From an uncultured Gammaproteobacteria bacterium (GTDB lineage Bacteria > Patescibacteriota > Microgenomatia > Daviesbacterales > UBA10151): DNA of 64,000 bases. Below are positions 1-64,000 of the stretch, piece by piece. How positions within the stretch are numbered: position 1 is the first letter of the stretch; each line of letters starts with the position of its first letter. The notes under the pieces are model-generated. The model saw nothing but the letters and a program-made list of their open reading frames with translations, was not told the DNA's origin and ran no database searches. The stretch is from NCBI GenBank assembly GCA_964524895.1, contig CAZGFG010000001.1:54936-118935 (forward strand), given 5' to 3'. The translations under genes were made by a program, and so were the position numbers.

Positions 1-3000
1 GCTATATTCTCTGGGTTAAGATCTCTTTGTAAAAAAATTGGATCATTTAGAACACGTTTAACTTCTATGTTCCTGATAGTCAGCGAAGATTTTGCTCCTG
101 TAAGCTCATTCCTTGCAGGCAGTATAATCCTCAATTTGGCATTTTTTGTAACCGGATTAAGTGAAAGTGTTAAAAGATTCGGTATCCATTGATTAAATGC
201 GGTTGACTGAATATGAATACAACTATGCAAACTACAAAAGTCATCAGATGACTCATTCAATTCAGTATCTGAAGTAATTGCTACTGTAAATCCATTTACC
301 GAGTCGGATAGTACTTCAAACGAAATCTGATACGTACCACCTCCTCCAGCATGATCAATTGGCCAATCTATGTATGCTTCATTTCCTGAATCGATTAACT
401 TGATGACTCCGCGGTCTAGTATTTGGACATTTTTATTATCGGTAAAGCTTGCGACAGATAGTAAATTAGCTGATAGCAATTTGTTGTAACTTATTTCGTA
501 CTCACCTTTTTCTAACTCAAAATTATTTAATATCAGGACTTTGTCCTGAATTAAGATAGAGGAGGGAGAAACAGTTTTATTATTTAAACTCAAGTTCAAT
601 CCTTTTATCCAGTCCGGATAAATATTTTGGAAGCCCTGGTCAGCTATTAATACTTTATATTCCCCATCCAGTTTATTGGAAAAGACAGCAATATTTTTAC
701 TTAAAAGGGGGTCCTGTTCGGCTGGATAAAAGGCCGGTAGCAAATTGGCCTCTACCAGTTTAATCTTTAATTTTTCCGCAATTTTTATAGCCATTTCTTT
801 CTCTTTAATACTACCAGTTAAAGATTGATTATTAAGAAGTAACAAATGTATTTGAAACATCGTAATAAATTGATTTTTAAATTGCTCTATTGCATATAAA
901 TTTTTTACATCTTTTTTAAATAGATAACCTAAAAGACTTTCGTACTCTTTCAGTAAAACCAATCTTTGATTTTGTGTTTTAGGAGCAGGTTTATATATCT
1001 CTAATAATTTATCTGTTGTCTGTAAAAGCAAGGTAGTCGCTTGTTCGCTTTCAAAAATTCCAGTTTGGTACAAATAATTTTTTATATTGAGTAACTTGCC
1101 ATATATAGAGTCTGGAGGAAATTGATTTCTTAAGATATACCCTACTTGCGTTTCTAATTCGCTAGTAGAAATTTGTTTAAAATCCAATAATGCTCTTGGA
1201 AAAACTGTTATTTTTCTTATCTTCGAATGATCGATTTTGTCGATATCCTTTTCTAGCGGACTTAGGATGATGTCTTTATTACCAGTCAGATTCAACAAAT
1301 CTATACTGCTGGCAGCTCCGGGATAAATTATTTGGCCACTGTTTACCACCTCAATTTTCTGTCCCTGGTTTTCCGATAAACTATAGATCACCAATCTTCC
1401 AAAAGTAGCTTCTTTCTTTAAGAAGTCTAAATTATTCAATGTGTCTTCGATTAGTTGAGGGTTAACCAAGTTGGCATCAATCCCATAAGTGTCTTTATCT
1501 GTCCAAACTTCATCTTTATGCAAAACAATAAACCTTACATTTAAAATTTTTAGTAAATTCAATATCTGCTCACTTTCCAAGAAAGATGGATAAAAAATAT
1601 AAGCTAGATTCTTAAGAAATTTGTCTGCATCTTTTGATCCCAGATTTCTAGACAAAGAAGGTTGGTGTGTAAATAAGACATGATTCACATCAACACCATG
1701 GTAACCCCAATCCCATTGGTAAGTTACTACATCCCCACCGGAATAGGGTAAATGCAAAAGAGTGTCATCCTTACTTCCATGTTGTCCCAACCATTCATCA
1801 GCTTCTTTATAGTATTTAGGCACGGCCACTTGAAAGTTGTTTTCTTGGGTTCCAAACACCCTGCCAGTAAACATTGGCGAGTTATAGATAATAATAGCGA
1901 GTGACAACGCTCCCACCACCAACACCCAAGCTACGGCGGAACTTATATACCTGGAAGTTACTCTCACCAATGTTTGTAAACCAACCACAAACAAAATACT
2001 CCCAAAAAACGGCAAGATAATCCCTAATTTTTCGTAAGGATTTCTCACCACTCCCAGCAGGAAAAGGCTGGAGATACCCCAAATATAGGGAGCTGTGAAA
2101 GGACTGGCTGCCCCTTTGGCCAAAAGAACCGCTACCAGGTAATTAACGGCGCTGGGTAGCAGATTTTTACTCTTGAGAGAAATAATTAGTCCTGTAAGCA
2201 CCAGTGTCGACACAATGAGGGGAATCATCTGATAAGAAAAAGTCCGGTAAAGTTGTCCTAATTCTGCAGTAAATAAAAGATAATATGGGTTCACCCATTG
2301 AAGAGAATAAGGCAAGATAGTTTTACGACTGATATTTATTAAAGTTGTTAAATTTTCCTCGCTGCTATGTTGAGACGATAACAAAGCAGGGGCGGTGGTA
2401 AAAAGTGAATTAATCCACCAATAGTTTAATAATACCCAGAAGATTAATCCTATTACAAATCTCATTCCTACTTTAAATAAATAATTCTTACTCTGCCAAG
2501 GAAAAATAGCTTCGGAAACAGTAATCATCCCCAGCAGTAGCCACACGGTAATAATGGAGGCCAGGCTACCATACATATATAAGGCTGTAAAATTAAGCAG
2601 TAAAAACAAAATCAAAAGTTCGAGCTTTCCCAAAGAGATCCACTTCTTCCAAGATAAAGCCAAAAGCGGTAGAAAAGCCGCCAAAAAGATTCCGGTATAT
2701 AGAAATCGGTGCCAAACTTCCACCATCATATATGGATTAAACATATAGAAAAGGCCAGCTACTGTAGCAAGCCCCTTTTTATCCTTAAAAATTGTTAAAG
2801 AAAACATGTACATGCCAAACCCCATTAAAAAAAGCAGTAGAATAGAAATTAGGGCTTGGAGCAACATTGGAGATAAACCAAGGGTAGTTAGAAATGACAG
2901 AACTGCATATAAAGGATATGCAATAATAAAATGTGGCACGGGCATACCCGGTGCTACCGCATTCCACCAGATAAATTGTGAGATCTCTGCTAGTCGGTTC

Positions 3001-3146
3001 GTATTATATGTTATGAAGCCTACTTCTGCACCACCATATAGATTGCCAGTTCTGAACCAATTCATTACTAAATAAATGGATACAGCCAAAAATAAAAACA
3101 GTGGTATAAGGAAAGAAGATTTATAAAGAAATTGTAATCTAACCAT
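1..3146 (-). CDS. Large polytopic membrane protein, YfhO/GT-C-like putative glycosyltransferase; partial, 3' end runs off the window edge. Paralogue of 8039..11536 and 45281..47503.
   Basis: Hand translation of the reverse strand from the ATG at 3144..3146 gives MVRLQFLYKSSFLIPLFLFLAVSIYLVMNWFRTGNLYGGAEVGFITYN... and I checked about 400 nt without finding a stop. The ORF track reports no complete minus-strand ORF here, which fits an open frame that leaves the window. The N-terminus and an internal block (VPKYYKEADEWLGQHGSKDDTLLHLPYSGGDVVTYQWDWGYHGVDV) parallel the 1165 aa and 740 aa paralogues (VKVPNDYQQASRWL...GVTYNWEKGYAGVEL). Confidence 0.6.
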   Translation of the reverse strand, partial: MVRLQFLYKSSFLIPLFLFLAVSIYLVMNWFRTGNLYGGAEVGFITYNTNRLAEISQFIWWNAVAPGMPVPHFIIAYPLYAVLSFLTTLGLSPMLLQALISILLLFLMGFGMYMFSLTIFKDKKGLATVAGLFYMFNPYMMVEVWHRFLYTGIFLAAFLPLLALSWKKWISLGKLELLILFLLLNFTALYMYGSLASIITVWLLLGMITVSEAIFPWQSKNYLFKVGMRFVIGLIFWVLLNYWWINSLFTTAPALLSSQHSSEENLTTLINISRKTILPYSLQWVNPYYLLFTAELGQLYRTFSYQMIPLIVSTLVLTGLIISLKSKNLLPSAVNYLVAVLLAKGAASPFTAPYIWGISSLFLLGVVRNPYEKLGIILPFFGSILFVVGLQTLVRVTSRYISSAVAWVLVVGALSLAIIIYNSPMFTGRVFGTQENNFQVAVPKYYKEADEWLGQHGSKDDTLLHLPYSGGDVVTYQWDWGYHGVDVNHVLFTHQPSLSRNLGSKDADKFLKNLAYIFYPSFLESEQILNLLKILNVRFIVLHKDEVWTDKDTYGIDANLVNPQLIEDTLNNLDFLKKEATFGRLVIYSLSENQGQKIEVVNSGQIIYPGAASSIDLLNLTGNKDIILSPLEKDIDKIDHSKIRKITVFPRALLDFKQISTSELETQVGYILRNQFPPDSIYGKLLNIKNYLYQTGIFESEQATTLLLQTTDKLLEIYKPAPKTQNQRLVLLKEYESLLGYLFKKDVKNLYAIEQFKNQFITMFQIHLLLLNNQSLTGSIKEKEMAIKIAEKLKIKLVEANLLPAFYPAEQDPLLSKNIAVFSNKLDGEYKVLIADQGFQNIYPDWIKGLNLSLNNKTVSPSSILIQDKVLILNNFELEKGEYEISYNKLLSANLLSVASFTDNKNVQILDRGVIKLIDSGNEAYIDWPIDHAGGGGTYQISFEVLSDSVNGFTVAITSDTELNESSDDFCSLHSCIHIQSTAFNQWIPNLLTLSLNPVTKNAKLRIILPARNELTGAKSSLTIRNIEVKRVLNDPIFLQRDLNPENI

Positions 3147-3156
3147 TAAATTTATT

Positions 3157-5940
3157 TTACTTATGCCTTATTTTCAACCTGGGAAGAAATAATAAAATAA
3201 CAATTATGAGTAGACTGATTCCTGAAATGACTAACCCCCATTTAATCCATTTTTGAGGTGCAAATACCACTTCATATACACCATCTTTATCAATGTAAAA
3301 ACCGTTTAGCAAGCTGTATGTAGGTATCGAACTAATGCCGTTAATTTGCCAAAAGGGATGGTAAGCTTGAGAAAAAATTAGCATCACCGGGCTTGTAATC
3401 CCACGAACACTGGCCACATATTTAGTGGGATTTTCTTGGTAATAAGATACTGTCCCACCAGCATTTGCTACATTTCCCTCCTCATAGTTAATAATTCTAT
3501 TCGTTTCATACAGATGAGTTGCTTTGTTTAAATATGATCTCCAGGTATTTTTATCAATTGCTGCCACTGCGTTTATCACATTAATTTCTCCCTCGGTCTC
3601 TATAACTAAAGGCTGCAAAAAATCCATATTCCCAACCTCAAACCACTGGATGTTTGCTTTTTGATAATGGAATATCTGATCCGGTATTTGATTATTCCCT
3701 GTTAATTTAATATAGATAGTTTCAGGGTCAGCAATCTTGGTACTTATTTCCCCTATTTTTTGCCCATATTGGTAAAATTTTATACTACCACCTCTACTAC
3801 TTTGCATAGCTCGAACAAGTAAAACCCCCTTAGAGCCCTTTTGAATGTTAACAGTCAGTTTTTTGTTTCCTTCAGCTATTGCCCAACCTCCCCCAAGGTC
3901 AAAATCCTGGTTATCAATGCCGTATTTTGTTTGCAGAAAATCTCTCCACCACACTAAATCCGTAGTCTCTCTTTTCCACCAACCTGTTTCATTTGGGCTA
4001 TCTTGAAGAATTTTTGCCGGAAAGAAAATATCATTTTCATTAATAAAGCTTGCCGCAAGATCTTTCAAACTTTTGTTTCGAAGCAATATCTTAGCATTTG
4101 GAAATTCATCCAATTTCTTGCCTAAACCTATCTTTTCCTCCACGAAGACTAAAGCATTATCTGCTAGATTAAGTTCAATACTTCTAGTAAATTCATTGTA
4201 AACATCATCCGATCCTATTACCCACCATAAATTTGGAGCTATAAAAAATCTGTCTTGGTGTTTATTAACTTTAAACAGAGGAATTTGGGAATCATCAACT
4301 TTTGACAACCAGGGAAGTTGACTTAACTGACCCTGAAAATTGGCATAATACTCAATATTCTCCGACTTGAGGCTATCTCTTTTAATATCTAGAGGGGGAT
4401 AGCTGACATAGCCAATCCCTAAAACGTTAAATATCTCTCCCATAAATTTTGCTTCCCTAATAAAGTTTAATCTTTCATAAGTACCTACAGTACCCACAGC
4501 AAAAGGCCTTTTCTGCATTAGCCTTGTTCCCTCTAAAGCCGGATGTGTTGTATCCCAATAACCCAATGGGTTTTTAGTAGGAATCCAAAATACCCGCGAG
4601 AAGTTTTTATCCTGCGCCAATCTATTCTGAAGCCCATTATAAGCTTCACTACCTCTGGGGGTAGAGAAAGTTCCAGTCATAACCCCTAACCAAATCGGAC
4701 GAGCTAAAATAATAAAGTAGCTTGCAGTTAAAACTAATATATAGATTCTGAACCTGGATTTTTTTAGAGCGGATATAATCACCTCAACACTTACACCAAT
4801 TAATAAACTATAAGAAAGTACTGTGAGGAAATAAAATTTGGTGGAGTCCCGAAACAATGAAAAACCGGGAATGTTGTCAAATAGCCATGGATAAATCTTA
4901 GAAAAAGGATCCAGTGAGCCCTTGACCAAAAATAAAGAGAAGATTGCTACAATTAGCCAAAATCCCACCCACTTATTTTTCGACTTAAGTATAGGCGCCA
5001 AGAAGACCAGTATAGGTATACCTATAAACTCCCATTGCAAACCTGTAACACTCCCAAAAATATTCTTATACCAATGCGGAGACAGCAGCAATAATGCATG
5101 ACCAAGATTAGCAAAATTTTGTGACGAGTTTTTAGTCAAATATGAAAAAAGTTCATTCTCGACCGGAGCTTTCAACAATACAATTAGCCAATAAGAATTA
5201 AGCAGTAAAAAGAATGATGATATAACACTTCCTGCTTTTAACCACCTGAATAAGCTATTTTCCCTTAAAAAGACTACAGAATAGATAAAATAAGTTATTG
5301 TCAATAAAAACAATATATAAACAAATCTAATATCAAATACTCCCAAAACTGTTACACAGACTGCTGCAATTAACTGATCCACAAAACCTCTATTGATAGA
5401 CTTGACTATTAACAAAAAGCTAATTGGAAATATGGCAAATGCTAAGGCAATGGACAATTGTCCACCATCTATCAGTAGGAGTAGGTATGTATTGGTTAAG
5501 TAAAAAAGACTTGATATAAAGATTGCGGCATTAGAAAGCTTCAATTCATGACTTAATTTCCAAATGCCTGCCGTACTTAGGAAGAATACAGGTATTATCC
5601 ATAACACCCTCTCCAAAATTATAAATGGGAAACCTAAATTTGTCAGTAATCCCAAAATTAAATTAAAAGGCCAGGACCAAAGTGTAAAAACAGTATATTC
5701 ACCCATTCCCTCCACATCCCTTTCCATCCAAGTCTGCGGAATATTAAGTAAGGACTTTAGGAATGACTGCGGAACAAAAGGAAAGTCGCTAGCTACTTTG
5801 ATCTCGGGAATCCACCACTGCCAATAAACTAAAAGCCACAGTATTAATAAAATTAAAAAATACCTATTGCGCAGCATCAAGCTCCAGCTATAGTGCAGTA
5901 ACAACTTAAGTCTATCTTTCATGTCGATAGTATATTCCAA
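3157..5940 (-). CDS. 927 aa polytopic membrane protein with a large extracytoplasmic domain and a C-terminal TM anchor; YfhO-like GT-C putative glycosyltransferase.
   Basis: Long ORF with about 12 N-terminal hydrophobic segments, a block WSWPFNLILGLL resembling the YfhO 'PFNWLLVL' region, a ~450 aa hydrophilic domain, and a terminal hydrophobic helix (WGLVISGISLLIIVILLFL). The stop is 10 nt upstream of the next gene's start. Confidence 0.6.
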   Translation of the reverse strand: MEYTIDMKDRLKLLLHYSWSLMLRNRYFLILLILWLLVYWQWWIPEIKVASDFPFVPQSFLKSLLNIPQTWMERDVEGMGEYTVFTLWSWPFNLILGLLTNLGFPFIILERVLWIIPVFFLSTAGIWKLSHELKLSNAAIFISSLFYLTNTYLLLLIDGGQLSIALAFAIFPISFLLIVKSINRGFVDQLIAAVCVTVLGVFDIRFVYILFLLTITYFIYSVVFLRENSLFRWLKAGSVISSFFLLLNSYWLIVLLKAPVENELFSYLTKNSSQNFANLGHALLLLSPHWYKNIFGSVTGLQWEFIGIPILVFLAPILKSKNKWVGFWLIVAIFSLFLVKGSLDPFSKIYPWLFDNIPGFSLFRDSTKFYFLTVLSYSLLIGVSVEVIISALKKSRFRIYILVLTASYFIILARPIWLGVMTGTFSTPRGSEAYNGLQNRLAQDKNFSRVFWIPTKNPLGYWDTTHPALEGTRLMQKRPFAVGTVGTYERLNFIREAKFMGEIFNVLGIGYVSYPPLDIKRDSLKSENIEYYANFQGQLSQLPWLSKVDDSQIPLFKVNKHQDRFFIAPNLWWVIGSDDVYNEFTRSIELNLADNALVFVEEKIGLGKKLDEFPNAKILLRNKSLKDLAASFINENDIFFPAKILQDSPNETGWWKRETTDLVWWRDFLQTKYGIDNQDFDLGGGWAIAEGNKKLTVNIQKGSKGVLLVRAMQSSRGGSIKFYQYGQKIGEISTKIADPETIYIKLTGNNQIPDQIFHYQKANIQWFEVGNMDFLQPLVIETEGEINVINAVAAIDKNTWRSYLNKATHLYETNRIINYEEGNVANAGGTVSYYQENPTKYVASVRGITSPVMLIFSQAYHPFWQINGISSIPTYSLLNGFYIDKDGVYEVVFAPQKWIKWGLVISGISLLIIVILLFLPRLKIRHK

Positions 5941-6100
5941 TTAGATAAAATAATGTTCCTAGAACTGCTATCCCATAAGCTATTTTTAAAAAAAATAGGG
6001 CATAGCTTGGATGATTTAAAAAGAGACTTAGCCCGGACAAAGCTAGAATCAAAATGCTCAAAAAAAACAGTTTGTTGCAAGTAGAGATTAATCTTTTCAT
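5912..6100 (-). CDS. Small hydrophobic protein (62 aa, 2 predicted TM); uncertain.
   Basis: ORF with two hydrophobic helices. It overlaps the start of 3157..5940 by 29 nt. No homology recognised. Confidence 0.25.
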   Translation of the reverse strand: MKRLISTCNKLFFLSILILALSGLSLFLNHPSYALFFLKIAYGIAVLGTLFYLIGIYYRHER

Positions 6101-6119
6101 AGCATTACTTGAAATATTA

Positions 6120-6125
6120 TATAAT
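6120..6125 (+). promoter_or_regulatory. Candidate -10 hexamer TATAAT for the 6151 gene.
   Basis: Perfect TATAAT 25 nt upstream of the ATG, with a weak TTCATA 18 nt further upstream. The region is AT-rich, so a chance match is plausible. Confidence 0.2.
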
Positions 6126-6150
6126 TGAAACCATATAGTAAATCTTCAAA

Positions 6151-7656
6151 ATGAAGCATGTATCCCTTCTTTTCCTTTATGCTTATATTACGGTGTTGCT
6201 GTTTTATCAACCGGTGCTTTTTACATATTTTTCACAGGATGACTTTTTTCATTTCAAGGTTAGCCAAACAGATGGAAGCTTAACAGGCTTTCTAAACCTT
6301 TTCGGCGCTCATTCCTTTCAAGAAAGAGGTATCGCTTTTTACCGTCCCATTTCCAGAGAGTTCTTATACCACACTTTTTACAACCTCTTTGGTCTTAACC
6401 CTATTCCATTCCGCCTACTGCAACTTACACTCCTCGCTGTCAATATGACTCTAGTATATCTGTTAATGCAAAAAATCTTTAGTGCAAAAACTTTATCTAT
6501 ACTAACTGCTTTTTTCTTTGGTATTACAGCTAGCAATGTTGCTCCACTATTTTATCTAGCAGGAGGCGCACAGACTCTCATCGCCACTTCATTTATTCTG
6601 CTTTGTCTTATCTTGTACTTAGAATTTCTGAAATCTAAGATAAAAATATATTATTTTGCTTCATTTATCACATACATATTTGCCCTTGCTTCTCATGAAC
6701 TATCAGCAAGCCTACCAATTATTCTATTACTACTTAGTTTTTCCTTAGTTTCTAAGAAACAATATTTGCATGAAGCAGTCCGGTTATTACCCTTTTTCAT
6801 CATACTTTCCTTATATCTTTATATAGATATACACATCATCGGATTCTCAGATCAAGAAAAACAATACCAATTAAGCGTAGGGGTAAAGACATTTATGAAC
6901 TCACTTTCTTGGTACTTTGTCTGGGGACTTGGCATTCCAGAAATGTTAATAGATTTTGTTTTTCCGGGATTCAAATTAAACCCAGATTTAATGAAATACT
7001 GGGGGAACTATTTTAGGATTATCTTTTCTGCTTTTTTTATAGTACTAGCAACGATCGCTTTCTCACTTACTTATCTATTATGGACAAAGAAGGCATTACT
7101 GTTTGATAAAAAATTTCTATTTCTACTATTCTGGTTTCCAATCGCCATTTTTCCGGTAACCTTTCTACCATTGCACAAATCAAGCTACTATTTGGTTCCC
7201 GCTCTCCCCGCTCTGTGGGGAGGAGTTTGGTATCTAATTTTCAATACGTACCGATCAATTAAACTAAAACATCAAAGAGCGGCAAATCTCTTTTTTGTAA
7301 TCTCCTTTCTTAGTTTTCTAATATTGTCCTTTACATCTATTAAGCTAGGTGAAACAACTTATTGGGCAGCCACTAGAGGAAAACTAGCTGAAAAGTTAGT
7401 AAAGGAGGTTAAATTCGCTTATCCTATCCTTCCTAAAGGAGCTCTAATTTATTTTGTAAACGATCCCAGTTACCCTTATGTTGCCCAAGATTGGGGAGGG
7501 ACTTCAAAACAAGCAGCATTTGCTTTGAATGGTGAAGACGCATTAAAGCTCTTGTATAAAGATCCCACTTTAAAAGTTTACTATCAAGATTTAAATAACT
7601 TGCCTGATAATTCTCCGAAGGAAAAAGTATATACTTTAATAATCAGAATCTATTGA
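6151..7656 (+). CDS. GT-C superfamily membrane glycosyltransferase (ArnT/PMT-like, 501 aa).
   Basis: Polytopic N-terminal region with an acidic motif FSQDDFFHF right after the first TM, then a C-terminal soluble domain. This is the typical ArnT/PMT-type GT-C architecture. Confidence 0.6.
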   Translation: MKHVSLLFLYAYITVLLFYQPVLFTYFSQDDFFHFKVSQTDGSLTGFLNLFGAHSFQERGIAFYRPISREFLYHTFYNLFGLNPIPFRLLQLTLLAVNMTLVYLLMQKIFSAKTLSILTAFFFGITASNVAPLFYLAGGAQTLIATSFILLCLILYLEFLKSKIKIYYFASFITYIFALASHELSASLPIILLLLSFSLVSKKQYLHEAVRLLPFFIILSLYLYIDIHIIGFSDQEKQYQLSVGVKTFMNSLSWYFVWGLGIPEMLIDFVFPGFKLNPDLMKYWGNYFRIIFSAFFIVLATIAFSLTYLLWTKKALLFDKKFLFLLFWFPIAIFPVTFLPLHKSSYYLVPALPALWGGVWYLIFNTYRSIKLKHQRAANLFFVISFLSFLILSFTSIKLGETTYWAATRGKLAEKLVKEVKFAYPILPKGALIYFVNDPSYPYVAQDWGGTSKQAAFALNGEDALKLLYKDPTLKVYYQDLNNLPDNSPKEKVYTLIIRIY

Positions 7657-7734
7657 GCATTAAGATAAATAAAAACTGGTAGACTCGTGAGAAGCATGCA
7701 GAAAATTTATTATTAAACTTCGCCAATTATTACA

Positions 7735-8055
7735 TCAACTCGATAAATTTCTTTTAACTTGCTTGTATTCTATTAATACTTGCGCGTATCCAATGATTAA
7801 AAATAAAATTCCTACTCTCATGATAATTTCTGCAATAATATCAAAACTAAATACGGTCATAAAATATGCCAAAATAAAAGAGATAAAGGTTAAGAAAAAG
7901 GATGCTTTGCTTTGTAACTTAAGTTTCCAAACATAGAAACCCCAGCCTAATAAAATCCAACTGTATATGTATATATTGAGCATAGGAAGAAGAAAAAGCA
8001 GGGTGAGTATCAAAAGCCAAATAATGAGGGGTACAAATCTAGTTATCCTTAACAT
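7735..8055 (-). CDS. Small integral membrane protein (106 aa, 3–4 TM), immediately downstream of and overlapping the 1165 aa GT-C gene. A possible GtrA-like accessory.
   Basis: Hydrophobic ORF overlapping the stop of 8039..11536 by 17 nt, which suggests translational coupling. There is no motif-level identification. Confidence 0.4.
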   Translation of the reverse strand: MLRITRFVPLIIWLLILTLLFLLPMLNIYIYSWILLGWGFYVWKLKLQSKASFFLTFISFILAYFMTVFSFDIIAEIIMRVGILFLIIGYAQVLIEYKQVKRNLSS

Positions 8056-11000
8056 ATCTCCTCTTTAATCTCCAAATCACTATTAGTAAACCAGATGAAA
8101 ACGCAACTTGCGATATTATCTCAGTTGAAAATAGTAAATCTTGAGGGGCATATTTAATAATTATTTGATAATCGCCTAATTTATCAATTTTCCAGCCGTT
8201 AGCATATACATTTACTATAAAATGGTCTGCCTGTAGTTCATTCCCAGATGTTGTTAATATTTTCCACCCGGGATCAAAAAGCTCAGATAATACAAGTATA
8301 TAAGGTTCTTTAGCATCAGTTATGTTGATTATATATTGCATGTCGCCTATTTTCTTAAAATCCACTTTAGGGGTACTACTTATTTTTTCTAAATTAGATT
8401 TAACTAAAATGGGCTCATCTATTAGATCCCTAGTAACAGAAAGGTTTCTTATTATTACTTCAGTCGTTCTATCATAGGGCTCCCTAAAACTTTTATCTTT
8501 GCATCGATTTTTGTTCCTAGTATAAAATATTGTCTCACAATCATTCCAAGGATTGACTTTTAATATCAATCTTGCTGTATCCGCCGTATTATTTAACTTG
8601 AAAGAACTGATAAAGTGTTTCTCTCCATAATAGTAATTGTCCGATCCTAAATTAGCAGCAAATCCGTATTCTATTTTACCTAACTTTATTTTAGCGTTAT
8701 TCTCCTCCGCAAGTACTTCAACCCCCAACCCTTTTTTTATCCAGTAATCAAATGCAACCGTATATTCTGCATAAGGATCGTAATTATTTATCGGAAAAGC
8801 CCTACTCGCTTCCCCGTGTTGCACCGTAAGAGTAAACTCATCTTCTGCATTTACTAAATTTACTTCATCAGGCGTATTGAGGGAAATCTCGTGCATCCCA
8901 GAGTCAAAATACATTTTTCCTAATGTCTGACGGCCTAACCGCCCCGGCATCCTTTTAGCAGGAACAATCTTGCTGTCTACCTGTAAAATAATCCTGCCAT
9001 CATTATTCTTTTTATAGTATTTATCTAGATACTCATCACCCCAAAAAAGTTCATATTCTCCGGGGGTGATTATCTTAAACCTATAAGCTATCCTTTTTCT
9101 TACAGTAAATCCATCTTCTTCCCTAAATCCAAAGATAGGTTGAATATTCTCGGTACTTAGCTTAGAATCGAGTAATCGCTGTATATCTTTTAACTGTTCG
9201 ACAATAATCTCATTTTCCGGGAAATGGTTTATCAATTCACTCAATACAACTTCATGTTTTGCAAAGATACCATATAGTTTCTCCTGCTTTATTACTTGCT
9301 TATTATAGATCGTGTGCGAAAGCCTATATCCAGCAAAGATTGGAGTAATTCCATCTAACAAGCTTTTGTATCCTTGAATGGCTATCAGGACGCCTGACGC
9401 ATTATTCTGTCCAGACTCTAATTTTGCCTCAACTAACCTTTTACCTAACAACATGATGATAAAATCCAGTTTTTTTGATATATTAGTATTAGATTCCAAA
9501 TCCATCTTTTCTTTCAGGAGTATCAATCTGTAAAAGCTGCTTGATGGAGGAAATTTAACATGAGGGAAAATATCTTGCCCTCCCTCCGTACTCTGTGTCA
9601 GACTTTCTCCTAGAGAAAGCCTAGCTATAGGATGAATTACTTCTTGATTCACCTTTATATCATTTAGGGAAAGGTCTCCCCCAATCAACACGTCATTACC
9701 ACTTAGAAAAAACTGCGTGTCCGATATTTTAGGCTGAGGAGATACTGCAATGACATGATCGGACAAAGATATTCTCCTATCAACCCACTTTGTATTCTCC
9801 CAAAAAGCAAGTTCTCCAAATACTTCAATCATCTTAAATTGCCCACCTTTGTCTTTTAATCTGTTAAATATACTTTGCGGGTCACGTATCTCCCTGATAC
9901 GCCAATTAATATCATTCCTAAGCATTATATATTTAGCATTTAATATGTTCATTACTTCTGAAAAACTTTCCTTTTTTAAAAAATGTTCCTCTAAACCTCC
10001 TGAAATATCTTTATAAAAAGGGATGTTGGTCTGAAAAGAGACTGAGGTGATTGGGAGTAATTGATTCGAAAGCTCCACACCGGCATAACCTTTTTCCCAA
10101 TTATAAGTAACCCCTTCATCTCCTAAGGGAAATGCTAAAAGACGGAAATTACCTGTTTCGGAATTAAGCCACCTAGAAGCTTGTTGATAATCATTAGGCA
10201 CTTTGACTTGGTAACCTATACTGGGAATATTTGCAGGGTATTCCTCGGCCGTAAAGACTAAACCGGTCCAATAAGGTAACCCGAGTATGCCCAACCAAGC
10301 TATGATTACAAAATAAGCATACTTCCGCCATTTCTCAAAAATTTTCCCGTTTAAGATATACACCCCGTACGCAAACAACGGTGCCGCGGCGAGGGGAAGC
10401 AAAAAACCAAATTTCTCAAATGAATTTCGAAAAACCTGCAAAAATCCGAATTTTTCAAATGCCAAGTTGAATAGTTGTCCAAATGGGGGGTTATTCCCCA
10501 TTGAAAGCAAAGTTCCAAGGATAAACAAACCACTTAATAGCAAAACCGAGTTTTTCTTATTTCTAAAAAATAAAGGGATAAAAATTATTAGTGAAAACGC
10601 AAAAGATAAAAAAGCAACCGGCGGAAAAGTATACAACTTTACCCACTGCATACTATCAGGGCCAAAGAAAGAAGCATGCTGCAACTTCACAATATTTATC
10701 AAACTACCTAGTTTCTGACTAAGAATAGAAAATATTAGTTGGTTATTTTCAGGCGAAAAAGACGTTTGCCTCACCGTGGAAAAACTACTTGAATAAATAT
10801 AACTAAAGGTTTGACTAATCCACCAAAGATTTGTTAAAAACCAGAAAAATAACGACAACAATAGAAATTTAATAACAAACAGTCTAGACTTGAAGTCATT
10901 ATAAGCAAATATATAAAATACTGCCGTGTAAACTAAGACTAACCAAAGTAAAATAATAAAAGCTGCAGAAGAAAGTGCATAAGCAAAAACGGTTGACGAT

Positions 11001-11536
11001 AGGCCAATCATTAAAGCGTATAATAAACGTCTCGTTTGTAACCCTTTGATAAAAAACAGTAGGGAAAGCGGTAACAGCAGATAGAAAACAAAAAAATTAT
11101 TTAAAAACCTGTTCCAAACATTTACCATACTAAATGGGTTAAACCAGTAAAATAAAACTGCTAGGAAGATAAATTTATTACTTAATGAGGGAAAAAGATT
11201 TTTAGTTAAATAATAGATACTTAACCCAGAAACAACTAAAACAACCCAAAAAAAAGACGCCTGGAGAAGGAAACCAGGTATACCAAGGTTTTGTAACTGT
11301 GCCAAAAGCCAATACATAGGTTTAGCGGAAACACTTATGTTGGTGGGATACCCTAGAGCATAATGAGCCCATGCATTTTTATTAGATTCATAGGCAATTT
11401 GGAAATTATAAAAAGGGATTCCGGATTCTCCTATGGCAAGAATATTCCCATCTTTAAACCATACCAAGACCAAAAGTAGCGGAATTAGTAATATAAGTAC
11501 TAAAGGAATGTTGACCCTTTTCAAGAATGAATTCAT
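8039..11536 (-). CDS. 1165 aa polytopic membrane protein, YfhO/AftD-like GT-C putative glycosyltransferase with a large extracytoplasmic domain and C-terminal TM.
   Basis: N-terminal ~650 aa is multi-TM. It carries the conserved internal block PSIGYQVKVPNDYQQASRWL...GVTYNWEKGYAGVEL shared with 45281..47503 and 1..3146, then a long hydrophilic domain and a terminal TM (VAFSSGLLIVIW). Confidence 0.6.
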   Translation of the reverse strand: MNSFLKRVNIPLVLILLIPLLLVLVWFKDGNILAIGESGIPFYNFQIAYESNKNAWAHYALGYPTNISVSAKPMYWLLAQLQNLGIPGFLLQASFFWVVLVVSGLSIYYLTKNLFPSLSNKFIFLAVLFYWFNPFSMVNVWNRFLNNFFVFYLLLPLSLLFFIKGLQTRRLLYALMIGLSSTVFAYALSSAAFIILLWLVLVYTAVFYIFAYNDFKSRLFVIKFLLLSLFFWFLTNLWWISQTFSYIYSSSFSTVRQTSFSPENNQLIFSILSQKLGSLINIVKLQHASFFGPDSMQWVKLYTFPPVAFLSFAFSLIIFIPLFFRNKKNSVLLLSGLFILGTLLSMGNNPPFGQLFNLAFEKFGFLQVFRNSFEKFGFLLPLAAAPLFAYGVYILNGKIFEKWRKYAYFVIIAWLGILGLPYWTGLVFTAEEYPANIPSIGYQVKVPNDYQQASRWLNSETGNFRLLAFPLGDEGVTYNWEKGYAGVELSNQLLPITSVSFQTNIPFYKDISGGLEEHFLKKESFSEVMNILNAKYIMLRNDINWRIREIRDPQSIFNRLKDKGGQFKMIEVFGELAFWENTKWVDRRISLSDHVIAVSPQPKISDTQFFLSGNDVLIGGDLSLNDIKVNQEVIHPIARLSLGESLTQSTEGGQDIFPHVKFPPSSSFYRLILLKEKMDLESNTNISKKLDFIIMLLGKRLVEAKLESGQNNASGVLIAIQGYKSLLDGITPIFAGYRLSHTIYNKQVIKQEKLYGIFAKHEVVLSELINHFPENEIIVEQLKDIQRLLDSKLSTENIQPIFGFREEDGFTVRKRIAYRFKIITPGEYELFWGDEYLDKYYKKNNDGRIILQVDSKIVPAKRMPGRLGRQTLGKMYFDSGMHEISLNTPDEVNLVNAEDEFTLTVQHGEASRAFPINNYDPYAEYTVAFDYWIKKGLGVEVLAEENNAKIKLGKIEYGFAANLGSDNYYYGEKHFISSFKLNNTADTARLILKVNPWNDCETIFYTRNKNRCKDKSFREPYDRTTEVIIRNLSVTRDLIDEPILVKSNLEKISSTPKVDFKKIGDMQYIINITDAKEPYILVLSELFDPGWKILTTSGNELQADHFIVNVYANGWKIDKLGDYQIIIKYAPQDLLFSTEIISQVAFSSGLLIVIWRLKRRYVKDN

Positions 11537-11543
11537 ATATAAA

Positions 11544-12176
11544 TTAAATCTTTTTTACAGCAACTAGACAGGAACTCATGTTTGGTAAAAAATAAGTAAT
11601 AGGAGACATTAAATATGAAATAACTACAAAAAAATATTTTAAATTCCTGAACCTATATAATAATCCTCCGCTCCGATAGATGTACTTGCTACCCTGACCG
11701 TAAACCTCATAGCCTAACTCCTTCATTTCATTTATTTCCCACCCTGACTGATGTCTCTGAAGTTTATTGTCATCTCTTATCTCGAAAGGGTCATATTTTA
11801 CATAACCATTTGGAGTAGTGATAATTACTCTGGATCTTGCAATATTTTCCAGTTTCTTAATTAGTTTCAGAGCGTCTCTTTTACTTAAATGCTCGACCAC
11901 CTGCGAAGCTAAAACTACATCGAATGACTTATTATTGACCTTAAGATTCCTGAGATCAGAACCTAGCAACTTCTTATAAACACCTCTTTTAGCAGCTTTC
12001 TTTAGATAGGGCTGATATAAATCAATCCCTGTAACATTATATTTTTTATCTAAATTCATTTTTGCCATTAATGCCCCGTCACCACATCCAACATCTAGAA
12101 CAGTTTTTGCATTATGGAAATGCTGGCGAATAATCCAGGGTGATGTATATGGAATAAAGGCCAGGATATTTTTCAT
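11544..12176 (-). CDS. Class I SAM-dependent methyltransferase (210 aa, type 11/12-like).
   Basis: Motif I VLDVGCGDGALMA and motif post-II VVLASQVVEHL. It is a paralogue of 41845..42474 and 44652..45275, and its stop is 8 nt upstream of the giant GT-C gene. Confidence 0.8.
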   Translation of the reverse strand: MKNILAFIPYTSPWIIRQHFHNAKTVLDVGCGDGALMAKMNLDKKYNVTGIDLYQPYLKKAAKRGVYKKLLGSDLRNLKVNNKSFDVVLASQVVEHLSKRDALKLIKKLENIARSRVIITTPNGYVKYDPFEIRDDNKLQRHQSGWEINEMKELGYEVYGQGSKYIYRSGGLLYRFRNLKYFFVVISYLMSPITYFLPNMSSCLVAVKKI

Positions 12177-12186
12177 AAGATTAATT

Positions 12187-13890
12187 TTATCTACAGACTA
12201 CGACAAAATCACTTGACTCTTCTTCTTTATTTTTGAGTACCTGAAAATCTTCCGTGCTAAATAATAGCTTAGATTCTCCAGTAATTATTCTTTTTGGATA
12301 TTCCGGTAAGAAGTTCATTATTTTCCTGATAAATCTCTTTTTTGTAAGGAAGTTTGCCGTTTTCCATCTTAAACTTTTATGCACCAAAATTTCTTTTTGA
12401 GCTTTTTGCTTGTTCTTTAAAACTACACCATATAAATTTACCGTTTCGAAATATTTATCAAGTAGTTGCTCCAGTTCGTTCGGATAATACTCATACACAT
12501 GGTATGGATTAGATGGTCTACTCCCGTCAAAAGAACTATATGTCTTATTAGGAGTAGACAAAATCAGGAAGCCGCCTTTTTTAAGACTCTTTTTTGCAAT
12601 CGTAATTAGCTTTTCCGGTTGTTGCAAGTGCTCGATAACTTCAAAAGCCACAACAACATCATACTTTTCAGCCAACTCTAATTTTTCTACATCCGCTTCA
12701 AGAAAGTTGATATTACTGTGTGGATTATGTCTTCTCGCAAAGCTTATCGCAGAAGGATCAACATCACAGGCAGTAATAATTTTGACACCATTTTCCGCTA
12801 AGTAATTACTGCCATATCCAGTCCCACACCCGATCTCCAGTAATTTTTTCCCTCTACAAAAATCAAGGGCGAATTTATACTTTACCAAGTGTAAACCATC
12901 AATATCACTTAAGGATGGACGCTCTCCAGAAAAAATGGTCTTTTTTGAGAATAGGCATATTACTATTCCTGCAAAAACTCCTTGAACGAGCTTTAACCAA
13001 TCAGATAACCTACCATACCTTAAAGCGAGTCTTAGGTAATAGATAATAAATATCGGTAAGAACAAAAGAAAAATAAAAAAGTTTTTACTAAAATCTTTCA
13101 TAAACAGGATCCTATTTCTCCCTATCCAATAACCTCTTGATAAAAGTCTTAATGATTCTTTTTTTGGCTCATGTGGTATCTTATGGTAGGCAAAAGCTGT
13201 GGGAGTATAAAAAACCTTAAAACCCTCTGCCCTTGCACGAAAACAAAAATCAGTATCTTCATATGTTGCAAAGTATCTATCGTCAAACGCTTTAAGTCTA
13301 TTAATAACTGACCTTTTTACCAAGAGAACAGCGGGTGCTACCTGCACTTCTTCCGGAGTTTCATATTGTCCTACATCAGTACCCCCCCTAAATAAAACTT
13401 GCCCACTCCATAGGTTAATACCTGTACCAGCTGACCAAATTCTTCTCTTATCGCCAAAATAAAGAATCTTTGGAGTGATAATTCCTATCGATGGGTCTAT
13501 TTTTATCAATCTCACTAATTCTTTGAGCATATTTTTATCCGCAATCATATCATGATCAAAAAAAAGTAAACAGTCTGAGGTAGCTTTTGCTTGCCTTATT
13601 CCTTCATTCCTGCCGCCGGTTACACCAGTATTTGTTTCCATAGTAATCACTTTAGCTCGGGGGAAGAACTTTTTAACCCTATCTGTAGTTCCATCTGTTG
13701 AATGATTATCTATAATAATAATTTCACGAGGCTTTAAGGTCTGTTTCTGAATAGAATTAATGCAAATTCTTAAGGTCTGCCAACTATTATACGTCGGTAT
13801 GATTACTGAAACAGCTGTTGTATTAAATTTTTCCATTAGAGATTCTAAAACAATAAAAAGTATATTACTATCCAACTTCTTTATCTTCAA
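12187..13890 (-). CDS. Bifunctional GT2 glycosyltransferase (N-terminal) fused to a class I SAM methyltransferase (C-terminal), with a central TM segment.
   Basis: N-terminus has VSVIIPTYNSWQTL...IIIIDNHSTDGT and a DxD-like DHDM motif (GT-A fold). The middle has hydrophobic helices (FFIFLLFLPIFIIYYL). The C-terminus has LLEIGCGTGYGS and VVVAFEVIEHL. Confidence 0.8.
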   Translation of the reverse strand: MKIKKLDSNILFIVLESLMEKFNTTAVSVIIPTYNSWQTLRICINSIQKQTLKPREIIIIDNHSTDGTTDRVKKFFPRAKVITMETNTGVTGGRNEGIRQAKATSDCLLFFDHDMIADKNMLKELVRLIKIDPSIGIITPKILYFGDKRRIWSAGTGINLWSGQVLFRGGTDVGQYETPEEVQVAPAVLLVKRSVINRLKAFDDRYFATYEDTDFCFRARAEGFKVFYTPTAFAYHKIPHEPKKESLRLLSRGYWIGRNRILFMKDFSKNFFIFLLFLPIFIIYYLRLALRYGRLSDWLKLVQGVFAGIVICLFSKKTIFSGERPSLSDIDGLHLVKYKFALDFCRGKKLLEIGCGTGYGSNYLAENGVKIITACDVDPSAISFARRHNPHSNINFLEADVEKLELAEKYDVVVAFEVIEHLQQPEKLITIAKKSLKKGGFLILSTPNKTYSSFDGSRPSNPYHVYEYYPNELEQLLDKYFETVNLYGVVLKNKQKAQKEILVHKSLRWKTANFLTKKRFIRKIMNFLPEYPKRIITGESKLLFSTEDFQVLKNKEEESSDFVVVCR

Positions 13891-14834
13891 GAGCCAGGAG
13901 GTGAAAGTTTCTTAATCTTAATATTACTTTCATAGGAGTTTACTACTTCCTGCCAAGTTGCAAAAGAAATGCCCAACCTTTTTTGAGTAATATCTGTTCT
14001 AAGACCCCCAAATTGGGGATACCGTCTGGGATATTTATTAAGATAGGATTTAATACTTGTTGATGGAATGGCATGATGCACTCCGGAAAACCGTTCAATA
14101 AGATGTTCTGCCATCTTGTGAGGTGTGCAAATATCTGTTGTAGAGACATGATAAATACCGGGTAATTTGATTGTTAATAACTTAATTATAATCTTTACCA
14201 AAGTTGGTATATAACTTAATGTTAAATATTGATCATTAAACAAAGGATAGATTTTTTTGTCTAAATATAGTTGTAATATTTTTCCAATATAATCCAGTTT
14301 AGGTTCATTTCCTGGTCGGGTAATATTACAAATTCTTATTATGGATGTTTGTTTTATATTCTCTAAAACCGCTCTTTCAGCTTCTCTTTTAGTGAGACCA
14401 TACCAAGATAATAATCTATCACTATCCTTAAATTTAGCATTTTCCCCGTATGGACCTGGATTTTTTTTATGCCCGGAAAAAATGTAATCTGTAGAGATAT
14501 GAATTAAAAAGGATTTGTATTGCTTGCAGATTTTAGCCATATATTTTGTACCTTCAACATTAACCTTCCATACATTTCCGTTTTTGTTACATCTTTCTTT
14601 CTCCGCCAAAGATGCATCTCTAAAAGCTGCAAAGTGCACAACAACTTCCGGTCTATACTTCTCAAAACATCTTTTAATAGTGTCTACTCTAATGATATCC
14701 ATCTCACTTCGACAAGGATAAATAATGTCCTTATCTTTAAATCTTTCAGAATAGCACTTGAGAAAATAAGAGCCTATTAATCCGCTACCCCCGGTTATTA
14801 GAACCTTTTTTCTTGCTGTTGTCTTAAAGCTCAT
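13887..14834 (-). CDS. NAD(P)-dependent sugar epimerase/reductase, extended SDR, RmlD-like.
   Basis: N-terminal VLITGGSGLIGSYF Rossmann motif and a YGLTK (YxxxK) catalytic motif. 315 aa. ATGA overlap with the upstream gene. Confidence 0.7.
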   Translation of the reverse strand: MSFKTTARKKVLITGGSGLIGSYFLKCYSERFKDKDIIYPCRSEMDIIRVDTIKRCFEKYRPEVVVHFAAFRDASLAEKERCNKNGNVWKVNVEGTKYMAKICKQYKSFLIHISTDYIFSGHKKNPGPYGENAKFKDSDRLLSWYGLTKREAERAVLENIKQTSIIRICNITRPGNEPKLDYIGKILQLYLDKKIYPLFNDQYLTLSYIPTLVKIIIKLLTIKLPGIYHVSTTDICTPHKMAEHLIERFSGVHHAIPSTSIKSYLNKYPRRYPQFGGLRTDITQKRLGISFATWQEVVNSYESNIKIKKLSPPGS

Positions 14835-15574
14835 TATTTTTTAGGGGCGAATAACTCGCTTTTTATAAAACTTAGTTGATGTAGTTCATAAATCAAAAGC
14901 ATCTTAACAGTTTCCAATACAAATTTAATCCCTTTTTGTAAACTCATCGAGGAAGATTTTTCATTATATCTTGTAGAAATTGGTATCTCCCCTACCCTAA
15001 ATTTAAAGCTGACTGCTGATAAGGTCATTTGCTCATCAAATAAGAAATCATTGGAAAATTTTTCAAATGGTACTGTTTTCAACAATCTAGCCGAATATGC
15101 TCTAAATCCCGAGAAATGCTCCGTAAAGTTTACACCTAAGAGAATATTTTGTAGTAAACAAAAGAAGCGGTTAGTATAATATTTTAATTTAGGCATCCCC
15201 CCTTTCAAAGCCTCCTCTCTGGTCGAAATTCTGCTGCCAAACATAAAATCATACCTTTTTTCGATGATTGGCTTGATTAAATTTCCTAAATAATAAGCGC
15301 TGTACTGATAGTCAGGATGTAGCATAGCCACAACGTCCGGCTTTAACTTTAAAGCCTCTCTGTAACATGTTTTCTGGTTACCCCCATAACCTATATTTCT
15401 ACTATGCTTAACTACCTTAATATCCAGCTTAGAGGCGATTGCTAATGTTTTGTCAATACTCTTATCATCAACTAAGATAATATACTTCCTAAATCTTTTT
15501 GGAATGTCAGTATAAGTCTCCAACAATGTTTTCTCAGCGTTATATGCTGGCATTACAATAACAACTTTACTCAT
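14834..15574 (-). CDS. GT2 glycosyltransferase, DPM1/Ppm1-like polyprenol-phosphate sugar synthase (soluble, 246 aa).
   Basis: VVIVMPAYNAEKTL...ILVDDKSIDKT. Small GT-A protein without C-terminal TMs. It overlaps the downstream GT-C gene by 8 nt, the classic Ppm1–Pmt arrangement. Confidence 0.7.
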   Translation of the reverse strand: MSKVVIVMPAYNAEKTLLETYTDIPKRFRKYIILVDDKSIDKTLAIASKLDIKVVKHSRNIGYGGNQKTCYREALKLKPDVVAMLHPDYQYSAYYLGNLIKPIIEKRYDFMFGSRISTREEALKGGMPKLKYYTNRFFCLLQNILLGVNFTEHFSGFRAYSARLLKTVPFEKFSNDFLFDEQMTLSAVSFKFRVGEIPISTRYNEKSSSMSLQKGIKFVLETVKMLLIYELHQLSFIKSELFAPKK

Positions 15575-17498
15575 CTAGATTAAGCTGTTTAAGTACTTCT
15601 TTTCTTATATCTATAAGGTCTCTATCTACAAACCTCATTACATAAAAGTTACTTAGTTTATAAAAGTGTGGCTTCTTCTGACCACCAATAATATTTTGAT
15701 AAATTATACCCTTAACACCATCTTTTTCAGTTAACCCGTTCTTCAGAATTTGTAAGCAGCTTTGATGGGTATGTTCTGGACACTGTATGTTTGTTCTTAT
15801 CATATTTAAGTACGGCCGATTTATATTAATCTCGTTGTTTTTATTGAATTTAGTCCAAAACTCAAAACCCGCCAATATGGTGCTTTCGTCGAAATAACCA
15901 TGCTCTTTATCTGCTGATTCATCGAAATAAAATAGCGATTCTTCTGTATCGCTTAAATTTGGAACTATACTCCAGAATTTATTTCTCATTCTGGTTTGAT
16001 CTTCTGAACCTAATCCAGCATAACTTAATTCGTAATCAAAAAAGTCATAGGCAACCTTCCTATCGATAATAAAAAGAGGGAGTAAGAGAAGAAAAACTAA
16101 CCAAGCCACGTTTTTTGTAATATTAATTTTCTTTAAAAAGGCTGTTAGTAGAATTAGGAATCCTGCCATAAACATACTCATTCCTATTGAGGGAATGCTT
16201 AAATATCGATGCGGACCTACAAAAACTAACTGTAGATCAGAAGCCATCCAGGTAAAAAAGATAAACAGAGCAGAAAAAACTGGACCTATTATTAAAGGCA
16301 GAAGTAGATTATTTTTAGTCTTGAGCCATATTAAAAACAGATTCACACTTAAAGAAATCACATAAAAACCTATCATTGTTGGAACCACCATTAATATTGG
16401 ATCGAAATGGACTCGAATAGCAGTATCTATAAACTGCCAATTCTTTGTAACCAGAAATGTTATTAAACCAAATATAAAAACAGGAATAGTAGTGGTTAAT
16501 ATTAATTTAAACGGTTTACTGGGTATCAAGAATGCTAACAAGGTTGTTAAAAGTGTAAAAATAAAAATAGGGCCCATTAGCAGGAAAGAGAGGTAATTAC
16601 TAAAACTTTCAGTATTAATTTTTCCAAAATATTCCAAATTATCACCATATAGAAAAATACTCCCTAAAGATGTAAAGGGATATAATAATAGCTGCCAATT
16701 CCCTGATAAAATACTATCTATCCTTTTTGATAACTCCAGGAAAAACTGGGGTACAAAGTATCCAGAGTTAACATCCTCTTTAAACCAAACAGAATAAACC
16801 AGGATAAAAAATATCAATGGAAAGAACAAGGCAAAAACCCTGTTAACGGATATTTTGATAGACTCCTTCTTAAACTTGTAAACAAATACGTAGAGGATCT
16901 CTGTTACTGTTATAAGGGGAAGCAAGGGGTACATTCTCTCAGTACTTAAAAACAGAGTTACCAGCATGAGAACGCTGCCAGTAACTAACAGTTTCATACT
17001 ATTTTTTGTTGTTAAGAGTATGTAGTAGATAATTAAGAATAGGTTCATAAAAATAGTTGCCAGAAAATATCCACCAGTTGCCAGCATAAACATCGGACCT
17101 ATATGAGTATAGGAGGCTGTGTATATTACACTTGTTAGGATAGCCAGTAATCTATTTTTGAAAACATTTGCAATAAGTAAATAAAGGCTTACAGCAGCCA
17201 GCAACTTAAAAAAATGGGTTGCTATATGAAGTTTTGTAAAGTCTAGGCCAAAAATAGACGATAAAAATCCTACATAATATAGCTGATAAGTGTAAGCACC
17301 CATCAATTGAAAGGACTCAATGAAGTGATCGAGAGATAGTTCTCCAAGAGATTTAAATCTATATAGCATCATCCAATCTATATCTCGAAAACCATATCTT
17401 ATTTGTTCTCCAAAAATAATCCTGTCGACGATAAAAAGCACTGGAAACAAAAATAAGATAATTATTGAATCTGTCCTTGTAAAGGAAAGCTTGTTCAT
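15567..17498 (-). CDS. GT-C-like polytopic membrane glycosyltransferase, 643 aa. Member of a five-gene paralogous family in this window.
   Basis: Multi-TM protein sharing KNRLLAIL, NIPSIG and a C-terminal FY..R.. amphipathic tail with 31671..33590, 33617..35494, 35561..37438 and 40236..41876. Confidence 0.6.
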   Translation of the reverse strand: MNKLSFTRTDSIIILFLFPVLFIVDRIIFGEQIRYGFRDIDWMMLYRFKSLGELSLDHFIESFQLMGAYTYQLYYVGFLSSIFGLDFTKLHIATHFFKLLAAVSLYLLIANVFKNRLLAILTSVIYTASYTHIGPMFMLATGGYFLATIFMNLFLIIYYILLTTKNSMKLLVTGSVLMLVTLFLSTERMYPLLPLITVTEILYVFVYKFKKESIKISVNRVFALFFPLIFFILVYSVWFKEDVNSGYFVPQFFLELSKRIDSILSGNWQLLLYPFTSLGSIFLYGDNLEYFGKINTESFSNYLSFLLMGPIFIFTLLTTLLAFLIPSKPFKLILTTTIPVFIFGLITFLVTKNWQFIDTAIRVHFDPILMVVPTMIGFYVISLSVNLFLIWLKTKNNLLLPLIIGPVFSALFIFFTWMASDLQLVFVGPHRYLSIPSIGMSMFMAGFLILLTAFLKKINITKNVAWLVFLLLLPLFIIDRKVAYDFFDYELSYAGLGSEDQTRMRNKFWSIVPNLSDTEESLFYFDESADKEHGYFDESTILAGFEFWTKFNKNNEININRPYLNMIRTNIQCPEHTHQSCLQILKNGLTEKDGVKGIIYQNIIGGQKKPHFYKLSNFYVMRFVDRDLIDIRKEVLKQLNLDE

Positions 17499-17594
17499 AG
17501 CTTGTGTTCCATCTTATTAAACTAATATACCATAGCCTATCTTTTTAGTACTTATTCCGCACCCAAAGACTATATTGATTTCAAGTAGTAATTT

Positions 17595-18773
17595 TTATCT
17601 GATTGCATTTAGTAATGAATCAACCCGCTTGTCCCAGCTCCAATTTGAAAAGATCATTTCCTGTGCCTCTTTTCCTATTTTTCCTCTTCTATTATTATCT
17701 GATAACAGCTCCACGACTGTTTGAGCAAATTTTGATAAGTCACCTATTTTTACCTTCACCATTCCTCTCGGGTAGTACGATTTGAAAGATACCAGCTCAA
17801 ATCCTACAGCAGGAATACCAAAAGCCATTGCTTCAGCCGATGCCATACCGCCCGAATCATAGAAGGAGGGATGGACTACTAATTTACTTTGTCCAAAGAT
17901 TCTATATTTTTCTGTCCCATCAAATACATACCCGAACAAACGAATATTTCTCTCTAATCCTTGCTCCTTAATTTTTTTCCTAACTTCATCCATAAGAGGA
18001 CCATCCCCTATCATCGCAAGTTTTGCATTGGGCATTTGTTTTGTAACCATTTGCCAAATTCTAATTAGCTCAACTACACCTTTTTGTGGATGAAACCTTC
18101 CTTGAAACACCGCATCGTATATTTTAGGTAGTTTATTCATTTTCTTTATGTATCTGTTAACCTCGTCTAAGTTAACTGCCCCCAGGAGTACAAATATCCT
18201 ATTTTTTTTGTCTAAATGGAGAAATCGTTTTTTCTCTTCTTCGTTATTTATTAACACTAAATCAGCATATCTGGAAATCAAAGGCTTTATCGGAAGTTGC
18301 ATTAACCAATAATATAAAGCGGATAATCTATAAGTTTTTTCTCTCGAACCTTCGGCAAAACCAATGAAAGGATTCGGAGCTGTTTGAAACCAAGCTGCAA
18401 TCCATTTAATTTTAGGATATCGTATTTTTAAAACAATGGCTGGAAGCGAATCCATCCAAAACTCTGATGCAGAGTAAATAATAGAGTCTTTATCTAATTT
18501 AACAAAAAGTGAATACCATACAGCTTTGATAATCCTTGCAAGATAACAAATAAAGAAACCTAGCTTACACCATGACGCTACATTAAGAATTTTGAACTCA
18601 ACTCCCTCAGTTAGACTCTGACTTTTACATATCTCATAACCTTCTTTCCATACATAAATAGTTACTGGATTAGTTTGCCTTAATCTTTTGGCAAGTTCAA
18701 TAAATATTCGGTCTCCACCAGATAACCCTTTTCCTAATGCTGCATTTGCAAATATGTGGTAATTTGGTTTCAT
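17595..18773 (-). CDS. GT4 family glycosyltransferase (GT-B fold, retaining).
   Basis: C-terminal signature LVVHPSFYDSGGMASAEAMAFGIPAV (E-x7-E region). Confidence 0.8.
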   Translation of the reverse strand: MKPNYHIFANAALGKGLSGGDRIFIELAKRLRQTNPVTIYVWKEGYEICKSQSLTEGVEFKILNVASWCKLGFFICYLARIIKAVWYSLFVKLDKDSIIYSASEFWMDSLPAIVLKIRYPKIKWIAAWFQTAPNPFIGFAEGSREKTYRLSALYYWLMQLPIKPLISRYADLVLINNEEEKKRFLHLDKKNRIFVLLGAVNLDEVNRYIKKMNKLPKIYDAVFQGRFHPQKGVVELIRIWQMVTKQMPNAKLAMIGDGPLMDEVRKKIKEQGLERNIRLFGYVFDGTEKYRIFGQSKLVVHPSFYDSGGMASAEAMAFGIPAVGFELVSFKSYYPRGMVKVKIGDLSKFAQTVVELLSDNNRRGKIGKEAQEMIFSNWSWDKRVDSLLNAIR

Positions 18774-19664
18774 TTAAGTATTCCTTTTTCCTAATTTCTC
18801 TAAATGGCTTAAAAAGCATCGGAGTTCTGAAACTAGGCCTAATTCTTGAATTCTTCTCTTATTCATAAAAAATTGTTTGTCTCCTCTTTCTTCATTTTGT
18901 CTTTGAAGAATAGGATACTCAAAAGGGACCTCAATACTTAATACCTTGTATCCTTTTCTCAAGGCCTGAACAATAGGAAAGAAGTTGGCATTCGAAGAGT
19001 CTTCCGCATCAAACAGTTGATGGTGTTTTGATTTATCATTAAGAGTAAAATGATAACGTTTTACAAACAAAGAAAATATTTCCTCATTATTAACAAATAC
19101 ACTTGGTCCAAAAAACATGTCTAGAGAGTTATCATCCAGGGCGATTAATTTGTGCGCGATTAGCTCTTCATTATAGGTTCTGTTACCTTCAGTCTCGGAT
19201 GCATATTGAAAAGATGGGTATGTCTTTTTAAATAACTCCTCGTTTCGCTTGGGGATAACAATATCTGCCCTACCCTCAAGAATAGGCTCAATAATAAAAG
19301 ACATGCAGTTTTCAATAATCGAAGTTTTTTCTGGTTCGGTTAAAGCTATAACTTTAATGCCAGAAATCATGCGTACTCTTTTGAGAACTTGCCTTTTCCC
19401 AGGTGAAGCTTTTGAGAAACGTCTTTTTATTAAGATAGTACCGGGGATTTTTCTTACTTCTATGTGAAATGATTGCGGCGTTTGCCAATCCCCCACAACC
19501 ACTGTATATCCTTTTTCTCTTGCCTTTGAAATTGATTTAAGGGCTAAATCTCCTCTAATCTTATCAGTATCTTTAATGCTTCTTAATTTTCCTTCATACC
19601 AATTTGGGTAAGATGTAATCAGAACAATTGCTATTTCGGATAAGCCAAAATCAAGCTTTATCAT
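18774..19664 (-). CDS. Hypothetical protein (296 aa), first gene of the long minus-strand operon.
   Basis: Clean ORF. Its stop abuts the GT4 start. No motif recognised; no TM. Confidence 0.5.
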   Translation of the reverse strand: MIKLDFGLSEIAIVLITSYPNWYEGKLRSIKDTDKIRGDLALKSISKAREKGYTVVVGDWQTPQSFHIEVRKIPGTILIKRRFSKASPGKRQVLKRVRMISGIKVIALTEPEKTSIIENCMSFIIEPILEGRADIVIPKRNEELFKKTYPSFQYASETEGNRTYNEELIAHKLIALDDNSLDMFFGPSVFVNNEEIFSLFVKRYHFTLNDKSKHHQLFDAEDSSNANFFPIVQALRKGYKVLSIEVPFEYPILQRQNEERGDKQFFMNKRRIQELGLVSELRCFLSHLEKLGKRNT

Positions 19665-19799
19665 TTGTTGTAATTTTAACAGAAATGCTACTAGTCTTTC
19701 TTAATATTCTCTAAAATATAGCAGTGTTGGACTTTCTGGATTAACAGACTGGTGTAATAGTAGAGAATAATTGGGAATTTTTAACAACTCCATAAACTC

Positions 19800-19828
19800 T
19801 TGACTATTCTTAAATCTCAGTTTAGTAT
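19800..19828 (+). promoter_or_regulatory. Candidate sigma70-type promoter for rfbF (TTGACT-17 nt-TAGTAT).
   Basis: TTGACT at 19800..19805, a 17 nt spacer and TAGTAT at 19823..19828, 16 nt upstream of the ATG at 19845. It lies in the 180 bp divergent intergenic region. Confidence 0.3.
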
Positions 19829-19844
19829 CGAGAATTAATAAGAT

Positions 19845-20624
19845 ATGAAAACCATTATTCTTTGTGGTGGAATCGGATATAGACTTAAAGAAGAAACTGA
19901 ATTTAAACCTAAGCCAATGGTCCTAATAGGAAATAAGCCCATCCTTTGGCATATAATGAAAATCTATTCTCACTACGGTTACAACGAATTCATCATAGCT
20001 TTAGGTTATAAGGGTGAATATATAAAAGATTATTTTTTAAATCAAAAATATTTCTTGGATAATTTCACGCTTTACACTAAGAGTGGATATACAAAACTGC
20101 ATAAGAATAAGCGGGATAATACCAGAGATGATTTTAAGATTACTTTTGTAGATACAGGACAAGATACCTTACCTGGAGAAAGAATATTGAGAGTGAGGAA
20201 CTTTATACCCGAAAATGATGAGAACTTCATGGTTACTTATGGGGATGGAGTATCTGACATTAATATAAATGAATTGGTTAAATATCACAAAAAACACGGT
20301 AACATCGGAACTATAGCTGGAGTTCATCCTAGAAGCAAATATGGACTTTTAAAAATTGATAGGGCATGTATTGTACAAAAGTTTGTTGAAAAACCAGTAT
20401 TAACCGAGTGGACAAGCGGAGGATTTATGGTCTTTAAAAGAGAGTTTTTTTCTTATCTCCGCAAAGGTGAATTTGAACATTTAGCCTTAAAAAGATTGAT
20501 CAGGAAAAAACAACTTTCTGTATATGTTCATAACGGTTTTTGGCACTCAATGGATACATATCCCGATGTTGACAACTTAAATAGGCTCTGGTTGGAGAAT
20601 CCTAGGTGGAAAGTTTGGAAATAA
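19845..20624 (+). CDS. rfbF: Glucose-1-phosphate cytidylyltransferase (CDP-glucose pyrophosphorylase).
   Basis: MKTIILCGGIGYRLKEETEFKPKPMV.IGNKPILWHIMKIYSHYGYNEFIIALGYKG closely matches the RfbF/DdhA N-terminal consensus (GGxGTRL...KPKPMV.IGG.PILWHIMK.Y). 259 aa. Confidence 0.85.
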   Translation: MKTIILCGGIGYRLKEETEFKPKPMVLIGNKPILWHIMKIYSHYGYNEFIIALGYKGEYIKDYFLNQKYFLDNFTLYTKSGYTKLHKNKRDNTRDDFKITFVDTGQDTLPGERILRVRNFIPENDENFMVTYGDGVSDININELVKYHKKHGNIGTIAGVHPRSKYGLLKIDRACIVQKFVEKPVLTEWTSGGFMVFKREFFSYLRKGEFEHLALKRLIRKKQLSVYVHNGFWHSMDTYPDVDNLNRLWLENPRWKVWK

Positions 20625-21587
20625 ATGAACTTAAACGGGGTTAATGTACTTGTAACTGGTGGTTGTGGTTTCATCGGCGGTCACCTTGTAGAAGAGTTAA
20701 TTGAAAAAGGCGCCAAGGTAACGGTCGTTGATATTAACTTAAATCCACAGTCTACTTTTGCCCTAAACAAGTTAGAAAATAAATCTGAATTAAAGTTTCT
20801 TGATATCCGTGATAGGATTAATGTCTTGCGTCTTTTCAAGCAAGTTCAACCTTCTTATGTCTTCCATTTAGCAGCACAACCTTTAGTAGAGGAAGCTTAT
20901 CTTAGCCCTTTTGTAAATTTTGAAACCAATATTATGGGAACCGTTAATGTTTTGGATGGAGTAAGTTTTGCCAGGAGTGTTAAGGGAATAATTGTTGCTT
21001 CATCAGATAAAGCATACGGTAAGAGTAAAAAAGCATACCAAGAAGATTTTCCTTTAAAGGGAGATCATCCCTATGATGTATCCAAATCTTCACAAGATTT
21101 GATTGCTCAAAGCTATTTTAGAACCTACGATTTACCAGTAGTAATTACCAGGTTTGGAAATGTTTATGGACAAGGAGATTTTCATTTCAGCCGAATAATT
21201 CCCGGAATCTGTGAAGCAATTATTAAGAATAAGCCCCTTTTGGTAAGAAGTAATGGGAGATATATCAGAGATTACATTTATGTTAAAGATGTTGTTAACG
21301 GATATATATTCTTACTGAAGAATATTGATAGATTAAAGGGCAACGCTTTTAATTTTTCTTCTAAAGACGGCTTGTCAGTTATTAATCTTATCAAGCTAGT
21401 TGAAAAGATATTAAGAGTAAAAATACCTTATAAGATCCTAAATACTGCTCAAAACGAGATTCCTTATCAACATTTAGACGATAGAAAAATAAGAAGAATT
21501 CGTTGGAAACCAAATTATACAATCGAAAACACATTCCCTAAAGTACTTGCTTGGTATAACGAAAACGGTATTTTCCGATTAACCTAA
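20625..21587 (+). CDS. NAD-dependent sugar-nucleotide 4,6-dehydratase, probably CDP-glucose 4,6-dehydratase (RfbG/DdhB-like).
   Basis: VLVTGGCGFIGGHL Rossmann motif and catalytic SSDKAYGKS (S/T-D-K-x-Y). It is directly downstream of rfbF with a 0 nt gap. Confidence 0.6.
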   Translation: MNLNGVNVLVTGGCGFIGGHLVEELIEKGAKVTVVDINLNPQSTFALNKLENKSELKFLDIRDRINVLRLFKQVQPSYVFHLAAQPLVEEAYLSPFVNFETNIMGTVNVLDGVSFARSVKGIIVASSDKAYGKSKKAYQEDFPLKGDHPYDVSKSSQDLIAQSYFRTYDLPVVITRFGNVYGQGDFHFSRIIPGICEAIIKNKPLLVRSNGRYIRDYIYVKDVVNGYIFLLKNIDRLKGNAFNFSSKDGLSVINLIKLVEKILRVKIPYKILNTAQNEIPYQHLDDRKIRRIRWKPNYTIENTFPKVLAWYNENGIFRLT

Positions 21588-21589
21588 TA

Positions 21590-22819
21590 TTAATTTATAG
21601 AGAGTACGGGCATTTTATCTTTTACCTTCTTGTGGAGTTTCCTTTTTAGTCTTTTACTAATACTTTTATTTATTTCATTCCCTACCAATGCATCACTCAC
21701 TGATTCCGTAGAATTTACAGAAGGAATATCTTCTGTAGCAGCTAATCCTCTCTCATAGATATGCTTCTTTAAATTTTCATCGTAAGCATAAGGATTTTCT
21801 ATCATATCAATTAAAATTGGCTGATCTTTTTTGCAAGGTTTTATTAAAATTTCCCCCTCCATAAATTCTCGGCAGGATACATGTCCTTTTTGTAAAGGAA
21901 TCGCTAAATAGATATCATCAACGGTCAAATGGTGTCCTTTTTGTAGATTTCTTTTTGCATATACCCCACGCACTAAAGAATCCAAATATTGAGCTTCTCT
22001 AACTGTGATTACTCTCTTTGTATCTCCACCGCCCCCGCACATCTCTTTTGCCTTGTGAAAAGCCTTTAGCCAAGTATCTATCTGGCTAGGTAACGAGCAG
22101 TATTTAGATACAGGAACTCCGTCTTTATCAATATCAATGTGTCTCTCAAATGTTCTTGCCCCTTTTGCATAGGCAATTAACATAGAATACTCCCAGTTAT
22201 TATATTCATGGGTTGAAAAACCAATAGTATGACCTGGGTATCTATTTTTAAGAAAATCTATTTGATTAAGCTCCAGTTCACGGTCTTCAGAAGGATATAG
22301 AGATACACAATGATTAAGTGCTAAAGGGATATTCCTTTGCTCAAAAAATGTTACTAAATCATCAATATCTTTTAAAGAAGATCCTCCCGTTGAAGCAATG
22401 ATAGGTTTTCTGGCTTTTGCAATTGCTTCAATGAGAGGCCAATCGTTTACGTCCGAACTGGCAATCTTAATAATTGGTAGATTTAATTGGGCGCACAACT
22501 TTACCGATTCTTCGTCAAATGGTGTAGCCATTGGAATGCATGAACTTTTCCTGATTGCATCTACAAGAACCGCAAAGTCATTTTCTGACATTCTTGTGGC
22601 CAGTGTTTTTCCTATATATCTTATATCTGTTCTATGTCGGAAATCTTTGTGTATAAACCTATCCACATCTCTGAATTGGAGTTTTATGGCAGCTCGTACG
22701 TTATTAAATCGAACTATTTTGGCGTAATCACTGACTATCTGAAGACCTCTTTTTATATTCCCCCAGTGATTGTTTGCGAGTTCTAAAACAACCAGTTCTT
22801 CAAAAATATCTCTGTTCAT
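21590..22819 (-). CDS. NeuB-family synthase (sialic/pseudaminic/legionaminic acid synthase-like) with a lysine-rich C-terminal extension.
   Basis: Aligns block-wise with NeuB: [11 protein letters not shown] (ICEIGINHEG), AIKLQ (VVKHQ), MATPFD (ISTPFS), [40 protein letters not shown] and GFSTHE. 409 aa with a tail [14 protein letters not shown]. Confidence 0.7.
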
Positions 22820-22893
22820 ACTCCTAGAAATAAATCTTACATAATTCTAATCCCTACTCCTTAGCCTGTCAATATTATATACTATCGCAGCTT

Positions 22894-23979
22894 ATGAGTA
22901 TCAACAAAATTAATATTAATTCCAGTAGAAAAATCTACCGTGTCGAATTTAAAAATGACATCTATAGTACTCTTAATAGACTGACAAAAAAGTATGTTAC
23001 CCATTTTTTAATAGACAAAAACGTATATAATACACATCGGTCAATCCTGGATCATTCTACAACATCTGCCCATTCTACTTACATTTTTGAACCCTTGGAG
23101 AAGAAAAAAAACCTCAATGAAGTTTATAAATTTATTGATTTTCTACTTACAAACAAAATTCAAAAAGATCATAAGATAATTGTTGTAGGTGGCGCATTAG
23201 TCCAAGATATTGGCTCCTTTACATCGCACATTATACTTAGAGGCATAGATTGGATTTTTATTCCAACAACTCTATTAGCAATGGCTGATAGCTGTATAGG
23301 TTCAAAATCAGGAATTAATGTAAAGAGGCTTAAAAATCAAGTTGGATCTTTTCATCACCCCATTGATATATACATCTGCTTACCTTTTCTCAAAACTTTA
23401 CCTCAAAGTGAATTAGCTAATGGAATTGGGGAAATAATAAAGCATTTTTTTATCAAAGGAGAACCATTTTTTTCTGATATAGGAGATGAGCTGGATAAAA
23501 TGGGTAAAGATATACAAGTCACCCGAGAAATTATTTACAAAAGTCTACTGATAAAAAAAGATATTATAGAAAAAGACGAATATGAAGAAAAAGGAATTAG
23601 AAAGCTATTGAATTACGGACATACCTTTGGGCATGCCCTTGAAGGATATTCGAAAAATAGAATCTCTCACGGAGTAGCTGTCTTGAATGGAATGGATATG
23701 GCAAATTTTATCTCTTTCAAAAGAGGTCTCTTGCCGAGAAATGAATTTTTAAGATTTCATAAATTCGTAAAAAAATATATTCCTTACAAACAAATTCCGA
23801 TTAAAGATGTTAATCTGTATCTTGAATTTTTATCAAAAGATAAAAAAGCAGTTGGATCTAGTATATATGCGATATTGTGTAAAGGACTTGGAAATATCAT
23901 GATTGCTAAAATAGATCTGGATAAAAAGATTGTCAGAGATATAACAGAATACCGCGAATTCTACAGTCAAGGGAAATAA
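22894..23979 (+). CDS. 3-dehydroquinate synthase-like sugar-phosphate cyclase (DHQS superfamily).
   Basis: GGALVQDIGSF...IPTTLLAMADSCIGSKSGIN...GSFHHP, LKTLPQSELANGIGEIIKH, LLNYGHTFGHALE and HGVAVLNGM match the DHQS metal- and NAD-site blocks. 361 aa. Confidence 0.75.
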   Translation: MSINKININSSRKIYRVEFKNDIYSTLNRLTKKYVTHFLIDKNVYNTHRSILDHSTTSAHSTYIFEPLEKKKNLNEVYKFIDFLLTNKIQKDHKIIVVGGALVQDIGSFTSHIILRGIDWIFIPTTLLAMADSCIGSKSGINVKRLKNQVGSFHHPIDIYICLPFLKTLPQSELANGIGEIIKHFFIKGEPFFSDIGDELDKMGKDIQVTREIIYKSLLIKKDIIEKDEYEEKGIRKLLNYGHTFGHALEGYSKNRISHGVAVLNGMDMANFISFKRGLLPRNEFLRFHKFVKKYIPYKQIPIKDVNLYLEFLSKDKKAVGSSIYAILCKGLGNIMIAKIDLDKKIVRDITEYREFYSQGK

Positions 23980-23988
23980 GCAAAATAA

Positions 23989-25419
23989 ATGAGTTGTTTT
24001 ATCGGGATAGATTTAGGGGCAAGTTTTATCAAAGGCGCCCTCTTTGATATTGATAAATTAGAGATTTCCAATATTATTAAATTCTCTTCTCCTCAACCAA
24101 AGATTTACTCAAAAGAACCACCATTTTTAAGATTTGAAACTAACCCAAGTTCTTACGAAAAAATAGTTAAGCTTCTGATTAATAGATATTTGAAACAGGC
24201 TGATGATATTAGGGGGATTGTTTTCTCAACCCAAATGCACGGAATGGTGCTTATAGATTCAAAGTTAGCCCCAATAACTACATTCATTGGATGGCAAGAT
24301 GAAAGATTGCTGGAAAAATCTCCTATTAAGTCTAAAACCTGGGCCGACTTATTAAATTCTCGGATCAAAGGTATTGATTCTTCATCAACTGGAATAAAAT
24401 TAAAATCAGGACTTATGGGAAGTACGCTCTTTTGGCTAAAAGAAAACCAGGCATTAAAAAAATACAAGAATGTCAAAGCTTTGTTTTTAGGCGATTATAT
24501 AGCTGCGAGATTATCAAAAGGGGAAGCTTTTGTTGATGCCACTAATGCATGTGGCTCTGGCATCTTCGATGTTGAAAACGGCAAATGGCATATGGGTCTT
24601 CTTAAAAAAATAGGTATTGATACCTCGTATTTACCCACCATTGTCCCTACTGGTAGCATAATAGGGTACATGAAAATACTCAACAGAAAGATTCCAGTTT
24701 ATGCGTCAGTTGGTGATTTACAATCAGCTGTTTTAGGGAGCTTTGCGGGAATTACTAACAAAGAAGATATTTGCATTAATATTGGAACTGGGTCTCAGGT
24801 TTCATATGTATCTAAAAAATTTGATAATGGAAACTATGATATCAGATCCTATTTTGATAATACATACCTTTATACAATCACCAACATCCCAGCCGGCAGA
24901 GCACTTAATGTACTCGTAAAATTTATAGAAGAAATTGGGCATGAAATATTTGGTACCAAAAAACAGGTAGATCTTTGGGCGAAAATAGGTCAATTATTAG
25001 AAAATAAAAATAGACATAGCCAGTTAAAAGCTGATCTTGCATTTTTCAAGAATAACTTCACTGGACTAACAACTGGTAGTTTTACAAATATAACAGAAGA
25101 TAATTGGACTCTGGTAAATATGTTTGTATCAGCTTTTGAGTGTATGGCTGCAAACTATAAAATTGCCTATGATCGACTGCGAAAAAATAATCTTAAGGGC
25201 AGAATAATTTTTTCTGGCGGTCTTGCGAGGAAGTTCCCACTGTTAAGAATTATAACAAAAGAAAAGCTCAAAAAAGGATCGCGTCTGGCACCTTATGATG
25301 AAGAAGCACTTACGGGTCTTTTTATTATTTCTCTTTTTATCGCCAAAAAAACTAGGAACATCAAGGAAGCTACTTTACATTGTAAAAATCACAATATCAC
25401 ATATAAGAAGCCTGCATGA
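23989..25419 (+). CDS. FGGY-family carbohydrate kinase (ASKHA fold).
   Basis: N-terminal IGIDLGASFIKGALFD phosphate-1 motif and IGWQDER (W.D.R FGGY signature). 476 aa. Confidence 0.7.
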   Translation: MSCFIGIDLGASFIKGALFDIDKLEISNIIKFSSPQPKIYSKEPPFLRFETNPSSYEKIVKLLINRYLKQADDIRGIVFSTQMHGMVLIDSKLAPITTFIGWQDERLLEKSPIKSKTWADLLNSRIKGIDSSSTGIKLKSGLMGSTLFWLKENQALKKYKNVKALFLGDYIAARLSKGEAFVDATNACGSGIFDVENGKWHMGLLKKIGIDTSYLPTIVPTGSIIGYMKILNRKIPVYASVGDLQSAVLGSFAGITNKEDICINIGTGSQVSYVSKKFDNGNYDIRSYFDNTYLYTITNIPAGRALNVLVKFIEEIGHEIFGTKKQVDLWAKIGQLLENKNRHSQLKADLAFFKNNFTGLTTGSFTNITEDNWTLVNMFVSAFECMAANYKIAYDRLRKNNLKGRIIFSGGLARKFPLLRIITKEKLKKGSRLAPYDEEALTGLFIISLFIAKKTRNIKEATLHCKNHNITYKKPA

Positions 25420-26075
25420 ACCGAAGAAAAAACCTAAACAATATTAATACTGTACTTTTTGATGTCGATGGAACCCTCTTAAATACAACTGAATTTATCT
25501 TTCAGTCATATGAAAATACCTTCAGGAAGTTCAATCTGCCTCGCATAAGCAGAGGAGAAATAGCCAATCTGATGGGGAAACCCCTTGAAGAGTGCTACAA
25601 ATACCTGGCACCATCTTTCCCGCTAAAGATCCTTTGCAAAACACACCTGACTTTTCAACTGGAAAATCTACAGTTAATAGCACCTTATGTGAATACTAAA
25701 TCTACTCTGCAAAATCTCAAAAAAAACCATATTAGAATCGGAGCTGTTACTACAAGATCAAACCTAACTTCAATAAAATCATTACAAATTACTGGAATTC
25801 ATAGTTTTTTTGATGTTGTAATCTCCGGAGATGATGTTAAGTACCATAAACCTCATTCTGAACCACTTCTCAAGGCTTTAGGAATCCTCAAGGCGGAAAA
25901 GGGAAAAGCTGTAATGGTAGGAGATACGGAGAGTGATATTTTGGCAGGGAAAAACGCAGGAGTACTCACAATAGGGGTAACATATGGCTTCCATAAAGAG
26001 AAAATAGTTGACGCAAATCCAGATTTTACCCTAAATGATGTTTCAGAGATTTTACAGTTGCTTAGCAGAACCTAG
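25416..26075 (+). CDS. HAD-superfamily phosphatase.
   Basis: Motif I LFDVDGTLL, motif III K..., motif IV MVGDTESD. 219 aa. ATGA overlap with the kinase. Confidence 0.8.
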   Translation: MNRRKNLNNINTVLFDVDGTLLNTTEFIFQSYENTFRKFNLPRISRGEIANLMGKPLEECYKYLAPSFPLKILCKTHLTFQLENLQLIAPYVNTKSTLQNLKKNHIRIGAVTTRSNLTSIKSLQITGIHSFFDVVISGDDVKYHKPHSEPLLKALGILKAEKGKAVMVGDTESDILAGKNAGVLTIGVTYGFHKEKIVDANPDFTLNDVSEILQLLSRT

Positions 26076-26130
26076 GGATCTAAACAATTAGTTGACATCG
26101 TAATAAACTTGTCTATTATATGCTGGTAGT

Positions 26131-27960
26131 ATGGCGAATATGGTAAAAATTGGCGATTACTTAATGGATTTTCTATACCATCAAGGTTTAAGCGACCTTT
26201 TTGTTATCTCTGGAGGAGGTAACATTCATTTAATTGATTCCCTTGGAAGAAGTAAATTAAACTATATCTGTAATCACCACGAACAAGCTTGTGCTACAGC
26301 AGCTGAAGGATATTCTAGGGTTACGGGAAATTTTGGTGCTTGTCTCGTGACAACTGGCCCTGGCGGAACTAATGCCGTCACAGGAGTCTTGGGAGCTTGG
26401 CTTGACTCCATCCCTATGCTTGTTATTTCAGGACAAGTCAGGCGAAACCTCATCGAAACTGGAGCAAAATCTGGCGTCAGACAGATGGGAGTCCAGGAAA
26501 TAAATATCATAGATATCGTAAAAAATATAACAAAATACGCCGTTACTGTTATGGATCCACTAACAATTAGATATCACCTAGAAAAAGCTTTATATCTAGC
26601 AAAGCTGGGAAGACCAGGCCCTGTATGGTTAGATATTCCCTTGGATGTCCAGGGATCTTTGATTAAGGTAGGGAAACTTAGATCATTTAAGCCGTCAGAA
26701 ATCGTTCCACCTTTCGAAACAGAGGAAACGAAACTCAGAAAGCTAGTTTCTCAAGCTATCAACAAAATAGAACAATCAAGGCGTCCGGTACTCTATGTAG
26801 GTAACGGAATAAGACTTGCTCATGCAGAACAAGAATTATCAGAACTGGCAGATATTTTAAAAATCCCAATCTTCACCAGCTATGTAGGTTACGACCTTAT
26901 ACCGTCTTCTCATCCTTATTTTTTTGGCAGATCTCATTACTTAGGTCAAAGAGCGGCAAATTTTATTGTACAAAATAGTGATCTTTTTCTCTCGATTGGT
27001 GCACGACTTGATCTTCTTACGACTGGGTACACATATAAGGCTTTTGCCAGGCAGGCTTATAAAATAATGGTTGATATAGATAAAAACGAGATAGAAAAAC
27101 CAATTTTGGGTATTGATCTTCCTATAAACTACGATGCAAAAACATTTATTGAAGAGATGAAAAAACAGCTGAAGCAGGGTTTTAAAAGACCGGATATTTA
27201 TGAATGGTTAAGCTACGGGAAAAAGCTTATTAAGAAATACCCAAATATCTCTCCGAAATTTTGGCAAGAGAAAAAATATGTAAATCCATATTGTTTTATT
27301 GAAACGATAGGAAAGATGCTCCGACCAAATGAGATAATAGTTGTATCCGACGGAATGGGACCATTAAATTGCATGTATCAGGCATTTTATGTAAAAAAAG
27401 GGCAACGAATTATTTTAAATCTGGGCAGTGCACAAATGGGGTATGGATTACCTGCTGCAGTTGGGGCGTCTTTTGCCACGAGGAAGAAAAAAAGGATAAT
27501 CTGTTTTGAAGGTGATGGGAGCATCCAACTTAATATTCAAGAACTCCAAACAATAAAGCATCACAATTTACCAATTAAAATCTTTGTTTATAGTAACGAC
27601 GGCTATCAGTCAATTAGAAATACCCAGGATGGTCTTTTTGAAGGCAGATACTTTGCTTCCAATGCTGCAAGCGGAGTGAGTTGCCCCGATTTTCTAAAAG
27701 TAGGAAAAGCATATGGTATTAAAACCGTTAGAATTAACAATCATCAAGAAATGGAAGAAAAGATAAAATATGTACTTTCCTATGAAGGTCCCATGTTGTG
27801 TGACATAAATACTGTACGCAACCTACATTTAACCCCAAGGGTTCAAACGAAAAAAAGACCAGACGGAAGTTTATATTCCCCACCATTAGAAGAAATGTGG
27901 CCGCCTCTTTCTGATGAAGAACAAAAGGAAAATATGCTCATTCCTGATTGGGAGGAATAA
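26131..27960 (+). CDS. Thiamine-diphosphate enzyme of the acetolactate-synthase-like family, possibly a YerE-like sugar C-branching enzyme.
   Basis: N-terminal Pyr domain VTTGPGGTNAVTGVLGAWLDSIPMLVISGQV, a middle FAD-like domain, and C-terminal ThDP motif GDGS...SNDGY. 609 aa. Confidence 0.8.
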   Translation: MANMVKIGDYLMDFLYHQGLSDLFVISGGGNIHLIDSLGRSKLNYICNHHEQACATAAEGYSRVTGNFGACLVTTGPGGTNAVTGVLGAWLDSIPMLVISGQVRRNLIETGAKSGVRQMGVQEINIIDIVKNITKYAVTVMDPLTIRYHLEKALYLAKLGRPGPVWLDIPLDVQGSLIKVGKLRSFKPSEIVPPFETEETKLRKLVSQAINKIEQSRRPVLYVGNGIRLAHAEQELSELADILKIPIFTSYVGYDLIPSSHPYFFGRSHYLGQRAANFIVQNSDLFLSIGARLDLLTTGYTYKAFARQAYKIMVDIDKNEIEKPILGIDLPINYDAKTFIEEMKKQLKQGFKRPDIYEWLSYGKKLIKKYPNISPKFWQEKKYVNPYCFIETIGKMLRPNEIIVVSDGMGPLNCMYQAFYVKKGQRIILNLGSAQMGYGLPAAVGASFATRKKKRIICFEGDGSIQLNIQELQTIKHHNLPIKIFVYSNDGYQSIRNTQDGLFEGRYFASNAASGVSCPDFLKVGKAYGIKTVRINNHQEMEEKIKYVLSYEGPMLCDINTVRNLHLTPRVQTKKRPDGSLYSPPLEEMWPPLSDEEQKENMLIPDWEE

Positions 27961-28826
27961 TGAAGATACTTTTAACAGGATCCACCGGATATATAGGCAG
28001 AAACCTTACCGAAAATTTAAGCAATAAATACACCATCTTTTCACTTTCTCATAAACAGCTTGATTTGTTAAATTCTGAAGAAGTTGATAAATTTTTTAGA
28101 AAACAATGGTTCGATGTCGTAATTCATTGTGCAGTTACTGGAGGCAGTAGAATCGAAGAAGGTTTTGAAAATTCACTTTACCAAAATCTAAAAATTTTCT
28201 TTAATATCCTTAGAAATATCAACCATTTTGGGAGGATGATCAATTGTGGTTCGGGAGCAGAATACGATAAGAGTCGTTCTTTAAAAAAAGTTAAAGAAAA
28301 ACATTTTGACAAGAGGATACCGGAGGACGAGTATGGTTTTTTTAAGTATATATGCTCAAAATATATTGAGCGATCAAATAATATTACCAACCTGCGTGTC
28401 TTTGGTCTTTTTGGAAAATATGAGGATTACAGATACCGATTTATTTCTAATGCTATTTGTAGAAATATTTTTAATCTTCCGATTATCCTAAATAAAAATG
28501 TATATTTTGACTATCTATACATTGACGATTTTATTAATATAGTAGATTATTTTATTAACCATAAAGGCAAGTACACATCTTATAACGTGGGTCGTGGTAA
28601 ATCAATTAGTATTTTAAGTATTGCAAGGCAAATAAACCAAATAGCAAAAAGGAAATCTAAAATTATTATAAGAAATAAAGGACTAAATCATGAATATACG
28701 TGCAATAATTTAAGACTAATAAAAGAGTTGAGAAGATTTGAATTTACTAATTTTGACATAGCACTTCACAAGCTTTACACTTGGTACCAAGAAAATAAGG
28801 AGTTAATAAATATAAAATATCTATGA
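27948..28826 (+). CDS. NAD-dependent epimerase/reductase (short extended SDR, 292 aa), RfbS/RfbJ-size.
   Basis: ILLTGSTGYIGRNL Rossmann motif and a size typical of CDP-paratose/abequose synthases. It overlaps the upstream gene. Confidence 0.65.
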   Translation: MGGIMKILLTGSTGYIGRNLTENLSNKYTIFSLSHKQLDLLNSEEVDKFFRKQWFDVVIHCAVTGGSRIEEGFENSLYQNLKIFFNILRNINHFGRMINCGSGAEYDKSRSLKKVKEKHFDKRIPEDEYGFFKYICSKYIERSNNITNLRVFGLFGKYEDYRYRFISNAICRNIFNLPIILNKNVYFDYLYIDDFINIVDYFINHKGKYTSYNVGRGKSISILSIARQINQIAKRKSKIIIRNKGLNHEYTCNNLRLIKELRRFEFTNFDIALHKLYTWYQENKELINIKYL

Positions 28827-29485
28827 AAAAAACAGTTCTCCTTACCGGAGCTTCTCGAGGAATAGGCCAAGCTATAGCAGACCAATTAAAAAATAGATTT
28901 AAGCTTCTCTCTCCTGCCAGGGAAGAGCTTGATTTAAGTAATGATGCTTCAATAGAAAACTTTATAGAAAAAAATAAGGATTTAAAAGTAGATGTTATTA
29001 TAAATAATGCAGGGGTAAACTTTCCTCAATGGGTAGAAGAAATAACGGACAAAAATATCCGCGAAACATTCCAAGTAAATTTAATTGCACCTATAAAGCT
29101 CATCCAAGGTTTTGTTCATAATATGAAGCGAAATAAATGGGGAAGAATTGTCAATATTAGCTCTGCTTTTGGGGTAGTTGCAAGAGGTAAACAAGTGTTA
29201 TATGTTTCGACAAAACATGGAATTAACGGTGCGACAAAAGCTTTAGCTTTGGAGCTTGCTCCTTATAATATCCTTGTAAATTCTGTATGCCCTGGATTTA
29301 CCAGAACGGATTTAGTATTAAGAAACCCTTCAGAAAAAATTAAAGTTATTGAGCAAGATATTCCACTTGGCAGACTCGCTTATCCAAGCGAAATAGCCAA
29401 TCTTGTAGAATTTTTGATTTCCGATAAAAATACTTATATTACCGGTTCCTACATTGTTATAGATGGAGGGTTTACTTGTAAGTAA
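28823..29485 (+). CDS. Classical short-chain dehydrogenase/reductase (SDR).
   Basis: TGASRGIG cofactor motif, NNAG, and catalytic S...YVSTK (YxxxK). Confidence 0.8.
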   Translation: MKKTVLLTGASRGIGQAIADQLKNRFKLLSPAREELDLSNDASIENFIEKNKDLKVDVIINNAGVNFPQWVEEITDKNIRETFQVNLIAPIKLIQGFVHNMKRNKWGRIVNISSAFGVVARGKQVLYVSTKHGINGATKALALELAPYNILVNSVCPGFTRTDLVLRNPSEKIKVIEQDIPLGRLAYPSEIANLVEFLISDKNTYITGSYIVIDGGFTCK

Positions 29486-30452
29486 ACCTGCCGAATTAGG
29501 AATGATCATGAAAAGAAAAAAAGTATCAATCGGTGTTATTTGTTTTAACGAAGAGGATAATGTTATTCCTGCTCATAACGAGCTTGCGAGAGTTACCAAT
29601 AAAAATCAAAGATATACCTATGAATTTATTTTTGTTGATAATGGTAGTACAGATAATACTAGAAAACAGATTAAAAAAATCTCTGAAAAAGATCATAGAG
29701 TTGTCGGTGTTTTTTTATCACGTAACTTCGGTCCTGAATCTTCGGGACAAGCAGCCATAGATTTTGCCTCCGGAGATGCATTTGTTATGTACGAAGGAGA
29801 TTTGCAGGACCCTCCAGACGTTATCTTGGATTTCATCAAGCAGTGGGAGAAAGGCTTTGAAGCGGTAGTTGGTATTCGAGAAAAAATAGATGATATTCTT
29901 CCAATGACAATAACCAGAAAGCTATACTATAAGGTATTTAAGACAATTTCTAATATCGATATCCCTGTAAATGCCGGAAGTTTTTGTTTATTAGACAAAA
30001 AGGTAGTAGAGGCAATGAAAGAACTACCCGAGAAATACAGATTCTTCAGGGGTTTAAGAGCTTGGGTAGGATTTAAAACTTCCTATATCACTTACGAACG
30101 TAGAAGAAGACAAAAGGGAAAAAGCTCTTATAATTTTTTTAGATATTTACATCTTGCTGAACGAAGTTTCTTTGGCTTCTCTTATTTACCATTAGATATT
30201 ATTGTCTATTTTAGTCTTCTTTTAGTGTCTCTCTCAATCATCTGGTTAGCATTATTATTGTCCTCATTCCTTCTATTCGGGCAAACTATAAAGGAATCTA
30301 CGTTGATTTTGTTTTCAGTTATCCTCTTTGGTGGAATTCAACTGCTTGCTTCAAGCATAATCGGAAAATATATACAAGTTATAACGGAGGAAACAAAAGC
30401 ACGTCCTGTATACATAGTAGAAAGGGTCTTAAGGAATGAAAAAAATAGATGA
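29463..30452 (+). CDS. ArnC/GtrB-like GT2 polyprenyl-phosphate sugar transferase with two C-terminal TM helices. The true start is probably the internal ATG at 29502 or 29508 (MIMKRKK).
   Basis: VSIGVICFNEED...FVDNGSTDNT, YEGDLQDPPDVI (ArnC: DADLQNPPEEI), and the C-terminus GKYIQVITEETKARPVYIVERV (ArnC: [22 protein letters not shown]). Confidence 0.75.
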   Translation: MEGLLVSKPAELGMIMKRKKVSIGVICFNEEDNVIPAHNELARVTNKNQRYTYEFIFVDNGSTDNTRKQIKKISEKDHRVVGVFLSRNFGPESSGQAAIDFASGDAFVMYEGDLQDPPDVILDFIKQWEKGFEAVVGIREKIDDILPMTITRKLYYKVFKTISNIDIPVNAGSFCLLDKKVVEAMKELPEKYRFFRGLRAWVGFKTSYITYERRRRQKGKSSYNFFRYLHLAERSFFGFSYLPLDIIVYFSLLLVSLSIIWLALLLSSFLLFGQTIKESTLILFSVILFGGIQLLASSIIGKYIQVITEETKARPVYIVERVLRNEKNR

Positions 30453-31656
30453 TCTCCGGGTAACATACGCTCAAGCTGTTCACGATGAAGTAGAGGAAAA
30501 AAGAGTTTTAAGGGTTTTACGTGAACATAGAACAATCATGGGGAAAGAGGTTTCTGAATTTGAAAGAAGAGTAGCAAAGAAATTCGGCAAAAAATATGGG
30601 GTTATGGTAAATTCCGGTTCTTCTGCCCTTACTATTGCCATCGAGTTAATGAACTTACCAGCAGGTAGTGAAGTAATTACACCTCTTCTTACTTTCTCTA
30701 CTACAGTGGCTTCCCTTCTCAGAGACGGACTAGTCCCTGTTTTCACCGATGTTGATCTTAGAAAATACACAATCGATATTTCTCAAGTTGAAAACCTTAT
30801 TACTAAAGAAACCAAGGCTTTGATGATTCCACTTCTTTTAGGAAATGTTCCTGATATAGTAAAACTTTCTCTGATTGCAAAAAAATATAATTTATTCCTT
30901 ATAGAAGATTCTTGCGATACCCTGGGAGCAACTATAAATAGAAAACCAACCGGTCGATTTTCTGATATTAGTGTAACAAGTTTTTACGGATCACATATTA
31001 TTACTGCAGGAGGCGGAGGAGGAATGTTGATGACAGATAGAGCTGCCTTCTATGATAAAGCAAGGGTGCTTCGGGGTTGGGGAAGAAGCTCGTCCCGCCT
31101 GAATGAATCCGAAGATTTTAATAAGCGTTTTAGCCAAAAACTTGATGGTATCCTCTATGATGCCAAATTTATATTTGACACAATTGGCTATAATTTTATG
31201 CCTTTGGAAATAGGGGCAGCATTTGGAAATGCCCAACTTGATAAATTAAATATATTTAAGAAAATTAGAACACGCAATTTTGAACATCTATATAATTTTT
31301 TCAAAAATTACGAAAATTTTTTCATACTTCCTCTGCAAGAAACAAACATTAAAACTCAATGGCTAGCTTTTCCCTTGGTTATTAAAACCCAGGCTCCTTT
31401 TTCCAGATTTCACCTGGTTAAATATTTAGAGGAGAGAAATATTCAGACTCGTCCTATTTTTACAGGTAATATTCTAAAACACCCTGGTTTTCATTCTATA
31501 CCTCACAAGAGATCAAAAGAAGGCTACCATGTTACGGACGAAATCATGAAGCAAGGATTTGTCATAGGTTGCCATCACGGCCTAACTCTAAAGCACTTAC
31601 AAAAAATTAAAGATGTCTTCAATAACTTCTTAAACAAGTATAATAGCTGGCGGTAA
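30436..31656 (+). CDS. DegT/DnrJ/EryC1-family PLP/PMP enzyme with the catalytic lysine replaced by histidine; predicted sugar-nucleotide 3-dehydrase (E1/ColD type) rather than an aminotransferase.
   Basis: Family blocks are present (VMVNSGSSAL, IEDSCDTLGA). At the Schiff-base position the sequence is TSFYGSHIITAGGGGG, i.e. H where aminotransferases have K (SFH..K....GEGG). This matches the SFY..HHIT.GEGG pattern I recall for E1/ColD. Confidence 0.7.
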   Translation: MKKIDDLRVTYAQAVHDEVEEKRVLRVLREHRTIMGKEVSEFERRVAKKFGKKYGVMVNSGSSALTIAIELMNLPAGSEVITPLLTFSTTVASLLRDGLVPVFTDVDLRKYTIDISQVENLITKETKALMIPLLLGNVPDIVKLSLIAKKYNLFLIEDSCDTLGATINRKPTGRFSDISVTSFYGSHIITAGGGGGMLMTDRAAFYDKARVLRGWGRSSSRLNESEDFNKRFSQKLDGILYDAKFIFDTIGYNFMPLEIGAAFGNAQLDKLNIFKKIRTRNFEHLYNFFKNYENFFILPLQETNIKTQWLAFPLVIKTQAPFSRFHLVKYLEERNIQTRPIFTGNILKHPGFHSIPHKRSKEGYHVTDEIMKQGFVIGCHHGLTLKHLQKIKDVFNNFLNKYNSWR

Positions 31657-31670
31657 ACTATCTCTATGGA

Positions 31671-33590
31671 TTAGTTACTAAATACTAATCTTTTTTTGAC
31701 TTCATCTGTGATATTTATTACTTTAGGTCCTTCAACTGCAAATGCATATAAATTCTCTAAACTAATAAATTTTCCATCTAAAGAATAGCCTTCACCATTA
31801 CGGATGCACCTCATTTCTTTATTCCCCTCATTCCTATATAGAAACTCCTTTGATCCATTCTGGACAGTAGCCATCTTTTGTAGTTCTAAAAAATCCCATG
31901 TTAAGGCAATACATGCATTAGTAGTATTGTTTGTTATATAACTCATTTCTATAGGCAACCAATATGTTAAGTTTCTCCAATCAAAAATATCCTCCCACTG
32001 ATTGGGAGCTTCTACTTCTTCTGTTTTAAACTTTATATAAATCAATAAATTACCATTCATTTTATCTTTTGAAATATAACTTAATGTTTGAGCCTTCATG
32101 GATTCTTGAATTTGTAACTCCCTACCGGAACTCTTTTTTCCATAAAAAAGCTGAGCGATTTCCGCTTGACTGATACTAAAAATCTGAAATATAACCACTA
32201 GTATTAGAAGTAATGCTAACAGTCTATTTATTCGCTTATTTCTTTGGTAAAGTAAAGTCAATATACTTGCTATAAAAAGATAGGAACCTATGGTTGAAAT
32301 AACAAAATACCTGTGTATACCTTCTTGATACATATAGTAATCCCTTGTAAAAAACCACTGCCCCAGGATAAACAGTAACGCGAAAAAGGGAGACAGAAGT
32401 GCAAAAAGTAGGAGAGTATTTTTCTTACCAGTTAAATACCATTCAATTCCGCAACTTATTGAAATAGAGATAATAAAGGCTGCTAAAATCCCAGAGTATA
32501 ATCCAGCATTAAAGGATGGCCCTGCATACCCAATGACAAGATGTTCAGGTATTCCAAAATGATGAGTATATAAAACAAAAATAATAACATCAAATATTAA
32601 ATTTATTAACATTGATATAGAAAAAAATCTGAATGGTTTATTAGATATAATAAAAGATAAAATAAGAGAAACTGCCCCAAAGATAATAAATGGTTTATAA
32701 ATTAAAGAGGAGATATAAGCAGACAGATTGGATATATTGATTGGTACAAGGATATTAAGAGATGCAGCCGGTAAAAATGTATAGCCTAGTCCCCATAATG
32801 GATTTAAAAGGAAGTACCAATTTCCGTTGGTAATTTTTTTAATAAAATCAGGCCAGCCTGCAGGACTATATGCATCTCCTCCAACATTTCCTAAACTATT
32901 CAAAGTAATAGTAATAATTGGCAAAAAGATCGCACTTAATCTTAAAACTGAAACAATAAAATTACACTTCTTATCTTTGATCAGAATAAATAACTCAACA
33001 AATAAAATAATTATAAATATAGGAAAGATGCGAATAGGAGATGCTAAATACCCAAACGTAACAATTAAAGATAGAAGCGATACGGTAATGATGGTTGGTT
33101 TTTTTACACAATAGTAATATACAATTAGAAACAGGAGCATTAATGCTACTCCCAAATATTCATTACCTACTACATAAAGGTATAGCGCTCCAGTAGATGG
33201 ATAGCTGAGGCCATATAGAAAAGTTCCCAAAAAGGAAAATAGCCTATTCTTAGTTAGAAGCAGAATGAGAGGATAGAGCAGCAAAGTGGCAACTATTTTA
33301 AAGAAAATGTTTGTATAAAGATACATTGTATAGTTTTTCCCATACAAACTATCTAAAAAACCTAAATAGAAGTCGTGTGTTGCGTTATGAATACCTACCT
33401 TTTTCCATGTACCTATGGGATCTGAGAACATTTGGTCTTTGCTAAATCTGATCTGATAAAAACCACCATAATCCTCATTGGTTAATCCTTGACCTACAAT
33501 TGGTTTCAATAAAATAAATTGGAAAAAAATAATTATTAGAACTAAAGCAGGAAATATAATAGGTCCTGAAAATATCTTAGTTAGCTGCAT
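31671..33590 (-). CDS. GT-C-like polytopic membrane glycosyltransferase paralogue (639 aa).
   Basis: Multi-TM protein with the family-conserved C-terminal tail (LYAFAVEGPKVINITDEVKKRL). It is first of three tandem paralogues. Confidence 0.6.
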   Translation of the reverse strand: MQLTKIFSGPIIFPALVLIIIFFQFILLKPIVGQGLTNEDYGGFYQIRFSKDQMFSDPIGTWKKVGIHNATHDFYLGFLDSLYGKNYTMYLYTNIFFKIVATLLLYPLILLLTKNRLFSFLGTFLYGLSYPSTGALYLYVVGNEYLGVALMLLFLIVYYYCVKKPTIITVSLLSLIVTFGYLASPIRIFPIFIIILFVELFILIKDKKCNFIVSVLRLSAIFLPIITITLNSLGNVGGDAYSPAGWPDFIKKITNGNWYFLLNPLWGLGYTFLPAASLNILVPINISNLSAYISSLIYKPFIIFGAVSLILSFIISNKPFRFFSISMLINLIFDVIIFVLYTHHFGIPEHLVIGYAGPSFNAGLYSGILAAFIISISISCGIEWYLTGKKNTLLLFALLSPFFALLFILGQWFFTRDYYMYQEGIHRYFVISTIGSYLFIASILTLLYQRNKRINRLLALLLILVVIFQIFSISQAEIAQLFYGKKSSGRELQIQESMKAQTLSYISKDKMNGNLLIYIKFKTEEVEAPNQWEDIFDWRNLTYWLPIEMSYITNNTTNACIALTWDFLELQKMATVQNGSKEFLYRNEGNKEMRCIRNGEGYSLDGKFISLENLYAFAVEGPKVINITDEVKKRLVFSN

Positions 33591-33616
33591 AGTTTTGTAA
33601 TAGTATATCCTATTTT

Positions 33617-35494
33617 TTACTGATTCAAAAGGTTAGCTTGATTAGAATATAGTTCTTGTAATATCTCTTTGGTATTTGGGACTAAGTTTCGACCCTTAAA
33701 TCTAAAGGCGTGAAAGTTTTCTTTCTTAAAAACATTTTCTCCACATTTAGTACTGACTATGGTTTCTCCATCTCCTAAGATAGCAACAAACCTTTCTAAT
33801 TCTTCTTTGCCTAAAATTTCAATATTACACAGCTGAAATCGTTTTTCTTTGGGGATATTCTCCTTTAAGTCAAACCAACTGGCTAACCTCCATATAATTA
33901 CTTGCTCATAATAAGCACCATTTTCGTTCTCCTCTGCCTGCCCAAAATAGATAAGTGGTAGGTTCTCTTTATTGTAATTTCTTGAAGTATTTATCTCTCT
34001 CCAGAATTGATTCCATACTCTTTGTTGATCTGTAGCTCTTAATCCGTGAAACAGCCAGTATGAAAAATATTCATCGATAGTACTGGAACTGATTTTAAAA
34101 TAAAATCCTATGAAAATAGCTACTAAAAGAAGGGGGATGGTTAAATTTACATCTATGTCTAATTTGATTCTTTCGAAAATAAGCACCAAAAGTATAGCGA
34201 TAACTATACTGGTTCCTATTGAGGGGATATTTAAATATGCATGCACACCCATAAAAATAGAGTTGAAGTCTGCAAAAACCCAGGTTAAAAAAATAAATAT
34301 AAACGATGAAGTTATGGCGATAAACGCTAGCGGCAAAAGATTGTTCTTTACGTTAGATTCTTTCCATTCCCAAAGGAATACTAGATTTAGAGAAACCATC
34401 ATAAGTCCAATTAATGCAGGGGTCATAAAAACTCCCGGGTCTACAGGAGCTCTGGTCATTTTGTCTAGATAAAGCCAGTTGTGAGCCAATAAATACGCAG
34501 CAAGACCTAGAATTATATTTAGTCCAAAACAGCGTATAAAAAACTTGAATGGTTTTTTGGAGATTAGTGCAGCTAAAAAACCATCGAATAAACTATATAA
34601 AAATAGTGGTCCTAAGAGAAAGTAAGAAAAAAAGGAGTAGAAGTCTTCGTAATTTGGTACTCCAAAAATTATCCAGAACTCCCTTGGTATATAGGTGCTT
34701 CCTAAGGACGCAAAAGGAGATAAGAAAAGTTGATAGTTTCCCTTACTCAGTATATCAAGTAAGGCAATTGGATATAGTAAAGACACAATTATCGATCTAG
34801 GTGAAAAAAGAAATAACAACAATAAAGGAGAATACAATATTAGTAACCTGGTGGTCGAAATTTTAAATTGATTTTTAAATTCGTTTCGAAACAAATTAAC
34901 CAGTTCAATTAAGGGAAGAATAATCATTAACGGAAAAAGCCGGGTAGGATCTATAACAATCGTTACCAACATCCATATCGAAAGGATAAGTATGGTTGTT
35001 AATCTGGATATATTCTTTTTAACTACATATATATATGTAGTTAAAAACAAATTCATTGATGCAATAGCTATAAAGTCTTCTCCTCTGGAAGCGTTATCTA
35101 GACTTCCAAAGGGAGAATAGTGGATAGAGAAAAACAATGTTGATAGAAATGCCAATAATCTACTCTTGGAAATGGTAAGGACTAAGGGATATAGGCTAAT
35201 AGATGCAATAATTTTTAAAAATTGATTAGTTACGGAATATAAAGAATAATTTAAGCCGAAAAAGTTATATAAGACCCCTATATAATAGGAATGAGGAAAC
35301 CAATGCGGCCCTAATTCTTTCCATGCAGAAAAAAAATCAAGAATAGGATTTTGAATATATGCTCGATATGCTGAGAGAAATAACCAATCATCAGTAAAAA
35401 AACCAAACTCTAAATGCTTTAATCCGAGGAGAAATTGTGTTATTGATGCAATAAAAGCAAGAATGCAAATAACCCTGAAGTCTTTTTTATTCAT
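33617..35494 (-). CDS. GT-C-like polytopic membrane glycosyltransferase paralogue (625 aa).
   Basis: FFTDDWLF motif after TM1, KSRLLAFL, NIPSIG and a C-terminal FHAFRFKGRNL tail. Confidence 0.6.
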   Translation of the reverse strand: MNKKDFRVICILAFIASITQFLLGLKHLEFGFFTDDWLFLSAYRAYIQNPILDFFSAWKELGPHWFPHSYYIGVLYNFFGLNYSLYSVTNQFLKIIASISLYPLVLTISKSRLLAFLSTLFFSIHYSPFGSLDNASRGEDFIAIASMNLFLTTYIYVVKKNISRLTTILILSIWMLVTIVIDPTRLFPLMIILPLIELVNLFRNEFKNQFKISTTRLLILYSPLLLLFLFSPRSIIVSLLYPIALLDILSKGNYQLFLSPFASLGSTYIPREFWIIFGVPNYEDFYSFFSYFLLGPLFLYSLFDGFLAALISKKPFKFFIRCFGLNIILGLAAYLLAHNWLYLDKMTRAPVDPGVFMTPALIGLMMVSLNLVFLWEWKESNVKNNLLPLAFIAITSSFIFIFLTWVFADFNSIFMGVHAYLNIPSIGTSIVIAILLVLIFERIKLDIDVNLTIPLLLVAIFIGFYFKISSSTIDEYFSYWLFHGLRATDQQRVWNQFWREINTSRNYNKENLPLIYFGQAEENENGAYYEQVIIWRLASWFDLKENIPKEKRFQLCNIEILGKEELERFVAILGDGETIVSTKCGENVFKKENFHAFRFKGRNLVPNTKEILQELYSNQANLLNQ

Positions 35495-35560
35495 TTCTCT
35501 TAATACTGGTTTTTAAGGAAAGGTAAAAACCAAGATTTGTAAGGTTTTATCATATAAGTA

Positions 35561-37438
35561 TTACTCATCTGCTTCAAGCTCTCTCAAAATTCGATCTTTA
35601 ATGTCTATTGGCTCTTTGTTTTTTAATCTAAAAGCATAAAAATCCTTTAAAGAATAGAAATGTGGCTTATAACAATAATCATAGAGGTAAAATCCTTTCT
35701 CCCCCTTTTTTGTCATGAATATCTCTTTTAACTGTTCCGGACGATTAATTATAAAAACAGGAAGACTACAGCTTCCTGGCTTATAGCTACCTTTAAAAAA
35801 CATCCAGTCAGAAAATCTGCCAAGGGTACTCATTTCATAGAACCTTCCGTTGAGATAGTCATCACTTGTATCAAAATAAAATAAGGTGGGGGTTGAGTTA
35901 TCAAAGCCTCCTAGTTTACTCCACACTCTGTCTCTCATCATCTCATGCTCCTTAGCGTCCATGCTATAACTGGTGATATCCCAGTTAGATTGAATTATTC
36001 TCTTATCCATATTGTAAATAGGTATCAGTAAAAGAAAGGTTAACAAAGCAATATTCTTACCTAAAACCCCAAAAACACTGATCTTTTTATACAGCAGTAC
36101 TAGAGTTCCTGCTATAAAGATGCTGCTTCCAATTGAGGGGATATTTAGATACGTATGAACTCCTTTAAACAAGACAGACCAATCCTTGAACATCCATGTA
36201 AAAAATATGAAATTACTAGAAAATAAACATCCTACCCATAAGGCTTGGTATAAATGATTATTTTTTCCAGAATCGTTCCATTCTCGCCAGATAAAGAAAG
36301 ATAACGACAGAATATAAATTGCTATGAAAACCGGGTAAAGTTCTATGTAGTCATAATGAACTTGAAGAGTTGATTGAAGTGTTTCTTGATGTTTAACTAA
36401 AACAAAAGCTATTAATTGGAAAAATATATTCGTTGACAAAATTCCGAAAAAGAAATTATATAGTCTTTTTTTAGGAACTGATAGAATAAAAACATAGAAA
36501 AGGGTTACTATTCCAAATATTGGTAAAGTATTGGTAAGCAGGTAACCGATATAATCAAAAATATTTTTAAGTTGAGGTGTGCCAAAAAATTTCCCATAGT
36601 CAGTTAAGAGAAAGATACTGCCCAATGACCCTAAAGGATAAAGTAATAATTGCCAGTTTCCTCTTAATATTTTATCGATGATCGCTGGAGCATTCAAGGT
36701 AAAACTAATTACTGATGAGGGAGAGACAAGAGTCAACACTAGATAAGGGAAAAAAAGAATCGTTAGTTTTTTAGATGTTTCCCAGGACACCTCTTTTGAT
36801 CTCCTTATAATAACTAAGTAGATCTCAATAAATAAAATGAAGGCTAGGAGGGGATATATTCTAATAGGGGAGAAGAGCATACTCATTAACAAAAGGATCA
36901 TTTGAAAAAAAAGCCACTTTCCCCCCCTTATTACTCCAATATGAAACAAGTAATAGGTAATTAAAAAGATACACATAAAAATTACAGCAATAAAATCACT
37001 CCCCCTTACAACCAACTCCAATGTCCCCACAGGAGAATAAGCCATTGCATATAAAACAACGGTAATAAAGGCTAGCAGCCGATTTTTAAAAACAATTAGC
37101 ACTAAAGGATAAACCATTAAAGCAGCCAGTCCCTTGAGGATCTGATTTATAACTTGGTACATTTGAAAATTAAAACCTAAGAACTGATGCAAAAAACTTA
37201 TGTATAGCGTCTGATAGGTGGTATATATACCCTGCTCCTTCCAAACTAATAAAAGCCCCATAAGTTTAAAGTGAGCAAGCGGCCACCAATCATCAGGAGT
37301 AAAACCATAGTTAAGTTGGGGTCTTAAAAGAACATATTGTAAGCCTGTTACTATAATTGTTAATAGGAAAAAAACCAATAAGTTCTTCTTATTCTTGATA
37401 AGAAAGTTTTTCAATGACTTAGTGGGAATATTGGTCAT
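35561..37438 (-). CDS. GT-C-like polytopic membrane glycosyltransferase paralogue (625 aa).
   Basis: FTPDDWWPL motif, KNRLLAFI, NIPSIG and a C-terminal FYAFRLKNKEPIDIKDRILRELE tail. Confidence 0.6.
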   Translation of the reverse strand: MTNIPTKSLKNFLIKNKKNLLVFFLLTIIVTGLQYVLLRPQLNYGFTPDDWWPLAHFKLMGLLLVWKEQGIYTTYQTLYISFLHQFLGFNFQMYQVINQILKGLAALMVYPLVLIVFKNRLLAFITVVLYAMAYSPVGTLELVVRGSDFIAVIFMCIFLITYYLFHIGVIRGGKWLFFQMILLLMSMLFSPIRIYPLLAFILFIEIYLVIIRRSKEVSWETSKKLTILFFPYLVLTLVSPSSVISFTLNAPAIIDKILRGNWQLLLYPLGSLGSIFLLTDYGKFFGTPQLKNIFDYIGYLLTNTLPIFGIVTLFYVFILSVPKKRLYNFFFGILSTNIFFQLIAFVLVKHQETLQSTLQVHYDYIELYPVFIAIYILSLSFFIWREWNDSGKNNHLYQALWVGCLFSSNFIFFTWMFKDWSVLFKGVHTYLNIPSIGSSIFIAGTLVLLYKKISVFGVLGKNIALLTFLLLIPIYNMDKRIIQSNWDITSYSMDAKEHEMMRDRVWSKLGGFDNSTPTLFYFDTSDDYLNGRFYEMSTLGRFSDWMFFKGSYKPGSCSLPVFIINRPEQLKEIFMTKKGEKGFYLYDYCYKPHFYSLKDFYAFRLKNKEPIDIKDRILRELEADE

Positions 37439-37444
37439 AACAAT

Positions 37445-38836
37445 CTAACAGCTATTGATATTATTAAAACGGCTATCTCTATCATAGTTACATTTAACAC
37501 GAGTAAACTCCCATACCCTATTATCAATTGCTTCCCGAATTACAAGATCTGGCTTGTATTGCTCAACTAATGATTGATCCAACTTAAACGATAGGTCATT
37601 ACGAATTATATTATCAAAACTAAGTCTGAAGAAATAATCCAGACCAATAGGTTCTGGATGTATACTTTGAATCATAAGATAGCTAATAATCCTGTCTTGA
37701 GTAACTTTATTGGGAATTTTTTCCCTGATAATTGATACTATATCTTCAAAATAATATTTAGGCAGCCAATATCCAGGATTTGGATCGATAAGTTTATCTG
37801 ATCCAGGCTCTGCAAACAATTGATAGGCCAAAGGGGCCATTTCAGGAAATGTATTAATAAGACATTTTACGCACACTCTTCTATCTATGTTTAAATATGA
37901 GTCTCCATATTCTAATATAGCCCCTAATTTAGGATGTTTATTAACAGAGTTATCTCTTATCTTAAATTTGACTCCGATTTCAGGCCGGCCAGGATTTTCG
38001 GGATAATTTAACCCGCCATCTCCCAACCACATCTCGTATTTTTCCAATGAGATATTAAAATCTTCTTCCGTGTATGTTTTTATTTTTTTAACCTTTGCTA
38101 ATCTAGTCATAATTTCTTTATAGGCCAGAAATGCACCATAGTTGGTCCAATGAGAGTCGGTTTTAAAGAATAAGGGGTATGATTTTTCGCTTTGGAGGAA
38201 GGCATCTGTTACATCAATAATCTCTAAAGATGTTTTTTCCTTCATATAATTAACAAACTGGTTGTGTCTTGCTATTGAAATCCGATCATCGAATTTTAGA
38301 GTATGGTTATAAACCACTCTCCTATCGGGAACGATCACAAGAAAATAAGGGATATTTTGTCTATCAAGGGATGCTTTTTCTCTCTCAAAAATTTCTTTAA
38401 AGCTATTTAGTTCATCTTGAGTATAAAAAATTCTTTGATAGATCCTTTTATAATCTTGTCCAGGCGCAAGTGCACCAAATATCATCCCTTGGTCATTAAA
38501 ATGAGTTTTAAAAACCTTGTTGGTCTTTAATAAATCTAGCTTTAAAACAAGATACTTCTTCAGAAAGATGTTTCTCAATCCAAAATTATCCAAGAAATAA
38601 GCATTTAACTCATTAATTACTGTATGCTCATAAAGATTAATCAAATGCGCGTTAAGACTGGTTTTAACCTCAGAAAGATTTTTAGGGTAATTAGAATTAA
38701 TCACGGGCAATTTTGCAGTTTCTCTCCTTTCTACCAGATCGTCAGCTGAAGTAACCCCTAGAAATTGACCAACGTAAATTGTTGTTATAACTAAAAAATA
38801 GCTAATCAAAAGAAAATAATTAAAAATGCTTTTCAT
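37445..38836 (-). CDS. AlgJ/AlgX/DltD-like periplasmic O-acyltransferase partner protein (DHHW/SGNH-like), N-terminally anchored.
   Basis: N-terminal TM or signal, then FFKTDSHWTNYGAF (the D-x-H-W motif of the AlgJ/AlgX family). It sits 3 nt downstream of the MBOAT gene. Confidence 0.6.
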   Translation of the reverse strand: MKSIFNYFLLISYFLVITTIYVGQFLGVTSADDLVERRETAKLPVINSNYPKNLSEVKTSLNAHLINLYEHTVINELNAYFLDNFGLRNIFLKKYLVLKLDLLKTNKVFKTHFNDQGMIFGALAPGQDYKRIYQRIFYTQDELNSFKEIFEREKASLDRQNIPYFLVIVPDRRVVYNHTLKFDDRISIARHNQFVNYMKEKTSLEIIDVTDAFLQSEKSYPLFFKTDSHWTNYGAFLAYKEIMTRLAKVKKIKTYTEEDFNISLEKYEMWLGDGGLNYPENPGRPEIGVKFKIRDNSVNKHPKLGAILEYGDSYLNIDRRVCVKCLINTFPEMAPLAYQLFAEPGSDKLIDPNPGYWLPKYYFEDIVSIIREKIPNKVTQDRIISYLMIQSIHPEPIGLDYFFRLSFDNIIRNDLSFKLDQSLVEQYKPDLVIREAIDNRVWEFTRVKCNYDRDSRFNNINSC

Positions 38837-38839
38837 GCT

Positions 38840-40249
38840 TTAGAAACGGAAATAGATGAATGATTGATATGTTTCTGCTGATATAAAGATAAGCGAAAGC
38901 AGAAATAAGAAAGTAAAGGCCAACAAGCGAAATACTTCACTTGGTATCACTGATATTTTTGTTCTCTTGATATATGTTAAAAACATGGAGAAAATTGGAG
39001 TTGCAAAGAAGAGTCCTAAAATTAGAGCTAAAATTATATCATTTCTGACAAAATAATCGGTCGAATAGTAAATCAAATCTTGGTTAAGATTATTAAACAT
39101 CAATTTAATAAAACCCGCTGACTCTGTTAGACTCTCACTTCTAAAAAATACCCAGCTTATTAATAACACCAAAAGGGTATAAACATGCTTGACTAATTTA
39201 GGCATCCAGTTAATGAAAAATCCTCCTTTTAGTCTTTCTAAAACAAGAAATATTCCATGGAATAAACCCCAAGCTATAAAGGTCCAGTTTGCACCATGCC
39301 ATAGTCCTGTTAAAGCAAATACTAAGATAATATTTCTAAAGGTTACAATCTCGCCTTTTCTATTACCCCCCAATGGTATATAGACATAATCTTTAAACCA
39401 ATTATACAATGTCATATGCCATCTTCTCCAAAAGTCTATAATACTTGTTGCTGTATATGGATAGTTGAAGTTTTCCGGGAACTTAAAGCCGAAGATCATC
39501 CCTAGGCCAATTGCCATGTCAGTATAACCCGAGAAGTCATAATATATTTGTAGTGCAAAACAAATTACTGCAATCCAAATTTGCTCTATGGATACATGTG
39601 CAGGACCGATACTGAAAACTTCATCTGCTACCGGGGCTAGAGTGTTTGCAATAATTACCTTTTTAGATAATCCGATCATAAATCTATATAATCCTTGTGA
39701 GACCATCTGCCAGTCAATTGCTCTTTTTATAAGCTTTTTTGCCACTTGGTGGTATCTGATAATAGGACCAGCAATTAGATGTGGAAAGAGAGTAAAATAA
39801 AGGACCAATCTTGCCAAATTTTTTTCCGGCTTATTAACCCCTTTAAATACGTCTATATTGTATGAAATTGCATGGAAAGTAAAAAAAGATATTGCTAAAG
39901 GTAAATAGATATTAAAAGTTTTGTTATCTATCCCTACAATATTTAAATTGCCAAATATAAAATTGGTATATTTAAAGTAAGCTAAAACTCCTAAATTTAA
40001 GATTATTGCTAAGATCAAAGATGCCCGTTTCGAATCTTTCTTCTCCTGCATCGAAATTGCAAGAGAAGTAAAAAAATTTAGTATAATCCAAAGATATATT
40101 AACAGAACATATAACCCCTCGCCCCAAAAATAAAACAAACCACTAGCTATAATTAATAAAATATTCCTCTTATCTTCCCGTAGAAAAAAATACAGAACAA
40201 GTACCAGTGGGAAAAAGTATAACAAAAAAACCGGACTAGTAAAATTCAT
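38840..40249 (-). CDS. MBOAT-family membrane-bound O-acyltransferase (AlgI/DltB-like).
   Basis: Polytopic protein with IDFWRRWHMTLYNWFKDYVYIPLGGNRKG (the MBOAT WRRWH / catalytic His region) and a downstream conserved H (GLWHGANW). Confidence 0.85.
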   Translation of the reverse strand: MNFTSPVFLLYFFPLVLVLYFFLREDKRNILLIIASGLFYFWGEGLYVLLIYLWIILNFFTSLAISMQEKKDSKRASLILAIILNLGVLAYFKYTNFIFGNLNIVGIDNKTFNIYLPLAISFFTFHAISYNIDVFKGVNKPEKNLARLVLYFTLFPHLIAGPIIRYHQVAKKLIKRAIDWQMVSQGLYRFMIGLSKKVIIANTLAPVADEVFSIGPAHVSIEQIWIAVICFALQIYYDFSGYTDMAIGLGMIFGFKFPENFNYPYTATSIIDFWRRWHMTLYNWFKDYVYIPLGGNRKGEIVTFRNIILVFALTGLWHGANWTFIAWGLFHGIFLVLERLKGGFFINWMPKLVKHVYTLLVLLISWVFFRSESLTESAGFIKLMFNNLNQDLIYYSTDYFVRNDIILALILGLFFATPIFSMFLTYIKRTKISVIPSEVFRLLAFTFLFLLSLIFISAETYQSFIYFRF

Positions 40250-41876
40250 TTTTAACTCTATTTATCTTAATCTTGGCCAGCTCCTCTCGTACCATCTCTG
40301 TTATTTCAACCAGCCGATTTTTTCCTTCTAGCTTGAAGGCATACACATTTTCAATTGGAATTGGTGCTTGAGGGAAATCAAATGGCGCCAATGAACTGCC
40401 ATCTGTTACGGCCGATACGACTTGTTCCCAACCATCCAGAGGAACTGGCATCTTAGAAAAATCATCTAAATTATAAGCTAACGCCATATGTACAGGAAAA
40501 CCGAATGTCAGTGCTCCATAAAGAATTTGTCTATTCTCCCCTGTGAAATAAAAGACCTGCGCTTCTCCACTCTTCCCAATTTCCGAGATTAAAGGAAGTT
40601 GTTCCCAAACTTTTTCTGTAATTTCAACACCATGCAAATTGTCTACTTGATACTGTAAGTAGTTTCTTGAAGAATAAATGTTTAATATAAGAAACAGCGA
40701 AACGAAAAGAACACCTAATATCGTAAATTTTCTTTTTATTCTACTTATAAGAATCGCTATAAAAATGGTTAGTCCGGATGCTGAGACTATTAGATAACGA
40801 TGAAAAAAGGGTAGTAAAGTTAATGGATCTTTAAGCCAAGCGAAAATAAATGCACATATTAACCAGCAAAAAGCTAAAAAGAATCCAGTCGAAATTAGAT
40901 AGTTGCTACGATTTTTATAGATCAGCCTTAAGGCAAAAAGGATAAAGAATATCCCTACCCAAAGCATTATTCTTTGATCAACCATCTGATAGTCAAGAGG
41001 TATTAACATATTACCGATAATAATAAGCGGGTACAGAATAAAATCTGTACTTCCTTTATTCAGCAAGGCTCCAGACGAAGCTAATCCCCCTTTCCATACT
41101 CCGGTTAGCTGATCTATCGGACCAAAAAGGGAATATCCCGAACGCCCACCAAATTCGGAGACTATCTGACCAAATATGACTAGAATAATAAATAAACTTA
41201 TAAAACCACTCAACCGGATTATTAACAACTTTAGATTTTTTAACTGAAAAAATCTAAAGAAAAAGAATAATTCCATTAATAGGACAAGGGGTACTGCACC
41301 AGTCATTCTGACTGAGGCAGTAAACATCGCCAGAACCAAAAACAATAGGCTAATCACATAAAAACGCGGGTTGTAGTCTTTTTCATGAGCCTTCACAAAA
41401 TAAAGGAGGAAAAAATTGAATAAAGCTATGGCAATATAAACTGGCATATTAAAAACCCAATTAGTAGCATCAAGACCTACGGCAGTTACAGAAAAAAATA
41501 AAACAGCCAATACAGCAGAAACTTTATTCTTAGTTAAATAATAAACAAGCGGATAAAAAGATAGAGCTGCAATCAACCTTAGAATATAAGCTGTAATATA
41601 GTAGTAAAGAGATTTAAAACCCACTATCTCTGCTATCAAACCCATTATTAACTCAAACGAGCCGTACCTGGTTAAAAAATACGTTAAGTAGTTTAAAGCT
41701 CCATGGGAAACAGGACCAATGGTATAGAAATATCTCCATAACGCTAGCCAATCATCTCCATAAAGTCCTAATTGAAAGCTTGGATAAAGTGCAAATAAAC
41801 TGAAGGGCACCAGAATTAGAAAAATGAAAATTAGATTCTTTCCTTTAGTCATTATTTTTAAAATCTTTAACAGCAA
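40236..41876 (-). CDS. GT-C-like polytopic membrane glycosyltransferase paralogue (546 aa).
   Basis: LYGDDWLALW motif after TM1, the family NIP... region and a C-terminal VYAFKLEGKNRLVEITEMVREEL tail. It overlaps the upstream methyltransferase by 32 nt. Confidence 0.6.
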   Translation of the reverse strand: MLLKILKIMTKGKNLIFIFLILVPFSLFALYPSFQLGLYGDDWLALWRYFYTIGPVSHGALNYLTYFLTRYGSFELIMGLIAEIVGFKSLYYYITAYILRLIAALSFYPLVYYLTKNKVSAVLAVLFFSVTAVGLDATNWVFNMPVYIAIALFNFFLLYFVKAHEKDYNPRFYVISLLFLVLAMFTASVRMTGAVPLVLLMELFFFFRFFQLKNLKLLIIRLSGFISLFIILVIFGQIVSEFGGRSGYSLFGPIDQLTGVWKGGLASSGALLNKGSTDFILYPLIIIGNMLIPLDYQMVDQRIMLWVGIFFILFALRLIYKNRSNYLISTGFFLAFCWLICAFIFAWLKDPLTLLPFFHRYLIVSASGLTIFIAILISRIKRKFTILGVLFVSLFLILNIYSSRNYLQYQVDNLHGVEITEKVWEQLPLISEIGKSGEAQVFYFTGENRQILYGALTFGFPVHMALAYNLDDFSKMPVPLDGWEQVVSAVTDGSSLAPFDFPQAPIPIENVYAFKLEGKNRLVEITEMVREELAKIKINRVKNEFY

Positions 41877-42474
41877 TCAATCCACCGCTTATTTCAGGGA
41901 AAAAATAACTAAAAGGGGTAAAAAGGTAATAAAGCGCCTGTTTTAATTTAATAAAACGGTCCCCCCAAAGCAATGGGATTTTTACTCCGATTCCATAAAC
42001 CCTATACCCACGTGACCTGAAATCTTTAATAGTCCAGAGTGACTTATGTTCATCCTCTTCTTCACCTTCTATGGTTTTGAAAAACATATTCGGGGTGGAG
42101 ATAATAGCCCTTCCGCGGCAAACTCTATCTATCCCTTTTAACAACTTCAATCCATCACTTCTGTTTAGATGTTCAATAACCTCTATACATAAAATAAGAT
42201 CGACGCTTTTATTTTTTAAGGGAATAGTCGGTAATCTGTGTTTAATAATACGGTCATAGGTATTATGCTCCATACAAGATTTTATATATTTTTCGTTTAT
42301 CTCTATTCCTAATAATTTAGTGTCCTTTAAGTCTCTACTTCCATGTAGAAGACAACCGTTTAATCCTCTACCACAACCAACATCTAAAACTGTTTTATTA
42401 GCTATAATAGGGGTAAAATATGATATAAACGGGTGATAAAAAAATGGGTGTGTCCCAGACGGTATGTTATTCAT
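41845..42474 (-). CDS. Class I SAM-dependent methyltransferase (209 aa), paralogue of 11544..12176.
   Basis: VLDVGCGRGLNG, VDLILCIEVIEHLNRSDGLKLL, ISTPN. Confidence 0.8.
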   Translation of the reverse strand: MNNIPSGTHPFFYHPFISYFTPIIANKTVLDVGCGRGLNGCLLHGSRDLKDTKLLGIEINEKYIKSCMEHNTYDRIIKHRLPTIPLKNKSVDLILCIEVIEHLNRSDGLKLLKGIDRVCRGRAIISTPNMFFKTIEGEEEDEHKSLWTIKDFRSRGYRVYGIGVKIPLLWGDRFIKLKQALYYLFTPFSYFFPEISGGLIAVKDFKNND

Positions 42475-42492
42475 AAGTTATAGTTTTAGAAA

Positions 42493-43500
42493 TTAATTTA
42501 GTTTTTTTCTCCAATTCTCTGGTAAAAGTTGGCTATCAATTTCAATTTCAGTATAAATAGGATTTTGTACCCCTTGTGATTTTACATATTCCCATGTTTT
42601 TTTTAAACCCTCATTAATAGAGGTTCTATCTTTATATCCTAAATATTTTTTTGCTAAACTATGGCTTGAAATAGCAATCTTTACCTCTTGGGGTCTATTT
42701 TTAATGTATTTTGGCTTTATTTTGAGACCAGAAATATTTTGTACTATGTCAGAAAGTTCATTAATAGAATGATCTTTATCTGATCCGATATTAAATATCA
42801 TGCCATTGGCGTTTAAAAATCCACATTTTATAATTGCATCGACTACATCACTAATGTAGGAAAAGCATCTTCGCTGTCTCCCATCCCCATAAATAAAATA
42901 AGGTTCGCCCTTAAGAAGAGCACTCATAAAAATAGTAACTACATTTCGATAGGGGTCTGACATATTTTGACCAGGTCCATACACATTATGAGGTCTAGTA
43001 ATTACATATTCAAAATTATGGACACTGCTTAATATCTTAAGCGATTGCTCTACAGCAAGTTTCCCCACTCCATATATATCTTCTGGTTCAGGTCTATCTG
43101 ACTCTTTAAAAGGTGCCCGAATAGATCCATAAACAGCAATGCTAGATGTAAATACGAATCTCTTCATACCATTATTTAAAGCAGGAACAAGAGTATTTAT
43201 GAAGGTATTATATGTTCTAGTAGAAATATCTATTGGTGAGAATTGGGCCTTATTCTCAGCAGCATTTGCTGCTAAATGGTAAATAATCTCCGGCTTTATA
43301 ACCTTGATTATTTCTTCTGCTTTTTTTCTATCTCTCAAATCACAAAGATAAAATTTAGAGTTAGGGTTTAGATTTTTTTTACTACCACCTGATAAATCGT
43401 CTATATTAAAGACATTATGACCTTCACTTATTAATTTATTTATTAAATGACTTCCAATGAATCCCGCTCCCCCAGTCACTAGAATGTTTCTTTTTTTCAT
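42493..43500 (-). CDS. NAD-dependent epimerase/dehydratase (UDP-sugar 4-epimerase/decarboxylase-like extended SDR).
   Basis: ILVTGGAGFIGSHL and YGVGKLAVE (YxxxK). 335 aa. First gene of the ~12 kb minus operon. Confidence 0.8.
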   Translation of the reverse strand: MKKRNILVTGGAGFIGSHLINKLISEGHNVFNIDDLSGGSKKNLNPNSKFYLCDLRDRKKAEEIIKVIKPEIIYHLAANAAENKAQFSPIDISTRTYNTFINTLVPALNNGMKRFVFTSSIAVYGSIRAPFKESDRPEPEDIYGVGKLAVEQSLKILSSVHNFEYVITRPHNVYGPGQNMSDPYRNVVTIFMSALLKGEPYFIYGDGRQRRCFSYISDVVDAIIKCGFLNANGMIFNIGSDKDHSINELSDIVQNISGLKIKPKYIKNRPQEVKIAISSHSLAKKYLGYKDRTSINEGLKKTWEYVKSQGVQNPIYTEIEIDSQLLPENWRKKLN

Positions 43501-43628
43501 ATTTATGTATTAATTAACCACAGCTATCTTATTCAGAAACTAACCTTTTTTCAATATTTAAAATCTCCACTATATTTTCATCTATATATGATATTACTAT
43601 TATATATGTTAAACTTTTTTAAACTTTT

Positions 43629-44651
43629 ATGAGGTGGCCTTTAGTCTCAGTGGTAATGTCGAATTACAACGGAGTAACGTTGAATCTATTAAATGATTCT
43701 CTCCCTCCAATTCTAAAAAACTCTTATCCAAACTTAGAGGTAATTTTAGTAGATAATGCCTCAACTGACAACAGCGTAGATTATATAAAAAATAAATTTG
43801 GTAAGAATCCCCGTCTAAAGATTATTCAAAATCATATTAATATGTACAGTATAGGACTGAATTTAGGAGTAAAGAACTCCTCCGGCAAATATGTAGCTTT
43901 TTTCAACAATGATGTTGTCGTAGAGGATGATTATTTTCAAAAAATAATTACTTTTTTAGAAAAAAATTCTGATATTGCATTAGCTCAAGGGAAATTAGTG
44001 TCATATTATAATAAAAAAATAATTGATAGCGCAGGGGAAACAATGGATTACTTCGGGAATCCTATAACTATAGGGTCAGGTCAGAATGCAAAGGAGAGTT
44101 ACAACCAAATTATGGAAATATTATCTGTTAGTGGCTCGTGCTCAATTTTACGAAAGTCTGTAATTTCCAAGGTTGGATATTTTGACGATGACTATGGTAT
44201 TGGATATGAAGATATGGATCTGTCCTTAAGAGCATGGCTTAGGGGGTATCGGGTAGTTTATTCCCCTGATGCTATAGCTTTTCATAAAAGGGCTGCTACA
44301 GACCTCTCCCCAATGGTTAGAGCAATCGTTAGGTGGCATTTCAACAAAAATAGGCTAGCTACAATGATTAAAAATTATCCCCTTACCGATCTTATTACCT
44401 GTCTACCTGTTACAATAATTATTTATATTTTTGCAGGATTATGGGAAATATTATTGAAAAAGAATTATCAAGTAGGAATAACTCGATTCTCTGCAATTAT
44501 ATGGGCCATTGATCACCTACCTAATATAATTAGAAAAAGGGGCTTAGCCAGAAACGGAATTAACAATAGCAATTTTGAAATAATTCGTAAACTTTTGTTT
44601 AAAAAGATATTATTCCAAAGCTTTTTGTCTTTTCTTAAAATCAAAAATTAA
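43629..44651 (+). CDS. GT2 glycosyltransferase with a C-terminal membrane segment.
   Basis: VSVVMSNYNG...EVILVDNASTDNS and YEDMDL. Hydrophobic C-terminal region (LPVTIIIYIFAGLW). Confidence 0.75.
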   Translation: MRWPLVSVVMSNYNGVTLNLLNDSLPPILKNSYPNLEVILVDNASTDNSVDYIKNKFGKNPRLKIIQNHINMYSIGLNLGVKNSSGKYVAFFNNDVVVEDDYFQKIITFLEKNSDIALAQGKLVSYYNKKIIDSAGETMDYFGNPITIGSGQNAKESYNQIMEILSVSGSCSILRKSVISKVGYFDDDYGIGYEDMDLSLRAWLRGYRVVYSPDAIAFHKRAATDLSPMVRAIVRWHFNKNRLATMIKNYPLTDLITCLPVTIIIYIFAGLWEILLKKNYQVGITRFSAIIWAIDHLPNIIRKRGLARNGINNSNFEIIRKLLFKKILFQSFLSFLKIKN

Positions 44652-45275
44652 ATGAATTTCCTACCATTTTCCTATAATTGGGTGGTGCAAAGAAACCTTA
44701 ATAAAGCAAACGTTAAAACTGTCTTAGACCTTGGCTGCGGAACAGGCACAACTGGTATTAGATTTAATCAAAATAACCAGTACCTTTTGACGGGTGTAGA
44801 CATATTTGCACCATATCTTGAAGAATGCTTAAGGACTGGAAAATACGCTAAAGTGAAAAGTGGAGATTTTAAAAAAAAATTAAAGTTTAAAAGTAAAGGG
44901 TTTGATGCAGTGGTATGCTTGGAAACGATTGAGCATTTATCTAAAAAAGATGGACTAAAGCTAATCGGAGAGGCTGAAAGGACTGCAAAAAAGGTGGTGA
45001 TCTTTACCTGCCCAATGGGGAAAGCTATCCAAGAAAGTTATGATGAAAACAAGTATCAGAAACACTTATCATCCTGGTTTCCTGGAGAATTTACAAAAAG
45101 AGGATATAAGGTCAATGGGATCGGTTTAAAATCCGTTTACGGAAAACACACCCACGTTAACCATACTATAAAACCTTACACAGCTCCATTATATTTTCTG
45201 TCTTTTTTAGCTAATCCTATAACAAACATTTTCCCAAATATATCTTGTCAGATGGTAGCCATTAAGTTACTCTAA
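44652..45275 (+). CDS. Class I SAM-dependent methyltransferase (207 aa), paralogue of 11544..12176.
   Basis: VLDLGCGTGTTG, FDAVVCLETIEHLSKKDGLKLI. It starts 1 nt after the GT2 stop and ends 5 nt before the giant GT-C gene. Confidence 0.8.
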   Translation: MNFLPFSYNWVVQRNLNKANVKTVLDLGCGTGTTGIRFNQNNQYLLTGVDIFAPYLEECLRTGKYAKVKSGDFKKKLKFKSKGFDAVVCLETIEHLSKKDGLKLIGEAERTAKKVVIFTCPMGKAIQESYDENKYQKHLSSWFPGEFTKRGYKVNGIGLKSVYGKHTHVNHTIKPYTAPLYFLSFLANPITNIFPNISCQMVAIKLL

Positions 45276-45280
45276 ACTTA

Positions 45281-47503
45281 ATGAGAACCCTTCTTGTCAC
45301 CTCTATCCTTGCTTTAATTCTAGTTTGTAGCTGGTTTAAGGATGGTGATTTGATGGGATACGCAGAAGGGGCTCTTCCCTTCTATAAAATTTCCCGTTAT
45401 TTAGATCAAACTTCATATGCATGGACTGCGCATCCGGGCCTGGGAAATATAAGCTTAATTACTACTGCCTCTAAGCCCACATATCAATTACTGACCCTAA
45501 TTCAGGATTCAGGTATAGCTGGGTACCAGATTCAAGCAGCGGTTTTTTGGTTTCTTTTAGTAAGTGCTGGGGTAGGAATTTATCTATTTACTAAAGAATT
45601 TTTTCCTGAATTACCTGAAAAATATTTATTTCTGGCAATATTATTTTATTGGTTTAATCCGATCTCTTTGGTCAATATTTGGAATAGATTCTTGCTTAAC
45701 TATATTTTCTTTTTTGGAGCACTCCCCTTGCTATGCTTTCTATTTATCAAGGGTTTACGAGCAAAAAGTTATTTTTGGGGCTTACTGCTGATAACTACTA
45801 TTGGAATTTATTCTTATATCTTTTCTTATCTGGCTTTTAGCTTGCTTATCTGGATTGCTTTTGGAATTTTTACTCTTTTCTTCATTCTGCTTGAGAAGGA
45901 ATCAAGGGTATGGCTTTTTTATCTAAAATATGTAATTTTGGTATTTGTTCTTTTTGTTTTATCTAATTCTTGGTGGATTAGCCAGCTATTAACATTCCAA
46001 TCCTCATTTGGATTTGATAAATCCTTTCAGGAACTATTTAACACTGCAAGTAATTTAGGGGTCTTGGATGCTATAAGTCAAAAGTTGGGGAATTTAACTC
46101 ATATATTTAGAATGTCTCATGCCTACTTTTTTACCCAACCCTCTATGGAGTGGGTCAAACTCTTCAATTATCCACTTTTGGTTGCTGTAGAATATTTTAT
46201 CTTTGGGATTATTTTTTATTCTTTTATTAAAAATTACCAGGAAAAATCTTTTTTCTTATTAGGAAGCATCTTGTTCTTGGTTATTTTTCTAGTAAAAGGA
46301 AGTAATCCTCCTTTTGGAGAAGTTTATAGTTTATTATTCCAGAATCTTTCCTTTTTACAGGTCTTTCGAAATCCTTTTGAGAAATTTGGGTATCTCCAAT
46401 CCATGTTAGAAGCATCATTATTTGCAATAAGTCTTTATTATTTGCAGAAAAAAAAGTTTCCCCTAAGAAGACAGTATTTGTATTTATTCTTCTTTTTTTT
46501 TATAACATTTATCTGGGGATTCCCCTTTTTTACAAACCTGGTATTTACCAATACAGAGGCTCCCTCGAACATTTACTCTATCGGTTATAAAGTCAAAGTC
46601 CCTCCGTATTATTCAGAAGCAAGTGATTGGTTGCAACATCAGGGTAGTAATTTTCGCTTAATTGGCTTCCCTATTACTGAGGAAGGGGTTACATATAATT
46701 GGGAGAAGGGCTACTCTGGAGTAGAATTATCCAGTACTCTTTTCTCAACCCCAGGAGTCTTTTTTAACACTGCTGTACCTATGCATCATGATCTAGTCCC
46801 TAAATTACAACCTCTTTTATTTGAAGAAGAGAGTTTCTATAGAATAGCAAATATTATTAATGCCCGATATTACTTAGTGAGAGACGACGTAAATTATCAA
46901 ATACGGGCTCTTAAAAACCCTGAAGGAATAAAAAGAAGGTTTGCATATTTAGAAGAACAAGGAGAAGTAAAGAAGGTAGCAAGCTTTGGAAAGTTAACTA
47001 TCTGGGAAAACTTAAACTGGTTTGATACTACTTTTTATCCTGTTTTAGAGGTGGTGGCAGTCTCATCAAAATTTGATAAGAATATTCTGTCTAAAGTCGA
47101 TCCTTCAAAAGGGAGGGTCTTATTGAACAAAGAGATGAATCTGTCAAAAGAAAATACCTCTAATATCAAACTACAATACAAAAAAATTAATCCTGCTAAA
47201 TACGCTCTCCATATCTCAACTGATAAACCGTTTATTTTAATCTTCTCTGAGCTTTTTAATGGAAACTGGCAAGCAATTTATCCTGATAAAAAAATAGTCG
47301 ATAATCATCTGATTGCTAACTATTTTGCCAATGCATGGATGATTGATAGGGTAGGAGAATACGATATCGAAATTCTCTTCAAACCTCAGGTTCTTTTTGA
47401 AACTGGTCAAAAATTATCACTTATAACACATAGTATAGTTATTTTATTATTAGGGTATCTCTACTTAAGAACGAGAGGTTATGTAAAAAACCAAAATGAT
47501 TAA
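45281..47503 (+). CDS. 740 aa polytopic membrane protein, YfhO/AftD-like GT-C putative glycosyltransferase; paralogue of 8039..11536.
   Basis: Its N-terminus (CSWFKDGDLMGYAEGALPFY) parallels VWFKDGNILAIGESGIPFY, and the YSIGYKVKVPPYYSEASDWL...GVTYNWEKGYSGVEL block is shared. It has a C-terminal TM (ITHSIVILLLGYLYL). Confidence 0.6.
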   Translation: MRTLLVTSILALILVCSWFKDGDLMGYAEGALPFYKISRYLDQTSYAWTAHPGLGNISLITTASKPTYQLLTLIQDSGIAGYQIQAAVFWFLLVSAGVGIYLFTKEFFPELPEKYLFLAILFYWFNPISLVNIWNRFLLNYIFFFGALPLLCFLFIKGLRAKSYFWGLLLITTIGIYSYIFSYLAFSLLIWIAFGIFTLFFILLEKESRVWLFYLKYVILVFVLFVLSNSWWISQLLTFQSSFGFDKSFQELFNTASNLGVLDAISQKLGNLTHIFRMSHAYFFTQPSMEWVKLFNYPLLVAVEYFIFGIIFYSFIKNYQEKSFFLLGSILFLVIFLVKGSNPPFGEVYSLLFQNLSFLQVFRNPFEKFGYLQSMLEASLFAISLYYLQKKKFPLRRQYLYLFFFFFITFIWGFPFFTNLVFTNTEAPSNIYSIGYKVKVPPYYSEASDWLQHQGSNFRLIGFPITEEGVTYNWEKGYSGVELSSTLFSTPGVFFNTAVPMHHDLVPKLQPLLFEEESFYRIANIINARYYLVRDDVNYQIRALKNPEGIKRRFAYLEEQGEVKKVASFGKLTIWENLNWFDTTFYPVLEVVAVSSKFDKNILSKVDPSKGRVLLNKEMNLSKENTSNIKLQYKKINPAKYALHISTDKPFILIFSELFNGNWQAIYPDKKIVDNHLIANYFANAWMIDRVGEYDIEILFKPQVLFETGQKLSLITHSIVILLLGYLYLRTRGYVKNQND

Positions 47504-47732
47504 TTATTGGCTTATTTTTATAATTTGGGTATTATTCTTGATATTCAAAAAAAGAGAGTTTGCCTATTATTTAAATATTTCTTTTTATCTATTTTGTATT
47601 GGCGCCGTTTTAAAAGTGTTAACAATTGACACTCCTTCAGAAATATTCATGAGATTGAGCTTACTCTCGATACTGACAAGTTTAGGATTTATCATTTGGA
47701 AAAATATCAAATTGAGCTTTCTTAGAAACTAA
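47496..47732 (+). CDS. Small integral membrane protein (78 aa, 2 TM); uncertain.
   Basis: Hydrophobic ORF overlapping the upstream giant GT-C stop by 8 nt, in the same relative position as 7735..8055. However, its 3' end overlaps the convergent carbamoyltransferase gene by 51 nt. Confidence 0.3.
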   Translation: MINYWLIFIIWVLFLIFKKREFAYYLNISFYLFCIGAVLKVLTIDTPSEIFMRLSLLSILTSLGFIIWKNIKLSFLRN

Positions 47733-49487
47733 ATAAGGTCCCAGTGCAAGATATTTAAGCCCAGAGTTTTTAAAAACAAAGAGGGCGTCATCAGGAGTAT
47801 ACACAATTGGGAAACCGTGTAAATTAAATGAAGTATTTAGAACAGCTCCTATCCCAGTAAGAGATTTAAACTCCTTTATAATTTTATAGTAACTAGGATT
47901 CCAATCCTGGTAAACAATTTGCGGTCGAAGCGTATGATCATATTGATGGGTTGCAGCTTTTAATTTATCTTTTCCTAGTTCTGTTGCATCAAAAGTAACA
48001 ATCATATATGGCGCCTCTATCTTTTTTTCGTTTACAACATACTTATCTTTATCTTCTTCCAAAATGGAAGGAGCGAAGGGCATCCAAAAATCGCGACTTT
48101 TTATCTGTTCATTAATCTGGGAAATAACTTCTAGTTGAGAAGGATGAGCAAGTATCGATCTATTCCCTAGTGCCCTTGCTCCAAACTCCATCCGGCCATT
48201 AAACCGTGCCACAACCTGACCTTCGGCCAAAAGTTGGACTATATTTTTTTCTATATCTTTTGGTTTTGAACATATATAGGAATTATATTCCGATTTTTTT
48301 AAAGCCTTTTCAATTTCTTTATTGGTAAACTCTCCGCCTAAATATAAATCTTTTATATTATCCACTGTGTTTTTATTTGATTTAGTCAAATATCCCCAGT
48401 AAGCTGCGCCAATAGCACTGGATTCATCAGACGCAGAAGGAGTTACGTAAAATTCCTTAACCTCCGGAAGTTCTAGAATTTTCTGATTTGCTTTCACATT
48501 CATAAAAACACCACCGGCGCAAACGACATTGGTAATACCCGTTTTTTTAATCCCCATTTTTATCCACCTACATAAAACATCTTCTGTAAGAAATTGAAGG
48601 GCACCGGCAATGTTATCAAATCTTTCATAGGCGTATACTGTAGGCAGAAGTCGATAGAACATATGAGAATGAATAATCGTTCCAAAAGAGAGGTCATCAT
48701 TAATCCAGATGGTATCTTTTATTTTTTTGAATACAGACCGATAGTTCTTAGGGCTTGCATAAGGTGCAAGCCCCATTACTTTATATTCATGTTCACCTAG
48801 TTTCATCCCTAAATAGGCAGTTGTTTGGGTATAAAGATCACCAATTGAAGTACCGGATGGTGATTGGGAAATTCTTTTAATTTTTCCGTTTTTTGCAACA
48901 CTTACTGTTGCACATACATTATCTCCCATTGAATCTAGTGTAAAAATAAGAGTGGGTAAGGACTTGTTAATATTTGCTCCGTAAAAAGCCGAATAAATGT
49001 GTGCATCATGATGCTCAGCCTTTAAAATTTTCTCCTTAGGAAATCCTAAATTCTTTTTTATATCTTCCTGTAGATTTTTCTCCAAAATAGGATCAACAGT
49101 AAACTTATAAAACATACTCAGTAATTGGTCTAACAAATATTTTGAATAAGGAAATAAAGTAAGGATCTGTTCTTTTATAAACCACAAAACAGAAATCGCT
49201 TTTTGTTTTATATCAAGGTCTTGATTCTTAACAATTTTCCCCTTCTCTCCTTGAAAAGTAGTGTATCCGGTGTGAATCTTGGGATCTTGATAATTTAACA
49301 CTAAATAATCAACATCTCCCAATTTCAAATTCGATATTCGTAGGCATTCTTTTATAGCAAGATAAGGAATTCCCGCTTGGTTCTTAACCCTTGTTAAGCG
49401 CTCTTCAGAAATACAAGCAAGAACCTTTCCATCTTTCAAAAGACATGCTGTAGCAGTATGGGAAGTATTTACTCCTATGACAATCAT
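47682..49487 (-). CDS. NodU/CmcH-family carbamoyltransferase (O-carbamoyltransferase).
   Basis: N-terminal Kae1/YgjD-like start MIVIGVNTSHTATACLLKDGKVLACISEERLTRVKNQAGIP (family consensus ...DSAAALV.DG......EERFTR.KH..GFP). 601 aa. Paralogue of 53312..55051. Confidence 0.8.
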   Translation of the reverse strand: MIVIGVNTSHTATACLLKDGKVLACISEERLTRVKNQAGIPYLAIKECLRISNLKLGDVDYLVLNYQDPKIHTGYTTFQGEKGKIVKNQDLDIKQKAISVLWFIKEQILTLFPYSKYLLDQLLSMFYKFTVDPILEKNLQEDIKKNLGFPKEKILKAEHHDAHIYSAFYGANINKSLPTLIFTLDSMGDNVCATVSVAKNGKIKRISQSPSGTSIGDLYTQTTAYLGMKLGEHEYKVMGLAPYASPKNYRSVFKKIKDTIWINDDLSFGTIIHSHMFYRLLPTVYAYERFDNIAGALQFLTEDVLCRWIKMGIKKTGITNVVCAGGVFMNVKANQKILELPEVKEFYVTPSASDESSAIGAAYWGYLTKSNKNTVDNIKDLYLGGEFTNKEIEKALKKSEYNSYICSKPKDIEKNIVQLLAEGQVVARFNGRMEFGARALGNRSILAHPSQLEVISQINEQIKSRDFWMPFAPSILEEDKDKYVVNEKKIEAPYMIVTFDATELGKDKLKAATHQYDHTLRPQIVYQDWNPSYYKIIKEFKSLTGIGAVLNTSFNLHGFPIVYTPDDALFVFKNSGLKYLALGPYLVSKKAQFDIFPNDKS

Positions 49488-49589
49488 GTTTGCAAAAAGG
49501 CAGATATACTTTAGATGAAGGTTAATAATAAATCAAGTTTTGTATAAAAAAACATTTATCTTCTTAAGATAAGTGTTAAAATACCCTTC

Positions 49590-50216
49590 ATGTCAAGTCT
49601 ATTCAACACACTCAAGCGCTCTCCCATTTATGATCTACTTCTACCTATATTTCAGATATTAGAGGTCAAGAAATGGCAAGACAGAAAGATGAACCCTCCA
49701 ACACCACAACTTATAAAACATTCCGTAGTAAGAGAGTATCTATGTAAGTATAGGGTACAGACACTGATTGAGACAGGGACGTATTTGGGAGTTATGATTG
49801 ATGCTCTTAAAAGAAATTGTAATGAGATCTATACTATAGAATTAGATAAGAGGTTATATGAACGAGCCAAAAAAAAGTTTAAGAAATATTCCCATATCAC
49901 AGTACTTCAAGGAGATAGCACCAAAGTTCTACCTCGGATATTAAAAAAGATTAACAACCGCACTCTTTTTTGGTTAGATGCCCATTTTTCTAAAGGAATT
50001 ACGGCGAGAGGGGAAAAGGAAACACCTGTTATGGAGGAACTTAAAGCTGTTCTCAATCACCGAATTAAAAATCATGTCATTTTAATTGATGATGCAGATG
50101 TATTTAATGGTAAAAATGATTATCCAACTATTAATACCGTCAGAAGACTTATTAATGCAAAAAATACTAAGTTAAAGTTAAGAATTAAAAACAACATTAT
50201 CAGAATTACGCCTTGA
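49590..50216 (+). CDS. Putative class I methyltransferase-fold protein (TylF/CmcI-like O-methyltransferase fold), 208 aa.
   Basis: LIETGTYLGVMIDAL (glycine-rich SAM loop-like) and FWLDAHF. The assignment is tentative. Confidence 0.4.
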   Translation: MSSLFNTLKRSPIYDLLLPIFQILEVKKWQDRKMNPPTPQLIKHSVVREYLCKYRVQTLIETGTYLGVMIDALKRNCNEIYTIELDKRLYERAKKKFKKYSHITVLQGDSTKVLPRILKKINNRTLFWLDAHFSKGITARGEKETPVMEELKAVLNHRIKNHVILIDDADVFNGKNDYPTINTVRRLINAKNTKLKLRIKNNIIRITP

Positions 50217-51606
50217 TATAATTAGAAGTTCTATGATTTTTTAATTTAACATTAACCTTTTTGTTTATATTTTCAGCGCCATTTGTCTCTCTTATATGTA
50301 TCCCCAAAGGAAGATATTTAATATTTACAGGTAAATCATCAGCTTTAAATATTCGCCAAGGATCGATAACAGTTATTTTCTCATTCTCCGAAAATTTCAC
50401 GTTTTTAAATTCTGGCCAATTCATCGCAAAAAGTAATAAATTGGAGTTTTTGATGCACTGATTAATGTCTTTCGCATAGATAATTTTATCTCCAAAAACT
50501 TGTTTGATATTTTTTAGTGAAATTGGATCATATACTATAATTTTTATCTGTTCTTTAATTAATTTTTCCAGAACCTTTATACCCGGCGATTCCTCTATTA
50601 CATCAGTATTGGGCTTATAAGATAAACCTAGTACACCTACAGTCTCTCCTTTTGATATATTCTGAAACACAAATTGAGCTAATCTCTGGTTTTGTTTTAC
50701 ATTTATCTTGTGAGTTGTTAGTGCTAGTTTCGCAACCACCTTGTTCTTATTAGCAATATAAGTTAAGGCATTATTATCTCTGGGAAAACAGGGACCCCCA
50801 TAACTCGGACCCCCCTTTAGATATCTCTCCCCTACTCTTGAATCTAAACCTATTGCTGATGTTACAACATCTACATTTCCTCCAGGTAATTTCTCACATA
50901 TCTCTGCTAACATATTGGCATAGGAAATTTTGGTTGTTATAAAGGTATTTAATGAGATTTTAGTAAGTTCGGCATTAACAAAGTTCATTCTGATAACTGG
51001 AGCTTGATTATCTAAATATTTTTTATAAAACTCCTCTAATATATCTCCTGATCTTGCGTCAGATTCTCCTATTAGAACAAAGTTAGGGTTAAGAAGATCC
51101 TTAATCACGCTTCCCAGAGCAATGAACTCAGGATTATAGCATAACCCAAACTCATGCCCACAATTAAATTCATTCCCACATACCTTTTTAGATAATTTCT
51201 CAATTAATTGCTTAAGTTTGTCTGTTGAACCTGGTAAAACAGTACTTACTATTACTATTAAATGGTAAGCGTTTTTATATTTTAACCCTTCGCAGATTCT
51301 TTTTAAAGCTAACTTAATATATTTCAGTGAGAAATTGCCATTCTTTAGACTCGGAGTAGCAGTGACAATAAAAGTAATATCTGTTTTTAATACCGCCTCA
51401 TAAACATCTGTCGTTGCAGATATTCTCTCTTTATTTTTTTTCAAAAACTCCTCCAGATCAGGCTCATAAATATATACCTCACCTTTATTTACCTTTTCCA
51501 CATTCCGACTGTTGATATCGACGCCTATAACCTCAAATCCCTTAGAAGCGATACTTACCGCAAGAGGGAGACCTAGTTTTCCTAAACCGACAACTGAAAC
51601 CTTCAT
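50206..51606 (-). CDS. Nucleotide-sugar 6-dehydrogenase (UDP-glucose / UDP-N-acetyl-hexosamine dehydrogenase family).
   Basis: N-terminal VSVVGLGKLGLPLA NAD-binding motif and catalytic Cys region GGPCFPRDN. 466 aa. Confidence 0.8.
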   Translation of the reverse strand: MKVSVVGLGKLGLPLAVSIASKGFEVIGVDINSRNVEKVNKGEVYIYEPDLEEFLKKNKERISATTDVYEAVLKTDITFIVTATPSLKNGNFSLKYIKLALKRICEGLKYKNAYHLIVIVSTVLPGSTDKLKQLIEKLSKKVCGNEFNCGHEFGLCYNPEFIALGSVIKDLLNPNFVLIGESDARSGDILEEFYKKYLDNQAPVIRMNFVNAELTKISLNTFITTKISYANMLAEICEKLPGGNVDVVTSAIGLDSRVGERYLKGGPSYGGPCFPRDNNALTYIANKNKVVAKLALTTHKINVKQNQRLAQFVFQNISKGETVGVLGLSYKPNTDVIEESPGIKVLEKLIKEQIKIIVYDPISLKNIKQVFGDKIIYAKDINQCIKNSNLLLFAMNWPEFKNVKFSENEKITVIDPWRIFKADDLPVNIKYLPLGIHIRETNGAENINKKVNVKLKNHRTSNYIKA

Positions 51607-51648
51607 ATCTTTGCTATATTAAAAGTACGAAATTATTTTCAATATTAG

Positions 51649-53304
51649 TTAAGCGCTAAATTTATGGGCAATGGGAATTCTTCTGCCTATTCCGAATGCT
51701 TTCTTAGTAACTTTAACACCAGGAGCTGCTTGTCTTCTTTTGTATTCATTCCGATTAATCAAATCTAGGATACGCCTAACCACTCCTTCAGGGTATTTAT
51801 TTATCAACTCTCTTTTTGTTTTCATCTCTTCCACAATTTCATCAACCAAAGGTGATATTATACTGTAAGATGCTCCCAATGATTGCTCGTCGGATTGATT
51901 ATCCCTTAACTCTGCGCTAGGAATTTTTTTAATTATATTTTCAGGAATTATTTTTTTCCCAAGACTATTAATAAATTCTGCAAGTCTGTATACTCTCAAT
52001 TTAGAAATATCAGATAGAGGGGCAATTGCTCCACACATATCACCATAAAGAGTTGAGTATCCTAACGCAGTCTCTGTTTTATTGGCGGTACTTATTACTA
52101 AACCATTAAATTTATTTGCATGGGCCATGAGTATCATTCCTCTTATTCTAGCCTGGATATTCTCTTCAGTACTGTTAAATGGTAGATCACTGAACTGTTT
52201 CTTGAGAGAGTTTAAGAAAGTATCATAAATGTCATTAATTGGAATTATTTCTAGTTTAATTCCTAGATTTTTTGTCAATGCTTTTGAATCTTCTAGGCTA
52301 CTTGAGCTCGAAAAAGAAGATGGCATAAATATGCCTGTAACGTTTTTCACCCCTAACGCTTTGACAACGATAGTTGCAACGACAGCTGAATCTATGCCCC
52401 CTGAGATACCAATAAATGCTTTTACGAACCCTGCTTTTTCAAAATAGCTTTTTATAGAAAAAATTAAAGCCTTATAGATTCCAACTATCTTATTATCAGA
52501 TGTTAATTTTATTTCTGCGTTATCTTTATGAAACAGTTTATTGGAATTTACATAAATTAAATCCTCTTCAAATTGTTTACCTAAAGCTATTAATTTTCCA
52601 AAGTTATCAAAAACCATACTTTGACCATCAAATACTAACTGCCCATCGTATCCATCTTGGACACCAACGGTATTAGCGTAGATAAAAGGAACTTTGTGAT
52701 TTAAACTAGTTCTTCTTACTAACTTTTCTCTATCAAATATCTTGTCGACATAGAAAGGTGAACCGGATATATTAATTAATATTTTGGCTCCACGATCAAT
52801 CAAATCCTCAGAAACTTTTAAGGGGTAATTATCATCCCAAAGATCTTCACAAATTTGCACCCCTAATCTAATTCCTTGAAAATCGATCACCTTTCTACCC
52901 CTTCCCTGGGAGAAATATCTGTTCTCAAAAAATACATCATAGTCTGGTAATAATGTCTTATCTTGAATTGCCAATAACTTTTGATTATATATAATAGCTG
53001 CAGAGTTATATCTTATTGGAGTGTTGTCTGGCCCTATCTTATTTTTGTCACAATCAATGAACCCAACTATAACAAATATGTTTTTTGTAAATTTGATAAT
53101 CTCTCGTAAGGCTTTTAAATTATCGTCAATATATTTGGAATGTATCATTAAATCGAGCGACATATAACCCGGAATGGAAAGCTCTGGGAAAACGACTATT
53201 GTTGTTTTATTCTTTTTAGCAATATTTATGTATTTGATAATTTTTTTCGTATTTCCCTCTATGTCTCCAGGTTCAGTAGCAATTTGAGCTATAGCTAATT
53301 TCAT
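51649..53304 (-). CDS. nadE: Glutamine-dependent NAD+ synthetase family protein (N-terminal CN-hydrolase/glutaminase domain plus C-terminal PP-loop ATP pyrophosphatase).
   Basis: FPELSIPGY (Glu), QICEDLW (Cys) and a conserved Lys region form the nitrilase triad. The C-terminal GISGGIDSAVVATI is the PP-loop SGGxDS. 551 aa. Confidence 0.7.
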   Translation of the reverse strand: MKLAIAQIATEPGDIEGNTKKIIKYINIAKKNKTTIVVFPELSIPGYMSLDLMIHSKYIDDNLKALREIIKFTKNIFVIVGFIDCDKNKIGPDNTPIRYNSAAIIYNQKLLAIQDKTLLPDYDVFFENRYFSQGRGRKVIDFQGIRLGVQICEDLWDDNYPLKVSEDLIDRGAKILINISGSPFYVDKIFDREKLVRRTSLNHKVPFIYANTVGVQDGYDGQLVFDGQSMVFDNFGKLIALGKQFEEDLIYVNSNKLFHKDNAEIKLTSDNKIVGIYKALIFSIKSYFEKAGFVKAFIGISGGIDSAVVATIVVKALGVKNVTGIFMPSSFSSSSSLEDSKALTKNLGIKLEIIPINDIYDTFLNSLKKQFSDLPFNSTEENIQARIRGMILMAHANKFNGLVISTANKTETALGYSTLYGDMCGAIAPLSDISKLRVYRLAEFINSLGKKIIPENIIKKIPSAELRDNQSDEQSLGASYSIISPLVDEIVEEMKTKRELINKYPEGVVRRILDLINRNEYKRRQAAPGVKVTKKAFGIGRRIPIAHKFSA

Positions 53305-53311
53305 ATTTAGT

Positions 53312-55051
53312 TTATACCATTAAGTCTAAACTTGAATCTTCTGGGTTACCTATCAAGTAGTTACCAATTGCTAAATAATCCAAATTTCCTACCAAAAAAG
53401 CTCTTAACGCGTCGTCGGGCGTACACACAATCGGCTCTTCATGAATGTTAAAACTCGTGTTTATAAGGGTAGGTAATTTAGTAATTTTATAATATTCTTT
53501 TAAGATTTTATAATAGCTGGAATTATCCTCTTTTGCCACCAATTGAGGCCTTGCTGTGTTATCCACATGAACAACTGCAGGTGATTTTAATTTCATCTCC
53601 TTAGAGCAGTTGAAGGTGATGGTCATAAATTTGGCAGCATATTTAGCACCTTTTAAATTTAAAAAATATCTATGAGAAAATTCATATAAAGTTACTGGTG
53701 CAAAAGGCATAAATTCAGTTCGTTTTAATTTAGCATTTAAAGTTTGATTAATTTTTGGGTCAGTTGCCTGACTAAGAATGCTCCTGTTTCCCAAAGCCCT
53801 AGGACCATACTCCATTCTTCCGTTAAACCTTGCTACAATTTTTCCCTCTGTGAGTAGTTTTGCAATCGCTTTTTCGATAGCCTTATAAAATTTATACTTT
53901 ACCCCGTATTTTTTAAGCGTTGTTAGTATTTGCTTATTTGAATATGAGGGGCCAAAATAAATATTCTCTAATCTTTTAAACTTCATTTTGTTCTGAACTC
54001 CTATATGCAAACCACCCCCTATTGCTAATCCATCGTCCCCCATCGCTGGATGAATGAAAATTTGTTTAATTTGCGGTAGCTCATAGATTTTTTGGTTCAA
54101 TTTAACATTGGCCATTACCCCTCCAGCTAAGGCAATTCTCTCTATTTTGTGTTCTGCCAACACTTGTTTAATTATCTTCAGAACACAATCTTCTAATCTT
54201 TGCTGAAAAGCAGCTGCGATATCTTCCTGTTTATATTTTTCATATTCCTTAGGTCTCTTTTTGTAATATAAGCAATAAGATGTTATTTTAATTATTTTTT
54301 CATAATCCACCCGGAGCTCTAATCCATCGACCCAAAGAAGTGATTCAACTAGCTTATATACTTTTTGGGGATCACCATAAGCAGACAATCCCGTGATTTT
54401 ACCTTCGTGACGTAAGGGTTTAAACCCGAGTATGTAAGTCGATATGGAATAAAATATCCCAGCGGAATTAGGTAAGCTACATTCAGTTATTTTTTGCCAG
54501 TTGTTATCTCTAACTACATAAAGAGACATTGCTTTTAATCTTCCTCCACCTTCAAAACATCCTACTAAACAGCTATCCCATCCAGAGGTGTAGTATGCAG
54601 AATAAAGATGTGCATTATGATGAGAAACAAAAACATATTCTCCTCTAAACCCTTTAAGAAATAACTTGAGTCTTACCAGCGGAAGAATATCCTTATACAA
54701 GTAGGCTGGAATAAAGAAAAGCGATATAAATATTGATTTTAAAACAAAAAGAGGATTTTTTAAGACAAATAAATTTCTCCCTTTAGTAAGAAAAAACTCC
54801 ATAGTAAAAAGCTTAATGATCTCAACAAAGGAGTCGGGGAATGGTTTCTCTCCGATAACCACTACTTTGTCGATTTTTTTAGGAGAAATTTTTGTAAACT
54901 CTAGGCAATTTTCTAATGCTTTATCTGGAAAACCTTTATCCATTTTTTTTCGAGAAAAACGCTCGTTTGATGAAGCGTATAGAATTTTCCCATCTTGTAT
55001 TAATGCAACTGAGGCGTCATGACTATGAAATTGAATTGATAGTATCGTCAT
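53312..55051 (-). CDS. NodU/CmcH-family carbamoyltransferase, second copy.
   Basis: MTILSIQFHSHDASVALIQDGKILYASSNERFSRKKMDKGFP. 579 aa. Shares blocks with 47682..49487 (ARFNGRMEFGARALGNRSIL / ARFNGRMEYGPRALGNRSIL). Confidence 0.8.
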   Translation of the reverse strand: MTILSIQFHSHDASVALIQDGKILYASSNERFSRKKMDKGFPDKALENCLEFTKISPKKIDKVVVIGEKPFPDSFVEIIKLFTMEFFLTKGRNLFVLKNPLFVLKSIFISLFFIPAYLYKDILPLVRLKLFLKGFRGEYVFVSHHNAHLYSAYYTSGWDSCLVGCFEGGGRLKAMSLYVVRDNNWQKITECSLPNSAGIFYSISTYILGFKPLRHEGKITGLSAYGDPQKVYKLVESLLWVDGLELRVDYEKIIKITSYCLYYKKRPKEYEKYKQEDIAAAFQQRLEDCVLKIIKQVLAEHKIERIALAGGVMANVKLNQKIYELPQIKQIFIHPAMGDDGLAIGGGLHIGVQNKMKFKRLENIYFGPSYSNKQILTTLKKYGVKYKFYKAIEKAIAKLLTEGKIVARFNGRMEYGPRALGNRSILSQATDPKINQTLNAKLKRTEFMPFAPVTLYEFSHRYFLNLKGAKYAAKFMTITFNCSKEMKLKSPAVVHVDNTARPQLVAKEDNSSYYKILKEYYKITKLPTLINTSFNIHEEPIVCTPDDALRAFLVGNLDYLAIGNYLIGNPEDSSLDLMV

Positions 55052-55172
55052 ATTTTTAAGTGATTTTGGTTTTTATTCAATTGAATGATAATCAGTACTT
55101 ATATAAATATCAACTGATATTTCGCTTTTCTCTTTATAATTACATTGCATCGCACTAATTAACTTAATACGC

Positions 55173-55178
55173 TATAAT
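55173..55178 (+). promoter_or_regulatory. Candidate -10 hexamer TATAAT upstream of 55193.
   Basis: Perfect TATAAT 14 nt upstream of the ATG in a 141 bp divergent intergenic region. No convincing -35. Confidence 0.2.
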
Positions 55179-55192
55179 CTTACAAATAAATT

Positions 55193-56365
55193 ATGAAGCT
55201 TTATAAGGATAAAACAAAAATATTAATGTTAACTCATTATGCATTTCGAGCGGAAGATGGTGAGGATACTGATCAACGTATCCTTCGATACCTAAAAGAG
55301 CGGGTTAGAAAAGTAGTTTTAATTACCCACCCATTTCCAGATTTTAATTATCGAACTTCCTATTGTACTATTTACGAAAATGGGAATCAGGTAAAGCAAA
55401 TAAAGGTGGCCATTGTGAAAGGACTTTCTGCTCTACAATACCTTCACCACGTCTTACTAATTTACTATTACCTCGTAAGGGTAGGTCTCTCGTATGACCT
55501 TTGTATCGCCCTAGAAAATATGTCATTTATGGTAATTTTACCTTTTCGTCTATTGGGTACTGTCAAAAGATTGGTTTACTACTCAATTGATTTTATGCCT
55601 CAAAGGTTTCCTAACCCTTTTATAAACTGGCTATATCACTTTATAGATAAACTGGCATGTAGACTTTCAGATATTAATTGGGTAATGGTTAAGGAGCAAA
55701 TAAACGAACGCAGAAAATATGGGGCGATCACAATTAAAAGTTCTGCATTTACAATTGTTCCAATCGGATATGAGACAAAAAATATTGATATAAAACCTTT
55801 AAATAAGATTGACTTTCATAATATTGTATACGCAGGTGGTTTCAGGGAATCAATGGGCCCACAACTAGTTATCAAAGCTATGCCTCACTTGATAACAAAA
55901 ATCCCAGATATTCGGTTAACTATTATCGGGTTAGGAAAAGATTTAAAAAAATTAAAATCATTAATAAAAGAATTAAAAGTTAGTCAACAGGTTGATTTTA
56001 AAGGGTTTATACCTGGTTTCAGGGATTTAACTCATGAGATATCTTTAAAAAGCATAGCTCTTGCTCCTTATGCACCTATACCGGGAAGTTATAGTTATTA
56101 TTCTGATCCAAGCAAGATAAAACTTTATATCTGCTGCGGGGTTCCAGTCATTACAACGAAAGTAACTACTATTTCAAATTTAATCTCAAAAACTCACTCT
56201 GGTATTATAATTGATTATTCAGAAAAGGCTCTGTATAAAGCAGTATTATTTTTACTTGCTTCTAAAAAAAGATTCCTTAATTATAAAAATGCCGCTATAG
56301 ATCTTTCCCACAAATTTGATATTAACCACATTATGGACAATGCTATTCAAAAAATCCCATTTTAA
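55193..56365 (+). CDS. Putative GT-B-fold glycosyltransferase (GT4-like), 390 aa.
   Basis: C-terminal pattern KIKLYICCGVPVITTKVTTISNLISKTHSGIIID resembles the GT4 donor-binding region. The N-terminal half is less diagnostic. Confidence 0.5.
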   Translation: MKLYKDKTKILMLTHYAFRAEDGEDTDQRILRYLKERVRKVVLITHPFPDFNYRTSYCTIYENGNQVKQIKVAIVKGLSALQYLHHVLLIYYYLVRVGLSYDLCIALENMSFMVILPFRLLGTVKRLVYYSIDFMPQRFPNPFINWLYHFIDKLACRLSDINWVMVKEQINERRKYGAITIKSSAFTIVPIGYETKNIDIKPLNKIDFHNIVYAGGFRESMGPQLVIKAMPHLITKIPDIRLTIIGLGKDLKKLKSLIKELKVSQQVDFKGFIPGFRDLTHEISLKSIALAPYAPIPGSYSYYSDPSKIKLYICCGVPVITTKVTTISNLISKTHSGIIIDYSEKALYKAVLFLLASKKRFLNYKNAAIDLSHKFDINHIMDNAIQKIPF

Positions 56366-56460
56366 GCCGACATCTTATAGCTCTTGACTACTATTACTAC
56401 TGCATCTAGAATCGAATAACTAAAACCAAGCTTATAGGTGTATTAAAAAGAATCTTAAAA

Positions 56461-57417
56461 ATGAGTAGAGGGAAAATGGAAGATAAATATTTAGTAACAG
56501 GGGCAACAGGTTTTGTGGGTTCATATATAGTCAGAAAGCTCGTAATGCAAGGGAAAAATGTTCATATATTAACAAAAGAAAAAAAACTAAACTGGCGATT
56601 ATCCGACCTTTCCTCAAAAATCCATGTACATGAAGCAGATCTTCTGGATAAAAAATTACTAGTTTTAGTAAAAAAAATTAAGCCTATTTATATATTTCAT
56701 TTTGCTGCCTCTGGATCTTTACCCAATGAAGAAGATATGGGTAACCTTATAGATGTAAACTTAAAGGGGACAATTAATCTCATAAGCGCTGTTAAACAAA
56801 ATAAATTTAAGCTGTTTATAAATACAGGAAGCTCCTCAGAATATGGAGTTAAAAAGGGATCGATGAAAGAAACAGATCTTCCTTTTCCGATTAACGACTA
56901 TGGTATAACGAAAACTGCTTCTACTCTTTATACTCATAAGGAGGCTATACGGAATAATTTACCCCTTATTACTTTTAGACTCTTCTCTGTTTATGGGCCT
57001 TATGAGCAGAAGACTCGCTTGATTCCAACTGTGATTCTATCAGCTCTAGCAAATAATCCTATTAATGTTTCTAGTCCTACTCATGTTAGAGACTTTGTAT
57101 ATATTGACGATGTTGCTGATGCTTACTTGTCAGCATGCAATGCAAGAATTATTCCGGGTGAAATTTTCAATATTGGGACAGGAAAACAACATAGTGTAGG
57201 AGAAGTTGTAAAAAGCATTCTTCAATTTTCCCAAAGTAAGTCAAGGGTAGCATGGGGTACGGTGAGAAAACAAAGCAGACAGATAGAGTCTGCAGACTGG
57301 CGGGCCGATACAAGAAAATCAGAAAAAATACTTGAATGGCAAGCTAAATATTCATTACATCAAGGTTTAAAGGAATCTTTGGTCTGGTTTAAAGAAAACG
57401 GTTTTCTATATGAATAA
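56461..57417 (+). CDS. NAD-dependent epimerase/dehydratase (extended SDR).
   Basis: YLVTGATGFVGSYI Rossmann motif and YGITKTASTL (YxxxK). 318 aa. Confidence 0.8.
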   Translation: MSRGKMEDKYLVTGATGFVGSYIVRKLVMQGKNVHILTKEKKLNWRLSDLSSKIHVHEADLLDKKLLVLVKKIKPIYIFHFAASGSLPNEEDMGNLIDVNLKGTINLISAVKQNKFKLFINTGSSSEYGVKKGSMKETDLPFPINDYGITKTASTLYTHKEAIRNNLPLITFRLFSVYGPYEQKTRLIPTVILSALANNPINVSSPTHVRDFVYIDDVADAYLSACNARIIPGEIFNIGTGKQHSVGEVVKSILQFSQSKSRVAWGTVRKQSRQIESADWRADTRKSEKILEWQAKYSLHQGLKESLVWFKENGFLYE

Positions 57418-58219
57418 AAACCTTTTACAACAACACGCTAAAAATATAAGACGGAATATAATAAAAATGGCATACAATGCACAGAGTGCTCATACTGGAG
57501 GATCCTTATCTTGCGTTGATCTTTTAACAGTTTTATATTTTTCTATTCTGAGGGTTACACCGCGTGCACCTCTAAATCCAAAGCAGGATAGATTTATATT
57601 CAGCAAAGCACACGATTGCAAGGCCTTATATGCAGTACTTGCTGAGAGAGGTTACTTTGATAAAAAGAAGCTTTTAACCTGTGAGTTAGACAGAGGTCTG
57701 CCTGGTCATTCAACAAGAAATGTAGTGCCTGGAGTAGAAAGCTCTGCCGGTTCGCTTGGACATGGCTTATCCCTTGCAGTTGGTATAGCCTATGCGAAAA
57801 AAATCGACCAAAATCCATATCGGGTATTTGCAATGCTTTCAGACGGAGAATGTGATGAAGGATCGACTTGGGAAGCGATACTCTTTGCTGGACACCACAA
57901 ATTGGATAATTTAATTGCTATCGTAGACTACAATAAATTACAAGCTTTTGGAAGAATTAGTGAAATTCTTACACTAGAACCTTTTATTGATAAATGGAAA
58001 GCATTTGGTTGGGAAGTAAAAGAGGTCAATGGACACAACCTTCAGAAGATCGAACAGGTCTTCAGAAAAATTCCCTTTAAAACAAATAGACCCTCTGTTC
58101 TAGTTGCACATACAATTAAAGGATACTTCGGGATAAAAAAGCATATCGATCAGGTTTCGTCTCAATATAAGCCACCAACGGAAGAAGAGTACAAACAAGC
58201 ACTGAACGATCTATCATGA
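57410..58219 (+). CDS. Transketolase, N-terminal (ThDP-binding) subunit of a split transketolase.
   Basis: GGSLSCVDLLTVLY, SKAHDCKALYAVLAERG, GSLGHGLSLAVGIAYA and GDGECDEGSTWEA are the transketolase N-terminal domain blocks. 269 aa. It overlaps the epimerase by 8 nt. Confidence 0.85.
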   Translation: MNKNLLQQHAKNIRRNIIKMAYNAQSAHTGGSLSCVDLLTVLYFSILRVTPRAPLNPKQDRFIFSKAHDCKALYAVLAERGYFDKKKLLTCELDRGLPGHSTRNVVPGVESSAGSLGHGLSLAVGIAYAKKIDQNPYRVFAMLSDGECDEGSTWEAILFAGHHKLDNLIAIVDYNKLQAFGRISEILTLEPFIDKWKAFGWEVKEVNGHNLQKIEQVFRKIPFKTNRPSVLVAHTIKGYFGIKKHIDQVSSQYKPPTEEEYKQALNDLS

Positions 58220-59130
58220 GAATTGCTTTCGTAAACACTCTATATAAGATAGCCAGTAAAAATCAGAAAATAATACTGATAACCGGAGATTTGGGTTTTT
58301 CTGTTTTTGAAGATTATACTTATAAACTTCCAAAACAGTATCTAAACGCAGGGGTTGCAGAACAGAATATGACTGGAATCGCCGCCGGGATGGCTATGGA
58401 AGGGAAAACTCCCTTTATATACTCTATCGTTCCTTTTGTAACAATGAGGAATTTTGAACAGATAAGAAATGATGTTTGTTTCCAAGGGTTAAATGTAAAA
58501 ATCGTAGGGGTAGGAAGTGGTTATTCATATGGGATCAATAGCTATACACACTACGGATTGGAGGATGTGGGCATCCTAAGAACCTTACCGGGGATTACAA
58601 TACTTTCTCCAGGTGATCCTATTGAAACCGAGCTCGCTACAATTGCTGCCAGTAAGATGAAGGGACCTGTATATTTGCGTTTAGGAAAAGCTGGTGAACC
58701 AAAAGTTCATAAAAAATATCCCAAGTTTGAGATCGGTAAAGGAATCGTTTTAAGAGACGGAAAAAATATAGCTCTGATTACTTCAGGTACCATGCTTCCT
58801 ATAGCTGCTCAAGTTGCGGATATGTTAAAAGACAAATTATCAGTTAAGCTTATAAGCATGCATACTATTAAACCTTTAGACATAGCCTTGATTAAGAAAA
58901 TATCAAATCAAGTAAAAGCAATCTTTACTCTTGAGGAACACACGATTGTTGGAGGGTTAGGATCTGCCATAGCTGAAGTTCTCTCAGAACAAGGCAAAGG
59001 GATAATTTTCAAGAGATTTGCCTCTCCTGACCGCTTTAATAAAATTGTTGGCAACCAGCAGTTTATGCGTGCACAAACCGGCCTCTCAACAGACCATATT
59101 GTAAAAGAGATTAAAGAAATAATGAAGTAA
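58216..59130 (+). CDS. Transketolase, C-terminal (pyrimidine-binding plus C-terminal domain) subunit.
   Basis: GDLGFSVFEDY...GVAEQNMTGIAAGMAMEGKTPF..., 304 aa, ATGA-overlapped with the N-terminal subunit. Confidence 0.85.
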   Translation: MRIAFVNTLYKIASKNQKIILITGDLGFSVFEDYTYKLPKQYLNAGVAEQNMTGIAAGMAMEGKTPFIYSIVPFVTMRNFEQIRNDVCFQGLNVKIVGVGSGYSYGINSYTHYGLEDVGILRTLPGITILSPGDPIETELATIAASKMKGPVYLRLGKAGEPKVHKKYPKFEIGKGIVLRDGKNIALITSGTMLPIAAQVADMLKDKLSVKLISMHTIKPLDIALIKKISNQVKAIFTLEEHTIVGGLGSAIAEVLSEQGKGIIFKRFASPDRFNKIVGNQQFMRAQTGLSTDHIVKEIKEIMK

Positions 59131-59131
59131 C

Positions 59132-59938
59132 TTACCTCTTATTTCTTAACTTAGAAAGTTTTTTTCTTCCTATAAACATAACAGCTGGACTAAAAAAGTA
59201 TGTTTCAAATCCTCTCTCCCCAAATAAAATTCTCAGTGTTGGATTGATTATATACTCCAAATAACAAACTATCTTTAATACAAAATACCTTATATTTTTT
59301 TTCTCCATGGGAAATCTAAACTTAAACGTTCCGTAATTTTTACAAAAAAGCGTTTGAATTTTGGATACATTACATACTTTTTCTAAAGCATCTTCATTCA
59401 TCAAATCCAGATTATGAAGTGGTATGAGATCAGGTCTTAAAATTTTTGCTTTTAATAAATTAAACCCTCTAAAGCGCGGAATTTGAATAATCATATAACC
59501 ACCAGGTTTTAATATGTCATAATGAATCTTAACAGCCTTCTCAGGAGGAATTATATGCTCAGCAAATCCATAGGAAAATACGACATCAAAGCAGTCTTTA
59601 TATTTTTTAAGAAACTGTTTATCGAAGGCGTCTTTGATTATCGTTTTAACCCCATTTTTGGAAGCTTCTTTTGCTGCCTCTTTGGAATACTCTACTCCGT
59701 AAGGTCGACAACCTAACATCTTGGCAAATTTTTTAAGTAGTTTTCCGTCACCGCTACCAATTTCACAGATTCTTGCTTTTTTATTTGAAAACCTGGGTAT
59801 GTATTTTTGTATTAAAACGTCACATAAAAAGATATCGTAAGAGCTAAAAATACCGACTTTTGGCCTTATATGAATTTTACGTTCTCCTGAATAATAGTCC
59901 TCCCAGACAGATTGTTTATATTTATTAGAAACCTTCAT
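59132..59938 (-). CDS. Class I SAM-dependent methyltransferase (268 aa).
   Basis: Motif I ICEIGSGDGKLL, motif II DVVFSYGFAEHI, and LKPGGYMII. Confidence 0.75.
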   Translation of the reverse strand: MKVSNKYKQSVWEDYYSGERKIHIRPKVGIFSSYDIFLCDVLIQKYIPRFSNKKARICEIGSGDGKLLKKFAKMLGCRPYGVEYSKEAAKEASKNGVKTIIKDAFDKQFLKKYKDCFDVVFSYGFAEHIIPPEKAVKIHYDILKPGGYMIIQIPRFRGFNLLKAKILRPDLIPLHNLDLMNEDALEKVCNVSKIQTLFCKNYGTFKFRFPMEKKNIRYFVLKIVCYLEYIINPTLRILFGERGFETYFFSPAVMFIGRKKLSKLRNKR

Positions 59939-59950
59939 ATTAGAATTTAG

Positions 59951-60985
59951 CTAAACTCCTAATTTATCAAGCTCTTGGAAATAATTGTATTTTTTAACAG
60001 TCATTAATGTTTTCTCTCTTGTGCGAGAGATAATTATATCTCTCGCCTTTTTTATTACAAATCTAGGAAGGAATCCAGATAAACCAAAGATCAAAAAAAA
60101 TGGGTTACTAAGTAGAGAGGTATCTATCTTGACCATCCTTTTTAAAACTTCAGCATAATTTTTGTTATTTGAGAAAAATTTTATATTCGGTAAGAGAATT
60201 ATTATCCTTCGAACTAACTCCTTCTTGTATATATCATATTCCCGATCCGTAAAGATATTTCTAACTATGTCTATTTGTTCTTCCAAAAAAAAGGTACCAT
60301 AGTTTTTGATACTAAAGTAGGTCGGTATGTCACGAAGGCTCAAGTGTGCAACTATAAATAGATTAGGTATATAAACTATACCATGTTTTTTGATAACATC
60401 AAAGACGAGGGGAATATAGGAATGTCCCATGTGATTCACGATCCTACTTGTATCTATAAGGGAATTTTTAAGAACAAGACCTGTAGGAAATCCTAATCCA
60501 AAATTAAAGATCTTAAGCAATATGTCCTTTACTTTTTCTGGTTTTAAAATTACTTGTCTGTTACTTAAAGACGTTATTCGATAAGGAAATCTAGGTGAGG
60601 TATCATAAGCTATAGATCCGATTCTCCCAATCCCTACTTTTTTCTCCTTCATTACCTTTAATATTTCTAAAAGTGTGCGATCTCCTAAAATAAAGTCGTC
60701 ATCAGCTAAAATAAAAATATACTTCCCTGATGAATACTCTAAACATTTTTTAAGATTTAGTGCATAACCTAAATTCTGCTTATTCTTATAATATTTTATT
60801 CTCTTATCTTTGAAACATTTAACAACCTCTTCCGTATCATCTGTTGAACCATTATCGCTTATAATCACCTCTAATAAAATATTTTTCTGTCTTAAGGCAG
60901 AGTGCAGGGACAGTTTGAGGTAATTACTTCTATTAAAGGTTGGGATAACAATCGAAAAATCTATTTTTTTGGAAGATAGGATCAT
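59951..60985 (-). CDS. GT2 glycosyltransferase (GT-A fold).
   Basis: FSIVIPTFNRSNYL...EVIISDNGSTDDT and DDD. Confidence 0.8.
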   Translation of the reverse strand: MILSSKKIDFSIVIPTFNRSNYLKLSLHSALRQKNILLEVIISDNGSTDDTEEVVKCFKDKRIKYYKNKQNLGYALNLKKCLEYSSGKYIFILADDDFILGDRTLLEILKVMKEKKVGIGRIGSIAYDTSPRFPYRITSLSNRQVILKPEKVKDILLKIFNFGLGFPTGLVLKNSLIDTSRIVNHMGHSYIPLVFDVIKKHGIVYIPNLFIVAHLSLRDIPTYFSIKNYGTFFLEEQIDIVRNIFTDREYDIYKKELVRRIIILLPNIKFFSNNKNYAEVLKRMVKIDTSLLSNPFFLIFGLSGFLPRFVIKKARDIIISRTREKTLMTVKKYNYFQELDKLGV

Positions 60986-61063
60986 ATGGGATAATTAATT
61001 CGGAATTATATCATATAGTAATAACCTTCTATGATAGAATGTACAAATTAATTTAATACAACT

Positions 61064-62164
61064 ATGCAAAAGAAAATATATTTCTTTATTGGTACTACAG
61101 CCGAGCTTATAAAAGTTGCTCCCGTTATAAAAGAACTTAAGGAAAGAAGGGTCGATTTTAAGGTAATCTCCTCTAATCAAAATGTTTTGTATTTTGAAGA
61201 ACTCAAACCCTTATTGGGAAAACAAACAGCTTACTACAAGAGCGTTCTCAAACCATTCAGTTTGCCTTCTAATAACGAATATTTCAGGTTTATATTCTGG
61301 GCCATTAAGACTTTAGGAAACTTTATTTTATATTTCAAAAAAGAACTTAAAGAAATCAGTAAAAATAATGTTTACTTAATAGTTCACGGAGATACGGTCT
61401 CTTCTTTAATTGGAGCTATTATCGCCAGATTACAGGGGATTAAACTTGTTCACATTGAAGCTGGATTAAGATCTTTTAATTTTTTTGAACCTTTCCCAGA
61501 AGAAATAAATAGATTTATAATCTCTCATCTGGCAGATGTTCATTTTTGCCCAAATACCTGGTCTGTGAAAAATTTAAACAAGGTCAAAGGTGTAAAGATC
61601 GATACTAAAAACAATACTTCAATAGAATCACTACAAGAAAGCTTGAGATACTCAAAGAAAATAAGATATGTCAACAAAAAATACTTCCTGCTAATACTAC
61701 ATCGACAGGAGCATGTTATGTACAAAAAACAAGAAGCGATCAAATATCTGAATTTCCTACTTGAGTGTGCTAGAGATGATTTAGTTTGTATTTTGGTTCT
61801 TCATAAACTAACCGAAAAGTTACTAAAAGTAGGGCATCTTAAAAATAGAGTAAGTAGAAATAAGAATGTTATTATAGTTCCAAGATTACCTTATATTAAA
61901 TTTACAAATCTGATGAGAGAAGCAGAATTTGTAGCTACAGATGGTGGTAGCAACCAAGAAGAATGCCATTATCTAGGAAAACCATGCTTAATACTCAGGA
62001 ATACATCTGAAAGAATAGAGGGAATAGGTGAAAATGCTGTGTTGTGTAAAGGAAATGAGAATATTTTAAAGGATTTTGTAGAAAACTATAGAAAGTATAA
62101 TAGAAAACCGGTAAGATTTGTGACAAGACCTTCTAAAATAATTGTTGATCACTTAATTAAATAG
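61064..62164 (+). CDS. UDP-N-acetylglucosamine 2-epimerase (WecB/NeuC family).
   Basis: IVHGDTVSSL, HIEAGLRSFN (H.EAGLR[ST]) and PEEINR motifs. 366 aa. Confidence 0.8.
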   Translation: MQKKIYFFIGTTAELIKVAPVIKELKERRVDFKVISSNQNVLYFEELKPLLGKQTAYYKSVLKPFSLPSNNEYFRFIFWAIKTLGNFILYFKKELKEISKNNVYLIVHGDTVSSLIGAIIARLQGIKLVHIEAGLRSFNFFEPFPEEINRFIISHLADVHFCPNTWSVKNLNKVKGVKIDTKNNTSIESLQESLRYSKKIRYVNKKYFLLILHRQEHVMYKKQEAIKYLNFLLECARDDLVCILVLHKLTEKLLKVGHLKNRVSRNKNVIIVPRLPYIKFTNLMREAEFVATDGGSNQEECHYLGKPCLILRNTSERIEGIGENAVLCKGNENILKDFVENYRKYNRKPVRFVTRPSKIIVDHLIK

Positions 62165-62165
62165 C

Positions 62166-62993
62166 GTGAGATATTTATGCTTCAGATTTGATGTAGACAC
62201 TCATAAGTGCCTTAGGGATGGCGTACCAAATCTATTGAAACTATCAAACCGTCACCAAGTTAAATTCACTTTCTTTATCAATGTAGGTAAGACAGTAGAT
62301 AGACTACATTTCTTTCAGATTGAAGGTCGGCCACTAAAAGATAACATTAAGTTACTGTCCCCTCTTAAAAAATTAGGAGTTAAGGATTATATGTTAATAT
62401 CCTTTTTAAATCCTCTCATTGGTAAGAGTTATCCAGAAAAGATACGAATGATATATAGATATGGACATGAGATAGGATTACACGGAGGGAGGAATCATCA
62501 GGCCTGGTCTAATGAGGCAAAAACTTGGTCCTCTAAAAAGATAAGAGGAGAGTTAATATGGGGGATGAAAGTTTTAAAGGGAATTGATGATATTGATATA
62601 AAGGGATTTGCATCACCGGGTTGGAGTGGATCGGCAAAGATAAATCGTATTCTGCAAAAACTTGGTTTTTTATATGTTTCAGACAGTCATACGGATAAAG
62701 CATTAGAAAAAATCATACAAAAGGGTGGGCTCAGAGATATCCCTACCAACATTGCAGGTGAGCCAGGTGGAGTAGGTTATATTGAATACTGTAGGGCCTC
62801 CAATATGAATGACTCAAAAATTCTTGCTGATCTTAAGGAAAAAATAAATCAGCGAAAAAAATTATCAGTCGTTTACGATCATCCTTTTTATGCTGGGACC
62901 AAGGAGTTGGATTTAATAAATAAGATGATTAAACTTGCAAAAAGTATGAATGTGAGAATTTTGATGCTTAAGGATGTTTTAAATAAAATATGA
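62166..62993 (+). CDS. ArnD-like polysaccharide deacetylase-fold enzyme (CE4-like; 4-deoxy-4-formamido-sugar-phosphopolyprenol deformylase homologue).
   Basis: [35 protein letters not shown] parallels E. coli ArnD [49 protein letters not shown] parallels HEVGLHAWDHHAW, and GFASPGW parallels AAAGW. Confidence 0.7.
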   Translation: [275 protein letters not shown]

Positions 62994-63733
62994 GAACTTT
63001 ATGCATCTTCCGAAATTCATATGAGGCAAGGTATATTTCAAATATGTTAGACAAGACAAGTTTAGTTAATACTATCGTTATAGAAAAAGGGGTTAAAGCA
63101 AAAGGGGAAAAGCTAAAAAGGTTCTTTGAAAAGACCAATATTTTCCGTATTCCTCTTTTATTAATAGATATATTAGCCATCTATATTTATTCAAAGGTAA
63201 CAACGCTAGAGATGAGAAAAAAGTTGGGAGAATATGAATATCCTCTAGATAAAATAAAACTTACTGTTGATGATGCTAATGACAAAGTTTGTTTTGATTT
63301 CATTAAGAGACAGAAGCCACAAATAATCTTCATTTATGGTACCTCTATTCTAAAAAAAGAGTTCCTGGATAGGATTAAAGCGCCTATCCTAAATATCCAT
63401 AGCGGGATTCTCCCAAAATATCGGAATGTTCATTCCGATTTCTGGGCATTCCTAAATAAAGACTTTGATAACATCGGAGTTTCTATAATTTATCTAGATT
63501 CGGGTATTGATAGCGGTGATTTAGCTGTACAAAGAAGAATAAAATATTCAAAAAGTGATGGGTTAATTGATATAAAGATTAAAATCTTAACCTTGATACC
63601 AACTCTAGTTAAATTTACGCTAGGAAAAATAAGCGAGGGAAAACTACCTAGAAAAAAGCAAAATGAATTAAAAAAGGGAGTCTTTTATACCCCTCAATTA
63701 ACTGACCTTATTAAACTATATGTTCATGATTAA
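62990..63733 (+). CDS. Formyltransferase-family protein (sugar N-formyltransferase, ArnA-N/Fmt-like).
   Basis: LNIHSGILPKYRNVHSDFWAFLN parallels the ArnA formyltransferase region [23 protein letters not shown] and the Fmt 'HxSLLPxxRG' motif. It is ATGA-overlapped with the ArnD-like gene. Confidence 0.65.
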   Translation: MRTLCIFRNSYEARYISNMLDKTSLVNTIVIEKGVKAKGEKLKRFFEKTNIFRIPLLLIDILAIYIYSKVTTLEMRKKLGEYEYPLDKIKLTVDDANDKVCFDFIKRQKPQIIFIYGTSILKKEFLDRIKAPILNIHSGILPKYRNVHSDFWAFLNKDFDNIGVSIIYLDSGIDSGDLAVQRRIKYSKSDGLIDIKIKILTLIPTLVKFTLGKISEGKLPRKKQNELKKGVFYTPQLTDLIKLYVHD

Positions 63734-63783
63734 GTCTTTTATTTTTGTTGTTGGTAACCTTCGAATAGGATATACTTTAGCCT

Positions 63784-64000
63784 ATGGGTTCCTACAATTT
63801 TAAAATTACTAAAAAGAACGACTTTTATGAAATAGCAGACGCCGGCAGGAACATTTTAATTCTTGCTAAAAATTATTTATTTGGAGAAAACATAGAATGG
63901 GAGAAAGAAATAAAAATTTGCAACTATAATTCTGAGCCGATTAATAATTTAATTATTGGAGATAATGTTTTTATGGGACACAATACAACTATTATGGTCC
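63784..64000 (+). CDS. Partial (5' end only) putative hexapeptide-repeat acetyltransferase.
   Basis: ORF open to the window edge. The C-terminal visible residues IIGDNVFMGHNTTIMV look like the start of a left-handed beta-helix (IGxNVxIG). Confidence 0.35.
   Translation, partial: MGSYNFKITKKNDFYEIADAGRNILILAKNYLFGENIEWEKEIKICNYNSEPINNLIIGDNVFMGHNTTIMV

Follow-up and report, generated by a model that had tools for sequence, protein, structure and literature searches.

A gene island of 85 kb or more for surface glycan in Candidatus Daviesbacteria and a possible hybrid assembly line

How are sugars carried across the membrane by a locus that is crowded with glycosyltransferases and seemingly lacks an exporter? 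The question arises from the 64-kb stretch of DNA analysed here (the window), for which a preliminary description had reported about 50 consecutive genes of glycan synthesis and modification and no recognisable export machinery. The source genome is that of Candidatus Daviesbacteria (CPR/Patescibacteria), a tiny uncultured groundwater bacterium, as had been guessed for the type of cell. The window holds 49 densely packed open reading frames (coding approximately 97.6%, no tRNA), in keeping with the gene count given earlier, and all except g04, g12 and g38 matched sugar-related families in Pfam searches. An assembly artefact is excluded for the window sequence, because positions 1-7545 overlap an NCBI contig with 0 mismatches in 7545 bp and proteins identical to those of the window are encoded in independent Logan assemblies.

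The apparent lack of export machinery is a window-edge effect. Inside the window, Pfam gave no match to the Wzx, Wzy, Wzz or ABC families, and to that extent the preliminary description stands; 680 bp beyond the left window end, however, the genome carries a MOP flippase of Wzx type (Polysacc_synt in Pfam, 96 bits), on the strand of g02-g01 and hence co-directional with the edge GT-C gene. It is followed by six Leloir glycosyltransferases (3 GT2 and 3 GT4) and a PMT_2 GT-C protein. The island continues for at least 10.3 kb past the left window end and at least 10 kb past the right one, where one more AftD-like GT-C (PF11847, 41 bits) is found with GT2 and GT4 genes. The window is thus the middle of an island whose length (at least 85 kb) and GT-C count (at least 12 genes, against about 16 Leloir glycosyltransferases) are both lower bounds. 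Synteny comparison revealed that the position of the flippase is kept in four related genomes (L010, L011, L012 and L014), as is a core block running from GT2, g05, g04 and g01/g02 through a small TM protein to the flippase and GT2, while Daviesbacteria, Woesebacteria and other Patescibacteria genomes repeatedly show GT2, a large GT-C and a small TM protein in that order.

An exporter immediately outside the window had been expected to mark a conventional O-antigen or capsule locus. The exporter is present, but it does not make the locus one of conventional O-antigen type, because approximately 85 kb showed neither an initiating phosphoglycosyltransferase nor Wzy, Wzz or an ABC exporter, and the GT-C content is far above the conventional. 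Nor were a polymerase, ligase or acceptor gene found in that span, and Wzy_C, Wzz and the initiating phosphoglycosyltransferase had no match in the window, either flank or the related loci. Transport of C55-P-monosaccharide donors, too, has been suggested for flippases of the Wzx type (GacK; PMC8035078), so that the MOP flippase could, by analogy, serve either route, moving a lipid-linked primer or such a donor.

Homology and predicted structures assign the GT-C glycosyltransferase fold to 10 polytopic proteins in the window (g03 graded probable), rather than to the 11 or more GT-C/YfhO-like proteins counted before; one further polytopic protein, g28, is an MBOAT, and YfhO was matched by none of the GT-C proteins. 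Four are AftD-like and form family A (g01, g02, g05 and g34), whereas family B comprises g10, g24, g25, g26 and g29 with g03 as a distant relative. Family B and this relative had no sequence match in Pfam, NCBIfam or PDB, and family B is a new, divergent CPR GT-C family. Using hhalign, g02 was tied over its full length to the g34 family (probability 99.9, E 5.5e-32), and both g29 (probability 100, E 1.3e-40) and g03 (probability 95.2, E 2.6e-8, DD motif aligned) to family B. An acidic motif is present 8-15 residues past TM1 in 10/10 GT-C proteins, with D50 (family B) and E29 (family A) as the invariant acidic residues. The 3' end of g01 lies outside the window, its full-length protein having 1161 aa (HY386_02710).

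Pfam searches agreed with the earlier counts of five GT2 (g07, g09, g22, g32 and g45) and two GT-B enzymes (g11 and g40, both GT4). Two clear polyprenyl-phosphate sugar synthases had been proposed, but there is one clear case: by sequence similarity, g22 is the only GT2 demonstrably of GtrB type (5ekp GtrB, E 1.3e-62, full length; ArnC, 2e-27; DPMS, 7e-12), whereas g07 and g32 only carry TM helices after the GT-A domain, g07 being a probable lipid-linked sugar synthase. The small TM proteins (g04 and a 111-aa protein) had no GtrA, SMR or PDB family match; g04 is a candidate flippase or GT-C partner. Pfam and NCBIfam matches support the gene content described for several unusual sugar precursors, and family matches that for methyl, acyl, carbamoyl and formyl modification, with 2 carbamoyltransferases, 1 formyltransferase, an MBOAT and AlgX-like pair, 7 methyltransferase domains and the 5' part of a hexapeptide acyltransferase. 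The remaining g38 is probably housekeeping.

Genes of the window with position, strand, assignment and the evidence recorded for individual genes
Gene	Position	Strand	Assignment	Evidence
g01	1..3146	-	AftD-like GT-C (family A)	blastp to g05 and g34; 100% match to P0171; acidic motif after TM1
g02	3157..5940	-	Divergent family A GT-C, 927 aa, C-terminal TM anchor	hhalign
g03	6151..7656	+	Probable GT-C, 501 aa, N-terminal module related to family B	hhalign; no Pfam match
g04	7735..8055	-	Conserved small 3-4 TM protein	Overlaps g05 stop by 17 nt; synteny
g05	8039..11536	-	AftD-like GT-C, 1165 aa	40% identity to g34 over about 600 aa
g06	11544..12176	-	SAM methyltransferase, paralog of g30 and g33	
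g07	12187..13890	-	GT2 + 2 TM helices + methyltransferase fusion	Conserved beside g05 homolog
g08	13887..14834	-	RmlD-like NDP-sugar reductase	
g09	14834..15574	-	Soluble GT2	
g10	15567..17498	-	Family B GT-C	
g11	17595..18773	-	GT4 (GT-B)	
g12	18774..19664	-	296-aa protein	No family match
g13	19845..20624	+	Glucose-1-phosphate cytidylyltransferase-like	TIGR02623, E 1.3e-78
g14	20625..21587	+	NDP-sugar dehydratase/epimerase	
g15	21590..22819	-	NeuB-family nonulosonic acid synthase	
g16	22894..23979	+	AroB-related sugar-phosphate cyclase	TIGR04425, E 4e-105
g17	23989..25419	+	FGGY sugar kinase	
g18	25416..26075	+	HAD phosphatase	
g19	26131..27960	+	Acetolactate-synthase-like TPP enzyme	
g20	27948..28826	+	NAD epimerase/dehydratase	
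g21	28823..29485	+	Short-chain dehydrogenase	
g22	29463..30452	+	GtrB/ArnC-type polyprenyl-phosphate glycosyltransferase, GT2 + 2 C-terminal TM helices	
g23	30436..31656	+	DegT/ArnB-type sugar aminotransferase	
g24	31671..33590	-	Family B GT-C	
g25	33617..35494	-	Family B GT-C	
g26	35561..37438	-	Family B GT-C, modelled member	
g27	37445..38836	-	Membrane-anchored AlgX/DHHW SGNH-like O-acyltransferase partner	
g28	38840..40249	-	MBOAT (DltB/AlgI-like)	DltB E 3.5e-25
g29	40236..41876	-	Divergent family B GT-C	hhalign; UniRef homolog named RgtA/B/C/D-like
g30	41845..42474	-	SAM methyltransferase	
g31	42493..43500	-	NDP-sugar epimerase/dehydratase	
g32	43629..44651	+	GT2 with TM helix past catalytic domain	
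g33	44652..45275	+	SAM methyltransferase	
g34	45281..47503	+	AftD-like GT-C, modelled member (family A)	
g35	47682..49487	-	NodU/CmcH-type carbamoyltransferase	
g36	49590..50216	+	Methyltransferase	Methyltransf_24, weak match
g37	50206..51606	-	UDP-glucose/GDP-mannose dehydrogenase	
g38	51649..53304	-	Glutamine-dependent NAD synthase	
g39	53312..55051	-	Carbamoyltransferase	
g40	55193..56365	+	GT4 (GT-B)	
g41	56461..57417	+	NDP-sugar epimerase/dehydratase	
g42/g43	57410..59130	+	Split transketolase-like pair	
g44	59132..59938	-	SAM methyltransferase	
g45	59951..60985	-	Soluble GT2	
g46	61064..62164	+	WecB-like UDP-GlcNAc 2-epimerase	
g47	62166..62993	+	ArnD-like deformylase/deacetylase	Best NCBIfam match ArnD, E 1.7e-25, full length, below cut-off
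g48	62990..63733	+	Formyltransferase	
g49	63784..64000	+	5' part of 289-aa hexapeptide acyltransferase	

We compared the island with known systems. Mycobacterial and corynebacterial arabinogalactan and LAM are made by EmbA/B/C, AftA-D and mannosyltransferases with decaprenyl-P-arabinose or polyprenyl-P-mannose as donors, and resemble the proposed route here in that many GT-C paralogs, each presumably forming one linkage, act outside on a primer made inside and then flipped. In both sequence and structure, four proteins of the window and one of the right flank are related to AftD, and they share its layout of N-terminal TM domain, large extracytoplasmic domain and C-terminal TM anchor, although identity is only 14%. 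AftD homologs have been reported across Actinobacteria (bioRxiv 10.1101/2019.12.22.885152), whereas the host here is a CPR bacterium, and genes that are scattered in the arabinogalactan and LAM systems lie here in one island. DPPR synthase (UbiA-type) and DprE1/E2 were not found in the window by Pfam, and the donor is therefore not evidently arabinofuranose.

Multi-component transmembrane glycosylation (GtrA/GtrB/Gtr, CsbB-GtcA-YfhO and GacI-GacK-GacL), whose logic in Gram-positive bacteria is likewise similar to that of the proposed route, has in common with the island a GtrB homolog (g22), GT-C, the order GT2, GT-C, small TM protein and, in the case of GacK, a Wzx-type flippase close by (PMC8035078). 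Unlike those systems, the island gave no GtrA/GtcA or SMR match and no GT-C matching YfhO, and it has at least 12 GT-C genes compared to one per system, which makes backbone construction, instead of single decoration, the probable role of the set. The GT136 three-component pentofuranose systems (Kelly et al. 2024, PMC11127046) would share with the island that a GT-C whose extracytoplasmic domain binds carbohydrate adds the sugar outside the membrane and that a small 4-TM protein flips the polyprenyl-P-sugar donor, but a PRPP-dependent polyprenyl-phosphoribose synthase was not found here and our small TM proteins are without EmrE/ArnE similarity. For the Arn pathway (Ugd, ArnA, ArnB, ArnC, ArnD and ArnT), which transfers L-Ara4N to lipid A, each soluble step has a family-level counterpart (g37, SDR decarboxylase-type enzymes, g23, g48, ArnC-like g22 and ArnD-like g47) and GT-C transferases occur in both; in contrast, the matches are below equivalog cut-offs (ArnD 90 bits vs 382), ArnE/F were not found and the genes are not in arn operon layout. 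Wzx/Wzy O-antigen and capsule loci share nucleotide-sugar genes, Leloir glycosyltransferases and a PST/MOP (Polysacc_synt) flippase with the island, whereas Wzy_C, Wzz/PCP and the initiating phosphoglycosyltransferase were undetected here and the GT-C content has no counterpart there.

Homology, gene order and predicted structures, from which all the following steps are drawn, suggest with a probability of about 0.5 that the window forms the central part of a supercluster for surface glycan, which works as a hybrid assembly line. Cytoplasmic enzymes would provide several unusual activated sugars (CDP-hexose route, uronic acid, ManNAc, NeuB product and amino sugars), part of them bearing methyl, carbamoyl, formyl or acyl groups. 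A lipid-linked primer or oligosaccharide, built by soluble GT2 and GT4 enzymes, would cross the membrane via the MOP flippase, and g22, probably also g07 and g32, would put single sugars on polyprenyl phosphate. At the outer face, the AftD-like and family B GT-C enzymes would extend, branch and decorate the polymer, which the MBOAT/AlgX-like pair may then O-acylate outside the cell. The earlier idea of polyprenyl-P-monosaccharides and GT-C addition outside is kept for extension and decoration (GtrB-type g22, GT-C fold), but not as the only route, as a flippase adjoins. A polysaccharide acceptor is an assumption, because STT3, PglB and PMT, whose fold is closest to that of family B among GT-C enzymes, act on proteins.

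The island could instead hold several independent glycan pathways that are merely co-located, each with its own GT2/GT-C module and devoted, for example, to a wall polysaccharide, a teichoic-like or lipoglycan polymer, or protein glycosylation. Such a collection would agree with the recurrence of modules as cassettes (g07-g06-g05-g04 vs g32-g33-g34; tandem paralogs g24-g26), at least 20 changes of gene orientation, several sugar-precursor routes unrelated to each other and the shuffling of modules among related genomes; we nevertheless regard it as unlikely, given that approximately 85 kb showed a single MOP flippase and no further set of genes for initiation or export, and that four related genomes keep the core gene order as one block. 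Somewhat more doubtful is a conventional Wzx/Wzy repeat-unit locus whose GT-C enzymes only add optional post-polymerisation side chains of Gtr, GacL or GT136 type. Three-component side-chain systems are common in nature (PMC11127046, PMC8035078), the flippase and a run of cytoplasmic GT2/GT4 genes adjoin the window, and a 465-aa polytopic protein without family assignment is a candidate Wzy. The lack of Wzy_C, Wzz and phosphoglycosyltransferase matches in the regions searched argues against such a locus, as do a ratio of GT-C to Leloir enzymes far above the needs of decoration and the large AftD-like proteins (740-1165 aa), which have substantial extracytoplasmic domains as in arabinan-branching AftD.

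Protein glycosylation, in which the GT-C enzymes would be PMT-like or OST-like transferases modifying surface proteins such as those of the S-layer or pilins, appears the least probable of these three alternatives, although family B finds its best matches in fold among STT3B, Pmt2, Pmt4 and PglB, a PMT_2 protein lies in the left flank, and surface proteins are reportedly abundant in CPR genomes (PMC11665869). No WWDYG-like motif occurs among the invariant residues of family B, AftD, to which family A comes closest, is a polysaccharide enzyme, and the region has no candidate acceptor protein gene. Moreover, an MBOAT/AlgX pair typically serves the O-acylation of polysaccharides or teichoic acids. 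In the hybrid assembly line that we favor, the assembly logic would be a known one; the novelty lies in its scale, in the lineage that hosts it and in the divergent family B of GT-C enzymes.

A CPR origin of the window, raised as a possibility in the preliminary description, is confirmed (Candidatus Daviesbacteria), and the full-length form of g01, the leftmost window ORF, is HY386_02710 of Candidatus Daviesbacteria bacterium (GCA_016198205.1). Groundwater samples SRR12113430, SRR12113424, SRR12113422, and SRR4343435 contain the organism. The window has 49 ORFs covering ~97.6% of its sequence, each end cutting one ORF, and no tRNA genes were found in the 64 kb. Foreign origin was considered, and the GC content was even across the window (0.31-0.38), a comparison internal to the window. 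A phase-variable diversity island was rejected, as a search of the window found neither homopolymer nor SSR tracts. On the left, a locus of the same genome (L022, the reverse complement of a contig end) overlapped window positions 1-7545 with 0 mismatches and reached 10,340 bp further. Past g01 and on its strand, this flank encodes, in order, a 111-aa 4-TM protein, a MOP flippase, GT2, a methyltransferase, GT2, GT4, GT2, a PMT_2 GT-C, a 465-aa polytopic protein, and two GT4. On the right, where an independent assembly (L001) reaches into the flank, the island runs on for at least 10 kb with a hexapeptide acyltransferase, a thiolase, a 3-hydroxyacyl-CoA dehydrogenase, a DegT aminotransferase, GT2, an AftD-like GT-C (PF11847, 41 bits), GT4, an epimerase, and GT2; the acyltransferase, thiolase, dehydrogenase, and DegT neighbourhood suggests an N-(3-hydroxybutyryl) amino sugar. 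Since both flanks extend the island beyond the window, the visible island spans at least 85 kb, with at least 12 GT-C genes and approximately 16 Leloir glycosyltransferases (GT2 and GT4).

Coordinates of features in the island (negative window positions lie to the left of the window)
Feature	Window position	Strand	Position in flanking locus	Remarks
465-aa polytopic protein	-7317 to -8714		L022 14863-16260	follows the PMT_2 GT-C
Polysacc_synt/MOP (Wzx-type) flippase	-680 to -1954	g01 strand		424 aa, ~11 TM helices
111-aa 4-TM protein	-336 to -671	g01 strand	L022 7882-8217	overlaps g01 stop codon by 4 nt
g04, small TM protein	7735-8055	-		overlaps g05 stop codon by 17 nt
Cassette g07-g06-g05(-g04)	7735-13890	-
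Cassette g32-g33-g34	43629-47503	+
Candidate unusual-sugar pathway, g13-g21	19845-29485
Glutamine-dependent NAD synthase	51649-53304			CN_hydrolase + NAD_synthase
Region with the thiolase and 3-hydroxyacyl-CoA dehydrogenase genes	~63784-68511		L001 10795-15522	both genes lie between hexapeptide acyltransferase and DegT aminotransferase

Two other assemblies end inside the window, the NCBI contig JACQIZ010000008.1 at 7545 in g03 and the Logan contig SRR12113430_3648 at ~35018 in g25; such ends within GT-C paralogs may reflect strain-level variation or repeat-like paralogy. In a second Daviesbacteria genome (279.5-kb contig JACPKL010000005.1, 136-206 kb, loci L010 and L019), AftD-like and family B genes are spread over at least 70 kb, a span that includes HYW41_02025 to HYW41_02200, and islands of very large size thus appear characteristic of the lineage. 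Three further records titled "uncultured Gammaproteobacteria" (L011, CAZFYQ010000005.1; L016/L020, CAZYBP010000001.1; L017, CAYLXC010000002.1) carry a Daviesbacteria-type island with homologs of g05, g01, g03, and g02 at 37-52% identity, and their labels are probably wrong.

The large membrane proteins had been described as GT-C/YfhO-like transferases; the GT-C fold was upheld, but YfhO matches were found in 0 of 10 proteins. These ten polytopic candidates are g01, g02, g03, g05, g10, g24, g25, g26, g29, and g34, the eleventh polytopic window protein (g28) being an MBOAT. None had an above-threshold Pfam or NCBIfam match, and even at E up to 10 only sub-threshold AftD matches and one MmpA match appeared. 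Hydropathy gave 8-12 hydrophobic segments in all ten, compared to the 7-13 TM helices in a polytopic membrane domain that, together with an extracytoplasmic domain, define the GT-C fold. Predicted models (g26 and g34) showed an N-terminal helical bundle followed by a C-terminal alpha/beta or beta domain, and they resembled solved GT-C enzymes in structure. Every candidate also carries an acidic motif 8-15 residues past TM1, a hallmark of GT-C enzymes (PMC8035078), with basic residues (K/R) ahead of TM1. Conserved DxD-like acidic residues were found in this first extracytoplasmic loop, E29 (AED/AEG) being invariant in family A and D50 (DDW) across 33 family B sequences. Because K/R residues precede TM1, the sequences imply an N-in topology of all ten proteins.

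All-against-all BLAST separated the candidates into two paralog groups, the AftD-like family A (g01, g02, g05, and g34; 740-1165 aa) and the divergent family B (g10, g24, g25, and g26; ~630 aa each), with g29 and g03 weakly related to the latter. Merging both groups into a single family was unsupported by hhalign (probability 0.8), and searching PDB sequences with profiles of either family returned nothing relevant. Within family A, PF11847 (DUF3367; gathering cut-off 26 bits) scored below the cut-off in g34 (17.0 bits) and g01 (14.2 bits) and gave no match in g02 and g05. The domain is present in many family A homologs at 40-50% identity and in the right-flank paralog (41.2 bits). Family A also shares the AftD architecture, with an N-terminal GT-C TM domain, a long extracytoplasmic domain, and a C-terminal TM region. 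By homology, family A is placed in the wider AftD/PF11847 family through transitive membership. AftD homologs have been reported across Actinobacteria (AftD structure paper, bioRxiv 10.1101/2019.12.22.885152). No decaprenyl-P-arabinose donor pathway (UbiA-type DPPR synthase, DprE1/DprE2) was found among the window or flank proteins.

Family B is real but small. When 1.84 billion cluster representatives (50% identity clusters) were searched exhaustively with an HMM, 196 proteins passed E ≤ 1e-30 and 377 passed E ≤ 1e-10, and the few members with plausible labels belong to Daviesbacteria or other Patescibacteria. Precomputed Pfam domains were present in 0 of 43 homologs from a collection of 5.8 billion proteins. 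The model of g26 was very confident (pLDDT 91.2, pTM 0.90), and Foldseek gave the same fold picture for family B, albeit weaker, with transporters only at probability ≤0.25. Profile comparison identified g29 as a full-length family B relative (hhalign probability 100, E 1.3e-40) and, in g03, the N-terminal module common to the family with the DD motif aligned (probability 95.2, E 2.6e-8). Kinship with the neighbouring PMT_2 protein was rejected (hhalign probability 0.3). UniRef names one g29-like Daviesbacteria protein RgtA/B/C/D-like, which hints at a faint link to the PMT_2/ArnT clan.

As for donor synthesis, g22 aligned with GtrB (5ekp; E 1.3e-62) over residues 21-320 of 329, has two C-terminal TM helices, and is also related to ArnC and Dol-P-Man synthase. 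Judging from this homology, g22 is the sole clear polyprenyl-phosphate sugar synthase in the window, a putative membrane-anchored GT-A enzyme of the GtrB/CsbB type that would make C55-P-sugar. The GT2 proteins g07 and g32 likewise have TM helices past the catalytic domain, and no specific structural relative was found for either. A gene order of g07-like GT2, g05-like GT-C, and g04-like small TM protein is kept in Daviesbacteria, Woesebacteria, and other Patescibacteria loci, mirroring the three-component layout of the Gtr and CsbB-GtcA-YfhO systems (PMC8035078; PMC11127046). Together with the 111-aa protein of the left flank, g04 represents two conserved, mutually unrelated families of ~105-115 aa with 3-4 TM helices. 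Neither protein had a Pfam, PDB, GtrA, or SMR match, and their assignment as GtrA/SMR flippases found no support in Pfam or PDB; both families are candidate flippases or GT-C subunits. The window contains two copies of a cassette in which a GT2 with TM helices and a methyltransferase accompany an AftD-like GT-C (identities of 40% for g05/g34, 36% for g06/g33, and 27% for g07/g32), and a third methyltransferase paralog (g30) lies directly upstream of the GT-C gene g29. The duplicated cassettes and the position of g30 suggest a methylation event coupled to every GT-C step, which may take place while the sugar is lipid-linked.

All window ORFs were scanned against Pfam, with NCBIfam used as refinement, and the soluble enzymes listed in the preliminary description were borne out. 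Pfam assigned five GT2 (g07, g09, g22, g32, and g45) and two GT4 (g11 and g40) enzymes, and the sugar-nucleotide enzymes comprise one nucleotidyltransferase, six epimerase/dehydratase/reductase SDRs, one UDP-sugar dehydrogenase, and one each of UDP-GlcNAc 2-epimerase, DegT aminotransferase, and NeuB. Modifying enzymes include two NodU-type carbamoyltransferases, a formyltransferase, a polysaccharide-deacetylase-family protein, seven methyltransferase domains, the MBOAT adjoining an AlgX/DHHW-like protein, and the 5′ start of a hexapeptide acyltransferase. One run of genes encodes a CDP-glucose-type nucleotidyltransferase (g13, similar to glucose-1-phosphate cytidylyltransferase in NCBIfam), a dehydratase (g14), NeuB (g15), an AroB-related sugar-phosphate cyclase (g16; TIGR04425, E 4e-105), an FGGY kinase, a HAD phosphatase, an acetolactate-synthase-like TPP enzyme (g19; NCBIfam), and two SDRs (up to g21). 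This is possibly an unusual-sugar pathway; with YerE-like chemistry, it could presumably yield a sugar that is branched-chain or carbocyclic. The NAD synthase beside the UDP-sugar dehydrogenase g37 could be a housekeeping gene that strayed into the island or an amidotransferase recruited to it. The best NCBIfam match of g47 was ArnD (E 1.7e-25, full length; 89.9 bits, against a cut-off of 382). At the family level, g47 and the adjoining formyltransferase g48 have counterparts in the Arn pathway, as do the DegT aminotransferase, the UDP-sugar dehydrogenase, and the SDRs.

Pfam gave no match to Wzx, Wzy, Wzz, or ABC families inside the window, and the island had been described as having no recognisable export machinery. 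This proved to be an artefact of the window boundary, since a Wzx (PST/MOP) flippase gene lies outside it on the left (PF01943, 96 bits against a cut-off of 28.2; PF13440, 77.7 bits; best NCBIfam matches to MOP flippase models). A Polysacc_synt protein of 422-433 aa occupies the same position in four related genomes (loci L010, L011, L012, and L014), after homologs of g01/g02 and a small protein of ~113 aa. Homology supports, as far as it goes, the central proposal that polyprenyl-phosphate donors would supply the sugars which GT-C enzymes add outside the membrane. The flippase and the run of Leloir glycosyltransferases adjoin the window, an arrangement that points to synthesis inside the cell of a lipid-linked primer or oligosaccharide, which the adjacent MOP flippase would then flip. 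Alternatively, this flippase may move monosaccharide donors, as proposed for Wzx-type flipping with GacK (PMC8035078). By analogy with mycobacterial arabinogalactan/LAM synthesis, we favour a hybrid assembly line, to which we give a probability of roughly 0.5.

It seems unlikely that the island is a conventional repeat-unit locus whose product GT-C enzymes heavily decorate. The Wzx-type flippase would belong to such a locus; Wzy_C and Wzz had no match in the window, flanks, or related loci. Wzy proteins are difficult to recognise from sequence. In the left flank, the 465-aa protein, for which neither Pfam nor PDB gave a match, might be either a Wzy-like polymerase or an additional GT-C. No initiating phosphoglycosyltransferase (WbaP/PglC or WecA type) was found across the ~85 kb, either as a Bac_transf or Glycos_transf_4 match or in a crude motif scan, and this enzyme may be encoded elsewhere. 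For a Wzm/Wzt exporter, neither ABC_tran nor ABC2_membrane matched in the window, flanks, or related loci, and 0 ORFs in the window, L001, and the related loci L010-L021 combined Walker A with LSGGQ. Co-location of several independent glycan pathways in one region has a small but appreciable chance of being the correct explanation, and protein glycosylation is the least probable of the readings considered.

With CPR genomes of ~1 Mb in general, the island would take up roughly 8%. Tentatively, and at somewhat less than even odds, Microgenomates-type CPR (Daviesbacteria and Woesebacteria) may devote this share to a complex heteropolysaccharide or lipoglycan built mainly outside the membrane, by a line of at least 12 GT-C enzymes functionally parallel to mycobacterial arabinogalactan/LAM synthesis. 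This line would include the divergent family B (~200-400 of 1.84 billion clusters at 50% identity) and the two small membrane families translationally coupled to AftD-like genes, which could be a new lipid-linked-sugar flippase or GT-C subunit. If so, family B would merit a CAZy family of its own.

The enzymology itself is familiar in kind, and the mechanism extends known logic with no new principle. New features are the packing of at least 12 GT-C genes into a single island of a minimal genome, the occurrence of AftD-like enzymes in CPR (i.e., outside Actinobacteria), a GT-C family missed by current HMM libraries, and conserved small membrane proteins coupled to GT-C genes. Our literature search turned up neither a paper on CPR/Patescibacteria GT-C enzymes nor any description of an island-scale GT-C concentration, CPR AftD-like enzymes, family B, or GT-C-coupled small proteins; a recent overview of the CPR field does not mention surface glycans (PMC11665869). 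The island supplies testable parts, namely a clear GtrB homolog, AftD-like enzymes from outside Actinobacteria, a divergent GT-C family, and two families of small membrane proteins positioned like flippases. CPR/Patescibacteria account for a large part of bacterial diversity, and many of them are found attached to host cells. The island is conserved in genomes of several Daviesbacteria, Woesebacteria, and other Patescibacteria. This argues that these minimal cells invest heavily in an elaborate glycan that is assembled outside the membrane, and hence that this glycan probably has a central role in their envelope or in contact with hosts.

Follow-up and report, generated by a model that had tools for sequence, protein, structure and literature searches.

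Methyltransferases beside GT2 and GT-C glycosyltransferases in a glycan island of a Daviesbacteria-like bacterium

Repeated gene modules in the glycan island

We analysed a 64-kb window, meaning the whole stretch of DNA considered here, from an uncultured Daviesbacteria-like (candidate phyla radiation, CPR) bacterium. A survey of Pfam domains and open reading frames (ORFs) revealed that the entire window is a glycan island, with numerous sugar-nucleotide enzymes and tightly packed ORFs throughout, and all ORFs of the preliminary description were found in place. The repeated unit of the window consists of a GT2, a methyltransferase, an AftD-like GT-C glycosyltransferase and a small membrane protein, in this order (Table 1).

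Table 1 Genes of the methyltransferase modules and their neighbours in the window
Feature	Product	Position	Strand	Evidence and remarks
S1	106 aa, 3 TM helices	7735-8055	-	17-nt overlap with BIG1 3′ end; GAGGAG Shine–Dalgarno ahead
BIG1	1165-aa AftD-like (DUF3367/PF11847-type) GT-C glycosyltransferase	8039-11536	-	AftD-like HMM, 972 bits
MT1	210 aa, MT* family	11544-12176	-	Pfam; family HMM, 303 bits
GT2*-methyltransferase fusion	567 aa; GT2 domain, two hydrophobic helices (272-313), class I methyltransferase	12187-13890	-	Pfam, TM prediction
RmlD-like	NAD(P)-dependent sugar reductase	13887-14834	-	Pfam RmlD_sub_bind, E 6e-43; same operon as the fusion 12187-13890; syntenic in L001
Short GT2	246 aa	14834-15574	-	NCBIfam AglJ, E 2e-16, and PpgS, E 2e-13, both under curated cut-offs; syntenic in L001
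BIG2 paralogues	Four, ~630 aa	15567-17498, 31671-33590, 33617-35494, 35561-37438		
BIG2	GT-C glycosyltransferase of unannotated family, 538 aa from ATG 41852	40236-41876	-	AF2 pLDDT 91.3; Foldseek
MT2	209 aa, MT* family, separate sub-branch	41845-42474	-	Pfam, family HMM
Epimerase	NAD-dependent sugar epimerase/dehydratase	42493-43500	-	Pfam Epimerase, E 1e-47; directly upstream of MT2
GT2*	340 aa	43629-44651	+	Pfam GT2; C-terminal hydrophobic helix 258-276; stop codon abuts MT3 start codon
MT3	207 aa, MT* family	44652-45275	+	Pfam, family HMM
BIG3	740-aa AftD-like GT-C glycosyltransferase	45281-47503	+	AF2 pLDDT 86.5; Foldseek
S3	78-aa membrane protein	47496-47732	+	8-nt overlap with BIG3 3′ end

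In all three modules the methyltransferase gene lies immediately upstream of, or overlaps, the gene for a membrane transferase, as had been described: the MT1 stop codon is 7 nt from the BIG1 ATG and the MT3 stop codon 5 nt from the BIG3 ATG, and MT2 overlaps BIG2 by 8 nt if translation begins at ATG 41852, the start chosen by a public gene caller, and by 32 nt if it begins at TTG 41876. This spacing suggests that the methyltransferase and GT-C genes may be translationally coupled. The small transmembrane ORFs reported to overlap two of the modules were likewise recovered, S1 at the 3′ end of BIG1 and S3 at that of BIG3, and represent the long and short forms of a single conserved family of small AftD partner proteins. 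S3 was missed by the public gene caller; its position and sequence are nonetheless conserved elsewhere. The most conserved pair is in fact the AftD-like gene and its overlapping small membrane ORF, with an S1 homologue immediately 3′ of 24 of the 26 AftD-like genes of 1100–1250 aa; a homologue of the small protein also follows 9 of 12 BIG3-like genes.

The membrane proteins had been described as three giant GT-C transferases. They are indeed polytopic GT-C enzymes, but not of one family, and BIG2, with 538–546 aa, is no giant. Approximately 11 TM helices at the N terminus, another at the C terminus and a large extracytoplasmic domain are predicted for BIG1, which has an orthologue in L001. BIG1 is a paralogue of BIG3 (40% identity over 580 aa, E 4e-138), the model of which retrieved mycobacterial AftD as the best Foldseek match (6w98, E 4e-11), with STT3 and AftA next in rank, and the homologues of which are annotated as ‘arabinofuranosyltransferase family’ or DUF3367. 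BIG2 had no match in Pfam or NCBIfam; the best 21 Foldseek matches of its model were all GT-C enzymes (STT3, AglB, PglB, ArnT, DPY19, Pmt4, AftA and AftB), and it groups with its four ~630-aa paralogues of the window in a GT-C family other than that of BIG1 and BIG3. The first outer loop of the GT-C partners carries conserved acidic residues, found within a W18-F19-K20-D21-G22...E29 segment in BIG3 and a G-D33-D34-W motif in BIG2.

The MT* family and its predicted metal site

Pfam assigned MT1, MT2 and MT3 to the class I SAM methyltransferases (Methyltransf_25/11, E 1e-10 to 1e-14), and their mutual matches bear out the proposed paralogy (MT1/MT3, 36% identity, E 2e-39; MT1/MT2, 36%, E 3e-36; MT2/MT3, 30%, E 1e-21). 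Judged by sequence, they form one uncharacterised family, here named MT*, which comprises approximately 1,000 of 1.84 billion representative clusters (50% identity; 1,020 of them with E ≤ 1e-30). Family HMM scores were bimodal, with MT* members at 130 bits or above and generic methyltransferases below 90, which rules out UbiE-type or other generic housekeeping enzymes, a possibility raised in the preliminary description. The same description counted a fourth copy of the domain, fused to a GT2 (12187–13890). This protein does contain a class I methyltransferase, but one of a different family, as it scored 44.6 bits on the MT* HMM and its best PDB matches were PEAMT and UbiG; its GT2 part is paralogous to GT2* (27% identity, E 2e-26).

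Profile comparison with the PDB identified the bacterial Hen1 ribose 2′-O-methyltransferases 3jwg and 3jwi (E 7e-16) as the nearest solved relatives of MT*, with an alignment covering the EVIEH and HxxxW segments. In HEN1, residues E796, E799, H800 and H860, plus the ribose 2′ and 3′ hydroxyls, bind the metal (PMC10781085), and conserved residues of MT* correspond to these four ligands. The Hen1-type metal site, (Q/D/E)xxEH...H, is present in about 229 of 233 MT* members; among the 233 non-identical members, E95 is conserved in 231, H96 and H142 in 229 each, and 219 have Q, D, E or H at position 92. The predicted ligands are Q92, E95, H96 and H142 in MT1, E98, E101, H102 and H143 in MT2, and E91, E94, H95 and H138 in MT3, the glutamine at the first position of MT1 counting against a Hen1-type site. 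We propose that MT* proteins are probably metal-dependent sugar O-methyltransferases.

As the closest solved structure is an RNA methyltransferase, MT* might instead be a Hen1-like enzyme directed at RNA, or its place beside GT-C genes might result from the close packing of operons when genomes are small, since CPR genomes are gene-dense and this window is tightly packed. However, the likeness to Hen1 is limited to the methyltransferase core, which also weighs against our own proposal: MT* lacks the Hen1 N-terminal domain, MT1 with 36.5 bits stayed far below the cut-off of 340 for the Hen1 model TIGR04074 (MetW-type models scored slightly higher in the single-sequence search), and no Pnkp, the partner of Hen1, was found in the window. 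Moreover, MT* occurs in 20 of 53 independent AftD-anchored loci despite its rarity among the representative clusters and is repeatedly fused to GT2 and Wzx domains. The last two observations largely refute either explanation, which we regard as extremely improbable.

Neighbours and fusion partners of MT* in other loci

Adjacency of a methyltransferase and a GT-C gene recurs elsewhere: 10 of the 26 BIG1-like AftD genes have MT* as their direct upstream neighbour, and the order of an MT2-type and a BIG2-family gene was found again in L116, the methyltransferase of which groups with MT2. A GT-C gene lies directly downstream of MT* in 15 of 42 cases (13 AftD-like and 2 of the BIG2 family), although retrieval of most loci through their AftD-like gene biases the share of AftD neighbours upwards. 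These arrangements, together with the tight junctions in three out of three modules, would suit a dedicated two-protein unit, in which MT* methylates a polyprenyl-phosphate monosaccharide that is used specifically by the adjoining GT-C. Such a monosaccharide could come from the short GT2 of the MT1 operon, which resembles the polyprenyl/dolichyl-phosphate sugar synthases AglJ and PpgS and, from this resemblance, is likely to make lipid-phosphate-sugar for the GT-C enzymes; polyprenyl-phosphate monosaccharides are the donors of AftD-family enzymes (bioRxiv 10.1101/2019.12.22.885152). We nevertheless consider a dedicated unit rather unlikely, and the methyltransferase–GT-C pair of the preliminary description did not prove to be the conserved unit. 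Upstream MT* genes are missing from 16 of the 26 BIG1-like and 11 of the 12 BIG3-like genes, the exception among the latter being MT3–BIG3 of this window, and from all AftD-like genes of the 640–710 and 900–1000 aa classes; MT* is also absent beside four of the five BIG2-family genes of the window. The MT* members that do precede AftD genes are polyphyletic, MT* and GT-C genes lie apart in distant loci, and the fusion surveys of metagenome loci and of representatives contained no MT*–GT-C fusion.

The link of MT* to GT2 enzymes is stronger and more general than that to GT-C enzymes. A GT2 is located upstream of, or fused to, MT* in approximately 25 of 37 visible cases (18 directly upstream, 7–8 fused), and GT2 fusions amount to at least 18 independent proteins, with GT2*–MT* proteins in eight metagenome loci (L110, L114, L118, L120, L122, L126, L127 and L144) and GT2–MT* fusions in 10 of the best 150 unbiased representatives. 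Other fusion partners are Wzx/MOP-type flippases of lipid-linked oligosaccharides, with MT* at the C terminus (P0346, P0362 and P0419), RmlD (P0403, one representative) and other methyltransferases. Alternating GT2*-MT*-GT2*-MT* series of up to three rounds occur in L116, L128, L111 and L126. The gene upstream of MT* in L004 and L005 is not GT2*, and the MT2 module has an epimerase gene in place of GT2*, which counts against a general partnership of GT2* and MT*. The context of MT* was glycan biosynthesis in every case. GT2* of the MT3 module matched MftF, rhamnosyltransferase, AglG and PgaC types in NCBIfam, all under cut-off, and in profile searches of the PDB was nearer to glycan-elongating GT2s (chondroitin synthase, GalT1, TarS and PglI) than to DPMS or GtrB. 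Hydropathy suggests that MT* and GT2* are membrane-associated.

A proposed route to methylated glycans

We propose, with a probability of roughly 55%, that MT* methylates lipid-linked glycan intermediates alongside GT2* and that the GT-C enzymes use the product outside the cell. Membrane-associated GT2* would add a sugar to an intermediate on a putative lipid carrier at the cytoplasmic face, and the adjoining or fused MT* would use SAM to O-methylate a hydroxyl of that sugar, with the sugar hydroxyl(s) presumably bound by a Hen1-type Mg/Mn centre; related loci would perform one to three such rounds. SAM is cytoplasmic, so methylation necessarily precedes export. The methylated intermediate would then be flipped across the membrane, a step without an assigned gene, as none of the 48 window ORFs of at least 100 aa was recognised as a Wzx-type flippase. 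Finally, an outer-face GT-C, either BIG1 or BIG3 with its presumed small membrane partner or a BIG2-family enzyme, would transfer the methylated glycan to, or extend it on, a cell-envelope acceptor. The earlier suggestion that GT-C enzymes are fed by methylated lipid-linked donors survives when broadened to methylated lipid-linked glycan intermediates, but not as a strict methyltransferase–GT-C unit.

Methylation might alternatively cap a lipid-linked polymer at its non-reducing end, halting elongation and licensing export, as WbdD achieves with its methyltransferase domain in E. coli O8. Pairing with elongating-type GT2s and fusion to flippases would suit such a ‘finish, then export’ checkpoint, but the alternating GT2*-MT* series better match stepwise internal methylation, a WbdD-like kinase or coiled-coil ruler domain is absent, and the survey of the window showed no ABC transporter; we judge a cap very unlikely. 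It also seems highly improbable that MT* acts before glycosyl transfer on a nucleotide sugar such as a dTDP-6-deoxyhexose, as could be read from the RmlD–MT* fusion, the RmlD-like gene adjoining the GT2–methyltransferase fusion and the wealth of sugar-nucleotide enzymes in the island. The GT2 and flippase fusions indicate action at the membrane and after transfer, and in characterised pathways sugar O-methylation usually follows glycosyl transfer. One example is MftM, which acts on the glucan made by MftF (PMC9679996).

The pairing of a methyltransferase with GT-C enzymes, which the preliminary description did not recognise from characterised systems, does have counterparts there, and to call it absent from them would be too strong. 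Mycobacteriales carry the methyltransferase MtrP within the conserved AftD/MmpA/TmaT locus (PMC8698533), and in the Agl pathway of archaea GT2s occur together with the methyltransferase AglP and GT-C enzymes (PMC3871713). The cassette looks like a variant of a familiar route to methylated surface sugars, in which the closest partner of the methyltransferase is the cytoplasmic sugar-adding enzyme.

Methyltransferase modules and a predicted metal site

The entire 64-kb window is a single glycan-biosynthesis island with a G+C content of ~33%, in which the preliminary description had recognized a small methyltransferase paired with a giant GT-C membrane protein three times over. The ORF coordinates behind that claim were confirmed in the window, on ORF maps built from longest-ORF starts and simple hydropathy. 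Pairwise alignment of the three methyltransferases of ~208 aa (MT1, MT2 and MT3) bore out their paralogy, with identities of 36%, 36% and 30% (E 2e-39, 3e-36 and 1e-21), and each is directly followed, as claimed, by a polytopic membrane protein (BIG1, BIG2 and BIG3, respectively). The intervening gap is 7 nt for MT1–BIG1 and 5 nt for MT3–BIG3, and from the ATG at 41852, a start also chosen by the public gene caller, BIG2 shares 8 nt with MT2. Overlapping small membrane ORFs were likewise found at two of the three modules, S1 on the end of BIG1, preceded by a GAGGAG ribosome-binding site, and S3 on the end of BIG3. The unit that is repeated in the window consists of a GT2 of the type adjoining these methyltransferases (GT2*), a member of the methyltransferase family (MT*), an AftD-like GT-C and a small ORF, and it is present in two paralogous copies; the third module is heterologous and comprises an epimerase, MT2 and BIG2. 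The original observation is confirmed, and its interpretation as a functional methyltransferase–GT-C unit is supported in part. The exact sequences of MT1, MT2, BIG1, S1 and the GT2–methyltransferase fusion are absent from a 15-billion-protein collection, in which the best match to MT1 is 91% identical, and those of MT3, GT2*, BIG3 and BIG2 (from ATG 41852) are present; the absences may partly reflect different start-codon calls or a different, closely related assembly.

Features of the window discussed in the text
Feature	Coordinates	Strand	Description	Basis
AftD-like gene	3-3146	-	Cut by window start	AftD-like HMM, 243 bits
MmpA-like protein	3157-5940	-	927 aa, 13 TM	Weak MmpA-family match
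501-aa protein	6151-7656	+	'QDDF' first-loop motif	
S1	7735-8055	-	Small membrane ORF	
BIG1	8039-11536	-	Membrane partner of MT1	
MT1	11544-12176	-	Class I SAM methyltransferase	Pfam
GT2–methyltransferase fusion	12187-13890		GT2* with C-terminal generic methyltransferase domain	
AglJ/PpgS-like GT2	14834-15574	-	GT2	
BIG2-family paralogues (four)	15567-17498 and 31671-37438	-	Further BIG2-family proteins	
NeuB-like synthase and associated genes	21590-31656			
PgfS/ArnC-like GT2	29463-30452	+	GT2, two C-terminal TM helices	
AlgX-like SGNH protein	37445-38836	-		
MBOAT	38840-40249	-		
BIG2	40236-41876	-	Membrane partner of MT2	
MT2	41845-42474	-	Class I SAM methyltransferase	Pfam
GT2*	43629-44651		GT2 adjoining MT3	
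MT3	44652-45275	+	Class I SAM methyltransferase	Pfam
BIG3	45281-47503	+	Membrane partner of MT3	
S3	47496-47732	+	Small membrane ORF	
Carbamoyltransferases	47682-49487 and 53312-55051	-	NodU/CmcH-type	
Generic methyltransferase	49590-50216	+	Stand-alone	
Split transketolase	57410-59130			
Generic methyltransferase	59132-59938	-	Stand-alone	

By profile, MT1–3 are assigned to the class I SAM-dependent methyltransferases (Pfam Methyltransf_25/11, 53, 44.6 and 50.4 bits for MT1, MT2 and MT3 against cut-offs of 21–27), and at least 218 of 233 MT* members retain the SAM-binding motif D28-x-G-C-G. Scores on a family HMM fall into two clearly separate groups, at least 130 bits for members and below 90 bits for generic methyltransferases. 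An exhaustive profile search of 1.84 billion clusters yielded 1,020 MT* representatives at E<=1e-30, named 'SAM-dependent methyltransferase' at most in their sources, so that MT* is a sizeable but unnamed family. A profile search of genome contigs with the generic motif [VI]LD[VL]GCG[DN]G returned 80 unrelated class I methyltransferases (L007–L086) aligned over residues 14–126 only, which were discarded. The enzymes are not of the UbiE/MenG housekeeping type that the preliminary description had considered, as MT1 scores 28.7 bits against a TIGR01934 cut-off of 158.35. A 'fourth copy' of the domain, proposed for the GT2–methyltransferase fusion, did not hold up either: it falls outside MT* (44.6 bits with the family HMM), and its best PDB matches are PEAMT and UbiG.

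The closest solved structures to MT* by profile are bacterial Hen1 methyltransferase domains (E 7e-16), and the alignment passes through 'EVIEH' and 'HRFEW'. [quoted passage not shown] Among 233 non-identical members, E95 is conserved in 231, H96 and H142 in 229 each, and 219 have Q, D, E or H at position 92. The ExxEH...H metal-ligand pattern of Hen1 is thus present in MT*, along with a subsequent aromatic residue common to both, and marks a predicted metal site. Both enzymes would methylate a sugar hydroxyl that lies beside a second hydroxyl; however, the first ligand position of MT* is often Q or D, and its genomic context is exclusively glycan biosynthesis throughout the methyltransferase-anchored loci. 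We infer that MT* would perform metal-assisted O-methylation of a sugar hydroxyl. Orthology to Hen1 itself was rejected: MT1 scores 36.5 bits against the TIGR04074 (Hen1) cut-off of 340, with residues 21–126 aligned to model positions 281–398 of 462, MT1–3 are single-domain proteins of 207–210 aa that lack the Hen1 N-terminal domain, and no Pnkp repair partner, in the form of a kinase, phosphatase or ligase gene, was found among the 48 window ORFs scanned. Hydropathy of the C-terminal tail, a candidate transmembrane anchor, is sub-threshold in MT1–3 (maximum 1.04–1.44) and higher in some fusions.

Gene neighbourhoods and natural fusions of MT*

The adjacency of methyltransferase and GT-C was examined from two sides, by methyltransferase-anchored look-ups and by a GT-C-anchored metagenome scan; most comparison loci were retrieved via the AftD-like gene. 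The locus L001, whose methyltransferase is 66% identical to MT1, is fully syntenic with the MT1 module, with the order PpgS-like GT2, RmlD, GT2–methyltransferase fusion, MT*, AftD-like protein (1171 aa) and small ORF, followed by a second AftD-like gene and small ORF without a methyltransferase. MT*, an AftD-like protein and a small ORF also follow one another in L147. More distant MT* members come after a GT2 (L002, L006, L145, L146 and L148) or other genes (L004 and L005), and GT-C-like genes are merely nearby. The GT-C-anchored scan yielded 53 non-redundant AftD-like loci, 20 of which contain MT*. For AftD-like genes of 1100–1250 aa (n=26, including the window, L001 and L147), MT* lies directly upstream in 10 and within 5 kb in 14; for BIG3-like genes of 720–760 aa it is directly upstream in 1 of 12, the window's own, and for the 640–710-aa and 900–1000-aa AftD-like classes in none. 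The adjacency therefore does recur in other genomes at the long AftD-like genes, but not at the other BIG3-like genes of this set, and the association is facultative. In a neighbour-joining tree the AftD-preceding MT* members are scattered, and MT2 groups with the L116 methyltransferase, which likewise precedes a BIG2-family gene. Given the rarity of the MT* family, its co-occurrence with AftD-like genes is far from chance, and it is highly improbable that the adjacency is a coincidence or that MT* has the RNA function its Hen1 likeness might call to mind.

GT2 is a tighter partner of MT* than GT-C. Neighbours were counted for 42 MT* domains from 33 non-redundant loci, the upstream side being visible for 37. 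A GT2 lies directly upstream of MT* in 18 cases, and in 7–8 of the 37 the GT2 is fused to it. Downstream of the 42 domains, an AftD-like gene occurs 13 times, a BIG2-family gene twice and another GT2* 14 times. Natural GT2*–MT* fusion proteins of 512–550 aa are found in L110, L114, L120, L122, L126, L127 and L144, a triple fusion of GT2*, MT* and a second methyltransferase (795 aa) in L118, and 10 of the best 150 MT* representatives, retrieved independently of their neighbours, are GT2–MT* fusions. A dedicated MT*–GT-C pair that acts on a lipid-phosphate monosaccharide donor would suit the loci in which MT* immediately precedes an AftD-like gene; beside these counts for GT2 and the facultative nature of the GT-C association, we consider it doubtful. 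Many loci carry an alternating GT2*-MT*-GT2*-MT* series with an AftD-like gene at the end. That the methyl group is a chain-terminating cap is unlikely alongside series in which a further GT2* follows MT*.

MT* has other fusion partners as well. In P0346, P0362 and P0419, MT* forms the C terminus of a Wzx/MOP-type flippase, and further representatives are fused to RmlD, a Glyco_tranf_2_5 domain, an FkbM methyltransferase or a second methyltransferase. With MT* joined to GT2s and flippases, methylation at the level of the nucleotide sugar is slightly less probable even than a terminating cap. Tandem MT*–MT* and MT*–generic-methyltransferase fusions of 404–440 aa (P0289, P0294, P0298 and P0307) were also seen, the former mirroring the adjacent MT*–MT* genes in L145.

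In profile comparisons, GT2* matches elongating GT2s with E values of 1e-39 to 1e-24, far above DPMS (5mlz, 7e-16) and GtrB (5ekp, 4e-11), and therefore resembles glycan-elongating GT2s more closely than either; one or two hydrophobic helices usually lie behind its catalytic domain. Two larger proteins join GT2* to a polytopic membrane domain: L144:6499-9213 (904 aa), in which that domain scores as BIG2 family, would be a GT2–GT-C fusion, and L129:874-3540 (888 aa) has GT2* followed by ~8 TM helices. A second, generic class I methyltransferase (250–315 aa, or fused) recurs in L108, L111, L126, L145, L146 and L148, sometimes directly upstream of the AftD-like gene, and the window holds three generic methyltransferase domains, one C-terminal in the fusion and two stand-alone. 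Given this recurrence, the methyl groups added by the cassettes may be of more than one kind.

Two GT-C families and a conserved small membrane protein

BIG1 and BIG3 are paralogous (40% identity over 580 aa, plus a common C-terminal segment). With PF11847 (GT-C_AftD/DUF3367), BIG3 reaches 17 bits, short of the 26 that Pfam sets as cut-off, and BIG1 is not matched; many BIG3 homologues of 37–50% identity carry a precomputed PF11847 match, and many are named 'alpha-(1->3)-arabinofuranosyltransferase family protein' or 'DUF3367' at NCBI. Pfam and NCBIfam gave nothing for BIG1, BIG2 and four other membrane proteins of the window, the sub-threshold AftD match of BIG3 and the weak MmpA match apart, and relatives of BIG2 are named merely 'hypothetical'. 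PDB sequence searches with BIG3, BIG2 and a BIG3 family profile returned no meaningful match, so that fold comparison was needed. An AlphaFold2 model of BIG3 from 25 homologues (pLDDT 86.5, pTM 0.88) retrieved AftD first in Foldseek (6w98, 6wby and 6wbx; E 4e-11 to 2e-9, TMq 0.49–0.56), followed by STT3 and AftA, and BIG3 is accordingly modelled with a GT-C fold that is closest to AftD. In the first outer loop of 24 aligned BIG3 homologues, [KR]20 is conserved in 23, [DE]21 in 22 and E29 in all 24; these residues appear comparable with K39 and D41 of AftD, which are essential (bioRxiv 10.1101/2019.12.22.885152). General Pfam scans of the window ORFs noted no UbiA-type or DprE1/E2 (DPA-pathway) match.

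BIG2 groups with four further window proteins of ~630 aa, apart from BIG1 and BIG3. Its model (pLDDT 91.3) had GT-C proteins as all of its best 21 Foldseek matches (E 1.6e-4 to 6e-2, TMq 0.30–0.48), among them STT3, AglB, PglB, ArnT, DPY19, Pmt4, AftA and AftB, and the first loop carries a G-D-D-W motif that hardly varies within the family (D33 in 30, D34 in 31 and W35 in 31 of 32), so that the BIG2 family is predicted to combine a GT-C fold with an acidic first-loop motif. Together with the BIG1–BIG3 paralogy, these models and matches indicate that all three partners are GT-C glycosyltransferases, as had been proposed from the sequence, but of two families rather than one. Homologues of BIG3 and BIG2 bear the names Candidatus Daviesbacteria or Microgenomates, within the Patescibacteria, and the window is assigned there on the strength of these names. 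It encodes unusually many GT-C-type membrane proteins, ~11 in 64 kb; in addition to the three BIG proteins there are the AftD-like gene cut by the window start, the MmpA-like protein, the 501-aa protein and the four other BIG2-family paralogues.

The most conserved two-gene unit of the system is the AftD-like gene and its small ORF. Almost all complete AftD-like genes in the two size classes concerned have a small ORF that overlaps their 3' end by 4–28 nt or abuts it, encoding 93–123 aa behind the long AftD-like form and 66–79 aa behind the short form. The long and short small proteins are homologous (hmmsearch E 1e-14 to 1e-20; hhalign probability 97.8%) and have the segment '[AS]E..[MF]R.SF...G' in common; such a protein is encoded behind 24 of the 26 long AftD-like genes and 9 of the 12 short ones. 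The public gene caller omitted S3 and called a 36-aa ORF on the opposite strand instead, but the conservation of the ORF behind AftD-like genes argues that S3 is a real gene; annotation probably misses this conserved small membrane protein systematically. S1, S3 and eight homologues had no match to GtrA (PF04138) and no consistent Pfam match up to E=5, only inconsistent chance matches, and membership in the GtrA, SMR or DUF2304 families was dropped. The protein may be a subunit, may deliver the donor or may act as a flippase. Small partners of mycobacterial GT-Cs were recently proposed (bioRxiv 10.64898/2026.07.15.738315).

A proposed pathway and analogous known systems

SAM-dependent methylation takes place in the cytoplasm, and this location, the fusions of MT* to GT2 and flippase, and operons that end in an outward-facing GT-C together lead to the following proposal. 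GT2* would add a sugar to a polyprenyl-phosphate-linked intermediate, possibly primed by the AglJ/PpgS-like GT2; MT* would O-methylate that sugar at its Hen1-type metal site; and the methylated intermediate would be exported and then used by the AftD-like protein with its small partner, or by the BIG2 family. We give this mechanism as a whole a probability of roughly 55%. Its starting points are observed folds, families, conserved residues, gene order statistics and fusions. The proposal in turn predicts which substrate, metal, carrier and acceptor are involved and in which order the steps run. No Wzx-type gene was found in the window, which leaves the flipping step without an assigned gene. 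A broader formulation is put forward tentatively: MT* may be an unrecognized, widespread group of Hen1-type metal-dependent O-methyltransferases (~1,000 clusters at 50% identity) acting on polyprenyl-phosphate-linked sugars, and may form with GT2*, an AftD-like GT-C and an obligate small subunit a pathway for methylated envelope glycans, seen here solely in Patescibacteria-type sequences; the same combination of a methyltransferase with the AftD family may explain why MtrP is required in the AftD/MmpA/TmaT locus of mycobacteria.

None of the systems compared below gave equivalog-level NCBIfam membership, and the likenesses are therefore analogies and not assignments. By analogy, the logic of the cassette is closest to the archaeal Agl pathway, in which GT2s build a glycan stepwise on dolichyl monophosphate, a polyprenyl monophosphate, at the cytoplasmic face, the SAM-dependent methyltransferase AglP takes part in assembly and one sugar is methylated, and after flipping the GT-Cs AglB and AglS act outside (PMC3871713). 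AglJ is the best or near-best NCBIfam match of the AglJ/PpgS-like GT2, and GT2* matches AglG more weakly, but the scores are far from the cut-offs (AglJ TIGR04182, 60.2 versus 325; AglG NF041394, 49.2 and 48.4 versus 440). In contrast to Agl, the window host is a CPR bacterium, its GT-Cs are AftD-like or of the BIG2 family and not STT3/AglB oligosaccharyltransferases, and no pointer to a protein acceptor for the window glycan was found. AglP makes the methyl ester of a hexuronic acid and is likened to MT* by role only.

AftD is the nearest structural relative of BIG1 and BIG3, yet it is only ~12% identical to the BIG proteins in sequence, and it has three carbohydrate-binding modules and an acyl-carrier-protein-binding C-terminal bundle. 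Neither arabinogalactan nor mycolates are known from Patescibacteria. The Mycobacteriales AftD locus encodes a putative cytoplasmic SAM methyltransferase (MtrP), a glycosyltransferase (Rv0225-type), MmpA, TmaT and AftD (PMC8698533; bioRxiv 10.64898/2026.07.31.741767). This tmaT locus may be analogous in bringing together a methyltransferase of unexplained substrate, a glycosyltransferase, the AftD-N-terminal-like MmpA and AftD, and the window has its own weak MmpA-family match. MtrP (Rv0224c/NCgl2764) has a proposed need for a Trm112-like activator. In the TmaT–AftD complex, a mycobacterial GT-C has an accessory membrane partner (bioRxiv 10.64898/2026.07.31.741936).

Three-component systems such as GtrA/GtrB/GtrC, ArnC/ArnEF/ArnT, GacI/J/K/L and CsbB/GtcA/YfhO combine a GT2, a small membrane protein and an outer-face GT-C. 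The window resembles them in its GtrB/ArnC/PgfS-like and PpgS/AglJ-like GT2s, the latter in the MT1 operon and the former elsewhere in the window; both are likely, by sequence, to be donor sources for the GT-C enzymes. However, the GT2* adjoining MT* is not GtrB-like by profile, S1 and S3 lack the GtrA, SMR or DUF2304 match of such systems, and none of those systems has a methyltransferase. Short AglJ/PpgS-like GT2s recur in related cassettes. A GT2 and a sugar O-methyltransferase also act together in mycofactocin, where MftM 2-O-methylates a glucose in the MftF-made glucan (PMC9679996), and GT2* and MT1 have weak NCBIfam matches to MftF and MftM, far under the cut-offs; there, however, the acceptor is a soluble cofactor, mftM lies apart from mftF and no GT-C is involved.

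To our knowledge, the cell envelopes of Patescibacteria (candidate phyla radiation) have hardly been studied by experiment. A full-text literature search for Patescibacteria with GT-C glycosyltransferases returned no paper, and one for 'DUF3367' nothing related. Lipid-linked glycan assembly in which O-methylation feeds a GT-C appears, by analogy, to be a known logic; the new parts are a family of methyltransferases as yet uncharacterized, together with a GT-C family and a small partner that both lack annotation. The window and ~30 related loci define a recurrent cassette of GT2 and methyltransferase (often fused), AftD-like GT-C and small protein, which predicts O-methylated surface glycans and reveals a small partner that is nearly universal for AftD-like enzymes. 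The cassette also provides biochemistry with a compact fusion of GT2 and methyltransferase that occurs naturally, and the Hen1-like metal site, if true, would extend the mechanism of RNA ribose methylation to glycans. Through its parallel with the mycobacterial AftD/MmpA/MtrP locus, a drug-target neighbourhood, the cassette could serve as a less complex model system; should none of this hold, MT* would be an ordinary sugar methyltransferase in a glycan operon.

Further window genes bear on glycan modification and sugar synthesis. Directly after BIG2, in the same operon and with a 14-nt overlap, lie the MBOAT and AlgX-like SGNH genes, a classic two-component arrangement for O-acylation of an extracytoplasmic glycan. 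The two carbamoyltransferases are paralogous (34% identity), which suggests O-carbamoylated sugars; such genes also adjoin AftD-like genes in L145 and L146. A separate stretch encodes a NeuB-like synthase, a dehydroquinate-synthase-like enzyme, an FGGY kinase, a HAD phosphatase, an acetolactate-synthase-like TPP enzyme, reductases and a DegT aminotransferase, and together with the split transketolase these genes point to the making of an unusual sugar, possibly a branched or higher-carbon one. In L004, too, a TPP enzyme lies near MT*.

Follow-up and report, generated by a model that had tools for sequence, protein, structure and literature searches.

The window, a stretch of 64,000 nucleotides from a Patescibacterium of the Microgenomates, carries on its reverse strand an operon whose first gene, 15567..17498, encodes a 643-aa polytopic GT-C-like membrane protein of a second family, with paralogs at 31671..37438. 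Next comes a soluble GT2 of 246 aa (14834..15574), of the AglJ/PpgS/dolichyl-phosphate hexose transferase type by Pfam and NCBIfam; its best match is AglJ, at a score far under the family cutoff, and it represents the polyprenyl-phosphate sugar synthase-like GT2 of the operon. The following gene, 13887..14834, encodes a 315-aa RmlD-like NAD(P)-dependent sugar reductase (TIGR01214, 139 bits, under the cutoff of 224) that is conserved in the same position at two orthologous loci (L005 and L007). Its stop codon overlaps the TTG of the ORF under study, 12187..13890, which codes for 567 aa from that TTG and ends with a stop codon at 12187-12189. Downstream lie a free-standing methyltransferase of 210 aa, here called MT_B (11544..12176), beginning 10 nt 3' of this stop, a GT-C of 1165 aa (8039..11536) and a small membrane ORF of 106 aa with about three TM helices (7735..8055), which overlaps the end of the GT-C gene.

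A paralogous, unfused module is found on the forward strand at 43629..47732. It consists of a 340-aa GT2 with a hydrophobic helix (43629..44651), an MT_B of 207 aa (44652..45275), an AftD-like GT-C of 740 aa (45281..47503), which shares 40.5% identity with the 1165-aa protein across 580 aa, and a small membrane ORF of 78 aa (47496..47732). The module of GT2 with hairpin, GT-C and small membrane ORF is duplicated in the window. A canonical PgfS/ArnC-like enzyme is present at 29463..30452, with a full-length PgfS match (E 6e-65). The ORF at 51649..53304, considered as a paralog of the fusion for its similar length and mid-protein hydrophobic segment, was ruled out as it encodes an NAD synthetase. 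Most of the 64 kb is given over to surface-glycan genes of unknown product, despite the tiny genomes of the CPR.

The product of 12187..13890 comprises, in order, a GT2 domain of the GT-A type, two interface helices, a hydrophobic two-helix hairpin and, beyond a disordered linker, a class I SAM-dependent methyltransferase domain. The sequence-only reading of this ORF, as a 567-aa chain joining a GT2, hydrophobic helices and a class I methyltransferase, had the order right according to Pfam, and the three Pfam families in which it was phrased (PF00535, PF08241 and PF13649) are all matched. Of the "two or three hydrophobic helices" that it proposed, two are present in the AlphaFold2 model (residues 271-291 and 295-314) and a third is not. 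The model has a mean pLDDT of 86 and is confident for each domain. The gene calls of 549 aa among members of the cluster at 90% identity or above start at M19, which is placed at the ATG 13836..13834, and more distant orthologs are 543-548 aa long; because of this agreement the true product is probably a 549-aa protein translated from the ATG at 13836. Inspection of the sequence revealed no clear Shine-Dalgarno motif ahead of either candidate start, TTG or ATG.

Between the two catalytic domains, the model and alignment place two amphipathic juxtamembrane helices (residues 242-267; 13090..13167, reverse strand) bearing a conserved Arg/Asn cluster (R248, R252, R258, N259 and R260). They are followed by the hydrophobic helical hairpin (271-291 and 295-314; 12949..13080), a putative membrane anchor in which hydropathy analysis by Kyte-Doolittle delimits hydrophobic segments at 266-292 and 295-313. 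Since only the first hairpin helix passes the hydrophobicity threshold in orthologs, the second being weakly hydrophobic, the anchor could be monotopic. The inter-domain linker (residues 315-328; 12907..12948) is modelled as disordered, with pLDDT <50.

A fused frame of this kind may in principle be an artefact, if a recent frameshift, or an error of sequencing or assembly, had run two adjacent genes together. The split state is biologically possible, because GT2-only orthologs of 288-316 aa followed by a separate methyltransferase gene occur in other genomes. However, an independent assembly, that of SRR12113424 in Logan, matches at 100% identity along 7704 bp spanning the domain junction. 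The 90% cluster of the fusion has six members, five of which are 549-567 aa long and are drawn from several contigs, including one in NCBI, the sixth being a 304-aa fragment on a 1.2-kb contig; four full-length near-identical variants (549-567 aa) retain the fused frame. The same colinear architecture recurs in 25 further ortholog clusters at 57-67% identity, and at the junction the conserved hairpin and linker continue with no change of frame. An artefactual origin is effectively refuted and carries only a negligible probability.

The GT2 domain (residues 27-240; 13171..13812) is defined by Pfam matches and conserved residues. PF00535 covers residues 28-161 (E 3.9e-31, 108.7 bits against a cutoff of 23.3) and PF13641 residues 27-244 (68.1 bits, cutoff 27). 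Among 27 homologs, conservation is complete or at least 90% at D61, D112-H113-D114 (the DxD motif), E211-D212 and H236, and in three dimensions the domain adopts the GT-A fold. Its best structural match is GlfT2, at 15% sequence identity. GlfT2 is also the only PDB family that matches the acceptor-side half of the GT2 profile (profile positions 184-274); the catalytic half of the GT2 together with residues 242-267 gives the sole GlfT2-specific sequence match. The N-terminal beta-barrel of GlfT2 is absent, the modelled protein beginning at the GT-A domain. Full-length similarity to the models and structures of the polyprenyl-phosphate sugar synthase clade was not found: DPMS, GtrB and ArnC resemble only the N-terminal ~110 residues (E 8e-13 to 1e-5), and the PgfS and ArnC models do not figure among the best 25 NCBIfam matches. 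What the protein does have in common with polyprenyl-phosphate sugar synthases is that juxtamembrane helices lead into a membrane hairpin and that its gene has a GT-C partner. NCBIfam gives no equivalog-level assignment for either the GT2 or the methyltransferase domain, and its match of the GT2 to AglG is weak and far under the family cutoff. Since the GT2 most resembles GlfT2 and not the polyprenyl-phosphate sugar synthases, any assignment of its acceptor is tentative.

The methyltransferase domain, here called MT_A (residues 329-567; 12190..12906), is identified by Pfam and by its motifs. An N-terminal helix leads into its Rossmann core, a lid (494-566) makes up the C-terminus, and the domain is matched by PF08241 at residues 351-444 (E 1e-20, 74.6 bits, cutoff 21.2), PF13489 (E 2e-20, 73.6 bits, cutoff 27) and PF13649 (E 4e-17, 63.1 bits, cutoff 27). 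SAM-binding residues, on which the sequence-only reading had staked the identity of the C-terminal domain, are intact on alignment. SAM motif I, LEIGCGTGYG, lies at 350-359, with C355, G356 and G358 invariant among 27 homologs; the acidic residue after beta-2 is D375, aligned to D/E of the homologs, and D400, E420 and H421 are at least 90% conserved. The best matches of the domain are generic (UbiG, phosphoethanolamine N-methyltransferase and unannotated structural-genomics methyltransferases). These matches, and the great promiscuity of class I methyltransferases in substrate class, leave some room for a different target such as a protein, a lipid tail or a small molecule, or for a catalytically dead domain with a structural role, but we regard such an outcome as highly improbable.

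It had also been supposed that the fused methyltransferase is of the same type as the free-standing ones. This proved incorrect: MT_A and MT_B are only 25-27% identical, their similarity (E about 1e-6 to 1e-7) is confined to the Rossmann half, and the C-terminal lid of MT_A is different. The closer relatives of MT_B are the methyltransferases which, in a sister group, form the fusion with the orthologous GT2. These are 34-41% identical to it over the full length (E 1e-39 to 1e-60) and find 11544..12176 as their best match within the window in 15 of 15 cases. On this comparison, MT_B is orthologous to the methyltransferase domain that the sister group carries on this GT2.

The partners of the GT2 vary among sister lineages of Microgenomates. 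The GT2 ortholog is fused to MT_A with a free MT_B in the window and at two further loci (L005 and L006), and to MT_A alone in L001. It is fused to MT_B in L003, L007, L009 and L016 (28 clusters), and to MT_B with a free MT_A in L017 and L020; a 795-aa protein (P0026) combines it with both methyltransferases, two further clusters (P0052 and P0053) join it to a divergent methyltransferase, and in L028 GT2 and methyltransferases are all separate. Because the orthologous GT2 is fused alternately to either methyltransferase or to both, or lies next to them, this Rosetta-stone pattern strongly supports a functional tie of both families to this GT2. Comparative genomics gives strong backing to the idea, drawn earlier from the single fusion, of one pathway for glycosyl transfer and methylation. 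The further claim that the free-standing methyltransferases are linked to the neighbouring transferases stands for the GT2, on account of the fusions; the link to the GT-C is indirect and runs through conserved gene order. A neighbour-joining tree of GT2 domains, which carries no support values, hints that MT_B fusions may have arisen or broken more than once.

Among 30 distinct GT2 orthologs, a methyltransferase is fused in 10 and encoded directly downstream in 12 more. Methylation is accessory to the GT2 module, because the remaining 8 of the 30 have no adjacent methyltransferase. In 17 of the 30 loci the same strand carries an AftD-like GT-C downstream, and in L024 and L030 a paralogous GT2 is joined directly to a GT-C of this type. 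The minimal conserved unit consists of GT2, GT-C and small membrane ORF (L007, L009, L011, L012 and L032). ORFs of 95-117 aa occupy the position of 7735..8055 in L001, L003, L005, L006 and L007; Pfam and NCBIfam scans assign the small membrane ORFs to no family, neither GtrA nor SMR, and by Pfam they are not MATE-like.

The GT-C at 8039..11536 has a polytopic N-terminal part, extracytoplasmic beta-sandwich domains and a C-terminal TM helix. The 1165-aa protein itself has no Pfam match, and PDB sequence searches with it, either as a single sequence or as a 13-sequence profile, gave nothing meaningful. PF11847 is nevertheless present in about half of its 120 closest homologs, and the GT-C paralog in the window matches it at E 0.0015. 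A structure model based on an alignment of database homologs (pLDDT 85.5, pTM 0.76) shows the GT-C fold, a membrane domain with extracytoplasmic carbohydrate-binding-like domains. The top three Foldseek matches of this model are AftD structures (6w98, 6wby and 6wbx; E 9e-16 to 2e-12, 6w98 at E 9.4e-16; TMq 0.41-0.47), followed by STT3, DPY19 and AftA. The presence of PF11847 in orthologs and the rank of AftD as top structural match support the prediction that the neighbour is an AftD-like GT-C.

Another conceivable acceptor for the GT2 is a membrane lipid other than a polyprenyl carrier (diacylglycerol, a phospholipid head group or a carotenoid, for example); its head-group sugar would be methylated, and outside the cell the GT-C would extend this anchor to an LM/LAM-like lipoglycan. 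The matches to PF13641 and PF13632 and the weak NCBIfam match to the carotenoid glycosyltransferase CruG point in this direction, as does an ortholog of 573 aa (P0063) in which the orthologous GT2, at residues 7-296, is joined to a precomputed PF01066 match (CDP-alcohol phosphatidyltransferase). Mycobacterial AftD, moreover, serves lipoarabinomannan besides arabinogalactan. However, the PF01066 fusion is a single case, the likeness to lipid glycosyltransferases is weak and under cutoff, and the window holds no pointer to a specific lipid acceptor, so that such a glycolipid synthase is improbable.

GlfT2 (Rv3808c) and AftD, the best structural matches of the GT2 and the GT-C, both belong to mycobacterial arabinogalactan synthesis, and in mycobacteria, as is proposed here, a cytoplasmic GT2 and an extracytoplasmic GT-C serve one envelope glycan. 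By analogy with mycobacterial galactan and then arabinan, the GT2 might be a GlfT2- or WbbL-like elongating, possibly processive, transferase that places a single sugar or many on a preformed polyprenyl-diphosphate-linked oligosaccharide on the cytoplasmic side. The methyltransferases would then decorate or cap the chain, as in WsaE or WbdD, and the GT-C would branch the exported polymer. We consider this possible but rather unlikely. The fusion lacks the GlfT2 barrel, no UDP-galactopyranose mutase (glf) family match was seen among the window ORFs scanned, nor any priming phosphoglycosyl transferase, Wzx flippase or Wzm/Wzt ABC exporter, and the minimal conserved unit described above has just three members. 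Genes for UDP-galactofuranose or decaprenyl-phospho-arabinose were not seen in the window either. The two systems further differ in that mycobacteria have no methyltransferase fusion and that the organism here is a Patescibacterium.

Methyltransferase and GT2 modules are also combined in one polypeptide in WsaE of Geobacillus stearothermophilus NRS 2004/3a (PMC2943079) and in ORF6 of Klebsiella pneumoniae O7 (PMC11231755), both of them multidomain methyltransferase-glycosyltransferase enzymes of ABC-transporter-dependent glycan assembly. In these, as proposed here, both activities serve one and the same lipid-linked glycan on the cytoplasmic side. However, WsaE and ORF6 are soluble or coiled-coil "ruler" proteins with an N-terminal methyltransferase and two glycosyltransferase modules, and their methylation or methyl-phosphorylation ends a polymer exported by Wzm/Wzt. 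Unlike WsaE, WbdD-WbdA and ORF6 of O7, the fusion has a single GT2, a hairpin in place of a coiled coil, a C-terminal methyltransferase and a GT-C partner, and no ABC transporter family is represented among the window ORFs scanned. No relevant CPR-specific study of GT-C or methyltransferase fusions came up in literature searches, in which the matches to "glycosyltransferase-methyltransferase" were unfused fungal gene pairs for small-molecule methylglucosylation.

A parallel in layout is provided by multi-component transmembrane glycosylation, in which a membrane-linked GT-A works with a small flippase of 3-4 TM helices and a GT-C (PMC8035078). The CsbB/GtcA/YfhO, GtrB/GtrA/GtrX, ArnC/ArnEF/ArnT and Citrobacter pentofuranose systems match the module in this respect, and in the three-component pentofuranose systems auxiliary epimerases tailor the lipid-linked sugars before flipping (PMC11127046). 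In contrast to these systems, the GT2 of the fusion falls outside the CsbB/GtrB/ArnC clade, Pfam finds no GtrA, SMR or MATE likeness in the small ORF, and one or two methyltransferases are added. To our knowledge, methyltransferases have not been described in three-component glycosylation systems. In the Agl pathway of Haloferax volcanii (AglJ, AglG, AglI, AglE, AglP, AglB), GT2s build a carrier-linked glycan, AglP adds a methyl group and AglB transfers the product outside, the methyltransferase AglP serving a glycan assembled on dolichol phosphate (PMC3871713). The Agl enzymes are however separate, their GT-C AglB is an oligosaccharyltransferase and is not AftD-like, and the matches of the present proteins to this pathway lie far below family cutoffs.

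A single lipid-linked saccharide of the GT-C pathway is the likely substrate shared by the GT2 and the methyltransferases; the membrane hairpin and the genomic context suggest that the acceptor is lipid-linked. That this saccharide is a polyprenyl-phosphate monosaccharide donor is plausible, at a little under even chances. The GT2, as an inverting GT-A enzyme, would transfer a sugar from a cytoplasmic nucleotide sugar to a lipid-linked acceptor, most likely one carried on polyprenyl phosphate, at the inner face of the membrane. The hairpin and the 14-residue flexible linker would tether the methyltransferase on the same cytoplasmic side, a topology suggested by the cytoplasmic location of nucleotide sugars and SAM. 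MT_A may O-methylate the lipid-linked sugar, and the separate MT_B may supply a second methyl elsewhere on it. Once methylated, the lipid-linked sugar would cross the membrane, possibly aided by the conserved membrane protein of ~100 aa, and we infer that it is handed over to the AftD-like GT-C, which would use it to decorate or build a cell-surface glycan. On this explanation, which as a whole we put at even odds, 12187..13890 encodes a genuine bifunctional enzyme anchored in the membrane. More tentatively, the GT2-hairpin-MT_A protein, MT_B, the AftD-like GT-C and the small membrane protein might constitute an undescribed four- or five-component extracytoplasmic glycosylation system of Microgenomates, with a GT2 of GlfT2-like rather than GtrB-like origin, in which a polyprenyl-phosphate monosaccharide is O-methylated once or twice before flipping and then installed by the GT-C.

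Fusions of GT2 and methyltransferase are already known and common, and are in themselves neither rare nor surprising. The alternating fusions found here lead to a testable assignment, the cooperation of one GT2 family, two methyltransferase families and one AftD-like GT-C family, and this narrows the choice of expression targets for finding the methylated sugar displayed by these episymbiotic bacteria. If it is true that a polyprenyl-phosphate monosaccharide is methylated, this would represent a new tailoring step in the three-component glycosylation paradigm.

The open reading frame at 12187..13890 of the window (minus strand, TTG start) encodes a 567-aa protein, exactly as the sequence-only reading had proposed. 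The Pfam annotation agrees with the GT2 and class I methyltransferase domains assigned to it: Glycos_transf_2 (residues 28-161, E 3.9e-31) and Glyco_tranf_2_3 (27-244) are followed by a class I methyltransferase (351-444; PF08241 E 1e-20, PF13489 2e-20, PF13649 4e-17). The hydrophobic segments fall at 266-292 and 295-313. In an AlphaFold2 model (27 homologs in the alignment; mean pLDDT 86.2, pTM 0.58), a GT-A domain (27-240) is followed by two amphipathic helices (242-251 and 253-267), a two-helix hairpin (271-291 and 295-314), a disordered linker (315-328) and a Rossmann methyltransferase with a C-terminal lid (330-566). The model retains two of the "two or three" hydrophobic helices first suggested and lacks a third; in orthologs, strong hydrophobicity is limited to the first hairpin helix. 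The true product is probably 549 aa long, since gene calls of that length among near-identical cluster members start at M19, placed at ATG 13836, and more distant orthologs measure 543-548 aa.

The fusion is not an artefact. Over 7704 bp covering the whole gene and its neighbours, a Logan assembly of SRR12113424 matches the window with 100% identity, and alignment to homologs across the hairpin and linker junction shows no frame change, so that the frameshift which might have split the gene is not seen. Six sequences make up the 90%-identity cluster: five of 549-567 aa, with several contigs of up to 150 kb and one member present in NCBI, and a 304-aa fragment on a contig of only 1.2 kb. Another 25 clusters (57-67% identity) are colinear across both domains. 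On the glycosyltransferase side, D61, the DxD motif D112-H113-D114, E211-D212 and H236 show complete or almost complete conservation among 27 homologs. Methyltransferase motif I (LEIGCGTGYG) is conserved in this alignment, C355, G356 and G358 being invariant, and D400, E420, H421 and H464 are likewise conserved. D375, the acidic residue after beta-2, aligns to the corresponding Asp in a phosphoethanolamine methyltransferase structure; with motif I and D375 present, the fused domain does not show the loss of SAM-binding residues envisaged in the earlier reading.

The fused methyltransferase (MT_A) had also been taken to be of the same type as the free-standing ones. This is wrong for the window ORF: MT_A shares only 25-27% identity with the three free-standing proteins of about 210 aa (MT_B; 11544..12176, 41845..42474 and 44652..45275), and the similarity is confined to the Rossmann half (E 1e-6 to 1e-7). 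The claim holds in a sister lineage. The homolog search returned a second fusion group (500-525 aa) whose GT2-hairpin part is 45-50% identical and whose C-terminal domain is different; the best in-window match of this domain is 11544..12176 in 15 of 15 cases (34-41% identity over about 200 aa, E 1e-39 to 1e-60), which by sequence identifies it as an ortholog of that free-standing MT_B.

Custom HMMs, built for genes of the operon including the GT2-hairpin, MT_A, MT_B and the 1165-aa neighbour, were run against 36 fetched loci. The orthologous GT2 shows every fused or free combination with the two methyltransferases. It is fused to MT_A with a free MT_B in the window and loci L005 and L006, and without MT_B in L001; it is fused to MT_B in L003, L007, L009 and L016, and additionally accompanied by a free MT_A (252 aa) in L017 and L020. 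All three are separate in L028, GT2 precedes a free MT_B in L008, L018, L022, L025-L027 and L033, and it lies directly before the GT-C without a methyltransferase in L011, L012, L031 and L032. All three domains form one 795-aa protein in P0026, a JGI metagenome sequence from outside the window (GT2-hairpin 3-313, MT_B 319-521, MT_A 548-794), where the methyltransferase order is the reverse of the window gene order. Among 30 distinct GT2 orthologs, a methyltransferase is fused to 10 and encoded no more than 150 bp downstream of another 12; 17 of the 30 are followed on the same strand by the large GT-C. In a neighbour-joining tree of the GT2 domain, computed without support values, MT_A fusions form one clade, and MT_B fusions occupy at least three separate positions among unfused ones. 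A further GT2 ortholog from outside the window, P0063 (573 aa), combines the GT2-hairpin (7-296) with a precomputed PF01066 CDP-alcohol phosphatidyltransferase match, which hints at a phospholipid-related step. Carriers of the locus are labelled as Microgenomates-group Patescibacteria (Daviesbacteria, Woesebacteria, Levybacteria). L010, L014, L015, L016, L018, L021, L022, L025, L027, L030 and L032 come from TPA metagenome-assembled genomes named 'uncultured Gammaproteobacteria bacterium', a label that seems to be a taxonomic default or an error.

The 1165-aa neighbour (8039..11536) has no Pfam match of its own and no PDB sequence match. Among its 120 closest homologs, PF11847 (GT-C_AftD) is present in about half, and some bear the NCBI name of an arabinofuranosyltransferase-family or DUF3367 protein. 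Its model (pLDDT 85.5, pTM 0.76) best matches mycobacterial AftD (6w98, E 9.4e-16, TMq 0.47), followed by the oligosaccharyltransferase STT3, DPY19 and AftA. In the window the GT-C gene is followed by a membrane ORF of about 100 aa (7735..8055, minus strand), as it is in L001 (15143-15463), L003 (18846-19133), L005 (15786-16094), L006 (15769-16068) and L007 (11640-11993). Such ORFs (78-117 aa) are poorly conserved, lie directly behind the AftD-like gene, often overlapping its end, and matched no Pfam or NCBIfam family; they could encode a flippase or a GT-C accessory subunit. An unfused paralogous copy of the whole module occupies 43629..47732: GT2 (43629..44651, 340 aa), MT_B (44652..45275, 207 aa), an AftD-like GT-C (740 aa, sharing 40.5% identity with the 1165-aa protein across 580 aa) and a 78-aa membrane ORF (47496..47732, plus strand). 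The continuous ORFs L024:3541-6666 (1041 aa) and L030:2385-5435 (1016 aa) are direct GT-A/GT-C fusions, each joining a GT2 of this paralog type to an AftD-like GT-C.

Nearly all of the 64 kb (3157..63733) is one surface-glycan island. Polytopic GT-C-like proteins number at least nine and fall into two families (at 3157, 6151, 8039, 15567, 31671, 33617, 35561, 40236 and 45281). The island also includes two carbamoyltransferases (47682..49487, 53312..55051), an MBOAT (38840..40249) paired with an AlgX-like protein (37445..38836), NeuB (21590..22819), a set of dehydroquinate-synthase-like, FGGY kinase, HAD and ThDP-enzyme genes (22894..27960), and an Arn-like set comprising a PgfS/ArnC-like protein (29463..30452), DegT (30436..31656), an ArnD-like deformylase (62166..62993) and a formyltransferase (62990..63733). 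Among the scanned window ORFs, neither an ABC exporter nor Wzx nor a priming phosphoglycosyl transferase was detected. A GT2 gene (59951..60985, minus strand, 344 aa) adjoins a class I methyltransferase gene (59132..59938, minus strand, 268 aa), both of families other than those of the fusion. A split transketolase-like pair, with the ThDP-binding N-terminal and pyrimidine-binding/C-terminal parts in separate genes (57410..59130, plus strand), is found repeatedly close to the GT2-methyltransferase locus, in several genomes (L001:8724-9982, L003:2497-4488, L006:5977-7232); SIS, GHMP kinase and DegT genes accompany it in L003, suggesting that an unusual heptose or branched sugar is made.

Because nucleotide sugars and SAM are cytoplasmic, both catalytic domains of the fusion should face the cytoplasm; a two-helix hairpin or a monotopic anchor would be compatible with this. 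The juxtamembrane helices carry a conserved Arg/Asn cluster (R248, R252, R258, N259, R260) that would be positioned where a lipid phosphate sits. The fusion GT2 reached no NCBIfam equivalog, its best partial matches being MftF, the rhamnosyltransferase TIGR01556, EpsD and AglG. In contrast, two other GT2 proteins of the window resemble polyprenyl-phosphate sugar synthases. The 246-aa one encoded in the operon has AglJ, PpgS and dolichyl-phosphate hexose transferase as its best matches, none of which reaches the cutoff, and 29463..30452 matches PgfS/ArnC along its full length (E 6e-65), again below the curated cutoff. Against structures, the GT2-hairpin profile has many GT2 matches confined to the N-terminal nucleotide-binding half, including DPMS (8e-13), GtrB (6e-8) and ArnC (5e-6 to 1e-5), and only GlfT2-type enzymes match the acceptor-side half (profile positions 184-274; 1.4e-6 to 5e-6). 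By sequence or fold ranking the fusion GT2 is therefore outside the synthase clade, although in its membrane hairpin and gene context it does look like a synthase. Its acceptor might, somewhat improbably, be a lipid-linked oligosaccharide of the kind that GlfT2 uses. We tentatively favour bare polyprenyl phosphate as acceptor, yielding a monosaccharide donor; a glycolipid or some other acceptor is a rather unlikely choice. In the model adopted here, the GT2 would glycosylate a polyprenyl-phosphate-linked acceptor at the inner membrane face, MT_A and the downstream MT_B would O-methylate the lipid-linked sugar, and the methylated product would cross the membrane to be used outside by the AftD-like GT-C. 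The gene layout parallels that found in multi-component systems for transmembrane glycosylation (PMC8035078; PMC11127046), and AglP of Haloferax provides a precedent for methylation in a lipid-carrier-based glycosylation pathway (PMC3871713).

Methyltransferase-GT2 fusions as such are established. WsaE joins an N-terminal 2-O-methyltransferase to two rhamnosyltransferase domains (PMC2943079), and ORF6 of the K. pneumoniae O7 locus combines methyltransferase and kinase domains with a coiled coil and two GT2 modules (PMC11231755). Orthologs already bear the automatic JGI label 'GT2 family glycosyltransferase/...methylase'. A full HMMER scan of 1.84 billion representatives gave 1491 proteins at E <= 1e-30, the best 150 being mostly giant multi-domain proteins; within P0125-P0265, very large proteins (1000-4437 aa) carry up to eight stacked matched stretches and are probably single-polypeptide glycan assembly lines. 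In the three giants checked by Pfam, GT2 modules number three or four and occur with TPR repeats; two of them (e.g. P0143, P0130) also have a class I methyltransferase. Architectures include GT2-methyltransferase-GT2x3-TPR (P0143), GT2-methyltransferase-GT2 (P0124) and soluble GT2-MT_A proteins of about 540 aa (P0146, P0161). What is particular here is the coupling, in CPR bacteria, of a single GT2, a membrane hairpin and a C-terminal methyltransferase with an AftD-like GT-C, together with the interchangeable fusion of one GT2 with two methyltransferase families.
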